DNA from: Amoebophrya sp. A120
Lineage: Eukaryota > Protista > Dinoflagellata
Direction: 5' to 3'
DNA length: 64,000 nt
Assembly: GCA_905178155.1 (NCBI GenBank)
Contig: CAJINV010000009.1
Span: 2,829,373 to 2,893,372, forward strand
Shown here: positions 1 to 64,000 of the stretch, in pieces
Position numbering within the stretch: position 1 is the stretch's first letter
Layout: the number at the start of each line of letters is the position of its first letter
The notes under the pieces: model-generated
What the model was told of the DNA's origin: nothing
Database searches by the model: none
What the model saw: only the letters and a program-made list of their open reading frames with translations
Translations under genes and position numbers: made by a program

Positions 1-397
1 GGAACGCAGGCGGCAGGCTAGCTCCCTCGATGGCGCGGCAGGGGCAAGCAGCTGCCGGCCCGTCCCGCCAGCGGGTGGCGAGTAAGATGGCGGCCCGGCA
101 GGCTATCCACATAGATAGCGCGGGCGGGGCACCCAAGCTGCTGGCGCGGGGCTGTCGAAAGCCGGCGCGCGAACGCACCCAGCACTTACACTGACACTGG
201 GCCCCCTCTCCATGTCTCTTTGCAGTTTACTCAGTCACCGACGTACCGGTCGCAACCGACAATCCCAAGCCCAGGCGGGCTCAGCAGGGCTCGCCCCGCG
301 GCTCCTTACATAAGCTGAGGCCGACTTCGCCATCCCCCTGCGGCGCCTTTCGCGCCATCGCCTACGCCATCACCTCCAGCAGAGCGATGCTACAACT

Positions 398-3300
398 TCA
401 GGGCGAAATAAAACGTCTCCAATGTTCGCCAGTTGTGTTAGAACCTTTTTCCTGCGCCACAGATTTCTGTGTGGTACCCTTATACGATACGGTGTCGAGC
501 CTGCGGCCTCCGCCACCGTCTACCCAGTTGTGCCAGGACTGCATCGATATGTCGCGCGTGGCGACATATTCCATACTAGTGTCGCCGTACTTGTTCGTCG
601 TTTTGACATACTTTACGCCCAGTTCTCGCTCCAGTAAATCGGCCATCTGTCTCCCCTTTGCCGTCGATCGGTCAAACATCGTGTGCCCCTCGGCGTCGAT
701 CTTTAGACTTCCAAAATGGCCGTAAGGTTCCCAGTCCTCCTCATACTCAAAGTCATCAGGAACCTGTGTCCCCGGAGGAAAGGGGATGGGGTACCCCACG
801 TAGTACGGGTTAACACGGCTCGGCGCTTTAAGGACGATGTCCTTCTCGGTCCACGGCACTTTTGTCGTTGTCCCAGGGATCTTCTTCGGTGTATCGTAAG
901 CGGGGACAGTCTCGTCCCAAGGCGCCTCTTTCCATTCCCCAGTCGGAACGGACTCAACGGTCTCCTCCACCTCCACCTCCTCTTCTGGTCTCCTAATGGC
1001 CAGCGCTATTTCGGTGCCGTCCGACTTTGTCAAGGTGCCATCGCGCATGTCGTAGTAGCGCCGCACCTCGTCCGCGTCTGCTACATCTTCATGCGGAACA
1101 TCAAGCGGTTGGTGTGTAACGGGATCCAGGATGTCTCCAGTCCGAACGAGTTTCCTCTTGCGCCAATCCTGGCCGACACCTTCTCCAAAATTATGAAAAA
1201 GCTTCATAAGCACGTGCTCGTACTTTTTGTGCAGTACTTTTTTTTGTCCCTCTGTTGCTTCAGTTGCAGGATCTTCCTCCTCTCCATACAATAAGATTCC
1301 AACAGCCCAATTCACGTCATCTCGGTCGAGGAAATTATCCCAAGCGTTCATCATATGGCGTTCTCAGCCGTTACATTCTCAACTGTCACAGGGTTCGTTT
1401 GTCATGCAAAATGACCATAAGCCTTCCGCAACACGATCAAGGTGCTTCGCATGACAAATTTTCGAAGGGCTCAACACCACCCGAATGTACCTAAATTTGT
1501 AACGCAAAGCGCGCAGTCTTCCCGAGTTCACTTTTGCTGTTCTTGCATGATAAATTCATGTTGTAACAGTTGAGAATGTAACATTTGAGAATCCCGTACA
1601 TCACCTCGCCTAATTTCGAACCGGCGTCGCCGAGACGTTTTTTGCCGAAAATATTCAAGTGATGAAACACGTCTCCTTTCACTTCCTGATTGATGATCCA
1701 TTCCTGCTCCTTCGGGGAAAGCTTCTCCCAGTCCTTCGGCTTTTCCAATAGGTTGTCCCATTTGTGGTCCCACTCGATCCGCTGGCCCTCGTCCCCAGAT
1801 ATTGCAAGCTCCTTGTCTCCGCCAGTGACTTCGTACCCCTTTGTATCAGGAAACAACTCATGGAGCTGATCAAGCACCCAGTCCTTATTGGTAAATGTTG
1901 GAACTTTTTTCACTTTTGACAAAGGTGCCTCGAGAACCTCCCCAACGTTGTCGAGGAGGTCTATCCCGTGGCTCTCGAGGAGATCTACCCCGTGGCGGTA
2001 CAAGAGGCCCACTGGCGACATCGACATGGCTGCCCGAACTTTTCTGATGTCGTTTACAACGGTCACGGCTCCGACCGCTCCATTGTGGACCGCATCCAGG
2101 CCGCCAGCCACTTGGTCTATGGAACCATCAGATCCGAAATTGACAAAGTTGGTTTGACTTGCAATGCGCCATGACATCGACTATTATTCCAGTTGGGCTC
2201 GTCGCAGTCTCTGATCGGCGCATGAAAAATTTTAATTTGCCTCGCCACCTCTGAAGCAAATAATCTGTCATACTGTTGAGGGCAAGAGGGCTAGCCCCCT
2301 CTGTCACGCTAGACAGCAGCCGACAAAAAAACTCTTGACAGGTGACCCTTACCAACCCTACAATCTGCCTCCCTTGCGCCCTCTGCCATGCAAGAGTCAC
2401 TCGTTGCACCGCTGTCGCGCTTTCTGTATGACAACCAACGTTATGGCGCGGGGGCAGAGTGCCTGCGCTGCGACCTTGCGGGGAGGAAGGGCCGCACGTG
2501 GTGGCTTTTCTTCCCCATGATGCGGGAGGGTTTTCTTTGAGTCAGCGCACCCCGGTCGCCCTGTTACAGAGAAAACGGCGTGGGCCTGGCCGGCGGCTGC
2601 GGAGCCGGCGCCCCCCTGGAAAAGTGCGCGCGCCCGGGCGCCACCAATGACTTGCGACGCCCTCCCTGCAAAAGCAAGCCCGAGGCGCTGGCCGCAGGGT
2701 GGCTGGCAGTCGCGGGCGCCAACATGGGTCCGGCGGGCGCTTGGCAATCCCACGACGCCACCTGGGCCCTTTTCTGCGCCCCCGGGCGAAGCGCCCCCCC
2801 ATAGAAAAAACCCGCCCAAGACCACGGGCACGGCCTTCGTGGGGGCTGCTCTGTCTCGCGAACGCGGGTGGCCCTGTTTCTGCACCCAAAGGGCTACCCA
2901 CGATCGACCAAGCAAGCGCGCGGCCTTCGTCCGTGGGGGCTGCTCCCCCGGGTCCGAGCGGGTCGGCTTCTGCGCCCCGCGGCGGGCTTCCTGGGCGGAC
3001 TGCGTACGCGGCCTTCCTGGGGGCTGCTCTACCGAGCCTGCGCGCGCCTGCTTCTATCTGCGCGCCTGGACGGCGCGCCCCCACCCGAAAAGGCTAGCCC
3101 AGGCCAAGGGTGTGGCTATCTTGGTGGGCTTCTCTCCCTAACCCGCGCGGGCTCGTTTCTGCGCCTCGGGGCGGGGCGTCCCTCCGGTCGAACTCGAACG
3201 GAGGGACTACCTGCGGGCGGCGGGACAAGATTGGCCGCGGCTTTCGCGTGCCTGGTTCGCTGCGCGGCCCTTGGCGGCGCGCACCCCCCCGGGCGGGAGG

Positions 3301-4439
3301 GCGCGTCGCGGCCGGGGCTCGCTCCGGCTACCTGCCCGATTTGTGCGGGTGGCCCGCGCGCCCGACGAAGGAATAGACCGGCGGCAAAGAGGGGCGTACT
3401 TTGTTGCCTGCTGGGCTTATGGACGTGGGCCCGTGTGAGCAGCTAGGAGCTACGGCGAGGCACATCTGGAAGCACTCCCCAGCGCACACCCAAAAATAGG
3501 GCCCGGAACAGGGGGCCAGGCGTATCGGCTTCAAGCGCGGTTGCTCGGTTGGCGGCCGCGCTTTGGCTTTCGGCCGGGCGCCAGTTGGTTCGTAAGAGTG
3601 GGGAGCGGGCTATGTTTTGAGGTACGCGCAGAGGGGTCGCTGGCTTAGCCAGTGGAAGGCACCCCAGAACAGGGGTCGAAACATAACCCAAAGCATAGCC
3701 CGAAAGAACACGCCCCAGATGACTCTCGAAAAATGGCGCCCGGGGTCGCGTGTCACTTTTCCGGAGCCGGTTCTGGCATATGTTTTGGGGCGTTCAGGAC
3801 GTTTTTGCCGAGTTGCGTCGTGTTTGACATCCCGGAACAGGGGTAGGAACATACCCCGGAGCACCCTGAAAGTGATCACTTTTCTTTTTGGGCAGTCGCT
3901 GCAGTTTAAATAGTAATGGCAATGTCAAATTTGTTGTCGACTTCAGGCCTGACGCTTCCATATGATCCACTGCTTGTTTTATTCAGTGGAACGACGTCCC
4001 CACCCCAGACTTCCCATGCAAAGCTGCATGCAGCCTGATACGTTTCTCATGCGCAGCCCCAAGAGGAAGCGCTTTCCAGTCCTATCTGGAAACTTGTCGT
4101 CCTAGACTCAGGACGAGGTGGCCGGTTTGTAATGCAGCTGCAAGACCGAAGCAGGATTGTAGTTGTACTGCGACCCCAGCGCTGTCATGCGCAACAGCCA
4201 AAACTTGTTGGTTATGGTTTGTGTAGCAAAATAAACACCCCTGGTGGGATGGGGACGTTTTTACACAGGATATGTTGATGCAGAAACCCCTGAAAATCTC
4301 CGCCAGGTATCGCTTTCGCCAATTCATGCGCAAACCCTTCCCCAAGGTGGTCCCCCAAATGGTCCATACCCGGCGGCAAGCCAGGCAAGCCAGGCAAGAA
4401 TGAAAAAGGGTGCGAAGTGGAGTAACAACTGAAATACAA
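398..4439 (-). CDS. Multi-exon hypothetical protein (gene 1), split by elements 3980-4272, 2118-3962 and 1354-1598; 5' end unresolved
   Basis: Removing each element plus one DR joins ORFs 4212-4439, 1491-2177 and 398-1354 in frame: ...GGDFQGFLHQ|QAVDQ|VAGGLDAVHNG...SKLGEVM|NAWDNFLDRDD... Confidence 0.8.
1354..1598. mobile_element. Introner-like TIR element, family B (245 bp)
   Basis: TATGGCGTTCTCAGCCGTTACATTCTCAACTG...CAGTTGAGAATGTAACATTTGAGAATCCCGTA; DR CATCA at 1349-1353 and 1599-1603; removal restores frame. Confidence 0.9.
2118..3962. mobile_element. Introner-like TIR element, family C, expanded to 1845 bp by a nested GC-rich repeat
   Basis: TATGGAACCATCAGATCCGAAATTGACAAAG...GTCGACTTCAGGCCTGACGCTTCCATA; DR TGGTC/TGATC; removal restores frame. 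Confidence 0.8.
2437..3912. repeat. GC-rich non-coding repeat X, copy 1 (nested in family C element)
   Basis: Colinear with 5131-6313 from the ATGGCGC..CAGAGT..GCGCTGCGACCTTGCGG start to the GCTGCAGTTT(A/C)AATA end; boundaries approximate. Confidence 0.75.
3980..4272. mobile_element. Introner-like TIR element, family H (293 bp)
   Basis: TATTCAGTGGAACGACGTCCCCACCCCAG...GGGGACGTTTTTACACAGGATA; DR TGTTT/TGTTG; removal restores frame. Confidence 0.8.
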
Positions 4440-4880
4440 CGCGAGCGCAAAACACTATCAGGCGAGCCAGGAACTGCTTCTGTGCTGTGTGTTTTCCCCT
4501 AGGTTAATTGCCTGCACTAGGTTGGTCGCCGGACGCATCACTCGCGTCCGAACGCTACCTGTTTTAGCTGCGAGCGAACAATCGTTTAGTGTCCACCAGA
4601 AATGCAAAGATGTTTCTTTCTTCTGGCTATTAACACATCATCATAGGCCGGCCCCGGCCGGCCGATAAATATATTTTTACCCGGCTCGACGAGCCGCCAG
4701 ACTGTGCCAGCGGGTCCAGCGTATTCGGATGGTTTCCGGGCTTTCCCGCAGGCTGCTTCTCGTCAGGAACGGCTCGAACAGGGTAGGGGCACCATATCAG
4801 GCCAAATGATTTTTTTACCCGGTTCCGGAACCGCCCTTCGACAAAATTGCATTCCATTGTTACTCCGATCTACTTCATTA

Positions 4881-6364
4881 TATCAACTGCAAATATGCTG
4901 CCTGGGTCTGGAAGAGGGCAAGTTAGTTTGTCACTTTCCAATTCCATGATCCATGGTGTCTGTAATGTAATATGCCATAGCATCACACATTTTTTGAGCG
5001 CCTGTCGATGCCGCGCTCGCGCATTCTGCTGCATGACAAATGCCCCCTCCGCGTAGCCAAATTTGACTCCTCTTGCTGCTCGTGGTCGTGCAATACTGAT
5101 TTTTTCAGCATCCAAACGCAGCATCAAAAACAAGGTCATGGCGCTGGGACAGAGTCCTCGCGCTGCGACCTTGCGGCGAAGAAGGGCCACCCGCGGTGGC
5201 TTTTCTTGCCCATGGCGCGGCAGGTTTTTTTTTGCGCCAGAACGGGGTGGCCCTGGCGCCCGTGGAGCCGGCGCCCCCCCTGGAAAAGCGCGCCCTTTTC
5301 TGGCCCCCTCGGCGGGGCGCCCCCCCCCCAAGGACTACCCACGACCAACCGAGGGCGCGGCCTTCCTCGGGGCTGTTCTCCCGAACCAAGGCGCGCGGGC
5401 CTGTTTCTGCGCCCCAGGGCGGGGCGCCCCCCCAAAAGGAATGCCCACGACCAACCGAGGGCGCGGACTTCCTGGAGGCTGTTCTCCCGAACCAGGGCAC
5501 GCGGACCTGCTTCTGCGACCCTGGACGGGGTGCCCCCCCCCCCCCAAAGGACTACCCACGACAGAACAACCGGGGGCGCGGCCTTCCTGGAGCCTGTTCA
5601 TTCTCCCGAACCGGGGCGCGCGGCCCTGTTTCTGCGCCCCTTGGCCGGGCGCCCCCCCCAAAGGACTACCCACGACGGACCAACCGAGGGCGCGGCCTTC
5701 CTGGGGCCTGTTCTCCCGAACCAGGGCGCGCGGACCTGTTTCTGCGCCCCTGGGCGGGGCGCCCCCCCCCAAAGGACTACCCACGAACAAGTGGGGGCGC
5801 GGCCTCCCTGGGGGCTGTTCTCGCCGCCGCGCCCCCCCCAATGAATAGGCAATCAAGAAGAACCTTCGGCCCCCGGGGTCAGGCCTGGCTCTTGAAAAGT
5901 GGCGTCCGGGGTCGGGTGTTCCTTTTCCGAAGTCAGGTGGGGGGCACGTTTAGAGCTGTGCAGGAGGTTTTTGCCGATTCAGGTCGTAGGAAATACCCCA
6001 GAGCACACCCCGAAACATACCCCAGAACACACCCCGAAACATACCCCAGAACACACCCCGAAACATACCCCAGACCATACCCCGGGAGCCCCTTTCCGAC
6101 AGTCAGGCTCGGTGTCGGGCCCGACTCTCGAAAAGTAATGCCCGGGGTCGGGCGTCACTTTTCCGGAGTCGGGTGTGGGGTACGTTTTGGGAGGTGCATG
6201 AGGAAATGGCCGACTTAGGTCGTGTTTGATACCCCGGAACAGGGGTCGGAACATACCTCGGAACACACCCCAAATGAACATTTTTTGGCAGTGAGTTGCT
6301 GCAGTTTCAATACTTAGTAATTCTTTGGCGCTTCCAGACCCAGACAACTTGTTGGCAATGCATA
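4881..6364. mobile_element. Family A TIR element interrupted by nested repeat X
   Basis: TATCAACTGCAAATATG..CTGGGTCTGGAA start and TTCCAGACCCAGAC..GCAATGCATA end; interior 4980-5130 matches the reverse complement of element 26712-26978; DR degraded (CATTA/GACTA). Confidence 0.7.
5131..6313. repeat. GC-rich repeat X, copy 2, with internal ~120-bp tandem units and a 22-bp tandem
   Basis: Units GCGCCCCCCC-AAAGGACTACCCACGA-...-GTTCTCCCGAACC recur across ~5300-5840; ACACCCCGAAACATACCCCAGA about 3.5 times at ~5990-6085. Confidence 0.8.
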
Positions 6365-6366
6365 GA

Positions 6367-6934
6367 CTACGATACTAATACAAACATTCTCTTCTGCAAG
6401 AACGCCAACGCCCCTGGCGGATTTTCTCCCCTCGACGCCCGCCGCTCGTCCTGCGCACCAGCCCACTTATGGCGTATTCTCAAACTCTACTACACTGGTC
6501 CCTGTTCTTCTTCTTACGTAGGTTTGATGTGATTTATCACTCTCATGAAGTAGATGCAAAAGCACCAAACGCAAATGGTGAAGGATTGCGCTTTCCGCAT
6601 GTTGAGCAATTAGCTTGGGAGGACGGAAATGGTTTGCTAATATGCTGCTGAGCGCATTGTAAACTTGTCGTCATGCTGAGTAGCTCGATCATGCAGATTG
6701 CGACACAGGTTGGCTCTGCACCACGACAAATCAACAAGAAATTGAGTCTACAGCTACATCAAGTCGCAGACGCAGTCGTCGCAACAACAATCGCAATATA
6801 GAATAACGCTTGAGAACGCCATACCACTCCTCCTTTTCGTCAGGCGGGCCCGGAGTCGAAGCCCCGCTTGGCGTGGTCGCGATCGGGGTCGTAGTACTGT
6901 GAGGAAAAATATAAACGCCCCCGCTCCCCCGCAT
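6367..6934 (-). CDS. Two coding exons ending in TAG (possible 3' end of an upstream gene)
   Basis: Removing 6468-6823 plus DR gives ...GPPDEKEEW|AGAQDERRASRGENPPGALAFLQKRMFVLVS*. Confidence 0.5.
6468..6823. mobile_element. Introner-like TIR element, family B (356 bp)
   Basis: TATGGCGTATTCTCAA...TTGAGAACGCCATA; perfect DR CCACT. Confidence 0.85.
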
Positions 6935-8287
6935 TGAAACAAGCGAAATTCGTGTAGACTATTTGCGCTGCTGATTTGTGGCCACAGTTTGCATGAGAAT
7001 GCGTCTGTCTTGCCAGAGGGGAACTAAGCCAGAGATTTCGCCGCGCTATCCGTGAAAGTGCTGCCGTGCCTACAGGCGCCCAGGCCTCTGCTATGCTACG
7101 CGCCTACATCGAAACACGGCCTGCGCAGGCACCGGGTCTGCGTCTGCCTGTAGTCCCTCAACGGCAACAAAAATCTAGAAGTGTGATGCACATTTACACA
7201 AATCAAGCTCCTTTATTTGCATAGGGGGAGGGTGTCGGTGTGTTTTTTACTTTGATAGGCTGCCCTCGTTTTCGCGAGCTGGAAACTTAGATGAGAGCCG
7301 CCTGCAGCGGACTATCCTCTGTAAAAGCGTTGCCACCCCAAACTTGTCGCGCAGATTTGCATCTACAGGAACATGATTCATCGTAGTGCGTGTCTCATGT
7401 GTGAAGAACGACGTTTCTGGCCACTGTTTTAGCATTCGTAAAAACGTTGCGACCAGGAGCAGCAGAGAGATGTCTCTGTGAAGATGTGGGCGCATGGTTG
7501 GTAATGGTAAACTTGACACTCACTACACTATTACAGAGAGAAACTTGCAATGCGCGGCTCCCAAAACTTCTTGACTTGTTTTGGAAAAAGCCCATCTTGA
7601 CTCTGGAGGGGCGGGGACGTCTTTACACAGGCTACTGACGCAGCGACCGCGTCGGTAATGGCGTCCTCGAGCGCTTTATCAAGTGCAAATAATTACTCAT
7701 CCTCTGGGCCTGCAAAAATACAACTAGTGCAAATTTCTGCTGCTAGCTCTGAATGGACTTGAGGACAGAGAAATCTGCATTGCATGAGCACCAAAATCAT
7801 CTAGCCCCCAGCTGCAGGGCTTATGGTCGCCCGGGTAGGCGGTTTCCCTTCTCATGCTGGAAAGGCAGTGCGGCTGCGGACAACGACAAGTCCTAGCGCT
7901 AGCCCTCTCAACGAAAAATAAACTCGTAAAAACGTTATTGCCACGGCCCGCATTGCAGATACAGAGACAGACCTCATGGGCCGTGCCAACGCCGCATGAC
8001 AAACCTGCTCCGCAACACAGGTGCTCCAGACCCAGGCATTTTCGTTGCAGTTGATACTCCAACTCGTCTCTTTCCGTTAGGCGCACTATGCCGAAAAAAC
8101 CTGTGTTAATTGCAAAACCTACAGCACTTGTTCTTGTCCATGTGCCACGCCAGCCACGAAGTCTTCTTTGCATACGAATGCGTCAACTTAATCTTTCACG
8201 CACTGCTACTGGCACTACTAGCTGTGCTACATCATGAGATGTAGTTTTCTCTGTTGATCACGCAGGCCAAACTTTTTGTCATGCTCA

Positions 8288-10328
8288 TTATGCTGTCACT
8301 CCACGAAAAACATCTACACAACCAACACAGTAGTTTTCACTCTCTGCTTGGATATTCAGTTGGCCTTGTGCATTCCATGCGCCCTCGACTAGATCCAGTG
8401 TCGCGCTGTCCGCGCTGATTTGGAAGCTGAACAGAAGCTGCGCGAAGTAGACGTGTGCTGGTTGCAAGGATGGAGATCTTCGTCTTGTCATCTCGGCGCT
8501 TCGCAATTTTTCCAGAAGGAAGAGGAAAGACGTCGGCTTGTTTTCGTCCCCATTGGCCATTGACGGGAGCCAGCTGCGCGGCGTGGTAACATTCAAGACG
8601 GTTAAACTCGTGCTCTTGAACATTGCGAGACTCAAAGTAGATGCCCCGCGCCCGACTAGGAAATTCAGAAGACCCAGCGTAACTGCCGTCTGAAACACCT
8701 CCGCACCCGTCTCCGAGTCATTTATTCCCGGCGCACTTGTCCTCGCACTGTAGTTGCCGTCAATTGTTACGCTCAGTTTGAACTTTCTCGCTGTGGTTCG
8801 GGTCGCGGGCGTGATAGCCGGGGGCGGCAAAAACGGCGCGGCCCTTCTGGCCATCACCCCCCGAAGGGACTGCATGCCAGTCACTGCCGCGCTAATCGCG
8901 TGCAGCAGTGCTGCGGCTTCTGCAGCTGTCAGTGCTTGCGGCGGCAAGGCGGCCTCCATGCTGGCCAGGGTCTCGCTGTCGCCCCAAATTCCAAAAGAAA
9001 AGATCGCTTCGAGGTCGTTTGCGGAGTCGGTGGCGTTCGGAGCGGGCGTCAACGATTGGGCAGAAAACTCCGCTGACCCTGTCACGTTCTTCAAGCCGCC
9101 GCGCTCGAGGAAGTGCAACGTTCCTTCCTGCACCGCAGCAAGCAGACTCGGGTCCTTTAGCACGGCCGCTCTGTCTGGAATCAACGTCACATTGACGGAA
9201 AAGACCAATAAAAACTGTCGCAAAACTATCCAAGAAAAAAAGGTTGTAGTAGGTGTAACTTTCTATTATTCTTGGAGGATTACTAGCATCACAAATATCT
9301 CTCGCATGACACCAAAAGCTTGTCATGCGCAGATAGTACGTGAATAAAACAAGCTTGTTGAATGGACCCTACTACGCAGGCGCAGCATGACAGGCGCAAT
9401 CAAATTGCATCATGTTGCGCATCACAAATTTACACTAGCAATTTTTTTCTTGGATAAAAACCAGCCCCGTCGTGGTAGTGGTCGTGGTGGTGCTGCTGCT
9501 GCTCGGGGGAGCAGGGTAGACGGCCCGTCCTGCTGCTGCAGCCACGACGGGGACGGACACTGCCACCTCACGGAGCCCCGCTGCAGCAACTGCTGCGGAG
9601 ACTGCCGCCTCCAAGGCACGCAGCTGCGTGGCGTTCAAACCTTGCATCGGGTCCCAGACACTATCCACATCCTGCAAAACGTCATCCGGCACTTGTAGGG
9701 CAAACTTGAAAACTACTTCAAAGGCGCCGCCGTTACCGCTCCCCAACTCCGAAACGGCAATGAATTCCTCGCTGACTAGGTTGTTTGTTGAGCTAGTATG
9801 ATTCTGCAGTCGCGAAACACCCCCGTTCTTCCCGCCGACTGCCTCGGAGATGAATCCAAGACTGCCGAGCCCCACGGCCTCCCGCAGCACCTGGCTGGCC
9901 AGCAGGTCCGTGCGATTGATCGTCTGGCGCTGCAACTCCTCCACTGGCGCGAACACGAGAGCGAATTCGCGCTCGACCAACTTCATCACGGAAGCGGGGG
10001 CGGGGGCCGTCGCTTGCGCGGCCGTGCCGGTCGGCCCTGGCCCTCGTCCACTAGTAGGGCCTCGCGTGGTCCACTCGTCCTCTTTATCAAATTCGGCCCC
10101 GCTTTCTCTCGACGTCTCTTTGTGGTCCTCGCCGGCGCTCTTGCTTGCGGCTTCGCTCCAGCCATTTGCCCCCATGCCCGGACGGTGTCCAATCGTCTTG
10201 ACGCCGTAAACACCAGACGGAACGACGAAAGGCATCACGACTGGGTGAAGCGGCAGCCGGGCAGCTGCTCCCAGTAGAGATACCAAGGCTAGAAAGAGCA
10301 TCACGCTGACATCAACTGCAGCCATCAT
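8288..10328 (-). CDS. Predicted secreted/surface protein with three ~110-aa repeated domains and S/T/P-rich linkers; 3' end unresolved
   Basis: Hydrophobic N-terminus MMAAVDVSVMLFLALVSLLGAAA; ORFs 9435-10388 and 8288-9223 join in frame (TTTGLV|LRQFLLVF) after removing 9227-9456 plus DR. Confidence 0.8.
9227..9456. mobile_element. Introner-like TIR element, family D (230 bp)
   Basis: TATCCAAGAAAAAAA...TTTTTTTCTTGGATA; perfect DR AAAAC; removal restores frame. Confidence 0.9.
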
Positions 10329-13300
10329 GTCTGCTCCGCGATCCAAATCCAGAACGAGAGAGGCTTGGAAATGGAGACGACGAGTCAAAATTCTGCCCCG
10401 CGCGCTCCGTTAAACGCCACTCGTTTCTTTGTCATGTCGCGAAGACGCGACTTCTATGCACTGCAATATGCCCTCTGGGTCTGAATAATGGCACTCGAAT
10501 TAAATTTGCTATGCCTATGCTGAGTCTTGTGCTCCGGTCTTTTGTAAGGACATGAACACGCCGCAATTTTTTCAGGTCCGTTCTATCTCTATTTGTCATA
10601 TTCTGCATGACAAAGAGAGGCAGTGGCAGTCTTCCAGCACTACAAACACGAAATTGCGCGCGCGCTTCTCAAGGTGGGTGGAAAACGAAAAGCCAACCGG
10701 ATACTCTTATGTGGTCCTACTAGAGTGAGCAGCCCGGAACCCGTATACATGCATCAAAGAGCGCGCTATCCTTCAAATTTTTTTTGCCTCACGGATTCAG
10801 CCTGTCTCACTTTCGCACCCAGGCTCAGGCGCATTTGCAATGCGTAACGTCATCGGATCGTCCGCGTCATCCGAAGACGTCGGAGAGCAGGATAGTACAG
10901 CGGGGGAAAATCCCCCTCGCCATACTCAAAAGAGGAGTTCGCGTACGCGATTATTTGTGTAGACTTTTTTATTTTTTAAAATACACATAGGCACCAAACT
11001 GCAACACAGACAACTTCAGATCGGAAATGGCATTGATCCAGGCAAGTCGTCATCATCTCATCGCGGTTCCAAATCGTGTTCTGTAGGTTGCGTATTTGTG
11101 TAGTAGACTTATATTGCTAGAAAGCGAAGAGCCACACTTGTCGTCTCGTTTGCAGCGAAATTGTTATGGAATTCCTGGGAGTGCAGTCGCTTACTGCCAT
11201 ACTAAAAAAGACGCGAGGCTCTCCTACCGTATTGAAGACAAAAACGCTGCTAGTCCTAGTGCTGTAGGACTATCAGAAACCACCCAAATAGCTTTTGGCC
11301 CGATAGTCAAATTCTTTCTCCTTTTTCCAAAAAGGAAAACCCAGCGTACTCTAGATCTAATTCCTTGGAATGCTGCTGAAAACCCTCGGTATGTGTCGGC
11401 TACTTGTTCGATTTGCTCCTGCTAAGATTTGCTCCAGCTGCAGATGCGGATGCCCTCTGAAGACATTTTCTGCGGGATTTCCAGCTGGAGATGCCTCTTG
11501 AAGCCATTTCCAGCCGGAGGCCCCGACAAAGAGCATGTCCAGCTGGCGGCCCTCAATCGTGAAGACGAACAGCATGCGAACCGCAAAAGGGGGACGGAGG
11601 CTATAGGTAAAGCATCGAAAAGAGCGCGGCGCCATAGCGTCGAAAAGCATGTTGCTGCCTGCGCATGCGAACCCCGATTGCGGGGTCTCCCTGCCGAATG
11701 AAAAAATGTACTAGGCGTCCCTCAGTGCGCGCGCGAGCCCCAACGGGGGAGGGAGACGGTTGAAAAGGGGCTCCTCCCCCACGATAAAAAAGCAAAAGTA
11801 CGGCGCTAGCGAAAAAATCGCTCGCGAGTGCGCTGGCGAATGATCACAACAGGGGTGGGCGGGGTGGGGGGGATCTCTCCCCCTGGATTAAGAGAGCAGG
11901 CACTGCGCCACCGCGCAAATCGCTCGCGAAAGCGGCTGCGAACCCCAACAGGGGGGGCTGCGGGGGGTCTCCCGCCCCTGGATGCACGGAAGCACCACAC
12001 CCCCGAGAAAAATCGTGTGCAGGTTTACAACTTACAGCATTCGCGCGTTGCGCGGGGCTTCTACTCTTTTCTACGCGTGCGCCCGCGCATCCCAGCAGGG
12101 GGGGGCTGGGGGGAATCTCTGCCCAATCTCGCCCCTCTGCTGGGGTAGCGTTTGTTCACGCGGCCACCTTAAGATGGACCCTAGACTGAACGCAGTTTCT
12201 TTCCGAGATAGGGTAAGCGTGAGCTGCAGTACTACCATACGATGATAGCAGGCCGTGGTCGAGGGAACAACGTCAACGAACTACACGAAAAGGAAAAACA
12301 GATAACTATAGCAGACGGAAGGTACGCCGTGTGTCATTTTCTTTATCTTTTACTCCAAACTTATTATTCATCATCTCAACAACATGTCACTTTTAAACCA
12401 AGGAAGAAGCTCGTCTACTAATACAACTGCTCAAACCTCAAAAATACTCAACAGCAGGAGCGGCGTTTCTGTTCGATAACCGAATAGAAGTAGGCACCAC
12501 GCAGGGGGTTGTGGCATTGTGCGGCATTATGATCATACATCCTACGCTACTCGGGGTCTATCTTCTGTGTGGACGACTTCCTGCACTGGTGACCCAGCCA
12601 CAGAAACAAGTCGCAGGACTTTCCATCATGATCGATTCGAACGCGAACAGGAACACAACGTAAGGCATGAAGAAAGGCCACCATTCGCTGGTTTGGAGAT
12701 CCTGCGCTAGTTTTGGCTTGAGGAGTAGAAAGTAGGAAGACTGCCAACGACTCATCGTTCCCGTCGTGCTGCTGAGCCATAACAAACAGGTGAAACTGAA
12801 GCAAGAGTAAGCTAGTAGCGAACTACAAGCTGTACTGCTGTGCGCCGTGGCCGTGCTGCTGTGCGCCGTCATGACAATACCGCACTGCTTTGAAATTGAC
12901 TGCAAAAGCATTTACTTACTTTCATAACAAGGCACTACCTGGAAAAGCTTCGACATAAGGTGTAGAACCTTCACGACCCGAAACGAAAACATCAAAAGAT
13001 GAACGCAATTTCAATTTAAAAAATAAAAAATCGAAAAAAATACCATAGAAAGCTGAGCGTCCTCGTTTCGTACTCAGCCAACCCCTGCTGGCAGCGCCTT
13101 GTGCGCCTCGAGAAGTAGTAGTAGTAGTACTGTTTCTAATGTCTTGAAATAGAAATCATAACAGTTGTTACAGTAGTAATCTAATATTGCTGCCGTGCTG
13201 TTCACGGCGGCGAAGCTCTCTGAAAGAAGTTTCGCGCAGGCTAAAGCGTAGTATTTATAGCAAAAAAAAGTGAAAAAAAAACATGCGAAAAAACAACTTA

Positions 13301-13429
13301 ACAAAAGATTGCTCGGCACTAGATTAGCTGCCAAGGAGGTATGACAGGGACGGTCTATCGTAACCACATGCGAAATAAAAAAAAAAAACAACTTACGAAA
13401 ACACAAGCTTCCTCGGCACTATATGAGCT

Positions 13430-16400
13430 GCCCACGCGGGCCAGACACTGCGCTGCGCGAGCCAGAAAAAAGAAAGCGAAAGGCAAGACGCATCAGCCTG
13501 TGGGCTATTGCGTCACAAAATCAATACTGCCCCATCTTCGTGACCGAGCTACAGATCCGCGCGCTTGGTTGCGCCTTTTCAACCAATCGCCGCCCGCCAT
13601 CCTTTCTACGCCGCCGAATCGTCCTCCTGCTATCGACACACACAAACAAGCCACGCGCTAGGCCCAACACCGGGGACCGCCCCAGCCGCTCGACTTTATT
13701 CCGTGTGCGCTGGCGGTAGCGCTCCACTTTCTTGGCCATATTTTTTAGAACGTGCGTGGCGCGCGCAGTCCAGAGCGTTCTTTTCTAGGCAAAAAAGAGA
13801 CGCACTGAGATCGGGGCCGGGCGCAAAGCACGACGGTGCCGACGCCATACAAAATACAGACACAACCTGGCCGAACAACGGAAAAACCCAAGCCGCCCAC
13901 ACCGAGTGCGAGATCGCCCTCACACACCACGAGCACAACCTAGGCAGATAGTCCTCCTCGCCACGACCAACGCGAGACTGCCCGCCACGCAAGTGCCCGC
14001 AACCTCCACGCAACAGATGCGCGGGCAGAGCACGCGAGCTCTCTCGCTCCGAGGAAGGAAACCCCCGGCCCCCCTTCCGGGATTATTCGGAACACCCCCT
14101 GCAGCGAATAGACGCCGGACCCCGGGGCGCCTTCGAATGCTCCCGAAAAAGTCAGACCAGAAGAGTCGGGGCGGCGTGCGTATCTGGTCCGCCATTTTCG
14201 TGACGTTTTGAGAAAAGAAACGAAGCGCAAACGCTTTCGAAGCTTGGCGCGACAATAGCTTCGGGCAATAGACAGGAAAGCCATGCTTGCCGCGAAGCAC
14301 GCCGCGGGGCGCCATTGGTTCTTCCCCAGGACAACGCCTACCCGAGGACCGTGCACGCATGTCGCCACACGAGTCGGGCCTGCCTAGTTTGGGTCTACGT
14401 CTACACAAAGCTTCCAAGGCGACCCAGAAACCCCACACAAGCAGACTCGCGGCGCCGGATGGGGTGCGCTGAGGGCCTGGCACCTCGAACGACACAACGC
14501 CGCCGCCCCTCGCAACAATGGAAGGACGCCGAAGATCGACCAGGGTCCACTACTACTACTACGCACTACCATACACACCACCGCCCTCTTGCGTAATATG
14601 CTGAGGATCGGCTCCCCCTAACTAAGCGCTGGGAGCAGGCGTCTCCTACCACCCTCCCAACCAGACACAAAGCCCACCGCTTCTGGGTGATCTGAAACCC
14701 AGCCGGGGGACAGGAAAGTAGAGAAGGCTGGCCCCAGGCACTGTGCGGCCGCCAGCTTCTTTGCGGGTGCAGCAAGGCGGACAGGAACAATGGCTCCGCC
14801 GAGCTTAATGACCGGCGGGGGGCTTTCTGTGCGCACGTTGCTGCGGCCAGCCTTTGCGCAGGGGGCTGCCCGCTTTTCTTTGTCCGCGTGCTGTCTGCTT
14901 CGCCTCTCGCCCCTCTGTGTCTTTTGTGTCCTGGTCTGTGCTGCTCTTTTCTTTTCTCAGGCTTGGCTCCTTTCGGGCGCAATCTGCTGCCCCCCCTTTC
15001 TTTCTTTTTTCTCTATTGCGGACCCGCGCCGTACCTACGGCCTCGGCGGGCCGGCTTGTTTCTAAGTATCCTGTCAGAAGAGACCGCGCCGGCCACACTA
15101 CACTAGCCATAATCTGCCCGCTGGCCAAAAGGCAACAAACAATACCCCTGCGAGCCGCGCCAGGGCCACCAAGATGAAGCCCCTCGCGGCCGCCTCGAGG
15201 CGCCAGGACGGTTCGAAAGTGCGCGCGGCGCTAATGCTAGCGCAGCCGCATACACGCTTGGAAGCCCGGTAGCGAAGAGCGGGCGACACCCGGGCGGGCA
15301 GCGTTCGCTTTTGCGAAAGACCGCCGGGGGCTTTTGGCAAAGGAAAGAGAGCGAAGGGAGAAAAGAGCCGCGCGGCCATGCATAAAAGAAAGCAGAAGCC
15401 AACGGCACGCCTCGGGGGCGTTTCGCCCGGCCATGTATGAAAGAAGGCCGAAGCAAGTCCCGGAGTGCTCCGCTACGTGTCTCGGGGGCGCCTCGTCTGG
15501 CCTGGGCAGGGCAGGCGTTCAGATAGCCCGCAGGCGCCGTCCGTGGCCCGCTTTGCCGGAAGTGCGACGAAACCACCACAGGGTGGGTGGCGGTTTCTTT
15601 CATGTCGGCAGGCGGCGACGCTTCTGCCCTTATGATTTGCGCGGCCCTAAAAGGAATTTCATTTGGCGAACCCGCCAGAAGCCACAAAACAACCAGCAAA
15701 CACTGGCAAAAGACTGCAGCGCGCCTGCTAGCAAATCCGCCACACGCGTTGCGCCAGAGAGACTACCAAACAAACAACAAGAAGACCCCGCGAACCCATA
15801 AGCCAGAACGCCGAAGCGGATTGGGGGCATGGTGCGCCCAATAAAGCCAAGCCGAAAGAGGCAGCGAGGCTGAAACGACACCGGCCCAGCCTAAAGCGGA
15901 GGGTGCTCCGCCCCGCAATGAATAATATTCCGAAGGCACTGCGCCGACCCGCGGGGAAGCTGCCAACACATGTGGGGGAAGGTCGCGATCGTGATCCCGA
16001 AAGCCTCCCGGAAGGCCCTCAGGACGCAGGGCGCCGCCGACGTACACGCGCCTCACCCGTCCATGCCAGAGCACAGATTGCCCAAGGCCCCGGGTGGGAA
16101 GCTGCACGCCAAGGGCAGCGGGCGGGCGCCGAAACATCTTGGGGAAATCAATCAGCCACTGGCCCGAAACCGGACTCGACAAAAATGTTCGGGGGAGAAA
16201 TACAAACAACAAAACAATGCCGGGCACGCTCCCAAAACCAAGAAAGCGACGGGCTGGCCAAAGGGTGGGCACTGCCGTGGCCCTTATTTGGAAAGGACCA
16301 CCGACACACGCACACGCGCCACAAACGCAAATGAGGGAGAGCCCAGGGCGGCGGCCGGTGGGGTTTCGAAGCTTTCGCGCTATTGAACTGTCACAAGCAT

Positions 16401-18900
16401 GCCAAAACAATCTCGACCCCCCCCAGAGGCGGGCCGGCGCTGGCGTGGACTTTCACCAGAATGGCCGATCGGACGGAGCGGACTGGTAGGAAGTGGCAAG
16501 CCCTGGGCCTGGGGGTCTCACCAAGTTCGTGAACTTGGGCAGGCGCAGGGAGCCCCACTCATGGCATAACCTTCCCCGGGCGAGCGCTCCGCAGCATGCC
16601 CCCCGTAAGTACTCCTCCCCCCAACTTGCGCAGCGCGTGGGCAGCGGCGCCAAAGGTCCCCGGGCTGCTAAAGTGCCCCTGCTTCTAGCGTAGGCGGTTC
16701 AGGTTTTTCCGCTGTTTGATCAAGGTCGATTTCTGATCCAGCATGGGGCACGCTGATTTGGGCATGCCGTGGCTTTCGATTGCATTCGGCCCAAGCGAGC
16801 TCGCTCGCGCCAGGCAGTTGCCCTTCCGCCTAAAAAACGTTTTCTGCATGCTTGGCACACTCGCCAAAAATCCGAGCTACATCTTAAGAAAGCCAACCCG
16901 TGAGGAGCAAAGGCGCGCGGCTCGCTGCGGTTCCCCTCGGCGCTGGCCCTGTCGCGTGAACCTTGGTTGTGCGTTCGTATCTTGCGCGCTTCTTGTTGCA
17001 CCGGCCCCGCTGCTTTCGTATACGCATACCCGACGCCGGCCGCCGGCAAAAGAGAAAGCATCCTGACCAAAACGGTCCCCGCCCCAGAATCGCAATCAGG
17101 TCGAAGACAATGGCCTTCGCAATACGGCAACAACAGACATGCAAACGATGGGCGGCCGATACAGTTTCATGACCTGCGACAGTCCTATTTATTAGGCTGC
17201 ACGGCGGGAGACTTTTCAATGGGCCCTACCTTCGGGGGCCCAACTCGGAGAAGCGTGTAAGCCGCGCCTCCACGTTCCCCTCCCTCTACCGTGGGCGCAC
17301 GCTCTTGCTCGTCCAGCTTTTTCAAAGATGCCATTGCTTCCTCACTACACATGCTAAATGCCAACGCGCCAGCGGGCCTGCGGACGGGATCCGGATTGCC
17401 TGCGTCCACAATGAGATGACCGAAGACCACGCCCAAACCCGCCAAGCCCGGAGGGGCTTCTTTCTGTTGGGCTTTAGGCGACGAAGTTCGCTAGCAGGGC
17501 GGGGCCCGCGCGGCCGCGGCCCTTCTGTCGCGTACGTTTCAGGGCCTACTTAATGCGCCGAAAAACAAAACACAGGATGGCGACGAGGACTCCTGCTGGG
17601 ATGTCGAAGCCCCAGGAGGAGTCGTCTCGGGGTTCTTTCCAAGAACCTCTCCCCGGATTATTCGCGCCCCCGGGGCGGGGCCGCAGCAAGTGAACCCCCT
17701 CCCCGAATCGCTCGGGCCCAAGCCTGCGGCGCAGGGCCGCACAGGGTGGGAGACTCTCTTTGGCGCAAGGCATTCCGGAGGCGCTTTTGGAACCGTCTCG
17801 GGCCCTTCTTTTCAAATCGGGCCCCTTCCTGCACTCGGGGCAGGGCTGGAAAAGCAAGGTGGCCAGATTTGGCGCAAAGGATTGCGGGGCGAGCGGATTT
17901 CGGACCCGCCTCGCCCATGAAGCCTCCCCCCAAATCAGACCAATGCCCCCCGGGGCGAGACCATAGAAGCGAAGGTGGTCAGCTTTGGCGCGGGGAATTC
18001 CCACGCGGATTTTGGGTTACTTCCAGAAACCCTCAGGAGCTTCTCTCCCAAAATCGTGCCACCGACCGCCATCGGAGAAAGGCAGGAGAATGAAGGCGGC
18101 TGGCCTTGGAACAGAGGACTCCTGGGGGAGTTTTGGAGGCCTATCAGGAATCCTCTGCGGCGCCCCCTCCTCAAATCGGGCTCGTGCCCATGGCAAAGCC
18201 AGCGAGCGGGCGCGCAACGCCGACCGGGTGGGCTACTTTGGCGCAGCAGATCTCCTGGGGGATTTGAAAGTCCTCTGCAGAGGGTCCTCCCCCGGTTGCG
18301 CCAGTGGCGATGCCCTCACGGGAACGCAGGCCACAGAAAACGGCCAGCCTCGCCGCAGAGACTTCCGGGGACCCAGACGAGGGCGCGGGCGGCTTTTCCG
18401 GGCCAACAAGTAGAGTGGACGCAAACTACGTGGGGCTCCTGCCACGTTTCGGCAGAGGTGCGGAAGCCTGCGCATTCTTACCGGGCCAACCACTTTGGAA
18501 GCGCGCCGGGCACCTGGCTTGGGGCGGCCCACACTTATTTGGCCGCTTTTGCAGTGCAAACGCGGGGCGGCCGGCGGCGTCGTAGTGGTCAGGAAGCGGA
18601 CCAGGGCCCACGCTTTCTTCGGTGCCGTGCGTTTTTGCTCACCTTCGACACGCACGCCCGCGGGCTGGGGCGCGCGCGTCAGCTTCCTGGAAAATTACTT
18701 CCGGCCCCGCAGGAGCGGCGCCGCCCGTGTTGTGGGTGCTTCGCTTTACCACGATCGGGGCAGGGCGTGGCCCACTAATTCGTGCCCGCGCGGCGCGAAT
18801 CAGCCGCGCTGTTGAAGGGCCGGACGTTTGTCGCACGGCCTGGGCTCCGTTCCGTCTTTACGAAAAACACGCCCGGCCCCCCGTTGCGCATCCATAGCGC
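13430..18900 (-). mobile_element. Heavily decayed Ty3/Gypsy-like LTR retrotransposon pol relic (PR-RT-RH-INT order); LTRs not found, boundaries approximate
   Basis: Minus-strand motif remnants in Gypsy order: LIVDAG (protease DTG-like, 17398-17406), VYVGGAL..DHDRDL..VL (RT YxDD-like, 16033-16044), FQITQK..VVGDACSQR (RNase H end, ~14630-14700), CRSRCQ..PWKLCVDVD..AGP (integrase, ~14375-14500); many frameshifts. Confidence 0.55.
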
Positions 18901-19063
18901 GCGACCATATGCGAATCGTGTCCCCTGCAATGCAGCTTTTTGCCGTTGGTTGCAGCTAAGCCTGGAATGCATGTTTGCTCTTCTAAGTACTGGGGTGCAT
19001 GTTTGCGAAATACTTGGCCAGCAGTCTCCGTCCTTTTGACTCTGTGCTGGAAGCAGTTTCCTT

Positions 19064-19866
19064 CTAGATAAGGGCCGCGAGACCCGCAGCCGTCACAAGT
19101 GGCGCCGCAGCCGCAGGAGCCGAAGCAGCGGCACCTTGCACCAAAGCGCCGTAACCAGCCGTACCAGCAGCGGCGCCCCCCACAAGTTTAGCCCCCGCGT
19201 AGGCCGCAGCGCCGACCGCAGCTGTAACCCCAGCGACACCACCAGCGGCAGCTGCAGCTGCAGCTACACCAGCTGTGCCAACCGCACCGGTGGCAATGTA
19301 GGCTGCTGTGTTGTAGTACTCCTGCACCTCGTCTAATGTCTCCAGAAAAACGGCCCGCTGCCGCTTGTTCCTTTCTGTCCATCCCAAATTAGCGGCATTC
19401 GCTTTGCGCACCCGGGTACAGCACTTACACAACGGACCCCCGTATGCTCCACAAATCAAAATGGTGGAGAGTTTGCAGAAGTATAGGTAGCACAGTATGG
19501 CGCAGGAGGGGCACTGCGGGCACCTGTCCTCGCAGGTATCGACGCTACCAAAACCCAGATGAGAACGCGCGGAAGATCCGTCATGCTCCGTATCTTCGCA
19601 AAAACCAGGACACTCTTTTTCGCAGCACTCTAGGCAATTGCAGGTGTTGTAGCGATCGTCATGGCCATCACACTTGCCGCAGCAAGGCAGTTTGGGCAGG
19701 GGGCAGTTCCGGCACCTCTTCGTGTTACACCCAGCGCCGTCACACCTGCAGCAACCGTCTATGGCCCTACAACAGTGATAAGCGCCAAGCGCGCACCCGT
19801 TCTCGCGGAAAAGGTCACAGAAGAGCGCGGGCTCGCAACAGCAGCAAAAGTGACCTTCTGGCACAA
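19064..19866 (-). CDS. Terminal exon: Cys-rich region followed by a long Ala/Gly hydrophobic tail; hypothetical
   Basis: 269-aa ORF with dense CC/CxxC motifs, then GAVGTAGVAAAAAAAGGVAG..; bounded upstream by a TATCCAA element-like end at 19867. Confidence 0.7.
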
Positions 19867-20658
19867 TATCCAAATCAATCCTGCGGCCGCCGAACTCCTG
19901 TATTGTTCACTAGTGTACTACCCATAACGCAGTAGTGCTGACGTTGTAGGACTAAAAAAAGCGCCTTGGGCCTTGTGACATTTTTGCCATTCCTGTCTTT
20001 TGATTTTGTCGCCCCCGTGATGACATTTCGTCGCGCATTTATTTCTTGTGGCGTTTTATAGATTTCGGCGCCGTCTCTATGAAAATCCGGCACACAGAGG
20101 GTCATCTGTCACGACACCAAGGGCAGCCTTTGCTTTTGACGTCGTCGCGACGGCTGTCGAAACGATGGCGCTTTATTAAGTACTTGTCGCGCGAGCTCTC
20201 ACCTGCAGGCCTGCTCCGGCCGAGAGCAGCTACAACTGCGGCGCTCGCGGCCCCCGGGTGTGCGCCGGTTTCGTTGCTGCAACAGGAGCTCTGGAACCCA
20301 TCATCTGGGCCACCCGGCGAAGAAGGGCTAGAGCTGTCGCATTGCGGCAGCGAGCTGGAGGGCATTGCGGCTGATGGTTGGTGAAGCGGGCATCTGGTGA
20401 AAAAAAAAAATTGTTGTCGAGATGCGCCTGGAATCCGAAAAAGCTCGCGCGTCTGTGCTTTTGCACTCGCCGTCGACAAGGACAACATAGGCATGCACAA
20501 AAAAAATAGGGCCCAGGCGCATCGCCAAAAATAATTAAATTGCGCACTCATCACGGCGACAACGGGATCCGAGGACAAAAAAAATGGCACAAGACCCCGG
20601 GGGGAAGGGTTCGGAGAGCGGCCACGCAGGGCCTTGCTCTTTTTCTTTTTTTTCGTTT

Positions 20659-23064
20659 CTAGAACATCAGCACTATCTCGGTATCGGTAGGACAATAGTG
20701 CGCGATATCCTCGTCGGCTATTGGCTTGCCGCGGTGGTTCAACATCAAAACGTTATCCCTCATGTTGTCGGGCTGTTCGCAGCAATTATGGCAGCCATAT
20801 CGCTGGCAGTTGCAGCGCTCGCAGCAGAGCGCTTTTGCCTCTTCCCCCACAACCAAGTCGGAGCGAACCCTCCGGCCGCCTCCCTGTCTGCAATCGCAAC
20901 AGCAACGGCACACATGTTCGCCACCACTGCACGCGCAGCACGTCTCGGAGCAGTTCTTTGCGATGTCAGAGCACACACTGTCACATCCCCGCTGCCGTCG
21001 CAAAACTGTCGCCCCCTTTCCTTCCTCATTCCCACCAAGCGCCACCAGCCTAAAGTCGTTTTTCTGGACATCGGTGCTGGGTTCTCCTCTTACACAGAGG
21101 TCCGCGCGACTGGAACGCAAATAAAAGTATTCTTCCCCGCCGAGAGGATCGCAGACGTTAGTAACCGTCGTCGTTGATGCATCTTGCGGTGCTAGTTGTA
21201 TTACCTTCCGTGGATTGCCGCTTTCGTCTCCTTGGCAAACCCACTGTGGCGATGACGACGGGTCCCGTTCGTCTCTAGCATACCGATCCTTCCTGACAGA
21301 GCGAAATGTCCCGTGGTAGAGGTCACAGAGCTGCGTCTCCACTGTGTCTGTCCCCTTTGCGTATTCCAATTGTCTCATCACTCCCTCGAGCTCGCTGTAT
21401 TCCCGAACAAGATGGATATTACGAAAATAGACAAAGCTCATGAGGTCGGCCACTGTGTAGTACAGGACCTGCCGACGCTGGTCGAGGCCCCACTTCCAGC
21501 GATTCTCCTCCCACCACTTGATCGTGTACTCCGGTAGCTTGGGCTTTCCCCGGAAAACATAGCCAGCATCCCACCAATTTGGTATCGGTGCTCCTTTCCA
21601 CTTGCCCGGCTCGGTGGACACGACCTCGCCCCACGTGTTATGTTCCTCGCCCCACATCAAGGTTCTCCAATCCGGGCCCCACCAGAATTCCATCTCCATG
21701 CTCCAAGTCATATGTGGGACGGCCTGGTGTGATCTAGAGAGAAAGCGTTTTTCCATCACCTCCTTTTTCTCGTATGCTTTCCTTTCCTCCTCGCGAAGTG
21801 CTTCGCGCTGCACCTGCGTGTGTTCAGCGCTAGACGTCTTCTTGGCGAAGGTCGTGCTCGGGTCAAAGGCGGATGTCTCTTTCTGCACGAAAGACGGGGG
21901 CGGGGACGAGGACATCAGTTCCTGTCCGGGTGGTTCCAACAAGGTTCCTGCCGTGCTGTTGCTGCCCCCATGGTACCTCGACCACGCTTGCGCATCGGAT
22001 TTTGCGTCGTAGGGCAATGGCGTCCGCTGCACGGGCGGCGCGGCTGGCGTACGCTGCAGGAACGAGATATCCCTTTCCATTTGTCGACTTGTTTCTACAA
22101 ACGATAAAGATGTGGTGTCCTCGGGGCTTTTGTCAGCTCGTTGTGTTCCGCCCACCTCGCATCGCATGGGATCTTGGTCAGGAGGAAGCTGCGTCGAAAA
22201 GGCATCGGCCGCTGACTCTGTCCCTTGTTTTAGGGCGTCTTGTACTTTTTTAATTTGCTGGTCCAGATCCTCCGGGTTTTCTCCCATGCTATCCGCGATC
22301 AATCCTGAGGTCTTCTTGAGTAAGCTGCTAAAAATTGGACCAGTGAGAACCGCTACTGGGTCTGCCACCAAATTAAAGAGTGGCGCAAAGTTCGGGTACT
22401 TCGCGGGATCTTCCAAGTCGGCGGCTGTTGGAGCAGTCGGCATCGATCTGATGATTTCCGCCAAACCAATACCCCGCTTTTTCTCAGCTCCAGGTTGAAA
22501 ATCGGTGTAGTCCACGCGCACCGGATGGTGGAGACGCAAAAAAGAGTCCAGGCACGCCAGGGCAAACGCGAAAACTTCGGTGGGCGCGGGCTCATCCTCG
22601 CTGCCATTCTTTTTAAACGGTTCGAGCAATTCTTTGGTCCAGGACGGATCACGCTTCAAGGCATCGAAGCCGCGTGTATATTTCGGCGCCTCGCCTTCTC
22701 TGTTTCGGTTCAGCAGCATTGGGCCAATGTCCCGCGCAGCCGCCGGGACGATCAAAGCCGAGCTCTGAACCGTGTGAACGTGAAGCTTGGAGTCAGTCGG
22801 GGTATTCTCTTGTTTGGCTAGTTTGTCAAAAACACTGCTCGCGCCCGCTATCACCGAGTCAAGCATCTTGTTGAAGAACGCTGCCTGGCCCTCAACAACC
22901 TTTTCGAGCTCTGCCTTTTTTGTGTCCCGCACCTCCGAAAAAATGCCTCCGGCTGCGTGACATAACATTGAAAAAGCCATCACCCAATCCGCATGCAACC
23001 CAACGTGGCAGGCCTGCGTACAACAAAAGGAGTGGGCAACGCGGCCCTCCAACCATTTATACAA
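20659..23064 (-). CDS. Large exon (801 aa) of a hypothetical protein with a Trp-rich middle and Cys-rich C-terminal part
   Basis: 2.4-kb uninterrupted ORF with normal protein-like composition; no family recognised. Confidence 0.85.
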   Translation of the reverse strand: MYKWLEGRVAHSFCCTQACHVGLHADWVMAFSMLCHAAGGIFSEVRDTKKAELEKVVEGQAAFFNKMLDSVIAGASSVFDKLAKQENTPTDSKLHVHTVQSSALIVPAAARDIGPMLLNRNREGEAPKYTRGFDALKRDPSWTKELLEPFKKNGSEDEPAPTEVFAFALACLDSFLRLHHPVRVDYTDFQPGAEKKRGIGLAEIIRSMPTAPTAADLEDPAKYPNFAPLFNLVADPVAVLTGPIFSSLLKKTSGLIADSMGENPEDLDQQIKKVQDALKQGTESAADAFSTQLPPDQDPMRCEVGGTQRADKSPEDTTSLSFVETSRQMERDISFLQRTPAAPPVQRTPLPYDAKSDAQAWSRYHGGSNSTAGTLLEPPGQELMSSSPPPSFVQKETSAFDPSTTFAKKTSSAEHTQVQREALREEERKAYEKKEVMEKRFLSRSHQAVPHMTWSMEMEFWWGPDWRTLMWGEEHNTWGEVVSTEPGKWKGAPIPNWWDAGYVFRGKPKLPEYTIKWWEENRWKWGLDQRRQVLYYTVADLMSFVYFRNIHLVREYSELEGVMRQLEYAKGTDTVETQLCDLYHGTFRSVRKDRYARDERDPSSSPQWVCQGDESGNPRKVIQLAPQDASTTTVTNVCDPLGGEEYFYLRSSRADLCVRGEPSTDVQKNDFRLVALGGNEEGKGATVLRRQRGCDSVCSDIAKNCSETCCACSGGEHVCRCCCDCRQGGGRRVRSDLVVGEEAKALCCERCNCQRYGCHNCCEQPDNMRDNVLMLNHRGKPIADEDIAHYCPTDTEIVLMF

Positions 23065-23124
23065 TCAAGAAAAAGCGCACTGGCCGGGCCTCCGCACTTC
23101 CGAAGGCCCCGTCGCGCCAGGCAA

Positions 23125-24587
23125 TACAGTTGAATCAGCCGGCGACTAGCCTCTCGCCAATAGTTGGTAGTGAATTTTCTCGACTAGATATTTGGATGGA
23201 ATCAATAGATTCAAAATAGATTGGCTCTGCGATCCTCGTGAGGCTACAAGCGGGGTAGCCTTGTTGGTCACAAGGGCCGCGCTGAATTTTGCCGGGGTTT
23301 CGATTTCGAGGCCCAAAAGCATCGCGGGCTGCGGAGAGTTGCCAAAAAGCGCGCGCAGCGAGCTCTTAAAGAGCCCCGGCACCCAGCTCAATTAAGAGCC
23401 CAGCTCGTTGCTTGTGGCGAGCGGCCCGAGAAAGTGACGACAGTACAAGGACACAATCTTCGCCACGAGCACCACACTGAGCTTTTACCTAGGCTTCCAG
23501 GAATCTCTCAAGCCCGGGCAAGAGCGTGCTATGCTCTCGCCTGGGCCTAAACCGTGGAAGACCGTGCAAAAGCGAATGGCCGTGGTGTTTGTGAAGCAAG
23601 ATCCCCCCTTCATCTGGCCACTTTTTATGGCCACGACAATCTTGCTCACAAGGCGGCAAGCTATGCTCTTGCCCGGCCCTCACGCCAGGCAAAAGCACAG
23701 CCGGGCGCTTGTGCCTAGCAACATTATCCCCGGGAGGCCACTCTTTGGCCGGAAGAGCGGCCCCCAGAAGAGGACCGCCCTGCATGACAGGCACGACGCT
23801 GCGCTGTTCCCTGGGCTTTCCGGATGGCGGCCCAGGTAAAAGCATGGCGCCCTGTAACGGCTTGCTGAGAATCGCGCGAAGCCTTTGCAGAGGCCTGGGC
23901 CCTAGAAGCCCAGATAAGAGCGCTGCGCGGTGTTTGTGACTAAGCAAGCCGATCCTGCTCTGGGGGCCACTTCTTGGCCCGAAAAAGCGACCAGAAAAGG
24001 GCAATCTTGCATGCAAAGCACCACGCTCCGCTCCTACCTGGGCTTCGCGGATTGAGGGCCGGCTAAGAGCATCGCGCGGCGTTTGTAAAAAAGACTGCGC
24101 CGGCCCGTAAAACAAGGTGGCGCAAGTACTTGCCACGGGCACTCTTTTACCTGGGCTTCCAGGTTTTTGGGCCCGGTAAAAGCATAGCGCGGCGTTTGTG
24201 ATACGACTTTGCCCTGTCCCGGGAAGGTGGCCAGATCAAAGGGATAATCTTGCAGCACGAGCGCCACGCTGTGGTCTTACCTGGGCCTCCAGACTTTGGA
24301 CCCCCAGATTCTGGGCGCCACGCGGTGCAGTTCAATGAGCCGGCGACTGGGCTCTCACCAATAGTAGCGCCGCGCCCTATCTTCAGGGGCGTTAGGGAAG
24401 GCCGAGAACGACTTTTCCCACGACCCTCCCGGGGAATCACTGTTATTTCATCTTTCGGCCTGCGCCTGAAGATAAAACTAAAGTTGCCGGAGCGGTTGCG
24501 GCCCCCCGTGGTCACACTACATGATCAAAAAACCGCCGGCCCACCACCCGGCGCGCGCTACTAATCGGCGCCGGCTCAACTACCTGA
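23125..24587. repeat. GC-rich insertion with degenerate ~110-130-bp tandem units
   Basis: TACCTGGGCTTCCAGG..GGCCCGGTAAAAGCAT.GCGCGGCGTTTGTG-like units near 23485, 23808, 24034, 24146 and 24277; CAGTT..AGCCGGCGACT.G.CTCTC.CCAATAGT at ~23127 and ~24328. Confidence 0.6.
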
Positions 24588-24770
24588 TCGGCCGCCCCTG
24601 TGCTTGATGCCCTTGCAGGATACGTCGCATAGACTCGCACCATGCAAACTTCATAACCGACAACCCTGCAGAGGTCATTTTGAACTCGAACTCTATTCAT
24701 CCAGCCTGCATTTTTGCAAAATGCGTGGCGTTCGTAAGTTCATCATGGTGGCACACGAATGGCCATTTCC

Positions 24771-27700
24771 CTAAACGCCACCAACTAGCTCACCGTCCCA
24801 CCGGGTGTGCGGCGGAGATGGCAATAACACTTTTTGTTTCGATACTGTTTGAAGTACTTCTCGAAAAGTCTCCAGCTGTTCCTTCCCGGCTTTAGAATTT
24901 TCCACCCCAATGTCAGCAAGCGTAAACATTTCGCGTTTTCCCGTCTTCGCATCGGGTTTCTCGTTCTCGTTTTTGAGGATCGCCCATACTTTTGTTTCTT
25001 GACTCGCAATGTCCCCAGCCACCTCCGTCACAAAAACCGGCGACTCAGTGGGGTTTGGAAAAACATAATAATTTTTCGACCCTTCCAGCTGCAGCTGCAG
25101 GGTGACTTTGAAAGGCCGGACCGGCCCAACGCTGCCCGGAACGACTGGCCGCAGTTCGACAGACGTGGCCCCGTTTTGTCCGACGGGGTTCTTGCCGACG
25201 CCGAGTACTTCGTACAGGACTCCGAGGTGACAACTCGACACTAATCCTGCAGCTTCGGCAGGAAGATAATTGTCCGGCTTCAGCAATGTGATCCATGCGC
25301 CCTCCGTTATCTTTCCTCCTCCGGCTGGCTGCGACATCTTCGTCGCTATGTCCTGCAACTTCGCGATCTGTTGTTTCGACGCGTCGCCGTTGCCCAGTTT
25401 CTTGTCCAATCTCTGAAACGCAGCAACGACATCCTTTTGTAGCTGTTCGATCGCTGGCGCATCGCCCGTTGTGGAGGCTGGACTAAGCACATGCGCAGCC
25501 AGGGTTTTCAGAAAGTCCTCATTAGAACTAATGGCCCCGCCCTCTGTACTTCCGTCCGAACTAGAAGTACTGGAGCGCTGCTTGAGTTGGAGTTTATCGG
25601 CAATCTTTTTGAAGCATTCGGCCAAATCTTTGACCGGTGCTTCTAAGTTGTTTGCAACATATGGCGCCGAACCCGTGCCCACTTGTTCCACCTGCGAGGA
25701 CACTAGTTCGCTAATTTGTGCCAACTTTTCTCTGAAAGCCTGCGCAGCCTTCGCCCCTTCGGGTTTAAAAAGGTTCAGCGCCGTAGGAGATTTCCCTCCG
25801 TCGACTTGTTGATCCAGTCCAGCAATATCGAGTCCCATCGCTGCCGCATGTTTCTGCAAGACATAAGCCCAATCGCCCAGCATCAATGCCCCTGTGCCCT
25901 TCATCCCAATGGCGTTCAAAACTAACGGAATCGCGTTCGCTCGGACGAGCGGGCTGCCGGACAGATCGCCCGTGCCGGAATTCCACAAAACCGTCTCGGC
26001 ATACTGCCACACGGCGTCCTGTTCTGCGAAGAGTTTCTGTTTTGGCTCAGCGCCCTCAGTGCCGGTAGCACTTCCACTTTTATACTCCAATACGGATCCT
26101 TTCCCAAGAGGGCTTTCGATCGGCGTCCGCCCTTGTTCATCTTCCCTCAGGATCTCCTCTACGTTTTCTTGCGTGAAAACGATTTTATTCGCTCCCTGCT
26201 TCTTCTGCTCTTCGGAGATCCGGAATATCGTTTGAAATAAATGTAGGAATTTCGCCTTTTCTTTCCCGCCGGCATAGTTCAGCACCGCTTTGGCCATGGA
26301 GATACTTTCCACCTGCTCGCTATCAAACGCAAACACTTTTTAAGTCTGGGTCTGGAAAAGTATGAGCATTACGAGGATTTCCATCCAGATCATGGTGTCA
26401 TGTACAGTACTACTAGAGCAATCCAGGACTTTTCGCCGCTGAGAGGTTGAGGTTTTCAATACTCTGTACAATTCCGCATGACAGATCCGCCCTCATTCGA
26501 AGGAGTGAAAATCAGACGCCTTAGTGCTTGTTGTTCTTTGGCATGACAAATTAGACTTACTATATTTTTGTGTGGTCCTTCCTGGTCCGTCGTCCAGAGA
26601 TAGCATCACAACTTGCCATGCGTCACTCCCTTCCAGGACCCGACAAAATTTTTGCCACGCATACTCGTGCTCTTGGAGAGCGCTGCTACCGCCCTGCTCC
26701 ATGGTGGAGTTTGTCAAACGCAAAAATGTCTGAGTCTGGAAGAATGAAACTTGTGATGCTGCACTTGGATTCCAAAAAAATCTGTATTGCATGAGCAGCA
26801 AAGAGAAAGTAATGTGTGCTACGTGGAGAGGGCATTTGTCATGCGGACTAGGCATCAAGAAGCCCTCAAAAGATCTGTGATGCTAGGGCATGCATCACCG
26901 ACATCATGCCATGGCTCATGCAAAACGTGCATGACAGGTATCAGAATCTTCCAGACCCAGACATTTTTACAATCCATAGAGTTCGCAGCGTTCCAGCTAG
27001 CGCCGGACCCCCACGCTGCCTCAAGCTCTCTATAGAGGGAAAGCAAGTGATTTATTTACGGAGTGCTGCTAGCATGAAAAAGCGCCGCACTTTGGCATGC
27101 GGGGCGACTGCCTTAATTTTACGAAGTACAAACAAAAACACGTGAAAACAACTTACTCACTCCCATGCGTTCCAGAGTGATTCATATTTTCTTTGGTGGT
27201 GCGTCACGAAAAATAGAGCTGCCAAGTGTGCGAAGCCGCGTGACAAAATACGTCTTTACGTACGACAGCCACCGGTCGGGAAGATCACTGACTTCCCCTC
27301 CATATTCTCTCTGTAGTGCTGCGCCTGCCTCGTCGTGGTTGAAGGCAGCTATCCCGTGGAAAAACGTCCCCACCCCGGAGCTGTCGTGCAAATAATCTGA
27401 CTGCCCTGAGTTATAATGTGTGTCGGGCGCAGCTCGACCGGGAGTGCCTTTAAATGGCGTTCAATATTGGGAAGCTCAATTATTTGTGACGTCGTGGATA
27501 CATGATCGTACTAGCTCGCCACAACTACGCCGGTCAGGCGTGATCATGCCAAACGCACCGAGAGGCACGCCGCGCGCCTAGTATGGGAAACAACGCGGCC
27601 ACGGCCTATTTTGCAATGTGCTTGCTGTGACGACAATTCGATTTGGGGCAGTAGTGCAGTCGAGACATGCCTATCCATCAAGACCACGGGAAAGCTGTTG

Positions 27701-28410
27701 TCTTCTAGAATTGCACAGCGGGGGCGCCGCGGCCCTTCCTTGTCGTGTGCTTTTGCTGTAACATGCAGCGTTGCAAGTTCTGTCGGCGTTTCTACCTGAG
27801 GGCAGCTAGCGCCGTTGACTTTGACAACAAGGTGTTCTTGATGTACTGCAAAGACCAAACTAAAGGATTGAGAAGCTTCAACTACACTGACAAAAGGTGG
27901 AGCAGACTTCGACCGCTTCACTATGGTTGGTCTTGGTTGAGAACGTTTTTACACCGGATAGCGTTCGCGCCACCTTCATCTCGCCGCTCCCCCAGAGCGG
28001 ATATGGATTGCAAATATGTCCGGGTCTGGGAAAAAAAACGCAGAGGTTATTTTCGTGCTGGTTTTTTATCTTCCAGAAGGTGTGGAGTGCGGAGCCTAGC
28101 ATCACAGGTCGTAGTTCCAGCACTACGACAGCTTTGCAAAGCCTATTCAGCATGAGAAATCTACCCCTCTCTGCTTGGCGAAAAGATAAAGACCTTTTAT
28201 TGTCGACGCATGACAGATTTTTGTGCGACGGAGACCATTCTTGACAGAGCGCATCACAAGATTGCGCCTTGTTTCTAGACCCAGACATATTTTTTGCACT
28301 TGATAGCGAAGGAGCCAGGTTCTCCGCCGTCGGTTCCCGGGCGGTTTTGCGCCTTGTTCCGCTGGCCCGTTTCTGCCATGGCTTCTTGCGTTCTTTTTTG
28401 TTCGTTCATC
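24771..28410 (-). CDS. Multi-exon hypothetical protein: five short exons plus a ~1.55-kb exon, split by five elements
   Basis: In-frame reconstruction: MNEQKRTQEA...GEPGSFA|LGERRDEGGANA|FNHDEAGAALQRE|LEAAWGSGASWNAANS|TMEQGGSSALQEHE|QVESISMAKAVLNY... into ORF 24771-26336. Confidence 0.85.
26321..26663. mobile_element. Introner-like element, family A (343 bp, diverged)
   Basis: TATCAAACGCAAA..GTCTGGGTCTGGAA...TTCCAGGACCCGAC..GCATA; DR CTCGC/CTCGT; frame restored. Confidence 0.8.
26712..26978. mobile_element. Introner-like element, family A (267 bp)
   Basis: TGTCAAACGCAAAAATGTCTGAGTCTGGAA...TTCCAGACCCAGACATTTTTACAATCCATA; perfect DR GAGTT; frame restored. Confidence 0.9.
27031..27304. mobile_element. 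Introner-like element, family G (274 bp)
   Basis: TATAGAGGGAAAGCAAGTGAT...ATCACTGACTTCCCCTCCATA; DR CTCTC/TTCTC; frame restored. Confidence 0.8.
27350..27960. mobile_element. Introner-like element, family H (611 bp)
   Basis: TATCCCGTGGAAAAACGTCCCC...GAACGTTTTTACACCGGATA; DR degraded (GCAGC/GCGTT), but removal plus 5 nt keeps frame. Confidence 0.65.
28002..28305. mobile_element. Introner-like element, family A (304 bp)
   Basis: TATGGATTGCAAATATGTCCGGGTCTGG...CTAGACCCAGACATATTTTTTGCACTTGATA; DR GCGGA/GCGAA; frame restored. Confidence 0.85.
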
Positions 28411-29869
28411 ACATGCAAACATCGATCTGGGTCCGGGAAAAAAATGCACCAGGCGCTTAAATAGATATCATGCAGCAGCAGCGATTTTAGCAGAGTGCCT
28501 CGCAAATAAATCTTCTGGAAGGACACATGGCTTAGCGATAGCATCACAAAATCTTATTCTGCGAAGGCTTTGCAATTGTGGCTAGTGTCCTGCATGTAGA
28601 ACAAAGTAAGTACCCAAGTACGCTTCATGAATGTTCGTGCCGCGCCAGAAGTAATCATAACTGGACAACTTTATTTGCGAGTCATGCAAGCTCACTGATT
28701 TTTACGATTCTTATTTTTTTTATCTACAACTACGAACTACTTTATGTTTTACATAAATACAAAGAAATAGAGGCCGACTTTATTTCACGAGCCTGAACTT
28801 GTTTTCCCGATCGCGATCCAGACACTTTGCTCTTGCAGTGCGTAATTTTGACGCCATCCCAATACGTTTGCTCCATCCATGGCTGTATCAACTGCAAATA
28901 GGTCAGGGCCTGGAACAAGAATACCGAGCTTGCTTCTTGTGCAGATTGGTTACTAACATGAGGCCGAAGTCTGTCGCGCACTTTACCTATTGGGTAAAGT
29001 ACCACCAAAAGCCCCACTGTCTTATTTTTTCTGTGAAACGTGTGGTCATGCAGAGCAATAGGCTAAAATAACACTGGCTAAACAAGAACTCGCGATCGTG
29101 CTGCTTGTCGGTCATTTTCATTAATTTTACGGATACGGCGTGCTGGTGATACTGATTCACATTGTTCAGCACCTCGATGAACCAGCATCGCGACAAGATT
29201 CCACGCGGGCCTCCGCGTTGTGCGATTTTTCATTGCCTACCGCTCGAAAAACTTGACCTCAACGGGAATGCCAAAAGCCCACCAAAGTAAGAGTTGGCGG
29301 GCCTAGCGACGGGGCGCCCGCGGCCACGAATACCGGGGCCCGCACATCTGTTCCGCCCCTTCCGCACTGGGCCCGTACTTTCAGTGCGCCGCCGGCCTTG
29401 GCGCCAATGTGTGTCAGCACACAGCGCAGGCGATTTGCACCGGCGGAGCACACCTCCGTCTCGCACGCAGGGGCGACGCAGGCAAAGAACGGGCGCCAGG
29501 CGGCGGGCTGCCGTGCCGGTTTGGCAACGAACCCCATGCAGGCATACGGCGCCAAGAACAGCGAGACACGAAACGCCCACGCCCGCTGCAACTCGGCAGA
29601 GACGAGGCGAAAGAACCGGGCACGCGCGGCGCCTCTCCCAAGAATGCCGGAGCGGCGGCTGTTCATCCGCGCGCCCCATATCCTAAAGCGGGTAGGTAAT
29701 GCCGCTGCCAAGGGCAGCCCGCGCGTTTCGCTGGCCGTGCGCTGCGGGGCTTCGCCGCTATTGGCATCGATGCGGGCCAAGGGCGGCACGCCCCTGCCCG
29801 ATGAGCCGCTTCGCACACCGCTCCGCGGAGCCTGCCCCGCCAAACCAACGGCCAGCGGCTGCACTTCGG

Positions 29870-30050
29870 AAATTCAAAACCCCATCGCCGGCCTTCGCTG
29901 ATTTTAAAACGCCATCGGCCATGTCTCGCATGATTTCAAAATCCCATCAGGCCTCTTAAGCAAATTCAAAACCCCATCGCCCGCCTTGGTCAGTTTCAAA
30001 ATCGCATCAGCCAGACATTTTGTTTTTGGCCAATTTCAAAACTCCATCAA
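29870..30050. repeat. Degenerate ~30-bp minisatellite (core TTCAAAACCCCATC, about 6 units)
   Basis: Core recurs near 29873, 29903, 29935, 29965, 29994 and 30035. Confidence 0.7.
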
Positions 30051-31142
30051 GACGATACTCAAAATTCCGTCAGAATTCCGCCAGAACCGAGAAAACCATC
30101 GGAGACCGCAACTCTGACAGAGTTTTGAAATGCCTTGGCTTTGCGGCTTTGAAACTTTCCAGGGCCCAGGATTTTTCTTGTGCCCAGGAGATTTCGCCGC
30201 GCGATGGTGTCTGCTGAACGAGAGGCCTCCCCTCCGGCTTCCCTCCTTGTTAGGCGCCGCAAGGCTGCTCCGAAGAGCGGCCACACGCTACAGGATGCCG
30301 CACACTCCAGGCAGCCCTTCGCCTGGGCGGCGCGACCTGCTCAACTACGTATTGCAGAGCCGCGAGACCATCTCCGCCGCGGCCTCATCTGCGTCCTCTG
30401 CCGCTCCGTCTCAGGTAGACTGGCTACCTAGGCGAGCCGGCGCGCGGACAACTGCAACAGCAAGTGGAACATTTCCCGACGAGTCGCGCGCGCGCCGGCC
30501 CTACTGTCTAGCCCGAAGCCCGCCACGCCTGCTTCCCTGTGCGAAGCTGTCCACGTCCGGGCACGGCCTCTACTTTTCACAGTCGCAAGGTGCTGCTTGG
30601 CTTTCCTTGCGACGAAAAAAAGGGCACGGGCGAACCCACTGCAACAGCTCGCGGGGCCCGCAGGCGCTCACCTAACGAAACCGAGAAACCCAGCGCCACA
30701 TGGAAGCTCCTGCGGGCCTATCCTTTGGCCGCTCTAATCGGAGCGACGCCCGGCAGACAGTGTAGAGCTGGCCAGCGACTGCAGCCGCGTTCCGGCCCAG
30801 GTGTGTTGCCACGCATTACGGCGCGACCAAACTCAAACAGCGGCGAATAGCTGCTCTGCTGGAACCATGGCTGGGCGAAAAAGAAGCAAACCCTCCGAAA
30901 CATCAAGACCAAATCGCAGCGCCTTCTAGCACACAGGCTGCGTCATTGGCGTTATGATTTTCGAAAAGCCCCACATTTTGAAAGTAGTTGTTTGAAATTG
31001 TTTCACTTAAAATCATTCCCGGGCCCTCCGATCCAGCGTTTACGATGCGAAAGCATGGCAAGATTCCAGGCCGAAAAATATTTGCATTCGATAAACTGCG
31101 GGCGCCACGTGGCCGTGGAGCTCCTGGTGGTTCGGCGCCGCC

Positions 31143-31472
31143 TATCATGTGTAAAAACATCCCCACCCCAGAACCAGATGACTTCTCGTCATGCAAAGGC
31201 GTGGCATGCCAAAATAAAACATTTCATCTCACACGCAAGTTGTCCACAGGGAGCATTCTTATTTCTGATGCTATCTTCTCGGAATTGGCAAGGATAAGAT
31301 GATGGATCCGCGATGCGACTGCGCTACCACTAGCTAAAAAAACGCGACTAGTAACTTTGGGTTCCCAGACTTGTAGTCATGCGTAACACGACGCAAACAC
31401 TGTTCATTTGTGTAGCAAGGTCAACGTCTTGACTCATCTGAAGTTCTCGTGGGGACGTTTTCACGCAGGATA
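31143..31472. mobile_element. TIR element, family H (330 bp)
   Basis: TATCATGTGTAAAAACATCCCCAC...GTGGGGACGTTTTCACGCAGGATA; DR CCGCC/CCGGC. Confidence 0.75.
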
Positions 31473-32539
31473 CCGGCTGCTGCATCACGATGAAATGTGC
31501 CTCTGGCACTGGCGGGCTTCGAGAGCGAAAATGCAAATCCATTGCAAATATTCCACCCTCCAATCGAAACTGATTGAAACATGTATTGCCACATTGTAAG
31601 AACATGCAAATGTGGGATCAGCATGGCAAATGTCGCGATTCGACACCGACAAGCGTCGGGCATCAAAGAAGTCTGTTTATCCTCTTGCGCCCTGGCCTAG
31701 CAGGAGCGGCGAGGTCTTTAGTCATTCTAGCAGGAGAGGCGAAGCCTGTACCCGTTGTGCTTCTGAAAGCATTGGCATTGGCATTCTGCAACAAAATAAA
31801 CACTATACTTCAATGCGCCTTGTTCGTCTTGACTGTGCAAAACACGAACAAAATTTTCATGTGAAACCAGAACCAACTACTTTACTTTCTCGCAACAAGA
31901 CCAGTAAATGTAATTATGCTTTGCCTTTCTGAGCGCGCCCCCCAACCGGACACTTTTCGTTTCGATATGCTGCGCCGCTTCTTTCCCGGTTGCTGGCTCT
32001 TGGCGGTCCGCCCCTGGGCAGGCGTCGACCGGCCTCGTTCTATGACGCGCTCAGCTGAAACAATCTTAAGTGGAACAAGAAGTACAAGGCGAAGCCACTT
32101 TGTAAACCGATTCGCCAGCTCCGCACCGGAGATACAGACCAACCGGCCGGGTGGTCCTTAACTCCGGCACCCCTGCCCGAAATTTTGCCTTACACAACCA
32201 TCAGTCGCAAGCGGTAACTCTCGGGGCACCGGAGTTACGAACCATCCGGCCGGTTGGTCCGAAACTCCCGTGGGGATTGTACTAACAGGGTAAGGCTTGT
32301 TGCGACCCCCCTATATTTTTTTGAAGGGGGCGAGCCGGCTCTGGTTGCCTCTGCTCTGCTGGCTAAGCCTGCCTACTTCATCTGTGCAGTTTTCAATGCC
32401 GTTTGGCATCGTGTCAGACTCAGAGAGTTCTTGTCGTGTCAAGCACCATAATTATAGCTAGCTAGACGAGACGAGGGCCAACGCAAAACAGAAGAACGTG
32501 GACACTTTGCATCACAAATTGTTCCAGGTGAGATTGTTC

Positions 32540-32955
32540 TATAGGAGAAAGTCATACGCTCGTGCGGCTGCTCCTGGCCTTCGGCTTCCGCCTCTTCTTT
32601 GCCGCTGCCGTTGCGTGCCTGCTTCTCCTATAAAATGTAAAAATGTCTGGGTCTGGAAGAATGCAAGTTTGTCATGCTTGTCTGGCATGACTCTTAAATC
32701 TGTCATGCACATTACCAAAGAGCCCCACTTTTCTGTCATGCAGAAACGTAGTTTGTCATGCAGAATAGGCAACACCTAGAAGCTCAGAAACTTGTCATGC
32801 TGAGCCAGCAATTGTCGCCTCCTCATGATATACGCCACACAGCATCACAAGTTTCCAGACCCAGACATTTTTACATTTAATATCTCCAGGTAAGCTTGGC
32901 CCCGCTCCGCTTTGCCCGATCGACTGGACTTGCTCCTCCGCCTATTCTTGTCAGG
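32540..32955 (-). CDS. Two exons of a hypothetical protein
   Basis: After removing 32629-32882 plus DR: PDKNRRRSKSSRSGKAERGQAYLE|KQARNGSGKEEAEAEGQEQPHERMTFSY. Confidence 0.6.
32629..32882. mobile_element. Introner-like element, family A (254 bp)
   Basis: TATAAAATGTAAAAATGTCTGGGTCTGGAA...TTCCAGACCCAGACATTTTTACATTTAATA; perfect DR TCTCC; frame restored. Confidence 0.92.
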
Positions 32956-33292
32956 AAAAATTCCCCCACCTCAACGCATTCAAGGATGATTTCTCATGCG
33001 TCGTTTGCATTCACAAAAGCTGTCCACTTGTGTTGATGCTACAAGACAAAGAGCCACACTCCCGGCCTAGTGTGCAAGCAAATCGTCATGGTATTTTTCC
33101 GCAGACTGCAGTTGTTGCCGTCACTTTCTCGCCTCATGCTGAGCACCAGCATCCAACGCTTGTATTTCATGCCGGACAGACAAATTTTAAGGCAAATCTA
33201 TCACGCTACACAAAAATGAATTTCGTTTCGACATATGTGGGAATAAAGGGGCTTTTTTCACTTTGATATCGGCCACGGGACCGCGAAGATGG

Positions 33293-33950
33293 TATCAACC
33301 GCGAATATGTCTGGGTCCTACTGGAAGATTGGGGGAGTTCTTGTTTGTGTTTATTGTCATGCTGATTTTACAATGATCGACGAAGCTGCCCCTAATAGCA
33401 CGTAGAGCCCTGCGTTCCTCCACCAAGTAAAACATCAACGGCGAGGCGCCCGGGGCCCCTGCAGGTGAGAAACGAGGGTGGCGCCTGGAGTCGATCAAAT
33501 CATATCAACCGATCAACCGGGAAATGAGGGAAGGGTAAGGAATACAGATGTCCCGGGGCCGGGATAACACGAATGAATATCCCGCAATTATAGCTCCGCC
33601 AAGCACTGCCCACGATTAATCTATAAATGTCGAACATCCCGCATAAACGAACTACCTCTGTTCAACAGCCACTGCGTTCATGCAGATTTTACATAACCTG
33701 CGACGTCAGTGATGCATGCTCTAGCATTTTTACAGGTATCGCGAAGCCGAAAGGCTGCGCAAAGAAGCTCCTCACGCCTATCCTTATCCTGCATGAGAAA
33801 AAATCAAAATGCCAATCCTGGTATCAAAAATATGAGTGCCTTCTTGTGCTGCTCATGCAGTACAGGTTTGTTTCTTTCTGCACGTCGATCGAAAATCAGC
33901 ATCACAAATTTCATCCTTTGTTCCAGATCCAGACATATTTGCATCTGATA
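33293..33950. mobile_element. Family A TIR element, expanded (658 bp)
   Basis: TATCAACCGCGAATATGTCTGGGTC...CCAGATCCAGACATATTTGCATCTGATA; DR GATGG/GACGA (2 mismatches). Confidence 0.6.
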
Positions 33951-33988
33951 GACGACCGCTCACCACGCGTGCTCTGGTCCCGGTCCCG

Positions 33989-34367
33989 TATGGAAGCGTC
34001 AGGTTTGAAATGTGCAAAGCTGAAGAAAGACTCCTACAGCTATTTCTTGATTTGGACTTTTAGATGCATAGAGTCGCAGAGCCGAAGGAACGCCTGGGTA
34101 GTTGCAGCAGGAATCAATGACATGAACCGAAACAGATTGTAAGCCTGCTGAAGATGCTCACGGTCAGGGATAGAGCTGCGACGGAGCACGAGAAAAACGG
34201 TCTTCTGGGTAGTTCCATAGCAGCATGACAAAAGGGGCTTGGGCGCTCTCAGATGAACTTGTCATGCGCCGCCTGGAAAATGTGGGCCCAAGAACTGGTG
34301 TCGATTTTGATTCCATGCGTCATGATAATACTCCAACTTTGCCGATTTCGAACCTGGCACTCCCATA
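33989..34367. mobile_element. Family C TIR element
   Basis: TATGGAAGCGTCAGGTTTGAAAT...ATTTCGAACCTGGCACTCCCATA; DR poorly preserved. Confidence 0.65.
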
Positions 34368-34444
34368 CTGCGTCGTGATTTTTTACTTTTGTGCCGGGAG
34401 GCCGAGTTCGCACTGGAGCCTCCACGAGCTGCAGAGTCGTCTAA

Positions 34445-35819
34445 TATCCACTGCAAACATGGATGTCTGGGTCTGGAAGGTTGCAAGATCTTTATTATAT
34501 ATGAAGGTCGCGCCCGCAGGGCGATATTAGTAACCAAATGCGTGCGTGGACTACATCTAATCAGCTCGAAGGCCCGCCAGCCATTTTCTAACATCCACCG
34601 TCGCACGGCAGCGGGCACAAACGAGAGAGAGAGCGCCACCTATTGGAGTCCCACCAATTCTTCTTCCGCCGCGGGCCGCAGATTGCGGTCGCGGCAATAG
34701 AGGGCCACGAGCACAACTGCGGCCAAGGGCCGCGGGGACGTGGTGCAGCCCGCGGCGGCCCCCAGGCTCCTGCGATATATACGCACCGAATGCGAAATGA
34801 ATCCGGCCAACTCGCAGCGGGGCATCCTTCCTAGGCCCCTTGAAGCAAAGCAGTCCTCTTCTGTGGAGGCCACTATACCGTTGCGCGCCACGCTATGCAC
34901 GAGGGCAGGCAGGCCCGCAAAAAGACCCAAACTCCAAAAATTTCCACAATTTTCGTTACTTCCGACAGCCCTTTTGGGCAACCCAACTAGACCATTCGCA
35001 CTCGGGGGGGGGGTGTTCGCCTTGGAACCTCCGAGAGGTCGAAGACCGTGCGTGTGTGACACACCTCCGCAGGAAATGCAGACCATTTTTTTTCTTTCAC
35101 TCCCGATGGCGTGGGGCCTTTAAAAACAGCACGTCGGCGGCCCTTTTCAGCCGGGTTCTGCATACCGCAAAAAGAGTGCGCCTTTCGGCGGTCGATTTTT
35201 CGGCCGACGGATGGCACAATTTCGGCTGCCAATCGCGGCACGGCATCGGGCGCAGCCCAAGCCTCAGGCTTCTTTCTTCGAAAACAGATCATCGGGCGGA
35301 GCCGAAAAAATCCGCTTTTTGCCCTTTTTCTCGACCTGGCTACGCGCCAGATTCTTCTGCTTTTTCAAAAAATAGACCGGCTTTTCCGAAATCCACTTTC
35401 CGACGGACAAACCGCATGCAAGAAAGTGCCCGGCTTTGCGAGTGATTGCACACTCTCGAGCCCCTCCCGTATGGCAGCGGCCACGCCTTCGCGCTGCGTT
35501 TGCGATGGATGACCATCCCGGAAGGATCGCTTTGCGAGCGCGCGGGGGCTGCTTTGGTTACCAGATCATACAGGTTTCGTATGGGCGGCCAAAGGGTCTA
35601 CAAACATTGTGAGCAGCAGCATCAAAAGTTTTCCTCGTCAAGCTGATCTGCAATTATGCCTCTTCTGGAGAAGAATCGCCATCTTTAGGTGCCTAAAAGT
35701 GCATGACTTTTTTTTTGCTCACGGACATAAAATAGATATCTTTATCTTCCTGTCACGCCGACCTAGCGCGACAGTGTCTAACTCTCCCAGACCGCTCAAG
35801 TCGATATTTGCAATGCATA
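34445..35819. mobile_element. Family A ends enclosing a ~1-kb GC-rich insert
   Basis: TATCCACTGCAAA..GTCTGGGTCTGGAA at 34445; CCCAGACC..TATTTGCAATGCATA at 35819; DR not matched, so the pairing is tentative. Confidence 0.45.
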
Positions 35820-36385
35820 TCGCCTTCGTCGGCCCCACGATTTTCGAGCTCGCCCGACGTCTCGTCCTCGCCGGTGCGGGTGGGGGTGCTGGTTTCCTCG
35901 GTCTTTTGCAGGTGGGACGATGCAATTCCTGCGTCATTGTTTCCGCTGGCCACGCGCGGCGCTGGCGCTCCAGCTTCGCCACCATTGTCAACATGAAAAG
36001 TCTCCCCCTTCTTGCCACAGCGGTCAAAACGAAATTTGTGACGCCGCATCTTCCGTGTACTACACAAATGCAAATCATCTCTGTCTTGCAGTAATGGGCA
36101 ATCGCGTGCAGCTGCAGGTGGATGTTTTTGCGTAATAAAGCCGTTTGTTTCGCATGGCCACCAGGATCAGAAATGAGCAGCCGCACAATGAAAGTGACGG
36201 ACACCTTATCTGGCGTAGTTGCCGCTTTGCTTTTCAACAGAAGCATCTTTGGCCACAAAGTAACTACCGAATTCTGTTTTGAGTATGAGGAGGCGAGGGC
36301 ACTTTTCTGCACGGTAGCCTTCGTCCCTTCCCTCCAAGTCGTCAGACGCAGCAGCCCCCCGTCCTGGTCCTCGTCCCGAAGTGGA

Positions 36386-36690
36386 TATCAAATGCAAACA
36401 CGTCTGGGCTGGGCAGAATGCAGACATTTTTTGCCATGCACTTGTTGGACCTGCAAGAAGGTCTGGATCTGGAATACACGCAGAGCATGACAAGATGCGC
36501 GGAGGCTTCTCCAAATGGATGCCAGCCTATAATCCACGCACACGCTTGAGAAATCGTGCCTTCTTCTGGAGATCAAAAGCAAAAGCGACAGCGCGCGCTC
36601 GTTTCTTTTTCTCACTAACAGATTTTTGTCTACGCCAGAGCATCACAAGTTGCATTCGTGTTCCAGACACCGACATATTTGCAGTGCATA
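36386..36690. mobile_element. Introner-like element, family A (305 bp)
   Basis: TATCAAATGCAAACACGTCTGG...CCAGACACCGACATATTTGCAGTGCATA; perfect DR GTGGA. Confidence 0.85.
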
Positions 36691-39654
36691 GTGGAACTAC
36701 GCCCCCCGGTTTGCTTCATCAATCTTGTCCTTCAGAAAAATACACGAGTACGAGCACGACCCATGGCCATGCCGGGAAAAAAGAATAAAAATTTGCGTTG
36801 CTCCAATCGCGTCACAGAAATAATCTCCGAGATGCGGACGACACGACCGCAAGAAATGAGATGGTAACTTTCTGCCATGCAGAGGGCAGTTTGGAACGCG
36901 TCTGATCGGCTATAGAGCAGTTGCCCGACATGTTAATCAATTAGGACGTCTCCATAAACTACAACTTCTGCACAATTATCGTAGTTATCGTAGTAATAAA
37001 AATAATTGCAATATCATTACTGCATGACAAATCTCCGAAATCTGGCGTCTTTGGCATAAAAAATTCCACGACTTGCCACACTGAGCAAATTTGAACTGCT
37101 AGTACTAGTAAGATACTTTTCCAATGTCTAATCTTCCATTACACAAATCGCAAACGCTCTGGCCGCAAGAACGGTCTCACTCTGACCGGCCTTAGTAACG
37201 AACGGCCGCCGCAGATATCAAGAAAAATTTAGCGGCATAAACTTCCTGTGTCTGGTGCTATGTACACGTGTACTTTTGTATAGGATAATTTTCTCGGCCT
37301 GCTGGGGCAGCTCCTGCGGAACATGATGTTGCTGATCTACACTATGAAGTTTCCAAGAGGTTGCGTTACATTGATAGCTGTTACATGAATCATGCAAGAA
37401 CTGCAAAAGTAAAAAGAAGAAGGGGCCTCGCATAAAATTTTGAAACGGATTACACCCGTCCTAGGAACAAGTACAACTACAAGCGGAAGCGCGCCGATAT
37501 AATTAAATTGTCATGCGAAGTGGCGTAACCGTGTTCCGCTGCCATGGGAAGCGGAAGCGAAGGCTGAAGCTGATATAAAGTAATTCTATGTTTTCCATGA
37601 CAAATCAGTAGAGAGCAGCAATCTGTGTCTTGCAACCTTGGAGAACTCCATATCCACCCAGCGCGTTTTGGATCTCAGCCGTCGTGCTCGTGCTCCGAAG
37701 GGTCGTCGACGCTGCAGCAGTTGCGTCTTGTTGCCCTGAAATCAAATTTTTTGTCCTCTTGCAGCTGATGAACAAGTAGGAGCTAAAGTATTTACTTATC
37801 AATCTTCATGCAGTGTAAGTAATAAGTTAAAGTAATATCATGACTATCAAACCCGCTGTTTTATCACTGGCGCGGAAGCTATGCAGATGCGGTCCAAAGT
37901 TTATGTCTGGGGGGAAGACTTGTGCGGATTCTGGAGGTGCTGGAGGACCAGACACTATTAAAAATGTAAAGTCTATAGTGTTTCGGATCTATGCGCAGCC
38001 AGCAAAAAAAGATCGATTTTTGTCTCCAGGATACAAGGGCGTTTTTTATACAGACAAGGCATGCAAAATTCCGGAACAAGCCCTAACCAGACTACGCTGG
38101 GCGCATGAACGGTTCATGCCATACAAATGAGAGGGAGGGGGACTTGTGCACCCTCATAAGTATAAGTTGCAAGGTGTGTACTATTATATAAAGTTGGTAC
38201 CCGCATTTTCGCGCAATCCCTCGACGTTCTCGTCGCCCGCGTACTATGCATTTCAAACATCGATCTCCGGGTCTCTCTGGAACAGCCGAAGGCTTCTCGT
38301 GCTCGGCTGATACCAGGTATAGAAAAATCTGTCATGCGTGCTGCGATCATGTACACATACAGGATCAAGACGAGGGCTGAATTATATGTTGACACTCTAA
38401 AGGCAAGACATCGCCACCCCTGACGAAGAAAATGCAAAATACACACGACCCCTCTCATACTATGTGAGCGCCAGGGTCGAAATTAACAAACTTCAAATAA
38501 TTCGCAGTACATAAAAGCTCAACATGGCGCAAGCCTCTTTAGTACTGTAATGGCTACCAAGGCGAGCCAGAAACTGCTCACGAACTGCTTAAGTTTCCTG
38601 AAGGTAACTGTATTCAAATTGAAATTGATGTCAGCTGCAGAGCAGCGCAGCGGCGCATGACATCGGTGCGTGACAAATTTTGGCAGGATATCAAAGACCC
38701 AATTTGCAATGCTGCTAGGGGCAAGGCAGGCTGTTTTTGTGTTGCTCCCCCGCAGCTTCACTATTACCCCGAAGCCCGAATTCCTATGCGCAGCGGTGCC
38801 AAGGTATTTCTATTGCAATTTTGTTGATTTTGAGCCTGGCGTCCCTAAGTCGCGTGGTCTAGAGAAGACGTAGTCCGCCCCTCGCGAAAACATGTTCCGA
38901 TGCGTGAAGACTTCGGAGGCGGCTGGCTTGCTTACCAGGATCTTCTCGTCCACGACGGCACGCAGGAGCTACTAGTAATAGCGTCGTAGTACCTTTACTA
39001 GACTATTATACGCTGGCGCCAAGGACGCCGGCGGCGGGGCGTCTACTAATACTAATAAATAACTAAATTTCTATACGAAGAACCCCAACAAGGGCTCTAG
39101 GAAAAAGCCGACGGCGCTCCCCAGAAGGTCGATCAACCTTCAGGGGAATCTTCAGGAGAGTGGAAAAGCCTTGAGAAAGGTACAAAAAAGCCTGGCCCTG
39201 TTTCAACATGGTTGGCTTTCTTGGTGACCTTCATCAGGCTTCGGCCCCCTGCAGGTGCTTTGCGAGCCTCCTGGAAGCCTTTCTTTAGGGCACCAACGCA
39301 GGCTGCTTTTTTCCTTTTGTGGTGGGTCTTTTGCTGTGGCTCTCTTGCGGCGGGCTTTTTGGCTTCTTCGCAGCTGGCCACCCGGAAAGAAGCCGCAGGC
39401 CGTCGCTGCAGGGACGCGCGTCACGCTTGCAGCAGCTTCCTAGCTTCTTGAAAAAATTCTCTGAAGAAGCGTCCCACGGCCCTTCTCTTAGACTGGCCTC
39501 TCAAGGGAAACGCTTAGCCGGAAACCGTTTACTTCGTACTTCCCTCTACGTCTAAAGGGCCAAAATTTGGAGCAAAAATTAAAATATTTCATTTTTACAG
39601 ACAGATTATTTTATTCATCCAGATGGACCGAGAGCTTCGACATTTGCACTTGAT

Positions 39655-40885
39655 ACGTTTGTCGTGCGCACCATGGTCAGCGACACCATTCCCGCTGCGC
39701 AGCACGATGCAGAGCTGGTGCATGGGTTCTTCTTGTGCGCTGGGGGGCGCTCCTCCGGACGGGGGTGACGAGCGGCACGATCTCGTCCACGAGGTTGTTG
39801 AGAAAAATCCTGTGGAGCCTGTAAAGCTCGCCGCAAGCGCACGTCGGGGCTGCCAGCGTGGTGATGGTCGTTGTACATCAGGCCATGCATGGGGCCAACA
39901 GAAAAATTGGAACTGGATGCTGTTGGAGTGATGACGAAGCCAGTCAAACGCGTCGTCCCCGAAGCAAAACTGCTGGGCGCCGGAGAGTATAGATTGCAGA
40001 TTACATCCCTGGATGTTTGGAACAGTGCTGCAAGATGAACTTGTGATGCTGCATTGGGATTCGAAAAAAAAATATCCCATCTGTGTTCTTTATGCTGCAT
40101 GAGCAGCAAATAAATAAAGAGTACAACTTTCACTACGCGGTGGACAGGGGATTTGTCATGCGCGGGATAGCATAGGCATCAAGAAACCTTCAGAAAATTA
40201 TCTTTCTGTGATGCTAAGTAGGACCACAGACATCGCAGATCGATCTTTCCAGCAGCTGCAGCTCATGCAAAACGTGCGTGACAAATACAAACTTGCACTT
40301 TTCCACACATCCAGGAATATATGCAGTGGATAGAGAGATTCCTTCTCGAGGAAGATTCGGGATCATGGCTTATCCTGTGTAAAAACGTCCACACCCCATG
40401 GCTGTCGTGCAAATCTGCAGGGTGAAAATCAAAATTTCTCTCATGCGGAGCCCCATGCGACGCATTTTCTCGTACTGTTTGAAATTTGGGACGCTACAAT
40501 CAGCACGAAATGCAAAATTTGCGATGCTGCTGCACTAGCTAATCGCGACACATTGCGACCCCAATGTAGTTGTCATGCGCAAGAGAAACAGTCAAAGCTT
40601 GCTAATTTGTCTTGCAGATTTCCCAACTTGACTGTCTATGGTAGGGTTTGTGTACTGGAAAAGACCAACATAAAGCAAAAACAAATTTGGGGTGTTTTAT
40701 CTTCATGTACTGGAGAAGACCAAAATAAAGCACAGACAAATTTGCGGTGGGGCCGTTTTCACATATGATATGGCTTCCGTTGCAGTTCCCGCCCCGTCCA
40801 CCAGGAGCAATGAGGAGTCGAAGGTTGGCACCCCGCCCACGGCCACGGCGTCGGCTTGCTCTGTCATACGAAAAAAGTGCTTCAC
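39655..40885 (-). CDS. Three exons of a low-complexity hypothetical protein
   Basis: In frame after removing 40371-40770 and 39988-40332: ...VDGAGTATEA|MIPNLPREGIS|PAPSSFASGTTRLTGFVITP... Confidence 0.7.
39988..40332. mobile_element. Introner-like element, family A-related (345 bp)
   Basis: TATAGATTGCA..CCTGGATG...CATCCAGG..TGCAGTGGATA; perfect DR GAGAG; interior resembles 26712-26978. Confidence 0.8.
40371..40770. mobile_element. Introner-like element, family H (400 bp)
   Basis: TATCCTGTGTAAAAACGTCCACACC...GGTGGGGCCGTTTTCACATATGATA; perfect DR TGGCT; frame restored. Confidence 0.85.
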
Positions 40886-41970
40886 GATTGTAAGGTTGTG
40901 ATGCGAACGGTATAAAGAAGAAAGTCATGCTGCGACACAAAATCAAAAGAAGCGTTTGTCTTGCTACACATGCAGCAAGATCGTGGTTTCTTTTTTGGTC
41001 TTGTCAGTTTCCCTTCGGGTGCACGAATGGCAGATCTTCTTTGACTTTGTCATGCTAGGCAAATAACTTGTGATGCAAACCACCTTGCAGAATCCTTACA
41101 GTGAAACAGGGTTTTCGTACGATATGCTCTTTCCAGCAGAAATTTCTCTCGGCCTGCTGCTCGAGCTGGACGCTTGCCCGTGGGTGCCGGCGGCGCACGC
41201 TTGTTGAGTCCCTCGTCGCGCCACGGCTGCTGGTGGCGGTCACGCAGCTATCGAGGTGGTTGTCCTGGTTGCTGTGCTGGATCTCTTCGCGATCGCGTTC
41301 ATGGTCTGACGCCACTGCGTCGCGGCTATCCTGTGGGAAAAGCGATACTCATAGCACGACCCCGGTTGTATGCTCAAGATGGAACAAAGTCCGGCTGCAC
41401 TTCTAGACAATAAATGACGCTCCAGGAGGTGTTCTTTATGTGGGAGATCTCATGACAAATTATTTGGATGCGCCTCATGGGCGTGCTCAGCTAGTGTCAG
41501 AAACTGCTGCAACAAAAATCGACAACTTCATCACAACTTCCCCGACATTTACTCTGCATGAGCAATGCCCAAAAACAACTAGGCAATGCCCGTGACGAGA
41601 GATGGAGAGGCGCGTGAGGAGGAGGACGCACACACACATAAGAAATCTCAAGAAAAAATGCAAGACCTGTGAATAACCAAAAACTGGGGTTGTGCCTTTG
41701 TCTTTACTGTTACTCAGGATAGTGGCCGTCCCTGTCCCTTTGCCGGCTGTCACGCATTTTCGTGTGCTTCTCGTTCTCCGAACGCGAGCCGCGTCTACCT
41801 TACTTGATGAAAAATGAAAATTCGTGAAATAAATAAGTACTATGTTCTGGGTGGAAAAACTGTAAAAAAATGAAGAATTTCTCCAGCTTTCTTCCGACCG
41901 CGCAAATTTCTGCACACACACACGACCGCGGGATACGCAGTGCTCGTTGGCTCCTCACCACCAAAATGTA

Positions 41971-42322
41971 TATCCATTGCAATCACGTCTGGGTCTGGAC
42001 GGATATGAGCTTCTCCTGACGAGGATCATCGTCATATGCTTCGTAGATCAGATACGAATAGTATAGTAAATCTGTCACGAATTTACAATAAATGCACCCT
42101 GTTTACTCTTGCCATCTGCAGAGTCGCGTATTCATATTTCTCATGCGGCACAACTATTCTAAAGGCATTCAGAAACCTGCTCCGCGAAACCTGTGTTGAT
42201 GCTATTCGTTTGCATGTCGATGCCAAAAGCGACTGGGCCGTCCTCATCCTCATCGTCATGCAAATTCCGCATGAGAACCATCATCCGCATTCTTCCAGAC
42301 CCAGACATATTTGCGCTGCATA
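41971..42322. mobile_element. Family A TIR element
   Basis: TATCCATTGCAATCACGTCTGGGTCTGGA...TTCCAGACCCAGACATATTTGCGCTGCATA; DR unclear. Confidence 0.65.
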
Positions 42323-45300
42323 GTAGACGCTTCGGAAAAACAAATGTCGTCGCTCGTCGCAACAGCACCACTACGGGGTACGCAGTGGAGACTTAACGTT
42401 TATGCATTGCAAATATGTTGTCCTCTAGGCCTGGATTTGTGATGCACATATCGTGTCAGAGCTGAGAGTGTCCTGTCGATGAAGTACAGCAACAAGCATA
42501 ACAAGGTAGTCTTTGCTGCATGAGGCCGACGAGTGGCGAGGCGTTTTGTCGTGCTGGGACGCAGTGAGTCGTCGTCCTGCTGTGGTTCGTAAATAAATCT
42601 GCAAGCGGGGGACCCACAAATATCAAACCTGTCGTGCCTTACTGCGGTACAAAACACTGCTCTGTCATGCAAGACCCAATGTCTATATCAAATTCTCCGT
42701 CTTTCCAGAGCGACACATATTTGCATTTGATCACGAATACAAGTTGTACTGGTAGCAACAATCTTCGAATAAAAATATCCTCCTTAGAAGTGTTTTTAGT
42801 AAATTGCAGGTGGCTGCCACCTCGTGCCACAACTACAAAAGTAAAAGTAAACAAACTCCGCTGGGGTACAACGAGGCTGAAACTTACTTATGCTTACGAC
42901 AGGGAAACTAAAGGAGAAATCGTATAGGAAATTAATAGAAAAGAATAAGCTCCGTTGGGGTACAACAAGGCTCACACTATCAAAATGAAAAACCTCCCCA
43001 CCCCCCCTACTCAAACTGGCATCTAAACGCCAGTACTATTTATTGCGCAAAGCAGCACGCGTCGTCTCTTTGTATGGCCACGAGGCACGACCTTCGGCAT
43101 GCCTCCAGATGCGGCCTCAAAACGCGATCAACTACGAGTAGAAATCGTAATCGATGTCAGAGAGCGACAGCTGCATGGCGTCGCTTTGTTCCGTGGGCTT
43201 AGTATCATGCAAGAACGCGGGCTGGCTTTTGTGCACAGACTATTTGATATTACTCTCTGCGATATAAATATCAATATCGCGCATCCGACGAGAGATGCCC
43301 TTTATTTGAGTATTTACGGGGGGGGAGGGGGGATTTTGCATTGACGCACCAGTAGAGTCGTGTTATTACGAAACGAAGGTAAGTAGAGGTCCTGGATTAT
43401 TAGGATAGGTTCAGCAATTTCTTTTTCAGAGTTAGCGCGTCTCCCGTTTTTTCCGAGTAGGGGGGGCTGGCACAGGTGTGAGCCCTCGGTGGATGCACAT
43501 CAGATGACAGTGACACAAATGACGAACATTAGACGCAATCCGACCTATTGGCCGCAGATGACACAAGATTCTGGCGACTCTACTCCCCACGCCGGTTCGT
43601 TCGAAGCTTACAGGGCAGGCGCAGGGGGCGGCCCGATGCTCGCATCATACTGTACCGCTGTGCCCATCACGCATGTACATGTACTAGCGGCTTCGGATTT
43701 CGGTCCGCCTGGCGCGGTGAGCGGACTCTACCCGAGTGCGTGCAGTCGTCTGCCGCCAAAAGCGCGACATGTTGACTGACCCCGGGCCCGGGAGGTCGTG
43801 CATATCGACACATGCTACCGAAAGAGAAGAAGCGCGCGCTCCGGCCGCACCCTCCTGCGATCAGCTCCGCCGGCTGCCGATGATGTTGACCACCAGGCCA
43901 GGCAGGCGCCGAGTGTCTGGCTTCTCTGTCCATTTTCCTCCGGCGCAGGCCGACCAAACGTTAACCCCTGGCGACGCTGGTGAGGACAAAAAACCCTCTC
44001 CCAAGGCCCTCATGTGTGTCACTGTCAGTCAAATAAAAAATGGTTAAGAACATACCAAAATCTAAACGCTTCCGGCGAAACTTTCCGAGGCGGGCGATCA
44101 CTCGTCGAAACGATCGCCCACGGACCTACTTAATCCTAAACTATCAGCGTGGCGGCGCGAGCTTCGCTGAGATTGCACTCCGCGATGTGCTTTCTTGTTG
44201 TCGGAGACTGGCGGGCAGAGAAGAATCTCGATGCGATGATGGCGAGAAGCAACGAAAAGGAGGCACAGGTGAAAAGAATCGTGGCGGGGATGAGCAAGCA
44301 GAACCGAATGGCGGGGCAAGGGGCGGGGCATCGCCACAAAAACGCAAGAACGAAGAGAGTCGCCGGCCAGGGCCCGCCGCCGGCGACCAGGAACCCCAAA
44401 CCCTAGACCCCAACCCCGATACCCTTGTGGCGTTTTCGCTTTTGTATGCAAAGTTGAGAAGAAGTTTCGAGATCTTGTTTCCAAACCACGTTTACTCGTC
44501 TGGAGCAAACGTTTAGACCCAGGGGCGTAGTTTAGATTCTGGTCAGTATCTTAACCAATAAAATAAGCCTAAAAACTCCGTGAAGATGAACATGAACTGG
44601 AGGACCTAGAGCTACTTAGTTGTTTTATACATTTATTCGAGCGCTATTTCCTTGACGTCCTACAACCGACGACCGTTCGAGGTCGAAAAACAGGACGAAA
44701 CGCAAAAACTCAAGTGCTGGACGAAACCGAAAGTAGAAGTCTTGTTCGACGAAATTCTTACACAAAATGTACTTGTTCTCGTTGCTGGGGGTGGACGAGT
44801 AATTGCACGAGAAGTTACTGGCGGCGAACCACGCTACTCATACTCATCGCTGGAGCTGATGCTGAAGGACGAAATTCAAACTCATTATCAACAGTGAGGG
44901 CAACAAGGACTGGTGGCAACTACTAGACGCACTACCGAATGCCAAGGCCAGCTCACTGTAGTTACCGCATTGTTGATATAATTTATATCTGATTTCAAAA
45001 CATCATGCGGCGCATCCACTGCAAAAAATTCCGACGTCCACCTCTGGTCTGGGAGATGATCCGGATAAATGTATAGTGCTGTATGAAGTATAGTTCACAA
45101 GCGTTGATACGCTGTCAGCTGTCGCATGAGTTTGTGATGTAAGAATAGCAAAAGTGAAAGGCGGCGCGGGGGCTTGCGCATCTTGCGTTACAGCTTAGGC
45201 GCAGATTCTCTTATGCTATGTGGATTTGGTGAGTGGTCGAGAACTTGTCATGCGAAGCAGGAGCTCGATCGCGTAGATCTCGATGCCAATCTTCATTTTC

Positions 45301-45768
45301 AATGCCAAATATATCTTCATGTGACAGCTGACAGTCTAGCGCTTCACAATCTTCCCATAGATATGCTGTAGTATACGCTTTTGCTCATCGTGATCTCACA
45401 CGCATTTACTTGCTCTCCGTGCAACATGAGCTGGCGCAAATAAGTAAAAGAGACCAAGTCTGTCATAGTGTCCGCTCCTTGTCTTTAAAAGATATTCGCG
45501 ATGCAAACAAAACGCAGTGCTGTGTGTATGTTATGCGAGATTGATACGCATCATGGACGATGATAAAATGCACCCCTTGTCCCCGTGTTCTTGGGCTGGT
45601 GGTGCTGGTGGTCGTGTGCTGATCGAATTAAATTATGTACTGTTCAGCGAAAAAAATATATATAAGGGAGTCAAAATCTAAATCTAAATACGTAACTCTC
45701 ATCATATTCTCGCGCAAATCTTCGAATGTTCTTCCTGCTTGGACGGTTTTCTTTTGGAAGAGAATTTA

Positions 45769-46047
45769 TATCCTGAGTAAAAACGTACCCACACCAGAGT
45801 CAGGATGAGGATTTTGCAACACAAACCTAGGAGCTTTGTGAGTCACGCATGACAAGTTGCGCTACGCAGTGTAGTGCAGGTTAGCAAGTGCAGCCACATC
45901 ACAGATTCGTCTGCTCATCCTGTTCACAGCATCACAAATTCCAAAACACGATTGGAAATGGCTCTCATGGGGATGCGCATTACAAGTCTTCGCGTCTTTG
46001 CAAATCTGCATTACAACTCTGGTGTGGGTACGTTTTTACTCAGGATA
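45769..46047. mobile_element. Family H element with perfect ~32-bp TIR (279 bp)
   Basis: TATCCTGAGTAAAAACGTACCCACACCAGAGT...ACTCTGGTGTGGGTACGTTTTTACTCAGGATA; no matching DR. Confidence 0.85.
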
Positions 46048-46068
46048 ACGCATTTTCTCGGGGAAATG

Positions 46069-46310
46069 TATGGCGTTCTCAAACGTTATACTCTCAACTG
46101 TTACATGAATTTGTGACGCAAGAGCCGCAACAGTCAAAGGCACAAGCTTGCTGCTTTTGCATCACAGATTTGGCACGGAAGATTTAGATGCTGTCTAGCC
46201 CTTCGGAGATTTGTCATGCGAAGCAGCTTGATCATCTACCGACGCAAGGCAGTTTAGCATGACAAATTCGCGCAACAGTTGTTCAGAGTGTAACGCTTGA
46301 GAACACCATA
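46069..46310. mobile_element. Introner-like element, family B (242 bp)
   Basis: TATGGCGTTCTCAAACGTTA...TAACGCTTGAGAACACCATA; DR AAATG/AACTG. Confidence 0.85.
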
Positions 46311-46389
46311 AACTGGTGGACCAAGACCAACGGGCAGTGGGACTTCTTGCCCTACGTCCAATGGAACACAGAAGACATGCAGTGGCTTT

Positions 46390-46621
46390 TATGCAAGAAA
46401 AAAACTGTGTATAGTGTAAGTCTGAGATGCAAAAAATGCAAAACAGAGTTATACTTACACTTGTCATGCTGGACCTGCGTCAGAGGCTCGTCATCTTTTC
46501 GTACGTGTTTTCCCGTACTAGCCGCGCACATGACAGGCTCTCTCTGATGTCATGCAGAGCAAACTCGTGATGCTATTTTTCTTCCAAGAAAATTACACTA
46601 ACACAGTTTTTTCCTTGGATA
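46390..46621. mobile_element. Introner-like element, family D (232 bp), inverted relative to the 56946 and 63349 copies
   Basis: TATGCAAGAAAAAAACTGTGT...ACACAGTTTTTTCCTTGGATA; perfect DR GCTTT; flanking minus-strand ORFs join in frame (DSPEKA|TACLLC). Confidence 0.9.
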
Positions 46622-46811
46622 GCTTTTTCTGGTGAATCCCGTCGAAGATTGCGACGTCCGGTGGAAGCAACAGCGGTGTTGCACAGTAAAAAAAGAAATC
46701 CCAGCTGGGTCCAGCGGCGGTAAAGAAGTAGTACCGAAATACTCTCTATGCATTGCAAATATGTCTGGGTGGTCTGGAAGGATGCAACTTGTGATGCTGC
46801 ATCTGGATGCT

Positions 46812-47930
46812 ATCTTCGAATGTTCTTCCTGCTTGGACGGTTTTATTTTGGAAGAGAATTTATATTTGGGGCTCGCGCCGCAGTGCAGACACAGCGGCGC
46901 GGGGATCTGCACATAACAATAGAACAATAGCACTGGAAGCAGCAACTAGATCTCCTGGAAGCGGCTAAATAAAGAAGCTTGGCCGAAGGGGAGGCGCCTT
47001 TTTGGCGAGGGGCTTTGGCGGGAAGGGCAGCCGACGCACGAAAAAAACTGCAGTTTCCCTGCCAAGCGGCAAAAGGCGAAGCAGCAAAGTGTGTAAGTAC
47101 TTCAGCTATCCCATGCTCGCAAAAGCACGAACAAAAGACAAAGAGAAGAAAAAACCAAAAGAAAACTGGCAGGCGCAAACCGCCAGCAGCAGCCCAAAAC
47201 TTAGAACGCTTGGCCCGGCCGGCGCCTGTAGCGCCAGAACGAGAAGCAGGGCCCAGCAATCGAGGCAGAAAATAAGCGCGCGCCCTCCAGGTTGTTCCCG
47301 TTGCATTCGGTGACAGGCGCGCCCCCTATCGGCTGGCGACTAGAAATCCGCCGCAGGTGCGGCCGCCCTCTCTGTTTTCACATCACTGCAGCCACCCCCG
47401 CGCTGCTAGGGCCAGGGTTGCTGCTCTTCGGGGTACATGCGTTTCGGCTACCTTTAGCTGCGATTTGTGGAGGTAGGGGTCGCCGGTGGTCGCTTGGTAC
47501 ATACAAACACAGCTGCAACCCTGTGAACCGCTGCGCACCTGCTGGCGCTAATTGTAAATCGCGCGCGCCACTGTAGTAGCAGTGCTTCGCCACGCCTGTT
47601 GCTTCCCAGTAGCAGGCACCCCTGCAGCAGCGCGCCTATTTGTTCCAGATCCTTTACTTTTTTTTTACTACTTTCTTTAGATGCGAAGCTGATGAATATG
47701 AAAGTAGGCAACCGCCCCACCTGCCCTCACCGCCTGAACGCGACAGGCATTCCGGTGGTTGTTTCTGTGCCTCTCCCAACTCGCGCGAGATTGGTCGCTT
47801 TTTTGCTTCCGTTTTCGAGAGGGTAGACCGGTCACGCGTGCAAGAACAACTACAAATGTTCTTCCCGCTTGGACGGTTTTATTTTGGAAGAGAATTCATT
47901 TGCGATCTTCTTCTTCAACAGGGTGGATCA
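46812..47930 (+). pseudogene. Decayed Cys-rich CXXC-repeat (furin-like/variant-surface-protein-like) gene fragment
   Basis: + strand remnants ECSSCLDGFILEEN, KCVSTSAIPC, PGCSRCI, SCNPVNRCAPAGANCKS, CEADEYE, KCSSRLDGFILEEN, with stops and frameshifts. Confidence 0.45.
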
Positions 47931-48448
47931 ATGAAGACGAAAAAGATATCTTCGGTACTAGATCCGTTACCTCGCCCTTCCTTGAAAGACAATACAAAGA
48001 CGAGACAAAAGCTACGCAAAAATACACAATCAAACTGTTTTTTCGACTACAAAATTTTTTTCAAAACAAAATCCGGAGGGAGTTTTGCCTTTCCGGGGTT
48101 TGAATCAGCGTGGAAAGGACATGACAACAAGCAACTCTCAAGCGAAAAAAAAAAGTGCGCCTCTTCAGGGCGTGGGCGTCACACATGTTGAGTAAAGTTA
48201 GTAAAAGTCCCATTGGTTAAAAACTCCAACTCCTGGTCACGGTGTATAGTATACTTAAATCAAAAATGCGTATAAAGATCTACTGTAATCAACGCACAGC
48301 TCTCAGAGTGTGCGCGGTACAAGATACGGTCTCCTGTTGGTCCGCTCAGGAGTCGAAAAAATGCAATCGGATGGAACTCCTGTCTCCCGCCTAATCTTGG
48401 ACATGTTAGCTGGGTTAAACCGCCCCAGAACCCTACTTCCCCTCAACT

Positions 48449-49105
48449 CTATGGTCTCGGGGCCGTGGCCGTGCGCTGGCTGATGGCAAACGAGTCATCT
48501 TTCGAAGCGAGAAGCATGGTGCCCGGAAGGTATGACGCATTGTCCTTGTTGTTCCGTGCCCTCGCATTCCTCTCTTGAATGTATTGCCCCAGCGGCGGCG
48601 GTAGGCCCGGGGGGCCACGCCTCAAATTTAGTTGGCAGTACTGGTACATTGCGTCCCAAGTTGGAGTGCCTTTGCGCTCACCCTTCAGCACACTGTGGGG
48701 CATCCTTTGCAACGTCTTCAGCGCTTGCTCACACTGACGGTCGTCGGCTTTTGACATTTGGGGGGTGGCCAGCGCGGCCTCTTGCAACTCCTCTCCTGGA
48801 GGCATGCTATCCCAGAGAAAAAAGCTGGACATGCATATTTGTAATGCAACAATAAATACACAGAAAAACTTGTCATGGGTGGCCCCATAGCATGCTGCTT
48901 CGTATATGCCATGCAGATTCTTTTTTTTTGTGTGTTTATTTTTGCATTACAAATATGCCCTGCCAGCTTTTTTCTGTGTGATACATGCCTCCCCCTATCC
49001 AGATGAAAACCTCCCTCCTCAGGCTAAAAGGGAAGCCTGTGCCGGCGCGGGATTTTTCGTGTACGCCAGTCAGCTCTGTCCTGCAGCTGTAAGGGACTGC
49101 AGGCA
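48449..49105 (-). CDS. 3' exons of a hypothetical protein
   Basis: Removing 48808-48983 plus DR gives ...FSLRREVFIWIGGGM|PPGEELQEAALATPQ... through to the stop at 48449. Confidence 0.6.
48808..48983. mobile_element. Introner-like element, family F (176 bp, ~55-bp imperfect TIR)
   Basis: TATCCCAGAGAAAAAAGCTGG..CATATTTGTAATGCAA...TTGCATTACAAATATG..CCAGCTTTTTTCTGTGTGATA; perfect DR CATGC. Confidence 0.9.
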
Positions 49106-52100
49106 GATCTTAGTCCTGGGCAGGGATGTTTCGAGGTGCAGATGCTTGGTTCTCAGCATGACAGACGCCAGCCTTGCTGTAGCAGGCTTATCAAGAGCAT
49201 GATCATACACCTCCTGCATTATGCAGCGGACCATCTGTGGCGCGCAGTTGCCTTCAGGTTGCAAGACGAAGACCTGGGCGATCAGTGGTCACAAATCTAC
49301 ACTGCATAATTTCATTCAGACGCGCACCCTTCCGGTATGGGGAGGGAGGATTTTCCCTTTCGATAGCATCGAACCCGACCGCTATTCCAGATAGTATGAC
49401 AGCACACAACCCCCCCATCATTATGCAAAGAAAACAGCGCTACTTCCAGTTACGCATTGCGTTGAAGGCCTAACAAGGCAAACGAGTTCTGTCATGCCGG
49501 ATATGCACATCAGCAGCGTGGCCGGATATACACAGCAGCTGGGACATCGTTCAGCCTGCTTCTGTCGCCCGCATGGCCGGGCAGAAAATTTTGCGGGCTG
49601 AGGGGGGTAGTTGCCTACTGTCATACATTCTTGTAGTTCTTTTTCGCATTGTTTCACCCTGTCGAGGCGATCTTGCCTCTTCCCGTGCTGCTTTTCGAGT
49701 ACGTGGCTGTATCACACAGAAAAGCAGTGGCTCGCCCGTTGTAGTGCGTAGAAGTGGAGGGCGCTGCAGCACTAAAAAAAGTGCAAAAAGGAGTACAAAT
49801 AGCTTCTACCTACGTAGACAATTTTTTCTCGTGCACATAAAGAGCGCCACTCTCTCTATGCGCGAAAGTGGAACCCATGAAAAGGCCGCAAAAAGTCTCT
49901 GTGCTCGACAGAAAAGAGGCACTTTGCTGGTGTTCTTTGTTTGTGCGATGGCAAAAATTGCATGACAAGTTCCGGCATCTATCGCGAGTGCGCTTTTCAT
50001 TCTGTGATATCTCCATGTGCGCTCCTTGTTGCGGGATCGTGTCCGCACTAACTCGTCCCTCCGCATAGGCAATATCTCACAACGAAAAAAGCCCCGTCCC
50101 CACCTGCTACAAACTTGAAATAATGCCACGAGGCGACGTCTAGACGAGCACGCAGGTAGTGCGGCCGTGCTGTTTCTTTTTTTGGGCGGGGAAGTCGCCG
50201 CCCCTCTATGTCTTTGTGTCCGCCATGCCCACGCGCATAACATCGCTCCGCGTGCAGGGCGTGGCGCACCACAAAAGTCGCGAGCAAAAGTGGCGGCCCC
50301 GTTGCTTTCAAAAGCGGGGCGCCGTCGTGCATGCTAGGGCCTCCGCCGAGGCCGGGCCCTTGGTCACCCAAAGTCGGGCCAATAGCATATAGCCTTGCTG
50401 CCCGTCAGCGAAGGCGGAAGGCGGCACGCTTAGGCTTTGGCCGGCTTTCCTTTTCTTTAGTGCCTTTCCCAAAAAGCTTCGCTTTTTCAAAGCGCCTCGC
50501 TTTCTGCTGTCTTTCCCCGCCCTGCAAGCTAACAAGCTGCCGACTTTGGTAGCCGCTTTCGCCTTCGTTCCTGGACAGCACAGGCGAGCTGGAACAAATA
50601 CGGCCGAGGTTATGCGGATTTCGCCTCTTCCCCCCGGCATTGATTTCCTGGCGCCCGTTTGTGGGCACCCCAAAGCAGAAGGAATGCGACGTCGATTTGG
50701 GAAATTCAAAACATCAAGGCTCAAAGTTTGCAAATGGAGCAGAGCAAAGCTTTTGCGTTGGGCGAATTTCCTCCGGGGACGGAAGCTCAGCAATAGGGCC
50801 TTTACTAGCACGATCTGCCACACTAGCTGCGGCCTGCTGCTCATGACATGCGCTCGCAAAAGTACATATGCCTTACAACAGCGCTGGCGCACTAGTAAGG
50901 ATATAATCGCATGAAGGTTGATTTGGTGTATAGTTGACTTTTTCATATAAGGTTGAAGGGCAGAGTCACGTAAGAAAGCGGTCCCCACATGATATCTCTA
51001 TTCTCGGTCCTTAGCAATAGCAAGCAAGAAACACGACCGACATAGGATTCATGCTTCGAGTCCAGGCTCTTTTGGATGGACGGCGGGTGGGGGGGAACAT
51101 TCAAAGCAGCCGAAGGCTTGGAGACGTTTTGTAGTAGGCATAGGGACAGGGGGCATTGTTTCGGACGATAGAGCTTCCCCTTCAGCATTGTTCCGGTATC
51201 ATACAGAAAAGCACACCCAGCACACCCATACCATGTCAAAAAATGTTTGCGCTCCTGTTTGCGGTGTCACAAGAAGCGTACTCCCACCCTGGCTGACGGT
51301 GATTGTTCATTATGCTTTAAGGGTAGGAGCTCGTCCCTTTGCGTTTGCCTTTTCTACGGCTACTACAAGCAACGAAGCGGAAATAAAGCTACGCTACCGC
51401 TAGATTCTATCGAATTATAATGCTCCTGAAGCGCTTCTTGCGTGCATGGACGTGAAATCTCGAGGCCTTTTGTAAGAGCGGCGCCGGTAAATGATGCAGA
51501 CGAGACGCGCAAAGCAGCAAGCACAACGAGCAACATGGGGCAGGGTCCATGCAGCAGGAGCCAGCTGCCCCGCTCAGCATGACAAGGAAATTCATCGGGC
51601 GGCGTCTTGGTCTTCTCTAAAAATCTAAAATCAATGTAATCATTCTCTTCCTGGTCCGCATTTTATTTACCCTCTCAATTAGAATGATAAAAGACTGCCT
51701 GTTCTGCGGCTCTACAGACAGCAGCACGCACTTTATTTTGACAGAAAGAAAGCCACGCAAATCGGATTTCCCCTGGTGTGGGAGATGTGGGTGTGCTTGT
51801 TTTCTGTGGGATACTTTGTAGTGCCCGAGTATCTCCGCATCGAGGTCCGCTATCGTGTGGAAAAACGTCCCCGCCCCACCATTGTCCAGACGCTTGGAAT
51901 TTTGCTACATCGCAAGCTAGTGCAGCCGCATCGCGAGCCGACCACTTCATGCTGATTCTAGCATGATGACAAGCATCCACGAGACAGCATTTGACACTGC
52001 TCCTCATTTACATTGTAGGCGTGCAGATTTCCATGATATAGCGCCAGCCATGCTCCGGCTAACGCCGGGGCCAGACTGTTAATCGATCAGACCACAGCGC

Positions 52101-53149
52101 CGCGGTTCTCCGCACAACATTCAAGATCAAGACCGACTAGAGCTCCGGCGCCTGTTTCCACCATGCCAACCCATCGGACCACTTGCACGCTTCCCGCGCC
52201 TTCGGGCGCTCTGCGCCCGCGGGGGGCAGCTGCAGCGAACATCATTGGGGGCGAACAGAGCCCGTCCGGGTGCTGAAGCGGACCTCTGTTCTGCTTTTTT
52301 ATAAATCGCCGGCCCGCGCCCAACTTCGCGGCGCCGCCTGTTGCTGGCGCGAGGGAGAGCGTGGCGCGGGAGAGTGGCGCGAGAGGTTGGCGCGAGGGTT
52401 GGGCGGTGGAAGGCCCATCGCAGTCCCGTAACCGGCGCACCACCATGCGGATTAGCAATTTCCTTACCCTCTCGCCCGCCCTCTTCGTGACCTCTATCGG
52501 GGGTCCCCGCTAATAGTCGGGCTATATTACTCGCGGGCAGAGGGCGACAGAGGTGGCCGGGAGGTCGCCGAGAGGTTGCGCGAGAGGTCTCCCCTTATTC
52601 GCGCAACCCCTCGGCGCCTCTGTCCACCTCTCGCCCGCCCTCTTTTCTACCTCTCTGCCACCTCCGTGCCGCTTGCTTCGCGGCCCCAAAGGGCGGCCCC
52701 TCTGGTGGGCTATAATCGACGCGCCGCCCCCTCTACTCGGCCACCCTCCCGAACTACTTCCCGCGCCACCCCTCCACCCCTGTCGACCTCTCGTCTACCC
52801 TCTCTAGACCGATATTTTTACTCTCGCATGAATACAATATTTTCGCATGAGTACGTAGATAGTAATGGGCTTGGAACGTTTTTCCAAAGCAGGATAATAT
52901 CCTTTATACCTCCCGCTCCCTCGACACTCCCGTTCGCGCCGAACTGCCATATCAGGTTGGAACTTTGCAGAATGGCAATCAAATTCGAGGTGTCGCGCAA
53001 TAAGAAGTAGACTAATAATAGCGATAGCATGTATATCTATGGGATGAACCAGGCGTAAATCAGGCGCCGCACCCTGGGACCAGGTATCCTATGGGCCAGC
53101 TACCCGCCGGGGGAGCCCGGAATTCTGTGAGCGGGCGGAGCAGGGTAGT

Positions 53150-53352
53150 CCGGCGGCTGGCGTCAGACGGCCGCACCGGGTGTCGGGCGGCGAAACCGGG
53201 AACCGGGCCGGGCTTCAGACCGCGGCCAGGCCGCGCGGCAGCTGGCCAGAGAGACCAGGCGCCAGACAGGCGGCCAGGCCTGGCGTCAGACGGGCAGACT
53301 TGGACTGGCTTTAGACGGGGAGACCAGGCCTGGCGTCAGACGGGCAGACCAA
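53150..53352. repeat. Short degenerate tandem repeats (CCAGGCCTGGCGTCAGACGGGCAGAC)
   Basis: Unit present twice exactly (~53273, ~53324) plus several degenerate copies. Confidence 0.6.
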
Positions 53353-54579
53353 GCGGCGGATTCGCGTTTCTCTTTTGTATATCCGATTTCTACGAATTAG
53401 TACGGTACTACTATTGCAATGTATACGATTTATGCGCTTCGCAAATTCCTTCCATTTTGTCTATTTCCAACCTGGCGCTTCCTTATGCCATTAGCGTTTT
53501 CGTATATGCATTGCAAATCCGTCTGGGTCTAGGGATTTGTGTTGCTGAATGCCGCATCGCATAGTATCCGCCTGTAAGGCATAAGAGCATCGCAAGTTTT
53601 GCGACGCAGATCGCATATTGATATTCATTCGCAACACGCATGGCAAACTGATCTCCAGCATGCACGTGCACGACAAAAAAAAATGGCCGATCATATATAT
53701 GAATCTTGTCATCCTTCTCCATGTCCATTTCCTTCATCGGATCTCGCGTTACAAATCCAGCACCAGACAAATTTGCAGTGCATAGATATGGTACACGTAC
53801 AACTTGGAGAAGAGTTTGCCATTACAACAACTTCTACAGTTTCCTAATCGTGTTTGTTCAGGTGCAGCGCATAGACACGAGGTGCACGTGCAGGCTTCTA
53901 TGCAAAAAAGTGTGAATCATAGAATATTAAGTAACCTGTGACGTCGTCGCACGAATGCCGAAAGTTATCACTTCCTGTTCCTGCTACAAATAAAAGTGCC
54001 GCACTCCTCATCATGGGGCGCGGGCATCAGGAAGCCTGCGCAATCTCTGGAATGCTTTTGCGTGCATTGCCTATTTCTTTCGGAGAGCATGAGCATATAA
54101 TAATAAATATGACATATTTATATGCTCATGCTCTCGACTACATCAAAAGTCTGAGAAAGGCACGTGCTTCGTAAAACAAAACACGTGAGAAAATCTTTCT
54201 AGTATGTAGCACACTTTAGTAGCTTCGCATCAGGTTTACACTGCGACAGATTCTATTTCCGATAGAAGAAAAAAACGCGAAGCCTGTAGCTGTACCTGCC
54301 CGTCGTCATTATCATAATTGTTCAGAGTGCGTTCCACTCGTTCACCGCGTATGCAAAGAAAAACGTGTTGCAGTTACAGTTGTACAACGGGTTCTTTCTT
54401 CTTGCAACACCAGGAGCACAAACAACCTTTGTCATGCGAGACCTGCTGAGCGGCCTAGTACCAGTAGTACCTTTATTTTGAGAAGGTCTCCGCACTGCAA
54501 CTTTTCTTCATTTTGCGGGGCAAGGCTGTGTTGCTGTTGTTGTGCGTGTGACAGCAAATGTGTAGTGAACTGTAGCCCT

Positions 54580-54833
54580 TATGGACTTCTCAAACGTTAC
54601 ATAGTCAGCGGCTACATGGATTTGCGATGCACGAATAGCAAAAGTGAAAGGAAAGACGAAGCGATTGCGTGTCTTGCATTACAGGAGGCAAGTAATCCGG
54701 CACGGATTCTGCTGCAGCTACTGAGCGCGCCGAGAACTTGTCATGCGGGCAAGCAGCTTGCGTGTGATGCTGATGGTAATTCTGCATGAAAATTCACGCA
54801 ACAGCTGACCATGCAACGTTCGAGAATCCCATA
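54580..54833. mobile_element. Family B TIR element (254 bp)
   Basis: TATGGACTTCTCAAACGTTAC...GCAACGTTCGAGAATCCCATA; DR degraded. Confidence 0.7.
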
Positions 54834-56766
54834 GCTCATCTCTTTTCTTGTTGGATATGGCGCCGCATTCGGTCCGCCTCTTTCCTTCGTTCATCTGCTG
54901 CCTCCGGATCTCGAAAAAAGGATGCACTATGCAACACGAATTTATCGCACAAGTACAGAAGGTATGCAATGAAAATAAAGCATCGCGCTAGTATATTAGT
55001 AAAATGAAAGTAGCTTCACCTAGTTATTATGCAGACGGGCCTATTGTACGTGTGCGGCAAAGTTTCTGTGGATATCCAGTACCTGCGGAAGCGATTAAGT
55101 ATATTGAACAAAGGCTGTTCTTTGTTGAACAAGAGGCAGGCTAGCTTCTCTGCATCGCAAGCAATAGTCTGGGTCTGGAACAAAAGTGATCGCGATCAAC
55201 TGGGCCCGATACGGAGGACATTTGGCAAAAAAATTTTCCAGACGATCATCTTCTGTTTATGTTTATCATATCAGTACAATCGCGTGTTTCGAAAGATGCA
55301 TGACAAACAAGCTCACTCTTTCAGACGGACCCAGATCGATACTTATTGAGTTTTTGCAATTGTATTTCTTGGTAGAATCCGCTTCCGCATGCAAAGATCA
55401 TGTAGATCGTATGTAAGAGCTTTCCCGGGGCGTGAATCCGTCGCGCAAGAGTTTACTTCCATGCACTTGCTACGAACACGAAGACGAGGACACTTCCTTC
55501 CTTGCAATATATACAATTCCAAGTCTAAAAATATCTCACCCGGAAGTTTTGGCACACCCGCAGTCCCCGTCAATGGTCCCCGTCTTCTCAAACGCAAAAA
55601 ATTCGCCGGCGCTAGCACCGTCATTATTCAGCATCTTTTCTTCTGACTGTCATGCATCAACGCGCGTGACATCCTTCGTTAGTGAGCAAGCTCTTAGTTT
55701 GATTGTGCGTGATTAAGTAATGCATCATGACATTGTGCGTGTGTAAGTGACAACAACAAGGGCGCAGCGTTACTCATGCTGCACCCTTGCTGTTGCGCTT
55801 GGGCGGAACCGGAAGAGTCGGCAAATCGCCTCATTCTATTTGGAGGCGAGCAACACCGGGAGGCGATCGCCAAGTTGTCTTTTCAGGTTTTTTCATGACC
55901 TATTTCTTGCATTTTGCTACTGCGCCTTGGTCGTCGTTATGTACAACATGCCGGCGCCGGTCTACGTCAACATCGCTATCGTCTTTTGAAGAATGTAGCC
56001 CCGGAACTTTGCTCAAATTGGACAAGTCCACGCGGCCCTTCATACACGAACAACAACAATGCCGACGCCCGACCCGTTTCCAATACTGCACGCGCCCCTG
56101 GGCCCCCTTCTAATCCTTCTTTTTTCGCCGTTCCTCCAACGGGGCCGGGGCACGAGGACTCAGAGCGCTCACGCTCCCGAAGTCGCGCGCTTCTGCAGGG
56201 GGGGATGGGTCGAGAGGGGGGGGATATAGTATGGACGGCGAATTCCGGTGCCTTTTTGTCGAAGGCCAAGGCGCCAGTTTCTGAGGAAGTGCAGGGGCTT
56301 CTCTTAGGCTGTCCACAAATCGCCGCGAGGGGGTGCCCGGAAGGGCGGTCCAGAAGAGGGAACCAGAAGAGGGAAAAAGTGCACCGACATCCCGTGGGCG
56401 GCAGTGCCACTGCGGCCCCCTTGGCCTTGCCGAGGACCACCGTGGGGCCGGTTGCTGGCCGCAGTCGTCGGTGCGTTCATCGACGACGGCCCGGCAGCCT
56501 GCGGCAAATAAACGCACGCCACCAAGGCGCTGCCACCTTTTTCACGCCCTGCTCTTGATGTCCTTTGAGACTGGAACTAGTATCACGGCTCCTGCTGTGA
56601 CAAACGTTTTTAAGCACAACTAATGTATATGTTTGTTTTATGCTGCCCATCCCGATCTCACCTGTAGTTTCCGCAATATAACAGATAGAAGTAGCTGCAA
56701 AAATCGCCCAAGAATAAAACCTGCAAAAAATAGTGAGTAACAGCGGCAAATTTTTTTCTTGTCGTA

Positions 56767-57510
56767 TCTGCTAACCTGCTTCGGTGCTCCTCCACAAACT
56801 TGTTGAGCGCGGGGTGATTTGGAGGTGGCCCCTTGGGTTGCGGTGTTCCTCCACCTTCACCAGCCGCAGTCGCTGCCCCGGCAGAGCTGCAAGCAAGTCC
56901 CGCTACCGCAGAAGAGGAGATCCTCACTAGCCGCCGCCACGATGGTATCCAGGAAAAAAAGTGTGTAAGTGTAACTTTCTTTGAGAAACAGCATCACAAA
57001 TTTGCTCTACATGACAGAGAAGACATGTCATGCGTGGCTTGTAGGGGAAAACACAGTTGAAAAGAGGACTTCGTGGCTGTCTGGCATGACAGGAGTAACT
57101 CTGTTGCATGTTCTGCAACACAAATTTACATTTACACAGTTTTTTTCTTGCATAGATGGAATAGGAATTGTTGTCGTACGCCGCATGTTCTGTATGGAAG
57201 CGTCAGGATCGAAATCGTCAGAGTTGAAATAATTTGTCATGCATAAAATGCAGACCACAAAATGCCTGTCTTGCAGAGTAGGCAAGTGAGGCAGATTGTA
57301 AGCCTGTTGACGGGTAGAAAGTGAGCCGCTACAGTAGCATTACAAAAGGCGTCTTCCTTACCAAACACCATGACAAACTGGATTTAGGTTCTACCAAAAT
57401 TTGTCACGCGCCACTTAGAAACTGGGTTACACCTGGCATCCAATTTAGGCATGGCAAATTATTTCACCTTTGTCGATTTCAAACCTGACACATCCATATT
57501 CTGCATCTTG
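56767..57510 (-). CDS. Three exons of a hypothetical protein (possible N-terminus)
   Basis: After removing 57193-57498 and 56946-57154: KMQN|MRRTTTIPIPS|WRRLVRISSSAVAGLACSS...NKFVEEHRSRLAD. Confidence 0.6.
56946..57154. mobile_element. Introner-like element, family D (209 bp)
   Basis: TATCCAGGAAAAAAAGTGTGT...ACACAGTTTTTTTCTTGCATA; perfect DR GATGG; colinear with 63349-63562. Confidence 0.9.
57193..57498. mobile_element. Introner-like element, family C (306 bp)
   Basis: TATGGAAGCGTCAGGATCGAAATCG...CGATTTCAAACCTGACACATCCATA; perfect DR TTCTG. Confidence 0.9.
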
Positions 57511-58382
57511 AAGGTAGAAGTGGGAGTCCTCGGTTTCTTATGGATACAAGAGGTAAAAATGAGGCAGGTCGGTCCCCCCTCGGTAGTTTTTGCTTTGAAT
57601 TTGAAACAAGGAACGGTCTCCGATAGATTAAAGTTGTTTAAAGTTACGATTCAATGAGACGAAGAAGAACAAGAAGACAAGAACGAAGTGTGGTATGAAA
57701 AAAGTAGAATTAGAATGTGTACGTAAAAAAGTTGGGTTAGGTAAATTGAAAAATGAAAACAAAACGCATCAGTTGGGAGGAACTGCAGACAAGGCGGTTT
57801 GGGATGGTCGTAGGTTTTTCTTTTTGCTGAGTCATTCCTATTCAAACCGGTACTACACGATCTGAAAGATCACGAGGAACTAGTACGATGGAAGATGCGC
57901 CGTATACAAAATGCTTTATTCCGGTCCACGAGAGGACAACGGCAGCCGTAGAGTTGTAGTACTAGAGAGTACTACAGCACTCTACATCTACTGCGTTGAG
58001 ACTGACATATGCTTTTGTCACGCACGAAAAATTCATCTACCTGAGGAAACGAGGACCGAACGAAGAGGGAAACCGGCTGCACAGAAACGATTTTTGTTTT
58101 TTTTTTTTGAACGACCGATAGTTGTACAACATCCACAGGCCTTTTTACTTTGAGCTCGCACGAGGTGGAAATCACTTCTTCTTGCACGACTTCTACACAG
58201 TCACAGACGCACAGCTTCACAAGTTGAAGCACGATGACCGAGAAATTTTTTTTTCGTCGTCGTGTACGTGGGTGATGTGTACGAAAACATGTTCGTGATG
58301 TACACACAGGAGGCTTACGCTAGGGTACGAAGATGCAAATCTGAAACCGAGCTCATATTATACGAAGATGCAAATAACCGAG

Positions 58383-58688
58383 TACGCGTTGCAAATTAGA
58401 TGTGGTCTGGGTCTGGAAGACTTCCCATGCTTGTAGTGATGTGGGGGCATGATGATTGTGATTCTACTTAACTCTATGACGAATCATGCTCCTTGGGCGC
58501 AAAAAAATCCTCTTGCCTGTCCTACAAAAATGGAGCCTCACATGCGGAACAATACGCAACTACACGCGGACGCTCAAATAAACCTTGTCATGCTTGACCA
58601 ACTACTGGCTCTACAGTGAGCTCAGCTTAAATATTCACAGACCTGCATCTTGACAAGTTTCCAGACCCAGACGCACTTGCATTTGATA
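58383..58688. mobile_element. Introner-like element, family A (306 bp)
   Basis: TACGCGTTGCAAA..GTCTGGGTCTGGAA...TTCCAGACCCAGACGCACTTGCATTTGATA; DR CCGAG/CCGAC. Confidence 0.8.
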
Positions 58689-58746
58689 CCGACGAGAGTT
58701 CAGCTACGAGTACGACCGGGACCGACGAAAAAATAGGAAAAAAATC

Positions 58747-58983
58747 TATGCAAGAAATAAAACTGTGTACACGTCCATTTATATAGAGTGAGTCTGTGAC
58801 GCAAAGCATGCAGCACACTTGTCATGCCATGTTGAGACCGTATGATCATTTAAGTTTAACTGCATATTTATGTGCTTTGTTTTCACGCATTGGCTGTGCG
58901 GTATGACAGGCTTTCTCTGTTAGGCAAGAGAAATTTGTCGTGCTGTCAGTCACGACCCCAGGACACCGTTTTTTTCTGGGATA
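58747..58983. mobile_element. Family D TIR element (diverged)
   Basis: TATGCAAGAAATAAAACTGTGT...ACACCGTTTTTTTCTGGGATA; DR not matched. Confidence 0.65.
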
Positions 58984-59472
58984 CACATATACAACAAGCT
59001 TACTTACTTCATCTTCCTCTACAAAAATGCATAGCGAGGGACATACTTTCCGTTCCAGCATACACAGTTCCAACCGCTGGCCTGAAAAAGAACCGCTAAG
59101 GGACGATGATAAAAGCTAAAGCACAGTAGGCTTATTAATTTACGCGCACAGCTGCCAAGCAATTCCATAAAGTTGCACCGCCCCCCGGACAATTTTCCGC
59201 AGGACCGTACGTAGTTGTCGCTGCATTTCGTCTCAGTTCGTGTTTCCGCCCCCAAAGCGGAGTCACGAGATGAGTCAGCTCGCTCCTCCGGGGGTGTGCC
59301 TTCCGCTCGTCCTCGGAGCTGTTCCACACTTCACAGAATCGACCGCAACCGATCCCGAGGGCTGGCTTCGATCCTTCCTGGGGGGACCTGGACGCAGCTC
59401 ATCCAACTGGTATCGATTTTATGCATTGCAAATCATTTCAACTTTGTCGACTTCGATCCTGACGCGTCCATA

Positions 59473-62400
59473 GTACTGCTGGTATCTTGTTGATCCACAT
59501 TGATTTATAGGTTGTGATACCTTCGAATTCGCACGTCTTGAGTTGCATGTCCGGCACGTCTTGAGATGAATTTGTACTGTCCTTGCATGGAGGCCGACAA
59601 AAGCGCAGCTCCTCTTGAGGTCATGCAACAACGGCATTTGATGCATCTGTCTTGCGCGCCATGTCGCATATTTCTTAAGAGCAGCAGCGAAGCCTTCTAG
59701 AAGCTTGTTGTCAAGATCCTTCGCTGCGCTCGCAATCAAAAATGTTCCAGTTCCTCACATCAATCGATCCTGGCATCACAAAACTCCGGACCCAAATCGA
59801 AATTTTTTGCATTTGATACTTATCTACGCATTTATCTTGCCGATGTAGCAACACAGATTTTTTGTCTGCAGCATGGAAACCTGCCAGCTCCAGCATACGA
59901 AGATTGATCTGTCATAAGTGATGTTGAACACAAGCACGGAGGACCAAATACGCAGTACTTACCGGGCAGCGTCTGAGCAAAAGTTCGCGCATAACTGCAA
60001 ACATCTGAGCTCCTTGCCGCTGTCAAGCTTGTTGTAGTGCAGTGGGTTGTGTATCTTCAAGGAAAACTACAGGAAAAAACATTTTCTGTAGTAGTACGAT
60101 CTGACAGCAACATCACAAACTGAGCACTAGCACATCATACAGTTTGAATTTTCCAGGAGCGATGTCGCTCAAATAAACAAGTTAGACATGACGAAGACGA
60201 CCATGACCACGGCAGACACCAGTTAAAAATGTCATGCTTCTTCTAGAATGAGAATTGTGAAATACACCAACACAAATGATATTGAAAATAGCAGGCCGAC
60301 TGGGCTGCGCTGCTATGTTATGTTATAACCTGCGCAGGTGTTAGAATCTCAATTTACACAGTTTTGTCTTGCATGAAGAGCATGAAAAACATGCGCACAG
60401 CCTTGCACTTTTCGCAATACAAACAAACGTTTGAGATTGTAACACCTGAGCGGGCCATATATGTCTACTGTGCATCATCTCCGTGATCTTCTTCTTCTGC
60501 CTCCACCTCTATGGAAGTGTCAGAATCGAAATCGATAAAGTACTAGCGGAGAAAAAGATTTGCAATGCATAAAATGCAACCATAAAATGCAATGCACAAA
60601 GTAAAAGTGCCTCTCTTGCGGGGATGGCAAATAGTCCGGCTGATTGTCCGCTAGTTTGGCTTTGGGATCCTCTGATATAATAGAGCTGCTAAAGTACTAG
60701 CAGGGCCATTCTGTGCCCAAACCAACAGCGCGACAGATTGGATTCCGATGCAGCTGCCAAAATCTATCATGCGCCATTTGAAAACTGGAATCCAACAACC
60801 GGCATCCACTTATTTTTGCATTGCAAGTTTTCCTATCTTTGTCGATTTCGATCCTGACGAGTCCATAACGGCCGTGTCTGCCGCGCTACTATGGGACTCT
60901 CAAGAAGCGTTAGTACTTTGTTTGCTGTTACATGAAATTGTGCTGCAAGAAGAGCGAAAGTGAAATAGAATTAGAAATGCAAATATATTCATAAATCCTC
61001 TCGCATTTTACAAATCCGGCACAGAAAATTTCCATGCTATTTGGACCTTCGAGAATCTGTCATGCGAAGTAGTCTGAAGATCGTGCGGAGGCTTCTAGTA
61101 CGAGATCATGGTAAAAATTCTGGAGGGTGAGAGATGATTGATAAAAGCAAACTATGTAGCCGCGTTTGAGGGTTGTCCCAACATACGGCTCCGTGCCTGG
61201 TTCATCTGGGGCTGGTTTCGGCTTGTTTTTTTCACCGTCATTTTTCGACGAATTTGAAACTCCTTTAGCAGCTTGGTCCTTGTCCCCTGCTGGGCTAGCT
61301 GCGTTTGCCGCTAGTCCTCTGCATAATGCATTGCAAATATGTCTGGGTCTGGAAAGTTGTGACCACGCATATCAGTGAATAGAAAGCACACTGTATCTGT
61401 AACGCACCGCAATAAAGCATCACAGAATTTCAATTTTCAGTCGCTTCGTGTCGCGTATTCCGCATGGGACTAAAACAGCGTCTTTGCATGGTAAACAACC
61501 CGAGCTCCTGCTGGCTACGCGATACAGAGCTCGGTGCCATTCACGACCAGCATGCCAACTCTCGCATGCTTCCAGACCCAGACATATTTTCAATCCATAT
61601 GCTCCACTCTTCGTTGATTTTGTGTTCCAAATATTTGCCCAACTATGAAAGTGCACGACTCCCCCTCCCCCTCAGTTGTCAAGCAAAAGCCCAAATCCAG
61701 TCGCTGCCTTGCGGCACCGTTTGCATGACAAATTTCGGGGGCCCAAACGGTAAACAGTAGCAGTACCACAGTTGGTGCATAAAAAATTTCATTTGTCACG
61801 CACGGGCTCCAAGGTCGTCAGTGGCGTTTGTGTTGCTCCTGTTCATGCCATGCAACAAAAGAGGGCAGGGGGGGGTTGTGCACTCTGATACCAACACTGC
61901 GAGAGCGAGAAAAAGACCGGGGTGCAGGAAGAATAGCACTCGGCCTCCCGCCTGAGGCAGGAGAGAACCAAGGGAGGGAAACAGGTTGACCAGCACGTCC
62001 TTCATTTGAAACGCCGGCTCGTATTCCAGCTCGAAGGTAAGGAAAAAGCGGACGGCAAAGCATTGCAAAGAAAAGGGCCCCCTTCCCAAATTGATGAATC
62101 AACACGCATCTTCCTTCCGAAATTCTGCGAGGCGGATTTGTGGCCATAAATCTGCATTGCAAGAAGACAAATCCAGAGAGCAGTCCGCCGGCGTGTCAAT
62201 ATACAACTGCAGACGAAGATTTGTAACGCTGTGAGGCCAACAGGCACAGGGCAGACCTCTGCCATAGCCGTGCTAAGTGCCTCCACAAAAAGATCCCTGC
62301 CTAAGGCTTAGGTGGATCTGTGCGCAGGAGTCCTGCTCTCATCTCTACTGCAAGACAAACTCGATTTTCTCTTCCGCACGTATATGATCCCGCATCATAG

Positions 62401-63948
62401 ATTTTGATTTCCATTCTGATATAATGGGGAGGGGGAACCTTTATTCTATATTGGGATAAAAAGACGGCAATCCCCACGTTGCCCAACAGGTAGGGTCGGC
62501 TTTCGAAAATTTCTTGTTGCAGCATGGTTGATAGCGTATGCTTTGCAAAAGTATGGCATCGTACTCGTATACCTAAACCTATACATTTACATGCATTACA
62601 AATTTCATGAGAATTAAAATCTGTAATGCGGATTTACCTTGAGAAGTACATTTGTAATGCATGATTGCAATTAGAATTACTACCCTACGTACGAGTACGA
62701 TACTTTTGCATTGCATATAGGGCGGTCTCGGCCAACAAGTCAAAACCGGCCACCAGCGGGTATCAAATGCAAAAATGTCTGGGTCTGGAAACTTGTGATG
62801 CAAGAAAGGGAGTAGTGAACTCACTCTAATGCGCTGCCAAGCATGACAAGTTTTTTCCGTGGTTCTGAGTTGCGTACCCCGCATGAGAAACTGAGTTTTT
62901 GCATGACAGGGAGGAGGAGCTCCTCGCGGCCATGCAACACAGAGTTCAGAGTCACGCCAGACAAGCATGACAAATCTCGCAATCTCCCAGACCCAGACAT
63001 TTTTACATTTGATAGCGGGTCTGCGGTCACAACCTGGAAGAGGGAAGAGACGGTGCAGCAAATCAAAACCTGGTTGTAGTAGCCGTAGTATTTCTTCACT
63101 TGCTCGAAGCGGGTCAACGGCTTCTGGCCCGGCTTCTTGCTCTTCTTCTTCGTCTTCTTCGCGCCGTCACTTCGCCTCTTACGTGGGGACGATGAGGTCG
63201 AGGAGGACCTCGATCTTCCTGTATTTTTCGCGGCTTTTGTCGTTGATCCCGGCGGAGGTGATAAGTCCCCGCCGGCGTGGAGGTTTTCAGGTGGATCACC
63301 ACTACCACCATCCCCGGGTCCACCTCCGCGATCAGCGCTGGAAAACAGTATCCAAGAAAAAAACTGTGTTAGTGTAACTTTCTTTGGCTGACAGCATCAC
63401 AAATTTGCTCTACATGACACAGAAAACCTGTCATGCGGGGTTTGTAAGGGAAAACACGCATGAAATGAGGACTGCATGGCTGTCTGGCATGACAGGCGTA
63501 ACATAACTCTGTTGCATGTTCTGCATCACAGATTTACACCTACACAGTTTTTTTCTAGCATAAACAGCATACTGCCTCCATTGCTGTACTTTAACCGCAC
63601 CCAAGGTAGGGCCAACGCAAGACCGCCCGCCACGGTTTTAATAGTACCCTTCGCAGACGTCGCACCGGAGGACCCGCTGAGCTTCACGTGCAAGTCGGTG
63701 GCGCGGATTTTTATCTTTCTGGGCCGCCCGCCCGGTACTGCAGCCTCGATCGCACATCGCGCTCCTTCGGGAGTTGTTTGAGTTTTGGATCGCACCTCAG
63801 GCGGGGCGATGAGATCTCTAGTGGGACGCCGGGCCGACCACGACCACGACCACCTCGTCTCTCTCTCGCGTGGTAGTACGTCGTCGAAAAATAGCAGGCG
63901 CCTCTCCTGCTTTGACGGCAGCGCTACTGCAGTACTTCTGTAGTCCAC
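59473..63948 (-). CDS. Multi-exon hypothetical protein; 62450-63948 rebuilt in frame, lower exons only partly assigned
   Basis: ...YSNGGSMLF|SSADRGGGPGDGG...KPLTRFEQVKKYYGYYNQVLICCTVSSLFQVVTADP|LVAGFDLLAETAL|STMLQQEIFESRPYLLGNVG across three elements; further exon-like ORF pieces at ~61155-61320 and ~59473-59740. Confidence 0.7.
60510..60867. mobile_element. Family C TIR element (358 bp)
   Basis: TATGGAAGTGTCAGAATCGAAATCGATAAAG...CTTTGTCGATTTCGATCCTGACGAGTCCATA; DR ACCTC/ACGGC. Confidence 0.75.
61324..61599. mobile_element. Family A TIR element
   Basis: ATGCATTGCAAATATGTCTGGGTCTGGAA...TTCCAGACCCAGACATATTTTCAATCCATA; exact left end unclear. Confidence 0.75.
62537..62717. mobile_element. Introner-like element, family E (181 bp)
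   Basis: TATGCTTTGCAAAAGTAT..ATCGTACTCGTA...TACGAGTACGATACTTTTGCATTGCATA; DR TAGCG/TAGGG; frame restored. Confidence 0.8.
62761..63014. mobile_element. Introner-like element, family A (254 bp), inverted relative to 32629-32882
   Basis: TATCAAATGCAAAAATGTCTGGGTCTGG...CCAGACCCAGACATTTTTACATTTGATA; perfect DR GCGGG; frame restored. Confidence 0.92.
63349..63562. mobile_element. Introner-like element, family D (214 bp)
   Basis: TATCCAAGAAAAAAACTGTGT...ACACAGTTTTTTTCTAGCATA; perfect DR AACAG; frame restored. Confidence 0.92.
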
Positions 63949-64000
63949 GATACTGCCGTTGCATTTTTGTCGCGTTTCTTGCGAGAAAGATGTAGTTAAA

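What the first reader, a model, noticed from the sequence alone, without database searches (positions are those of the whole stretch)
1349..63567. Genes fragmented by at least 8 families of TIR elements that behave as precise, non-GT-AG introns
Seen: over 30 MITE-like elements with family-specific TIRs and sequence-variable 5-bp flanking direct repeats (CATCA, CCACT, AAAAC, GAGTT, TCTCC, GTGGA, GAGAG, TGGCT, GCTTT, CATGC, GATGG, TTCTG, GCGGG, AACAG). At about 18 junctions, deleting the element plus one DR fuses neighbouring minus-strand ORFs in frame, including five in a row at 26321-28305 and three in a row at 62537-63562. At the six junctions tested (1354, 9227, 32629, 36386, 62761, 63349), sliding the cut across the DR never gives GT-AG; only 32629 allows GA-AG. 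Known: inverted- and direct-repeat non-canonical introners are reported in Amoebophrya, and to my knowledge their removal mechanism is unresolved. Inference: a removal system that reads the hairpin plus DR rather than U1/U2 splice sites.
Basis: partly seen in the sequence, partly recalled or inferred. Interest (0 to 1): 0.92.

Follow-up and report, generated by a model that had tools for sequence, protein, structure and literature searches.

The report
Amoebophrya introners cut at fixed register
These are the already published transposon-derived, non-GT-AG introns of the marine parasite Amoebophrya A120; the added detail is that, at the junctions where the cut can be placed, it falls 1 base before and 4 bases after the element's inverted ends whatever the flanking repeat reads, which would make any new insertion harmless and is likely the work of a relaxed spliceosome.

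Summary
I curated 50 TAT...ATA inverted-repeat elements; 17 have an exact 5-nt direct repeat (DR). The window is Amoebophrya sp. A120: it encodes an annotated A120 protein at 100% identity. The elements match the introners of Farhat et al. 2021 (PMC7789003), so the class is already known. DNA-like contigs keep elements that RNA-like contigs lack. Added detail: the cut has one register, 1 nt before the 5' TAT and 4 nt after the 3' ATA. It fits 16 of 17 junctions of the annotated protein, three allowing nothing else, and one RNA junction that cannot slide. The DR is not read: only 6 of 26 supported introns keep it perfect. Because 1+4 equals the 5-nt target duplication (126 of 162 outside copies), fresh insertions would leave the mRNA unchanged. 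A relaxed U1-less spliceosome guided by end pairing is my best guess (about 0.5); a Euglena-like nuclease-ligase is the rival (about 0.35). Neither was testable here. The scan noted similar introns before in three other genomes (unchecked notes).

The parts
398..4320 (-). host gene 1 (one open frame of about 500 codons after three cuts; 5' end not resolved; no Pfam family)
1354..1598 (-). introner, family D, DR CATCA/CATCA
   Evidence: ORF fusion only
2118..3962 (-). long introner, family E ends, nested GC-rich repeat inside
   Evidence: ORF fusion only; nested repeat
3980..4272 (-). introner, family C
   Evidence: ORF fusion only
4881..6364 (-). long element, family A ends, nested GC-rich repeat
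   Evidence: structure only
6365..10330 (-). host gene 2 (about 670 codons after six cuts, hydrophobic N-terminus; no Pfam family in its two large exons)
6468..6823 (-). introner, family D, DR CCACT
   Evidence: ORF fusion only
6898..7257 (-). probable introner, degenerate DR (not among the 50 curated)
   Evidence: ORF fusion only
7313..7634 (-). introner, family C
   Evidence: ORF fusion only
7677..8056 (-). introner, family A
   Evidence: ORF fusion only
8087..8354 (-). introner, family B
   Evidence: ORF fusion only
9227..9456 (-). introner, family B, DR AAAAC
   Evidence: ORF fusion only
16720..35937 (-). annotated A120 gene model P0001 (1885 aa, 17 introns, none GT-AG at the fixed register)
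17059..19070 (-). long introner, family C, DR 0/5; only the 1/4 register fits
   Evidence: P0001
19901..20707 (-). introner, singleton ends
   Evidence: P0001
22961..24844 (-). long introner, singleton ends, DR 1/5
   Evidence: P0001
26321..26663 (-). introner, family A
   Evidence: P0001
26712..26978 (-). introner, family A, DR GAGTT
   Evidence: P0001
27031..27304 (-). introner, singleton ends
   Evidence: P0001
27350..27960 (-). introner, family C
   Evidence: P0001
28002..28305 (-). introner, family A
   Evidence: P0001
28407..28844 (-). introner, family A, DR 2/5; only the 1/4 register fits
   Evidence: P0001
28886..31093 (-). long introner, family A, DR 3/5; only the 1/4 register fits
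   Evidence: P0001
31143..31967 (-). two adjacent elements (31143-31472 family C; about 31536-31967) that the gene model removes as one intron ending only 1 nt past the 3' ATA: the exception to the register
32041..32556 (-). introner, family D
   Evidence: P0001
32629..32882 (-). introner, family A, DR TCTCC
   Evidence: P0001
32946..33268 (-). introner, singleton; degenerate left end placed after the fact by its A-run
   Evidence: P0001
33293..33950 (-). introner, family A
   Evidence: P0001
33989..34367 (-). introner, family E
   Evidence: P0001
34445..35819 (-). long introner, family A
   Evidence: P0001
36386..36690 (-). introner, family A, DR GTGGA
   Evidence: ORF fusion only
37343..37652 (-). 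element, singleton ends
   Evidence: structure only
39988..40332 (-). introner, singleton, DR GAGAG
   Evidence: ORF fusion only
40371..40770 (-). introner, family C, DR TGGCT
   Evidence: ORF fusion only
40862..41124 (-). introner, singleton, DR TGCTC
   Evidence: ORF fusion only
41327..41721 (-). introner, singleton
   Evidence: ORF fusion only
41971..42322 (-). element, family A
   Evidence: structure only
42401..42732 (-). element, family A, 5' end reads GAT
   Evidence: structure only
45769..46047 (-). element, family C
   Evidence: one frame open after removal
46069..46310 (-). element, family D
   Evidence: one frame open after removal
46390..46621 (-). element, family B, DR GCTTT
   Evidence: one frame open after removal
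48808..48983 (-). introner, singleton, DR CATGC
   Evidence: ORF fusion only
56946..57154 (-). introner, family B, DR GATGG
   Evidence: one frame open after removal
57193..57498 (-). introner, family E, DR TTCTG
   Evidence: one frame open after removal
59416..59819 (-). intron in a 3' UTR, GT...AT; cannot slide; family A 5' arm joined to a site inside a family E end; 1/4 register
   Evidence: contigs of X3 and X4
60324..60459 (-). introner, family D, DR TATGT
   Evidence: contig piece end and exon-length sum
60465..64000 (-). host gene, 430 or more codons after eight cuts, runs off the window
60510..60867 (-). introner, family E (could also be read GT-AG one base over)
   Evidence: exon-length sum
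60890..61185 (-). introner, singleton; GT-AG at the same 1/4 register
   Evidence: exon-length sum
61325..61599 (-). introner, family A
   Evidence: exon-length sum
61644..61890 (-). introner, singleton, DR CCAAC
   Evidence: contig piece end and exon-length sum
62061..62458 (-). introner, singleton
   Evidence: contig piece end and exon-length sum
62537..62717 (-). introner, singleton
   Evidence: exon-length sum
62761..63014 (-). introner, family A, DR GCGGG; long terminal stem (z -8.3)
   Evidence: contig piece end and exon-length sum
63349..63562 (-). introner, family B, DR AACAG; 219 nt skipped
   Evidence: contigs of X3 and X4

Best explanation
These are the known introner elements of Amoebophrya A120, inverted-repeat insertions with a 5-base target duplication that DNA-like contigs keep and RNA-like contigs lack, cut 1 base before the 5' TAT and 4 bases after the 3' ATA where the cut can be placed, and likely removed by a relaxed, U1-less spliceosome that is likely positioned by pairing of the two arms. 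Steps. (1) Insertion as non-autonomous TIR DNA elements making a 5-nt duplication: anatomy shown, transposase not found. (2) Transcription in either orientation gives an intron that begins N-U-A-U and ends A-U-A-NNNN: shown for the junctions that can be placed. (3) The arms pair and set which ends are joined: inferred. (4) The cut is measured from the terminal triplets, not from the repeat; 1+4 equals the duplication, so a fresh insertion would restore the exon exactly, and later decay of the repeat does not matter: register shown, consequence inferred. (5) Chemistry by the U2/U5/U6 core, with the U of TAT standing in for the U of GU and the A seven bases before the 3' cut as a candidate branch: inferred. 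My odds: identity with the published class 0.97, fixed register as the genome-wide rule 0.85, spliceosomal chemistry 0.5.
For: Organism: 100% identity to an annotated A120 protein. Anatomy matches Farhat 2021: TAT + 7 nt + A-run, DR 3-5 nt; A at positions 11-13 in 17, 22 and 20 of 26 5' ends. RNA level: X1 contigs run through elements at depth 26-30 with no other letters, X3/X4 contigs skip 59416-59819 and 219 nt at 63349, and two hidden exon sums (235 and 109 nt) equal the prediction. Register: of 16 element cuts in P0001, offset 1 fits 16, offset 0 fits 11, 2 fits 13, 3 fits 8, 4 fits 5, 5 fits 3; three allow only 1. The RNA junction 59415|59820 cannot slide and has the same offsets. All nine top A120 non-canonical site classes in the published Table S4 have T at +2, as this register predicts (my inference). 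Duplication length: 126 of 162 outside copies have an exact 5-mer, 0 a 6-, 7- or 8-mer, 1 a 4-mer. Pairing: own-end duplex mean -28.4 against -12.7 kcal/mol for mismatched ends; at 59416 the site used ties for best pairing among 62 candidates. For the spliceosome: T at +2 in 26 of 26 and A at -7 in 26 of 26 supported introns; a GT-AG intron at the same register (60890-61185); weak AG excess at the 3' cut, 10 of 75 outside copies against 6.7% background, one-sided p 0.03; A120 keeps 83 of 89 spliceosomal proteins and U2, U4, U5, U6.
Against: One of 17 P0001 junctions (31142-31968) ends only 1 nt past the 3' ATA, and one element end (32946) was placed after the fact. The register rests on four junctions that cannot slide, three of them from a transcript-based gene model and not from reads. 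X3 and X4 are one sample and their RNA label is a guess. No preference for G at +1 (20 of 75, p 0.61) and no branch-site consensus. T at +2 and A at -7 may only reflect transposon end conservation: a 5'/3' asymmetry hinted in the window (0 against 5 of 26, p 0.05) was not seen in outside copies (3 of 29 against 1 of 40, p 0.30). A120 needs a spliceosome for its 35% canonical introns anyway. The whole 59416-59819 intron folds no better than shuffles (z -0.35), and a few supported introns pair their ends weakly.
Confidence: 0.5

Rival explanations
1. Same elements and same fixed register, but removal is by a separate endonuclease-plus-ligase system that measures from the paired UAU/AUA triplet, as proposed for euglenid non-conventional introns.
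For: No G at +1 preference and nearly all end dinucleotides occur (21 different end pairs among 26 introns). The geometry resembles the Euglena code, a paired triplet with a 3-nt 5' spacer and a 5-6-nt 3' spacer (PMC12501133 abstract): in both, the 3' spacer is 2-3 nt longer. Ends pair with their own partner. U1 snRNA was not detected in A120.
Against: A GT-AG intron lies at the same register and 15% of canonical A120 introns have the same IR/DR layout, whereas hybrids are rare in Euglena. Weak AG excess at the 3' cut. The 3-nt stagger does not match the 2-nt overhang of RNase III enzymes (recalled).
Confidence: 0.35
2. One reading: the machinery reads the hairpin together with the direct repeat, for example by recombination-like joining between the two repeat copies.
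For: Young copies have perfect 5-nt repeats (126 of 162) and removal equals element plus one repeat length.
Against: 20 of 26 supported introns have an imperfect repeat, 9 match at 2 or fewer positions and 2 at none, yet the same length and offsets fit. At 59416 the 3' site lies inside another element's end, where no duplication was ever made.
Confidence: 0.07
3. Elements are excised from DNA (as ciliate internal eliminated sequences are), or the element-free contigs come from a strain without the insertions.
For: X3 and X4 are labelled RNA only by a guess. Only 15 of the joints were shown, 856 were not.
Against: X1 pieces carry the elements at even single-copy depth; X3/X4 have almost no depth over 50072-56411, where X1 is continuous, match exons with no other letters, and also hold low-depth pieces inside the introns. 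Farhat 2021 validated such introns by RNA-seq against the genome.
Confidence: 0.04
4. Plain MITE insertions in dead genes.
For: No Pfam family above cut-off in 37 proteins and ORFs tested; three of four homologue searches found nothing. Some elements (45769-57498) showed no long RNA-like pieces in the two runs laid.
Against: Spliced contigs for the right-hand gene; P0001 rebuilt exactly through 17 cuts; long open frames after removal.
Confidence: 0.04

Closest known systems
Introner elements among the non-canonical introns of Amoebophrya sp. A120 (Farhat et al. 2021, PMC7789003; 58 A120 families in Gozashti et al. 2025, PMC12130899)
   Same: Same organism; ends start TAT + 7 nt + A-run; 5-nt direct repeats; about 250-nt typical length; non-GT-AG; no coding capacity found; many families.
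   Different: Not a different class. The paper's Fig. 3 legend calls splice positions relative to the hairpin 'variable' and border position 'unknown'; here one register (1 before, 4 after) fits all but one junction that can be placed, and the repeat is dispensable. Arms pair over about 30 nt, longer than the 8-20 nt exact repeats they defined. Some introns reach 1.4-2.2 kb, beyond their 1-kb analysis limit.
Euglenid non-conventional introns (Nomura et al. 2025, PMC12501133)
   Same: MITE-like origin proposed, paired ends, a paired triplet at fixed spacers from the cuts, no GT-AG.
   Different: Motif CDG/CHG with spacers 3 and 5-6 and a purine after the 3' cut, against TAT/ATA with spacers 1 and 4 and no flanking preference; euglenid introns leave as circles (review PMC11282704), product unknown here; unrelated lineage.
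Non-canonical introns of the tunicate Fritillaria borealis (as reviewed in PMC11282704)
   Same: MITE-derived, TIR and target duplication, removed precisely; a spliceosome adapted to them is the precedent for my best explanation.
   Different: Dominant ends AG-AC and AG-AT; here only +2 T is fixed.
Hemistasiid diplonemid non-canonical introns (PMC12621601)
   Same: Majority non-canonical introns with base-paired ends beside a conserved U2 spliceosome; mechanism open.
   Different: G/C-rich splice sites; no TAT/ATA register reported in the passages I read.

Membership tests
Amoebophrya A120 introner elements | Occurs in A120 | tested here: met
   100% identical annotated protein, GSA120T00004521001
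Amoebophrya A120 introner elements | Inverted repeats at both intron ends, starting TAT + 7 nt + at least three A | tested here: met
   TAT in 25 of 26 5' ends; A at positions 11-13 in 17, 22, 20 of 26; families D and E lack a clean A-run (definition)
Amoebophrya A120 introner elements | Direct repeats of 3-5 nt over the boundaries | tested here: met
   17 of 50 exact 5-mers in the window; 126 of 162 in loci L001-L160
Amoebophrya A120 introner elements | Removed from transcripts with non-GT-AG ends | tested here: met
   Two junctions seen directly and eight by piece ends and length sums in X3/X4 (RNA label a guess); 1 of 26 supported introns is GT-AG
Amoebophrya A120 introner elements | Repeated in the genome in sequence families | tested here: met
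   5 multi-copy families in the window; 24,181 X1 contigs lay on 19 kb, piled on element ends
MITE (non-autonomous TIR DNA transposon) | TIRs, constant-length target duplication, no transposase inside | tested here: met
   5-nt duplication only; no Pfam family in the ORFs tested from five of the seven long elements
MITE (non-autonomous TIR DNA transposon) | Mobilised by an autonomous partner with the same ends | not tested
U2-type spliceosomal intron | GT/GC at the 5' end and AG at the 3' end | tested here: not met
   GT-AG in 1 of 26 supported introns and 5 of 75 outside copies at the fixed register
U2-type spliceosomal intron | Branch-point adenosine in a U2-pairing context near the 3' end | tested here: inconclusive
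   A at -7 in 26 of 26, but it is part of the TIR and has no common context; the shared 8-mer lies 41-280 nt away and is absent in that orientation from many
U2-type spliceosomal intron | Excised as a lariat by two transesterifications | not testable with these tools
   Contigs cannot show lariats; the one raw-read run laid (X9) held only part-matching reads
Euglenid-type non-conventional intron | N3-CDG ... CHG-N5-6|R signature | tested here: not met
   Ends are N-TAT ... ATA-N4 with no purine preference after the cut (definition)
Euglenid-type non-conventional intron | Base-paired ends bring the cuts together | tested here: met
   Predicted only: own-end duplex -28.4 against -12.7 kcal/mol; z -8.3 for 62761-63014
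Euglenid-type non-conventional intron | Excised as full-length circles | not testable with these tools
   Needs RNase R-treated or non-poly(A) reads
DNA-level eliminated sequence (ciliate IES-like) | Joined form exists in genomic DNA | tested here: inconclusive
   X1 pieces keep the elements and none of the 15 joints shown is a clean excision, but 856 joints were not shown

The most novel reading that the evidence does not exclude
A120 runs a second, sequence-blind splicing machine: a ruler that binds the paired UAU/AUA end of any transposon hairpin and cuts 1 nt before and 4 nt after it, exactly undoing a 5-bp target duplication. It is not the spliceosome, arose independently of the Euglena system, and acts as an RNA-level immunity that lets TIR transposons with TAT ends fill genes at no cost.
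Probability: 0.3. Interest if true: 0.85.

Novelty: already known. Interest (0 to 1): 0.36.

Why it matters
The class is published, but how A120 removes about 65% of its introns without GT-AG or a detectable U1 is an open question. A single cut rule (N-TAT ... ATA-NNNN) would explain three things at once: why the published splice dinucleotides look random yet always have T second, why any insertion site and either orientation is tolerated, and why old copies survive after their repeats decay. It gives a rule for re-annotating the genome and a precise prediction (branch at the A seven bases before the 3' cut, or a circle of element+5 nt) that separates a relaxed spliceosome from a new machine.

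Tried and rejected
No whole genome was held, so no genome-wide junction count, U1 search or transposase search. Read-level evidence covers only 45000-64000; junctions at 1354, 9227, 32629 and 36386 were not seen in reads. Run search: no RNA holder listed on record. X9 gave 98 part-matching reads on element ends only and says nothing on splicing. Homologue searches for genes 1 and 2 found nothing, so the register test could not be repeated on a second annotated protein. Pfam: 1 of 37 sequences had a hit, below cut-off. Rfam: none. Viral contigs: no match to the family A end. The shared 8-mer TGT[CG][AG]TGC as a fixed branch site: rejected, distance to the 3' cut varies from 41 to 280 nt. 5'/3' asymmetry of end decay as proof of an RNA-level constraint: not replicated. 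The 24-34% AG in the large A120 families of Gozashti 2025 was not used as evidence, because aligners can slide cuts inside the repeat towards AG (inference). Stop-codon counts do not separate the registers. A first placing of the element at 32949 failed to rebuild P0001 and was corrected.

Full report
1. Observation. The elements are real. A de novo scan for inverted ends inside exact 5-nt repeats found them without prior assumptions; a strict version counts 19 in the window against 0-2 in 20 block-shuffled windows. Using their ends as seeds I curated 50 elements by hand, 136-2208 nt, median 322. Nearly all begin TAT and end ATA. End sequences give five multi-copy families and 13 singletons. 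All host genes I could read are on the minus strand. Removing element+5 nt, and no other length tried, opens the chains 26321-28305 and 60510-63562; the chain 39988-41721 also opens at +7 and +10 and does not discriminate. The six named junctions never give GT-AG on sliding; 32629 allows GA-AG.

2. What it is. The exon at 24774-26318 is 100% identical to an 1885-aa protein named 'unnamed protein product [Amoebophrya sp. A120]', gene model GSA120T00004521001. Farhat et al. 2021 (PMC7789003) describe for A120 introner elements whose inverted repeats start with TAT, then seven variable bases, then at least three A, with DRs of 3-5 nt, among non-canonical introns that average 240 nt. That is this anatomy. 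Gozashti et al. 2025 (PMC12130899) list 58 A120 introner families; the large ones among the 21 rows I read are classed as TIR DNA elements of unknown superfamily. The finding is therefore the published case.

3. Removal is at RNA level. On 45000-64000, contigs of run X1 pass through the elements at depth 26-30 with no other letters. Contigs of X3 and X4 (one sample; RNA by the tool's guess) skip them: 59415 joins 59820, and 63342 joins 63562, in both runs. In X4's 2908-nt record two stretches were not itemised; their lengths, 235 and 109 nt, equal what is left after removing eight more elements plus 5 nt each. I chose the ends of two of these eight (60890-61185, 62061-62458) with those lengths in mind, so the sums are a consistency check and not a blind prediction. 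X3 and X4 have almost no depth over 50072-56411, where X1 is continuous. Only 15 joints were listed and 856 were not, so a rare DNA-level joined form is not excluded. Junctions left of 45000 were not seen in reads.

4. The cut has one register. Where the DR is perfect the cut can slide; where it has decayed it cannot. P0001 maps to 35937-16720 with 17 introns. Every one can begin one base before a TAT or TAC; by a naive calculation this is about 1e-20 by chance. Cutting 16 elements 1 nt before the 5' TAT and 4 nt after the 3' ATA, with the seventeenth junction as annotated, rebuilds the protein exactly. Moving one cut at a time, offset 1 fits 16 of 16, offset 0 fits 11, offset 2 fits 13, 3 fits 8, 4 fits 5 and 5 fits 3; three junctions allow only offset 1. 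The contig junction 59415|59820 cannot slide, since the bases on both sides differ, and it has the same offsets, giving GT...AT. Against this: the junction 31142-31968 ends 1 nt past the ATA, possibly because the model skips a small exon between two elements, and the degenerate end at 32946 was placed by its A-run after a first guess failed. The protein comes from a transcript-based pipeline, so it is indirect evidence. Independent support is in the paper's own Table S4: the nine commonest A120 non-canonical classes (GT-AC, CT-AG, AT-AG, GT-CG, GT-AA, CT-AC, AT-AT, AT-AC, TT-AG) all have T second, and all nine A25 classes are TT-NN. That is what a cut one base before TAT gives (my inference).

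5. The direct repeat is not read. Among 26 supported introns DR matches are 5/5 in 6, 4/5 in 7, 3/5 in 4, 2/5 in 5, 1/5 in 2 and 0/5 in 2. The intron 59416-59819 ends at a site inside the right end of a family E element, whose similarity to other E ends runs unbroken across the cut (D12), so no duplication was made there; that site ties for the best pairing with the 5' arm among 62 TAT-like candidates. The repeat matters only at birth. A scan of metagenome contigs with the family A end returned 160 loci, all from one assembly. In them 126 of 162 elements have an exact 5-nt repeat, none a 6-, 7- or 8-nt one, and one a 4-nt one. Since 1+4 = 5, a fresh insertion would be removed without trace at any site and in either orientation.

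6. Mechanism. Arms pair best with their own partner (mean -28.4 against -12.7 kcal/mol; in 33 of 50 at most three other ends pair as well), with pairing high at positions 1-3 and 8-20, lower at 4-7, and at chance level in the flanks. A young copy folds into a long stem (z -8.3); the old 59416-59819 intron as a whole does not (z -0.35). For a spliceosome: T at +2 and A at -7 are present in 26 of 26 supported introns; one GT-AG intron sits at the same register; AG at the 3' cut is mildly enriched (10 of 75 direction-called outside copies, p 0.03; 4 of 26 in the window, p 0.09); and A120 keeps nearly all spliceosomal proteins and U2, U4, U5 and U6, with U1 not found by BLAST. Against: no preference for G at +1 (p 0.61), no branch consensus, and a 5'/3' asymmetry in end decay seen weakly in the window (p 0.05) but not in the 75 outside copies whose direction could be called, of 162 (p 0.30). 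The Euglena code is also a paired triplet with a 3' spacer 2-3 nt longer than the 5' one, and those introns leave as circles. I put the spliceosome at 0.5 and a separate nuclease-ligase at 0.35.

7. Novelty. The class, the organism and the hairpin-plus-repeat anatomy are in print. I found no paper that states a fixed register for A120 in seven searches; Farhat's Fig. 3 legend calls the position variable and unknown. [quoted passage not shown] What I read: PMC7789003 abstract, sections 10, 11, 12, 16, 25, 36, passages, supplement part 3 and legend passages; PMC12130899 passages and 21 of 58 A120 rows of supplement 8 (files 13 and 14 not searched); PMC11282704 passages and section 6; PMC12501133 abstract and discussion; PMC12005148 and PMC12621601 passages. 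Family letters A-E are my labels. The RNase III overhang is recalled.

8. Verdict. Observation confirmed; interpretation partly supported; already known. Interest 0.36, for the register rule, which turns an open question into a sharp test.

Noticed in passing
window 2118-3962 and 4881-6364: Two long introns with ends of different families carry the same GC-rich nested repeat (65-81% alike, with 106-nt tandem units at 5297-5822); probably a second mobile element inserted into introners.
   Followed up: partly
window, inside elements: The 8-mer TGT[CG][AG]TGC occurs 99 times on either strand, 75 inside the 50 elements and none in 7996 nt of large exons, across all end families; a candidate transposase or RNA-binding site.
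   Followed up: partly
window 58747-58983: The RNA-like contigs end inside this element in the 3' UTR and keep its right arm, as if the transcript ends within it.
   Followed up: no
window 31096-35937: The first 145 residues of P0001 may be read in the wrong frame; another frame gives an acidic then Arg/Ser-rich sequence, and a 58-nt segment at 31474-31531 between two elements is skipped by the model.
   Followed up: partly
window 6365-10330: A gene of about 670 codons with a hydrophobic N-terminus and a Ser/Thr run, possibly secreted; no homologue or Pfam family found.
   Followed up: partly
window 19073-21000: P0001 has a long Cys-rich stretch near its C-terminus with no Pfam match.
   Followed up: no
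L001-L160: One metagenome assembly holds hundreds of copies of the same families (A, C, E at 68-87% identity); no locus matched unique window sequence among the 30 longest hits.
   Followed up: partly
window 45710-45767, 46810-46862, 47855-47897: A short sequence of about 50 nt recurs three times outside the curated element ends (read).
   Followed up: no

Follow-up and report, generated by a model that had tools for sequence, protein, structure and literature searches.

The window, a 64,000-nucleotide stretch of DNA from Amoebophrya sp. A120, contains a spliced host gene and numerous inverted-repeat transposons of 110–400 bp, ten of which interrupt that gene as introns (Table 1). The elements are non-coding, and the TAT...ATA ends and 5-bp target duplications found in all families place them in one superfamily. 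Family-weighted base frequencies were 0.98–1.0 for the TAT that starts the inverted repeat, where the element caller had imposed TA followed by T or C, and 0.68–0.89 for A at positions 11–15. An exact 5-bp repeat flanked 42 of 46 F01 end pairs that had been selected regardless of duplications, and a 6-bp repeat none of the 46. In the text searched, published A120 introners are alike in their TAT start, seven variable bases and A-rich stretch thereafter, and also in their direct repeats of 3–5 nt, non-canonical splice ends, length of ~240 nt, many families and co-oriented genes (Farhat et al. 2021, PMC7789003; Gozashti et al. 2025, PMC12130899).

Table 1. Host gene, transposons and element-introns in the window. 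Letters in brackets are the family names of an earlier first-pass annotation; lengths given as a sum are as reported.
Feature	Position	Strand	Remarks
F05 (B), TAT...GTA inverted-repeat element	1354..1598		5-bp duplication; motif sites near 1397, 1448, 1495, 1544
F08 (C) element split by GC-rich insert	2118..3962		insert ~2436-3915, directly after motif site 2425
F04-type element (also labelled F46)	3980..4272		motif sites on one strand
F01 (A) element split by same GC-rich insert as 2118..3962	4881..6363		insert ~5131-6315, directly after motif site 5120; right end read from sequence
F03 (D) element	9227..9456		5 exact motif matches
F01 element	26714..26978		4 exact matches
F01 element	32629..32882		6 exact matches; 5-bp duplication
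Run of decayed F02, F05, F07, F08 and weak F01 copies	36967..38775		first interval annotated as without inverted repeats
F04 (H) element	45769..46047		every motif site in same orientation
F05 element	46069..46310		alternating sites ~48 bp apart
F03 element, opposite orientation	46390..46621		
F11 near-palindromic element	48808..48983		motif variants only
F04-type element with second kind of GC-rich insert	51851..52896		insert at slot of last motif site, site decayed
F05 element, inverted repeats intact	54580..54833		within second interval annotated as without inverted repeats
F03 element	56946..57154		
F08 element	57193..57498		
Host gene	58844..64000	-	spliced form: 423-codon open frame over 8 element-introns, 2 further introns past stop
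Element-intron, spliced	59416..59819	-	GT..AT ends; 3 motif sites by weight matrix
Element-intron, spliced	60319..60459	-	136 + 5 nt
F08 element-intron, spliced	60507..60869	-	GT..AG ends; 358 + 5 nt
F05-type element-intron, spliced	60886..61186	-	GT..AG ends; only 1 strong site
F01 element-intron, spliced	61320..61599	-	
F07 element-intron, spliced	61639..61890	-	247 + 5 nt
F06 element-intron, spliced, one end decayed	62057..62459	-	
F02 element-intron, spliced	62531..62716	-	181 + 5 nt; motif variants only, no exact 8-mer
F01 element-intron, spliced	62755..63013	-	254 + 5 nt
F03 element-intron, spliced	63343..63561	-	214 + 5 nt

The ten element-introns are removed at junctions in RNA-like contigs from runs X3 and X4 (one sample; RNA status presumed), and their removal restores the reading frame of the host gene. 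Reads on 24001-44000 gave no usable splice junctions, only repeat cover, and those of raw-read runs X9 and X10 cover element fragments only.

The first-pass annotation had singled out a motif, GCATSACA/TGTSATGC, as recurrent in these elements, and this was borne out by counting. Against an order-2 Markov model, GCATGACA had 27 forward and 33 reverse matches in the window (2.7 expected) and GCATCACA 18 forward and 11 reverse (2.4 expected), which together make 89 matches where ~5 were expected; the two rank first and third among the 8-mers of the window. The 15,458 bp assigned to elements, 24% of the window, hold 77 of the 89, whereas 200 dinucleotide shuffles of the same DNA averaged 2.6 and never exceeded 8; the motif is thus enriched over a composition-matched background. 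All eight single coordinates given earlier were correct to within one base, the two F01 intervals 32629-32882 and 62761-63014 contain 6 and 4 matches, and the long exons 20659-23064 and 24771-26320, where the motif was said to be rare, contain none.

The 8-mers are part of a longer and more degenerate word of 11 letters, GCA(T/A)(G/C/T)ACA(A/G)(A/G)T. Addition of a related assembly brought the number of called elements to 423; of the 410 that are no longer than 450 bp, 406 contain the word, as do all 14 family consensi, and exact matches numbered 996 in 98,987 bp of elements versus 13 in 90,120 bp from the interiors of long ORFs. A proposal that positions 4–14 of the terminal repeat are themselves a copy of the word was rejected as a general rule, since this was clear at one of 28 family ends (F02) and reached p<0.05 at two. 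Rfam returned no matches, and a viral collection returned none for the F01 end and 2 and 0 for two-site patterns; the 13 matches in prokaryote genomes look like local tandem repeats or chance. Neither an internal motif nor a spacing rule appears in the searched text of the A120 introner papers (PMC7789003, PMC12130899), and we did not find the word described in the literature searched.

The families that share the word had been called unrelated. Their terminal repeats do differ (19–81% identity between families at positions 4–30), but the label is overstated, because all families have the same kind of ends and duplications and some interiors align. Such alignments, motifs included, reach ~65% over 110–160 columns (100 of 153 for F06 and F08). 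When spacers alone were compared, 6 of 91 family pairs had z>4 and 16 had z>3, with a median z of 0.44; most pairs thus lack spacer similarity, yet keep the word and its spacing. The intervals reported as peppered with the motif but devoid of surviving inverted repeats consist mostly of recognisable copies of the same families, and two stretches within them, 37343-37652 and 54580-54833, retain their inverted repeats.

Spacing and polarity of the motif relative to the ends, which the first-pass annotation had suggested examining, gave different answers. In tests framed after the pattern had been seen, with families that are non-independent and mirrored ends counted twice, 20 same-orientation site pairs lay 30–34 bp apart (null mean 4.1, maximum 11 in 3000; 10 of 14 families), and at 21 of 28 family ends the first site lay 30–31, 39–44 or 51–53 bp in. 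Direct pairs peak at 31–33 bp and average 31.6 bp, equal to three turns of B-DNA; all pairs taken together show a period of 16–17 bp, and a 10.5-bp period among them was unsupported (z -0.8). The first-site positions are separated by steps of ~10.5–11 bp (p ~0.002 for a period of 10.5 with one end per family). Spacing is ordered and phased to the element end. Polarity is not fixed, with sites reversed at 7 of 28 ends; this and the 16–17-bp period of all pairs count against the binding-site reading given below.

Constraint on the word was measured in 109 copies of 10 subfamilies. Inherited variants occurred at 0.073 per column in motif cores and 0.301 in spacers (4.1-fold), and single-copy variants at 0.022 and 0.035 (1.6-fold). 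The stronger effect on inherited variants is expected if selection acts mainly on copying; the 1.6-fold deficit of single-copy variants allows for selection after insertion. In 13 of 14 families, cores were better conserved than the remaining columns of the interior. These rates bear on the possibility, raised earlier as a refutation, that the interiors descend from one ancestral element and share the motif by descent: some do align, but constraint exceeds what descent alone would leave. That the word is a functionless remnant of an ancestral 16/32-bp repeat array draws support from the aligning interiors, the higher spacer scores and the decayed inverted copy in the middle of several 32-bp units. 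Such a remnant would not explain four-fold conservation within young subfamilies, or a word and spacing kept between families with dissimilar spacers; we consider it highly improbable and, on the within-subfamily rates, already largely refuted.

RBFOX-type GCAUG is a single-stranded RNA splicing element, and the first-pass annotation had offered a splicing or excision factor as one reader of the motif. An action in RNA, either as such a site or through pairing of complementary copies that would fold the intron into a long hairpin, would fit predicted folds, in which opposite copies pair in most families and the outer pair often lengthens the terminal stem; hairpin-guided splicing has been proposed before for Amoebophrya introns, in the text searched. 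It is very unlikely, given what was found on the two strands. Families lie in genes both ways (57:48 for F01, 4:6 for F04), and there is no sense-strand bias in presence or conservation (sense/antisense 0.827/0.828 and 0.900/0.894). All six F04 sites share one orientation and so cannot pair with one another, motif-motif pairing in F04 is at most 0.23, and sites are confined to one strand in 63 of 410 elements. Among 10 F04 copies called in genes, whose splicing is predicted from frames, a sense site is absent from 4 and an antisense site from 6. Indifference to the direction of transcription, together with the one-strand F04 sites, speaks against both an RNA signal and pairing between motifs, and the fixed spacing of direct repeats would be left unexplained.

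Taken together, the conserved word, its constraint and its spacing point to a protein-binding site, as the first-pass annotation had supposed when it proposed one factor unifying families that it took to be unrelated. We think it reasonably probable, from this comparative analysis, that the array consists of double-stranded DNA sites for a trans-acting mobilising protein, similar to the subterminal repeats of CACTA (En/Spm) transposons, a ~12-bp motif in direct and inverted copies bound by TNPA (PMC2613891). Also in favour of this reading, the nested GC-rich insert begins at the same base after the motif site in three of three copies, one of which has a 46-bp duplication that takes in the site. 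In the part of that source consulted, the likeness extends to reiteration of the motif in both orientations inside the ends and to its role in cis in non-autonomous elements that depend on a protein supplied in trans. The window elements differ in having TAT...ATA ends and 5-bp duplications instead of CACTA and 3 bp, and in combining a constant motif with variable terminal repeats, the reverse of CACTA. Further differences are an array that extends through the entire interior on a 16/32-bp lattice, the splicing of the elements, and a binding protein that is putative.

The putative mobiliser, an integrase-like transposase or a TnpA-like helper, would be supplied in trans. Several protein copies may load at steps of 16, 32 or 48 bp, the first in helical phase with the element end, and would help to draw the two ends together. 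A copy whose sites or spacing are lost would have little progeny, which would preserve the word even as spacers and terminal repeats diverge or are exchanged. The word would play no part in splicing, which would depend on the terminal hairpin and the duplication instead. No transposase or autonomous element was found among 13 long elements inspected, by ORF signatures, or by a Pfam scan of 68 of the longest ORFs, out of 285 locus ORFs of at least 200 codons plus window ORFs (<1 Mb of sequence). As the factor was not found, the shared transposase suggested earlier is still inferred. IS3EU and GingerRoot integrase-like transposons are alike in their TA...TA termini, inverted repeats and little target preference, and differ in their 6-bp duplications (PMC10045372, PMC6839031, in part); the window elements, being non-coding, offer no coding sequence for comparison. 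The word "subterminal" is absent from the main text of both papers. One of the published A120 families, which has TA/TA ends and 5-bp duplications, has been classed as Ginger-like, according to the text consulted.

Strand indifference and DNA geometry would fit equally well if the array bound a host DNA-binding protein that marks elements, whether for co-transcriptional definition of non-canonical introns, silencing or chromatin packing, with only array-carrying elements tolerated in exons. All ten spliced introns keep at least one site and nine keep at least three, old decayed ones included; single-copy variants are rarer in cores; and in the searched text of Farhat et al. 2021 (PMC7789003) U1 snRNA was not detected and no transposase is reported in A120. 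We regard this as somewhat unlikely, as constraint is far stronger on inherited than on single-copy variants, and transposition machinery accounts more naturally for a phase set by the exact transposon end. Copies called as interrupting coding sequence also carry no more sites than uncalled ones, although this is a weak test (p 0.17 and 0.96).

The portion of PMC7789003 searched names as open questions what mobilises the tens of thousands of non-canonical introns in Amoebophrya and how they are spliced, and A120 families have been grouped by inverted repeat and overall similarity (PMC7789003, PMC12130899, text searched). A motif common to separately classed families can serve as one diagnostic when old copies are annotated, as a signature in the search for an autonomous partner and as bait for pull-down. 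The 1,954 published families of A120, as counted in the text seen, may largely represent one superfamily served by one factor.

It is also conceivable, though quite unlikely, that one DNA-binding factor reads the spaced 11-bp code in all introner families and has two roles: it would build the transposition complex and, if it stays on the DNA or a host protein imitates it, would mark elements so that the spliceosome removes them with neither U1 nor fixed splice dinucleotides. A retroelement-like hyperparasite would home on the same site. When GC-rich inserts following motif sites were sought more generally, no clear cases came up beyond those known, and a literature search on motif-targeted retroelements found nothing specific.

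Two 8-mers, together written GCATSACA (reverse complement TGTSATGC), had been singled out in the first-pass annotation as a motif shared by unrelated transposon families and proposed to be bound by one trans-acting factor. The window has 89 matches to them and their reverse complements, split 45 to 44 between the plus and minus strands, where an order-2 Markov model predicts about 5. All motif coordinates cited there were correct on rechecking, and the two long exons, in which the motif had been judged rare, contain no match at all. Training an EM model on the full window gave a 12-column matrix with 238 sites and a word wider than the 8-mers; derived from 72 family-consensus sites, it reads GCA(T/A)(G/C/T)ACA(A/G)(A/G)T, with nearly invariant GCA and ACA halves.

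The elements that carry the motif, short inverted-repeat transposons acting as introns (introners), start with TAT, finish with ATA and lie between 5-bp direct repeats. Pairs combining a perfect 5-bp repeat with a good inverted repeat number 17 in the window versus 0.4 in shuffles, and the repeat was present at 42 of 46 family-A end pairs chosen without a repeat filter. Ten elements between 59416 and 63561 are skipped in the X3/X4 contigs, which come from one sample and are presumed to represent RNA. The skipped length equals the element plus 5 nt wherever both element ends are intact, and the joined minus-strand sequence holds a 423-codon open frame spanning eight junctions.

By profile searches, elements make up 15,458 bp of the window. 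This DNA contains 77 of the 89 exact 8-mer hits, although weak profile matches are partly circular because the profiles themselves include the motif; dinucleotide shuffles of the same element DNA yield 2.6. Exact hits occur at 10.1 per kb in elements versus 0.14 in long-ORF interiors. Two motif-rich intervals described earlier as lacking terminal inverted repeats, and suggested to mark older elements, turned out to be mostly members of the same families, decayed or intact. A scan with the end of family A (F01) as query recovered 157 loci, every one from a single assembly, whose element copies reach 96% identity with those in the window. Once 9 overlapping loci had been discarded, the window and the remaining loci totalled 668 kb, in which 423 elements were called, probably with a few false singletons among them. 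They form 53 interior clusters, 14 with at least three members; F01 (185 copies) is over-represented because the loci were picked up via its end. At least one motif site is present in 406 of 410 elements of up to 450 bp, and at least two in 398; each of the 14 family consensi has 2–8 strong sites. The shared internal motif is a real and likely functional feature.

To call the families unrelated was too strong, since some interiors align even with motifs masked: among 91 family pairs z exceeded 4 in 6 and 3 in 16 (median 0.44). With motifs included, F06 and F08 align at 100 of 153 columns, although their terminal repeats are 37% identical. By sequence comparison, the families are one superfamily whose ends would have diverged or been swapped. 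Shared descent as the sole cause does not explain the lower variation in motif cores. In 13 of 14 families the cores exceed the rest of the interior in conservation. Across 109 copies from 10 young subfamilies, spacers have 4.1-fold more inherited variants than cores and 1.6-fold more single-copy variants. On these alignments, sharing of the motif appears to reflect both descent and function.

The sites also show a spacing geometry beyond what the first-pass annotation noted; all tests of it were framed post hoc, on families and mirrored ends that are not independent. In the consensi, 20 pairs of sites in the same orientation lie 30–34 bp apart, whereas 3000 null placements averaged 4.1 and never exceeded 11; such pairs occur in 10 of 14 families. 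With family A masked, spacing peaked at 31, 32 and 33 bp (131, 61 and 40 pairs), with extra peaks near 15–18 and 46–51 bp. Over all site pairs up to 70 bp apart the best period was 16–17 bp (z 5.3), and a 10.5-bp period was unsupported. The first site lies 30–31, 39–44 or 51–53 bases from the terminus, in one orientation, at 21 of 28 family ends, and is oppositely oriented at 7; for its position, a 10.5-bp period tested over 12 families has p ~0.002. The span from first to last site is 144–147 bp in F05, F07 and F12 and 216–217 bp in F06, F08, F09 and F10, although terminal repeats differ.

The array is most likely a set of binding sites for the protein that mobilizes these non-coding elements, by analogy with the En/Spm subterminal repeats, described in the available text of PMC2613891 as bound by TNPA. 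That protein might be an integrase-like enzyme, as the TA...TA ends hint. Integrase-like families with such ends have, in the accessible portions of PMC10045372 and PMC6839031, 6-bp duplications, whereas the elements here have 5-bp ones. Gozashti et al. 2025 (PMC12130899) label at least one A120 family Ginger-like; its termini are TA/TA and its duplication is 5 bp long. No integrase-like or transposase gene was found within the window and scanned loci. The main rival reading, in which a host factor binds the array as DNA and licenses splicing or silencing, is compatible with most of the same data. Site number is no higher in coding-interrupting copies than in others. Families are inserted in both directions relative to the host gene strand, as assigned by a coding model for 227 elements (unanimous in 26 of 28 loci with at least three calls; 4 of 10 known junctions passed threshold, all 4 called correctly), and conservation does not differ between sense and antisense sites. 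The six sites of F04 all run in one direction, so no motif–motif stems are possible; of its 10 genic copies, whose splicing is predicted, 4 lack a sense site and 6 an antisense site. An additional RNA role for the motif is possible, because opposite-orientation sites do pair in predicted folds of many other families.

These elements are already known, as are reiterated subterminal binding sites as a kind of feature: ends, repeats and removal from RNA-like contigs match the A120 introners in the accessible text of Farhat et al. (PMC7789003), which makes Amoebophrya A120 or a close relative the probable source of the sequence. The shared word and its spacing are absent from the searchable text, figures (logos, alignments) aside, of PMC7789003 and PMC12130899, and from the available text of reviews PMC11282704 and PMC11453091 and literature listings; Roy et al. 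2023 (Curr Biol), outside the search, could mention the word.

Some elements harbor inserts at motif sites. Kind-1 inserts start 11 bases past the matrix-site start in 3 of 3 copies, at sites scoring 7.9, 11.0 and 15.3 (at least 6 is reached at 0.4% of positions), and the L030 copy is flanked by a 46-bp direct repeat whose end is the motif. The motif-side hairpin has z of −5.8 and −3.5 in two copies and −0.5 in the third. Kind-2 inserts occupy, in 2 of 2 hosts, the slot of the last motif site, and site scores there are weak. From variable long duplications in this small sample, the GC-rich inserts look like non-LTR retroelements using the motif site as target; kind 1 is possibly a non-autonomous, motif-targeting one. 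Some further nested inserts have short microsatellite tails or 11–30 bp duplications, and several of their breakpoints lie in or beside motif sites, which occupy much of the interior anyway.

Inserts nested in elements of the window and of loci from the related assembly (L numbers). Kind 1 is internally repetitive with a terminal hairpin; kind 2 has a similar terminal hairpin.
Insert	Sequence	Coordinates	Position or host
GC-rich, kind 1	window	2436-3915	starts directly after motif site
GC-rich, kind 1	window	5131-6315	starts directly after motif site
GC-rich, kind 1	L030	6774-7570	starts directly after motif site
GC-rich, kind 2	window	~52044-52840	F04-/F08-type host
GC-rich, kind 2	L022	777-1543	F04-/F08-type host
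GC-rich, kind 2	L112	18-72	F04-/F08-type host
Further, non-TIR	L030	714-1293	
Further, non-TIR	L032	10393-10548	
Further, non-TIR	L059	688-862	
Further, non-TIR	L002	5880-7489	
Further, non-TIR	L008	13618-14593	
Further, non-TIR	L060	3978-4286	

Elsewhere in the window, an 807-bp TAT...ATA element (19901-20707) has no exact motif hit, equals published A120 families 38 and 196 in length, and showed no transposase-like ORF. The 7 kb at 12000-19000, mostly GC-rich, hold neither an exact hit nor a profile-matched element, and a minus-strand exon at 19067-19906 encodes a very cysteine-rich stretch with no Pfam match. In five bacterial loci (L163, L164, L165, L166 and L169) the word recurs at 17–34 bp spacing in short tandem repeats, probably coincidental palindromic ones. 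The segment 59820-60318, downstream of the stop codon, is kept in the RNA-like contigs and has motif sites (59847, 60230); perhaps it consists of unspliced relics in the 3′ UTR. The introns at 60507-60869 and 60886-61186 are separated by a 16-nt mini-exon; their splice points slide inside the 5-bp duplication (2+3 versus 1+4 nt), and GT..AG is used when the duplication offers it.

Follow-up and report, generated by a model that had tools for sequence, protein, structure and literature searches.

The window analyzed here, a 64,000-nucleotide stretch of DNA from the algal parasite Amoebophrya sp. A120, carries transposon-like elements whose families interrupt reading frames of the same strand in both orientations, because their ends are inverted repeats. 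We give an even chance to the reading that these are miniature TIR transposon copies, spliced in both orientations by a relaxed spliceosome that takes their mirror-image ends as one-way signals. Gene models and reading frames make it likely that the window elements are spliced from RNA whichever way they lie, and removal is polar in the direction of the transcript, not symmetric. Neither these elements nor introners that work both ways are new as such.

Elements in both orientations within minus-strand genes

The coordinates, lengths and inversions reported by the first-pass annotation for two copies of family A (A1 and A2, 254 bp each) and three of family D (D1, D2 and D3; 232, 209 and 214 bp) are correct (Table 1). 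Each pair was aligned both ways. A1 and A2 are mutual reverse complements, with local alignment scores of 51 forward and 183 in reverse complement; after trimming 35 nt per end, their interiors score 25 and 132, against a null maximum of 36 among 1830 pairs. Likewise, D1 is inverted with respect to D2 (45 forward versus 167 in reverse complement) and to D3 (48 versus 192; trimmed interiors, 25 versus 128), whereas D2 and D3 share their orientation (280 versus 48). Perfect 5-nt direct repeats flank all five copies.

The placement of A1 and A2 in minus-strand frames was borne out. The P0001 protein matches the minus strand exon by exon and is joined across A1, and that of P0002 is joined in the same way across A2 and D3. 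TA-starting elements bound all 17 junctions of P0001; its initial ~170 residues may be in the wrong frame. According to the cited part of the genome paper, A120 gene models derive from transcript alignments, since ab initio tools failed on such introns (PMC7789003). When an element is removed together with 5 nt, the frame is restored whichever way the element lies; at A1 the predicted intron would span 32625-32883.

Three family A copies in A1 orientation and four in A2 orientation lie in minus-strand coding sequence of the window, and 6/7 are skipped by the gene models. With a leave-one-out profile these seven score 34-82 bits on a single strand, the opposite one scoring 0, and oppositely oriented copies coexist in one gene (P0001). 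The elements at 58383-58688 and 58747-58983 were excluded from the coding counts as apparently lying within a larger intron, a by-eye reading. In family E, copies at 6468-6823, 37343-37652 and 60890-61185 are opposite to the one in Table 1 and likewise lie in minus-strand ORFs. A Pfam search of 19 window ORFs returned nothing meaningful, with one weak match below the cut-off.

Table 1. Gene models and elements of the window, with strand and context.
Feature	Position	Strand	Context
Gene model P0001 (CAD7960360.1, GSA120T00004521001)	16723..35937	-	1885 aa; 17 junctions
Gene model P0002	60468..63999	-	466 aa; start outside window; 8 junctions in window
A1, family A introner	32629..32882	+	Perfect 5-nt TSD; within minus-strand gene model P0001
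A2, family A introner	62761..63014	-	Inverted versus A1; within minus-strand gene model P0002
Family A copy	26712..26978	+	A1 orientation; skipped in P0001
Family A copy	28002..28305	-	A2 orientation; shares P0001 gene with A1
Family A copy	33293..33950	-	A2 orientation; shares P0001 gene with A1
Family A copy	39988..40332	+	A1 orientation; minus-strand frame open across 5 elements
Family A copy	61325..61599	-	A2 orientation; skipped in P0002
D1, family D	46390..46621	-	Inverted versus D2/D3; host exons likely plus
D2, family D introner	56946..57154	+	On removal, a single frame of the six is open in the flanks, minus
D3, family D introner	63349..63562	+	Skipped in P0002 (minus strand)
Family D copy	9227..9456	+	D3 orientation; flanked by long minus-strand exons
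Distant family D copy	40862..41124	-	Inverted; 21 bits; within minus-strand frame
Family E copy	1354..1598	-	In minus-strand ORF

D1 is a different case. Open frames alone were dropped as the criterion of strand, given how often the in-register antisense frame is open as well, and codon scores and homology were used instead; the codon-score call had the right sign in 35/37 held-out chunks. By this measure the plus strand is best for the D1 flanks, 8.9 bits above the in-register minus frame (14.8 versus 3.3 by the pipeline). The D1 exons are thus likely read on the plus strand, which makes D1 doubtful as a same-strand example: its inversion stands, its earlier description as an intron of a minus-strand frame is not confirmed, and the shared host strand claimed for inverted copies is retained for A1 and A2. 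For the longer D1 exon, two readings were searched and gave no protein match, and none of the gene models found includes D1. The segment that contains D1 (45769-46814) is bounded by two copies of a ~50-nt direct repeat.

One polar geometry fits all annotated junctions

A donor cut 1 nt before the TA fits 25/25 annotated junctions and is the sole fit in 3; offsets of 0, 2 and 4 fit 19/25, 20/25 and 10/25. The mirror cut is needed by none of the 25 and excluded in 15. Hence, of the earlier claim that one element works as an intron both ways through symmetric recognition, the interruption of same-strand frames in both orientations holds, whereas symmetric recognition is not supported, the junctions being polar. 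Fixed bases are T at +2, A at +3 and A at -7 (25/25 each), canonical borders are rare (GT starts, 6/25; AG ends, 5/25), and neither G(+1) nor AG is required. The intron form is N-TA … A-N6, in which the A usually coincides with the initial A of the terminal ATA, and the end profile is N-TAT … ATA-N4, with offsets of 1 and 4. These resolvable offsets are confined to two minus-strand genes, in no family are junctions informative for each orientation, and five element ends were picked with the gene model already in view; A1 and the copy at 26712 have perfect TSDs.

The A at -7 is kept in all 8 junctions that have no ATA at -7 to -5, and the transcript 3′ end of the copy at 26712..26978 is ACA in place of ATA. 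Where ATA is followed by G (10 junctions), the AG is used in 2/2 cases with an A seven bases upstream and in 0/8 without (p=0.022). Across 48 elements of the window, neither the T nor the A of the 5′ end ever changes (0/96 positions), as against 11/96 changes at their 3′ partners (p=0.0007). The A at -7 in all 25 junctions is no more than suggestive of a branch adenosine, and the match to the YTRAY branch consensus is weak (T at -9 in 10/25). A G bias at -1 (13/25 junctions) was also considered; it was gone in 24 further elements and in 310 elements.

Partial replication in a second assembly

A second assembly yielded 371 elements, of which 261 have a perfect 5-nt TSD and 321 the TAT…ATA ends. 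Host strand was called for 310 elements; this set is automatic, includes mis-paired ends and consists of copies that are not independent. Tabulated against host strand on these second-assembly loci, both orientations occur in coding sequence (family A, 61 versus 88; family D, 9 versus 5), with a mild bias in family A (p=0.03). Pfam matches support the strand calls, being found in 11/150 frames on the called strand and 0/150 on the other or uncalled strand. Hosts of one orientation include RPB1, TCP-1, ABC and RING genes and hosts of the opposite orientation include Tpt1, an SNF2 helicase and a 3-hydroxyacyl-CoA dehydrogenase, while the KIN17 gene (locus L048) holds both. Per-side frame calls require the element plus 5 nt (mod 3) in 23/25 cases, in both orientations (6/6 and 8/8), and supersede a weak six-frame ORF-length control (191 versus 157-174 of 276); strands conflicted in 7/32 frame tests.

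A is absent at -7 in 5/310 elements and at +3 in 6/310, G(+1) (101/310) and AG (28/310) are at background level, and the TSD sequence is apparently unconstrained. Arm asymmetry replicates at position 1 (2 versus 16, p=0.001), is weak at position 3 (13 versus 5, p=0.10) and does not replicate at position 2 (6 versus 8); changes at position 1 are mostly A to G, for which a U-G wobble in the stem is also an explanation. A search for P0001 and P0002 exons in the second-assembly loci fetched found none, and hence no orthologous site lacking an element.

A proposed relaxed spliceosome weighed against other ways of removal

If a relaxed spliceosome is at work, the 5′ arm would supply the donor U(+2) and A(+3), and the 3′ arm a U-tract (-15 to -19) plus the branch adenosine at -7, from which the acceptor would be set by distance. 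The inverted-repeat stem would probably draw the ends together and might substitute for U1 snRNA. In a flipped element the other arm would read identically, and one target copy would always be removed; an element landing at nearly any site, whichever way it points, would therefore leave the mRNA unchanged. In its most specific form, which we hold tentatively and at slightly less than even chances, the A120 splicing machine ignores G(+1) and AG and reads the palindrome, with the TAT arm as donor, the ATA arm as branch point and the acceptor seven bases on, so that any copy, whichever way round and wherever in an exon, would be a perfect intron on landing. For a spliceosome, borders left wholly free at +1, -2 and -1 are extreme, which counts against the relaxed-spliceosome model. 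The cited part of the genome paper leaves open how tens of thousands of non-GT-AG introns are removed without a detectable U1 snRNA (PMC7789003), and the fixed rule (a cut 1 nt before TA and an A seven bases upstream of the acceptor), holding in both element orientations, makes this splicing question directly testable. The rule would also account for the ability of these transposons to reach at least 17 copies in a single gene, with no orientation or target sequence penalized.

The main rival, which we find less likely, is a separate nonspliceosomal machine: the inverted ends would pair, and an enzyme would make staggered cuts at two set distances from the stem, 1 nt and 4 nt, before joining the exons, as proposed for Euglena nonconventional introns. 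A staggered cut is polar too and hence compatible with the offsets. Predicted stems join both ends of A1 and of A2 on the transcript strand, G(+1) and AG remain at background, and U-G prevails over C-A at position 1 (16 versus 1). The portions of the literature cited here add that U1 snRNA was not found in A120 (PMC7789003) and that Euglena introns require palindromic motifs, with unequal offsets from two cuts (PMC12501133). However, there is no transcript-strand wobble bias as expected of an RNA stem (G-U versus A-C, 77 versus 60 in the window and 270 versus 257 in the second assembly), the sense duplex is more stable in just 28/48 window elements (p=0.07), and in several elements pairing is predicted to be low at the three terminal pairs. 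Pairing-breaking transitions at end positions 2 and 3 outnumber wobble-keeping ones (21 versus 6, p=0.006), a pattern more in keeping with sequence signals than with pairing. Two junctions even depart from the stem register, using an AG with an A at -7.

The remaining explanations fare worse. Ciliate internal eliminated sequences (IESs) resemble these elements in their TA-starting inverted ends and orientation independence, and DNA-level excision had been offered earlier; removal from DNA at some life stage nevertheless strikes us as highly improbable. The offsets are polar by host transcript and track the host gene rather than the element, and tolerance of change differs between the two arms, which decay differently by transcript direction. 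One fixed geometry together with this asymmetry argues against DNA excision, as do the presence of the elements in two independent DNA assemblies and the lack, to our knowledge, of a separate somatic nucleus in this parasite. It is also improbable that one orientation alone is spliced efficiently and the other reflects gene-model artefacts or wrong strand calls. The apparent plus-strand host of D1, the often open antisense frames, the possible misframing at the start of P0001 and the mild family A bias all speak for it. However, opposite copies lie within a single reading frame in both P0001 and KIN17, for which strand errors cannot account, and conserved genes host both orientations.

Comparison with known introners and nonconventional introns

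By sequence, the window elements match the known A120 introners. In the part of their description cited here (Farhat et al. 2021, PMC7789003), these have TAT…ATA inverted ends, seven loose bases and then an A run, with 3-5 nt direct repeats at exon borders, a hairpin and non-canonical splice sites; the window elements share the TAT-starting inverted repeat, the 5-nt direct repeats and the repetition as families. That part applies "orientation" to genes only, without mention of element orientation, and describes where splicing falls with respect to the hairpin as variable or unknown. Beyond it, both orientations are counted here and a single geometry fits every annotated junction.

Introners of Polarella glacialis and Aureococcus anophagefferens are, in the cited portion of their description, TIR/TSD transposon-derived, with several classes that are introns in either orientation, biased to one, and that draw on the element or TSD for their near-canonical GT/GC/GA and AG sites (bioRxiv 2020.10.14.339549). 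The A120 elements are alike in being predicted introns in either orientation and unlike in showing no enrichment of G(+1) or AG. Orientation independence alone is thus no argument against the spliceosome, contrary to what the first-pass annotation had supposed. Non-canonical introns of Fritillaria borealis are also MITE-derived with TIR and TSD and reportedly removed by an adapted spliceosome, with AG-AC/AG-AT borders preferred, in the passage cited (PMC11282704); A120 elements share the MITE-like structure, but their borders are free.

A120 elements differ from canonical U2 introns, with their GT/GC donor and AG acceptor, and from ciliate-type IESs in that their offsets depend on the host strand. 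Euglena nonconventional introns, as far as the cited excerpts describe them, are MITE-like and non-GT-AG, with direct repeats, a stem and palindromic motifs at fixed unequal offsets (PMC12501133; review, PMC11282704); the motif, CDG…CH'G, has offsets of 3 and 5-6, the exon starts with a purine, excision yields circles, and knock-in served as the test (PMC12501133). In place of this N3-CDG … CH'G-N5-6 signature, the A120 elements have TAT…ATA at offsets 1 and 4, ends that resemble donor positions +2/+3 and a branch A.

Results

Inverted copies and their ends

A1, A2, D1, D2 and D3, whose coordinates proved to be those of the first-pass annotation (see the table), all start with TAT, end with ATA and carry a perfect 5-nt flanking direct repeat; about 70 elements of this kind occur in the window (68 in our curated list). 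The family A copy A1 matches A2 over its full length once A2 is reverse-complemented (score, 183; forward, 51), and D1 runs opposite to both D2 and D3 (167 and 192 versus 45 and 48), as had been proposed. Trimmed interiors gave the same result (132 versus 25 and 128 versus 25; null maximum, 36 over 1830 pairs), so the terminal repeats are not the source of the inversion signal.

Published A120 introner ends are inverted repeats with a TAT start, seven loose bases and an A run, with 3-5 nt direct repeats and non-canonical splice sites (Farhat et al., PMC7789003); the end profile of the window elements is the same, which identifies them as a known kind. A stretch of exon 25899-26315 returned a single protein match, at 100% identity, to CAD7960360.1 of Amoebophrya sp. 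A120. Unrelated families have in common, in the interiors of most elements, the motifs GCATGACAA and GCATCACAA in both forward and reverse-complement form; these are possibly shared transposase sites. A 5-bp target duplication with T-A/G-T ends is reminiscent of integrase-type transposases, and integrase-like homology has been described for one A120 introner family (PMC12130899). Tandem 90-110-nt repeats occur in swollen elements at 2400-3900 and 5150-6300. A G before TAT turns the element start into GT, and AG is present at some ends (24844-24845, the 41936 region, 37736-38034); counts of canonical introns may thus include some of these same elements.

Coordinates of named and swollen elements and of the gene models
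Feature	Window position	Class	Basis
Family A, A1	32629-32882	A1-like, in minus-strand coding sequence	leave-one-out profiles
Family A	26712	A1-like, in minus-strand coding sequence	leave-one-out profiles
Family A	39988	A1-like, in minus-strand coding sequence	leave-one-out profiles
Family A, A2	62761-63014	A2-like, in minus-strand coding sequence	leave-one-out profiles
Family A	61325	A2-like, in minus-strand coding sequence	leave-one-out profiles
Family A	28002	A2-like, in minus-strand coding sequence	leave-one-out profiles
Family A	33293	A2-like, in minus-strand coding sequence	leave-one-out profiles
Family D, D1	46390-46621
Family D, D2	56946-57154
Family D, D3	63349-63562
Swollen element	2118-3962	1.4-2.2 kb, GC-rich insert
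Swollen element	4881-6364	1.4-2.2 kb, GC-rich insert
Swollen element	17059-19070	1.4-2.2 kb, GC-rich insert
Swollen element	22961-24844	1.4-2.2 kb, GC-rich insert
Swollen element	28886-31093	1.4-2.2 kb, GC-rich insert
Swollen element	34445-35819	1.4-2.2 kb, GC-rich insert
Swollen element	38245-39655	1.4-2.2 kb, GC-rich insert
P0001	16723-35937	minus-strand gene model
P0002	60468-63999	minus-strand gene model

Host strands in the window

Dropping each of 19 elements (26200-37735) with 5 nt yields a minus-strand frame with one break. The antisense frame in register with it is nearly open as well, so open frames alone were not relied on for strand. The minus-strand model P0001 (18 exons) has an exon join spanning A1, and P0002, also on the minus strand, has joins spanning D3 and A2 in a region where each of the other five frames contains at least six stops. 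A120 models derive from transcript alignments (PMC7789003), which makes these joins indirect transcript evidence. The mutually inverted A1 and A2 thus do both interrupt minus-strand genes, as first suggested. Family A totals three A1-like and four A2-like copies (the two orientations relative to the host coding strand) in minus-strand coding sequence, and P0001 alone holds two of each. Families D (3 versus 1, the one at 21 bits), E and F (both 3 versus 1) are likewise two-way, and H weakly so (1 versus 1); family C keeps one orientation (4 versus 0 in minus-strand frames).

Almost every gene in the window lies on the minus strand, and no convincing Pfam domain was found among 19 window ORFs. 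P0001 may be a fusion of more than one gene. Within 31094-35937, its first ~170 residues use a frame scoring -23 bits, versus +11 for another minus frame open from 37735; the model skips a short exon (31473-31535) through one join that spans two distinct elements from outer end to outer end (31143-31967), and skips four swollen elements exactly despite their size.

D1 had been put forward as a second inverted example. Its inversion relative to D2 and D3 stands, but its flanks score best on plus, 8.9 bits above the in-register minus frame (35 of 37 held-out chunks scored with the correct sign), and the automatic caller agrees; neither reading matched any protein. Measured against its own coding strand, D1 therefore likely points the same way as D2 and D3. 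The neighboring element 45769 also faces the opposite way from all related copies lying in minus-strand genes, and a ~50-nt direct repeat, with a third copy near 47857, brackets a 1.05-kb segment, 45769-46814 (window 45720-46864), which suggests a captured, inverted gene fragment. Inside the segment are three complete elements, a truncated one, and short exons that score best when read on plus.

A second assembly

Searching metagenome_contigs with the family A end motif gave at least 167 matching stretches (~660 estimated), all of those among the matches listed coming from JACKZZ01 contigs; 166 loci were merged into 153 pieces (380 kb). Automatic detection, which recovers 30 of the 48 curated window elements, identified 371 elements there, 261 with a perfect 5-nt repeat. 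Strand was called for 310 by a codon-score caller that, in a partly in-sample comparison, was right for 27 of 30 window elements, with 3 uncalled and 0 wrong. Of the 150 longest called-strand frames (from 224), 11 had Pfam matches; the 150 longest of the 225 other frames had none. Tabulated against host strand, family-assigned and called copies included both orientation classes (A1-like versus A2-like, 22 versus 27 in the A1 subfamily and 39 versus 61 in the 26712 subfamily; 9 versus 5 in family D), which persisted under stricter thresholds. In L048, the KIN17 gene contains copies in both directions, two against one; copies in RPB1, TCP-1, ABC and RING genes share one orientation, and those in Tpt1, SNF2 helicase and 3-hydroxyacyl-CoA dehydrogenase genes have the other. 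With frames called per side, element plus 5 modulo 3 was needed in 23 of 25 strand-concordant cases, in both orientations, with strand conflict in 7 of 32 tests. Loci L048, L104, L152 and L131 place family A copies inside the conserved housekeeping genes KIN17, RPB1, TCP-1 and Tpt1 2'-phosphotransferase.

Polar junctions

Cut positions reproducing the protein were enumerated for all 25 in-window junctions of P0001 and P0002. A donor 1 nt before TA is compatible with 25/25 and the sole fit in 3, and the mirror cut is ruled out in 15; junctions are polar in the models, contrary to the symmetric recognition first put forward. With this donor, T(+2), A(+3) and A(-7) each occur in 25/25, the -7 base being independent of 3' end choice once the donor is set (five element ends were chosen with the model in view). 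The same introns are T-rich from -15 to -19, with GT in 6 and AG in 5. At two junctions a G following ATA creates the AG used as acceptor, three bases before the usual position, and an A lies seven bases before that AG; eight other ATA-G junctions are without such an A and use the usual acceptor (P = 0.022; small numbers).

The leading T and A show 0/96 changes in 48 window elements, versus 11/96 for their 3' partners (P = 0.0007), and the -7 A is retained in 47 of the 48. Among the 310 second-assembly elements, this asymmetry of 5' versus 3' changes replicates at the first position (2 versus 16), is absent at the second (6 versus 8) and is weak at the third (13 versus 5); neither G(+1) nor AG exceeds background. 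Stems are predicted in both A1 and A2, with no transcript-strand excess of G-U over A-C pairs in the stems.

Discussion

The two-way occurrence of these elements is real: copies lie in coding sequence in both orientations and, in the gene models, are removed precisely with one target copy. An artefact, which we consider improbable, would leave opposite copies within one frame unexplained. DNA-level excision, raised in the first-pass annotation, fails to account for cut positions that track the gene and appears more improbable still. We see an even chance that a joint model holds in which elements would be removed at the RNA level, the palindromic ends offering, whichever way an element lies, U-A as a donor-like signal and, together with a U-tract, a branch-like A, and the acceptor position being set by distance from that A. 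U1 snRNA was reported as undetected in A120 (PMC7789003).

The elements themselves are known, A120 introners having been surveyed again in PMC12130899 and cited in PMC9860276 (field review, PMC11282704), as are two-way introners in Polarella and Aureococcus (bioRxiv 2020.10.14.339549). Two-way use and the fixed N-TA … A-N6 rule may be new for Amoebophrya; we found no paper stating either in a search that covered open-access articles, preprint text, and text and supplement legends of PMC7789003.

Stem-guided, non-spliceosomal removal is a tentative alternative to the joint model, to be taken seriously at a lower probability. It has a close model in Euglena, whose introns require palindromic motifs at unequal offsets (PMC12501133).
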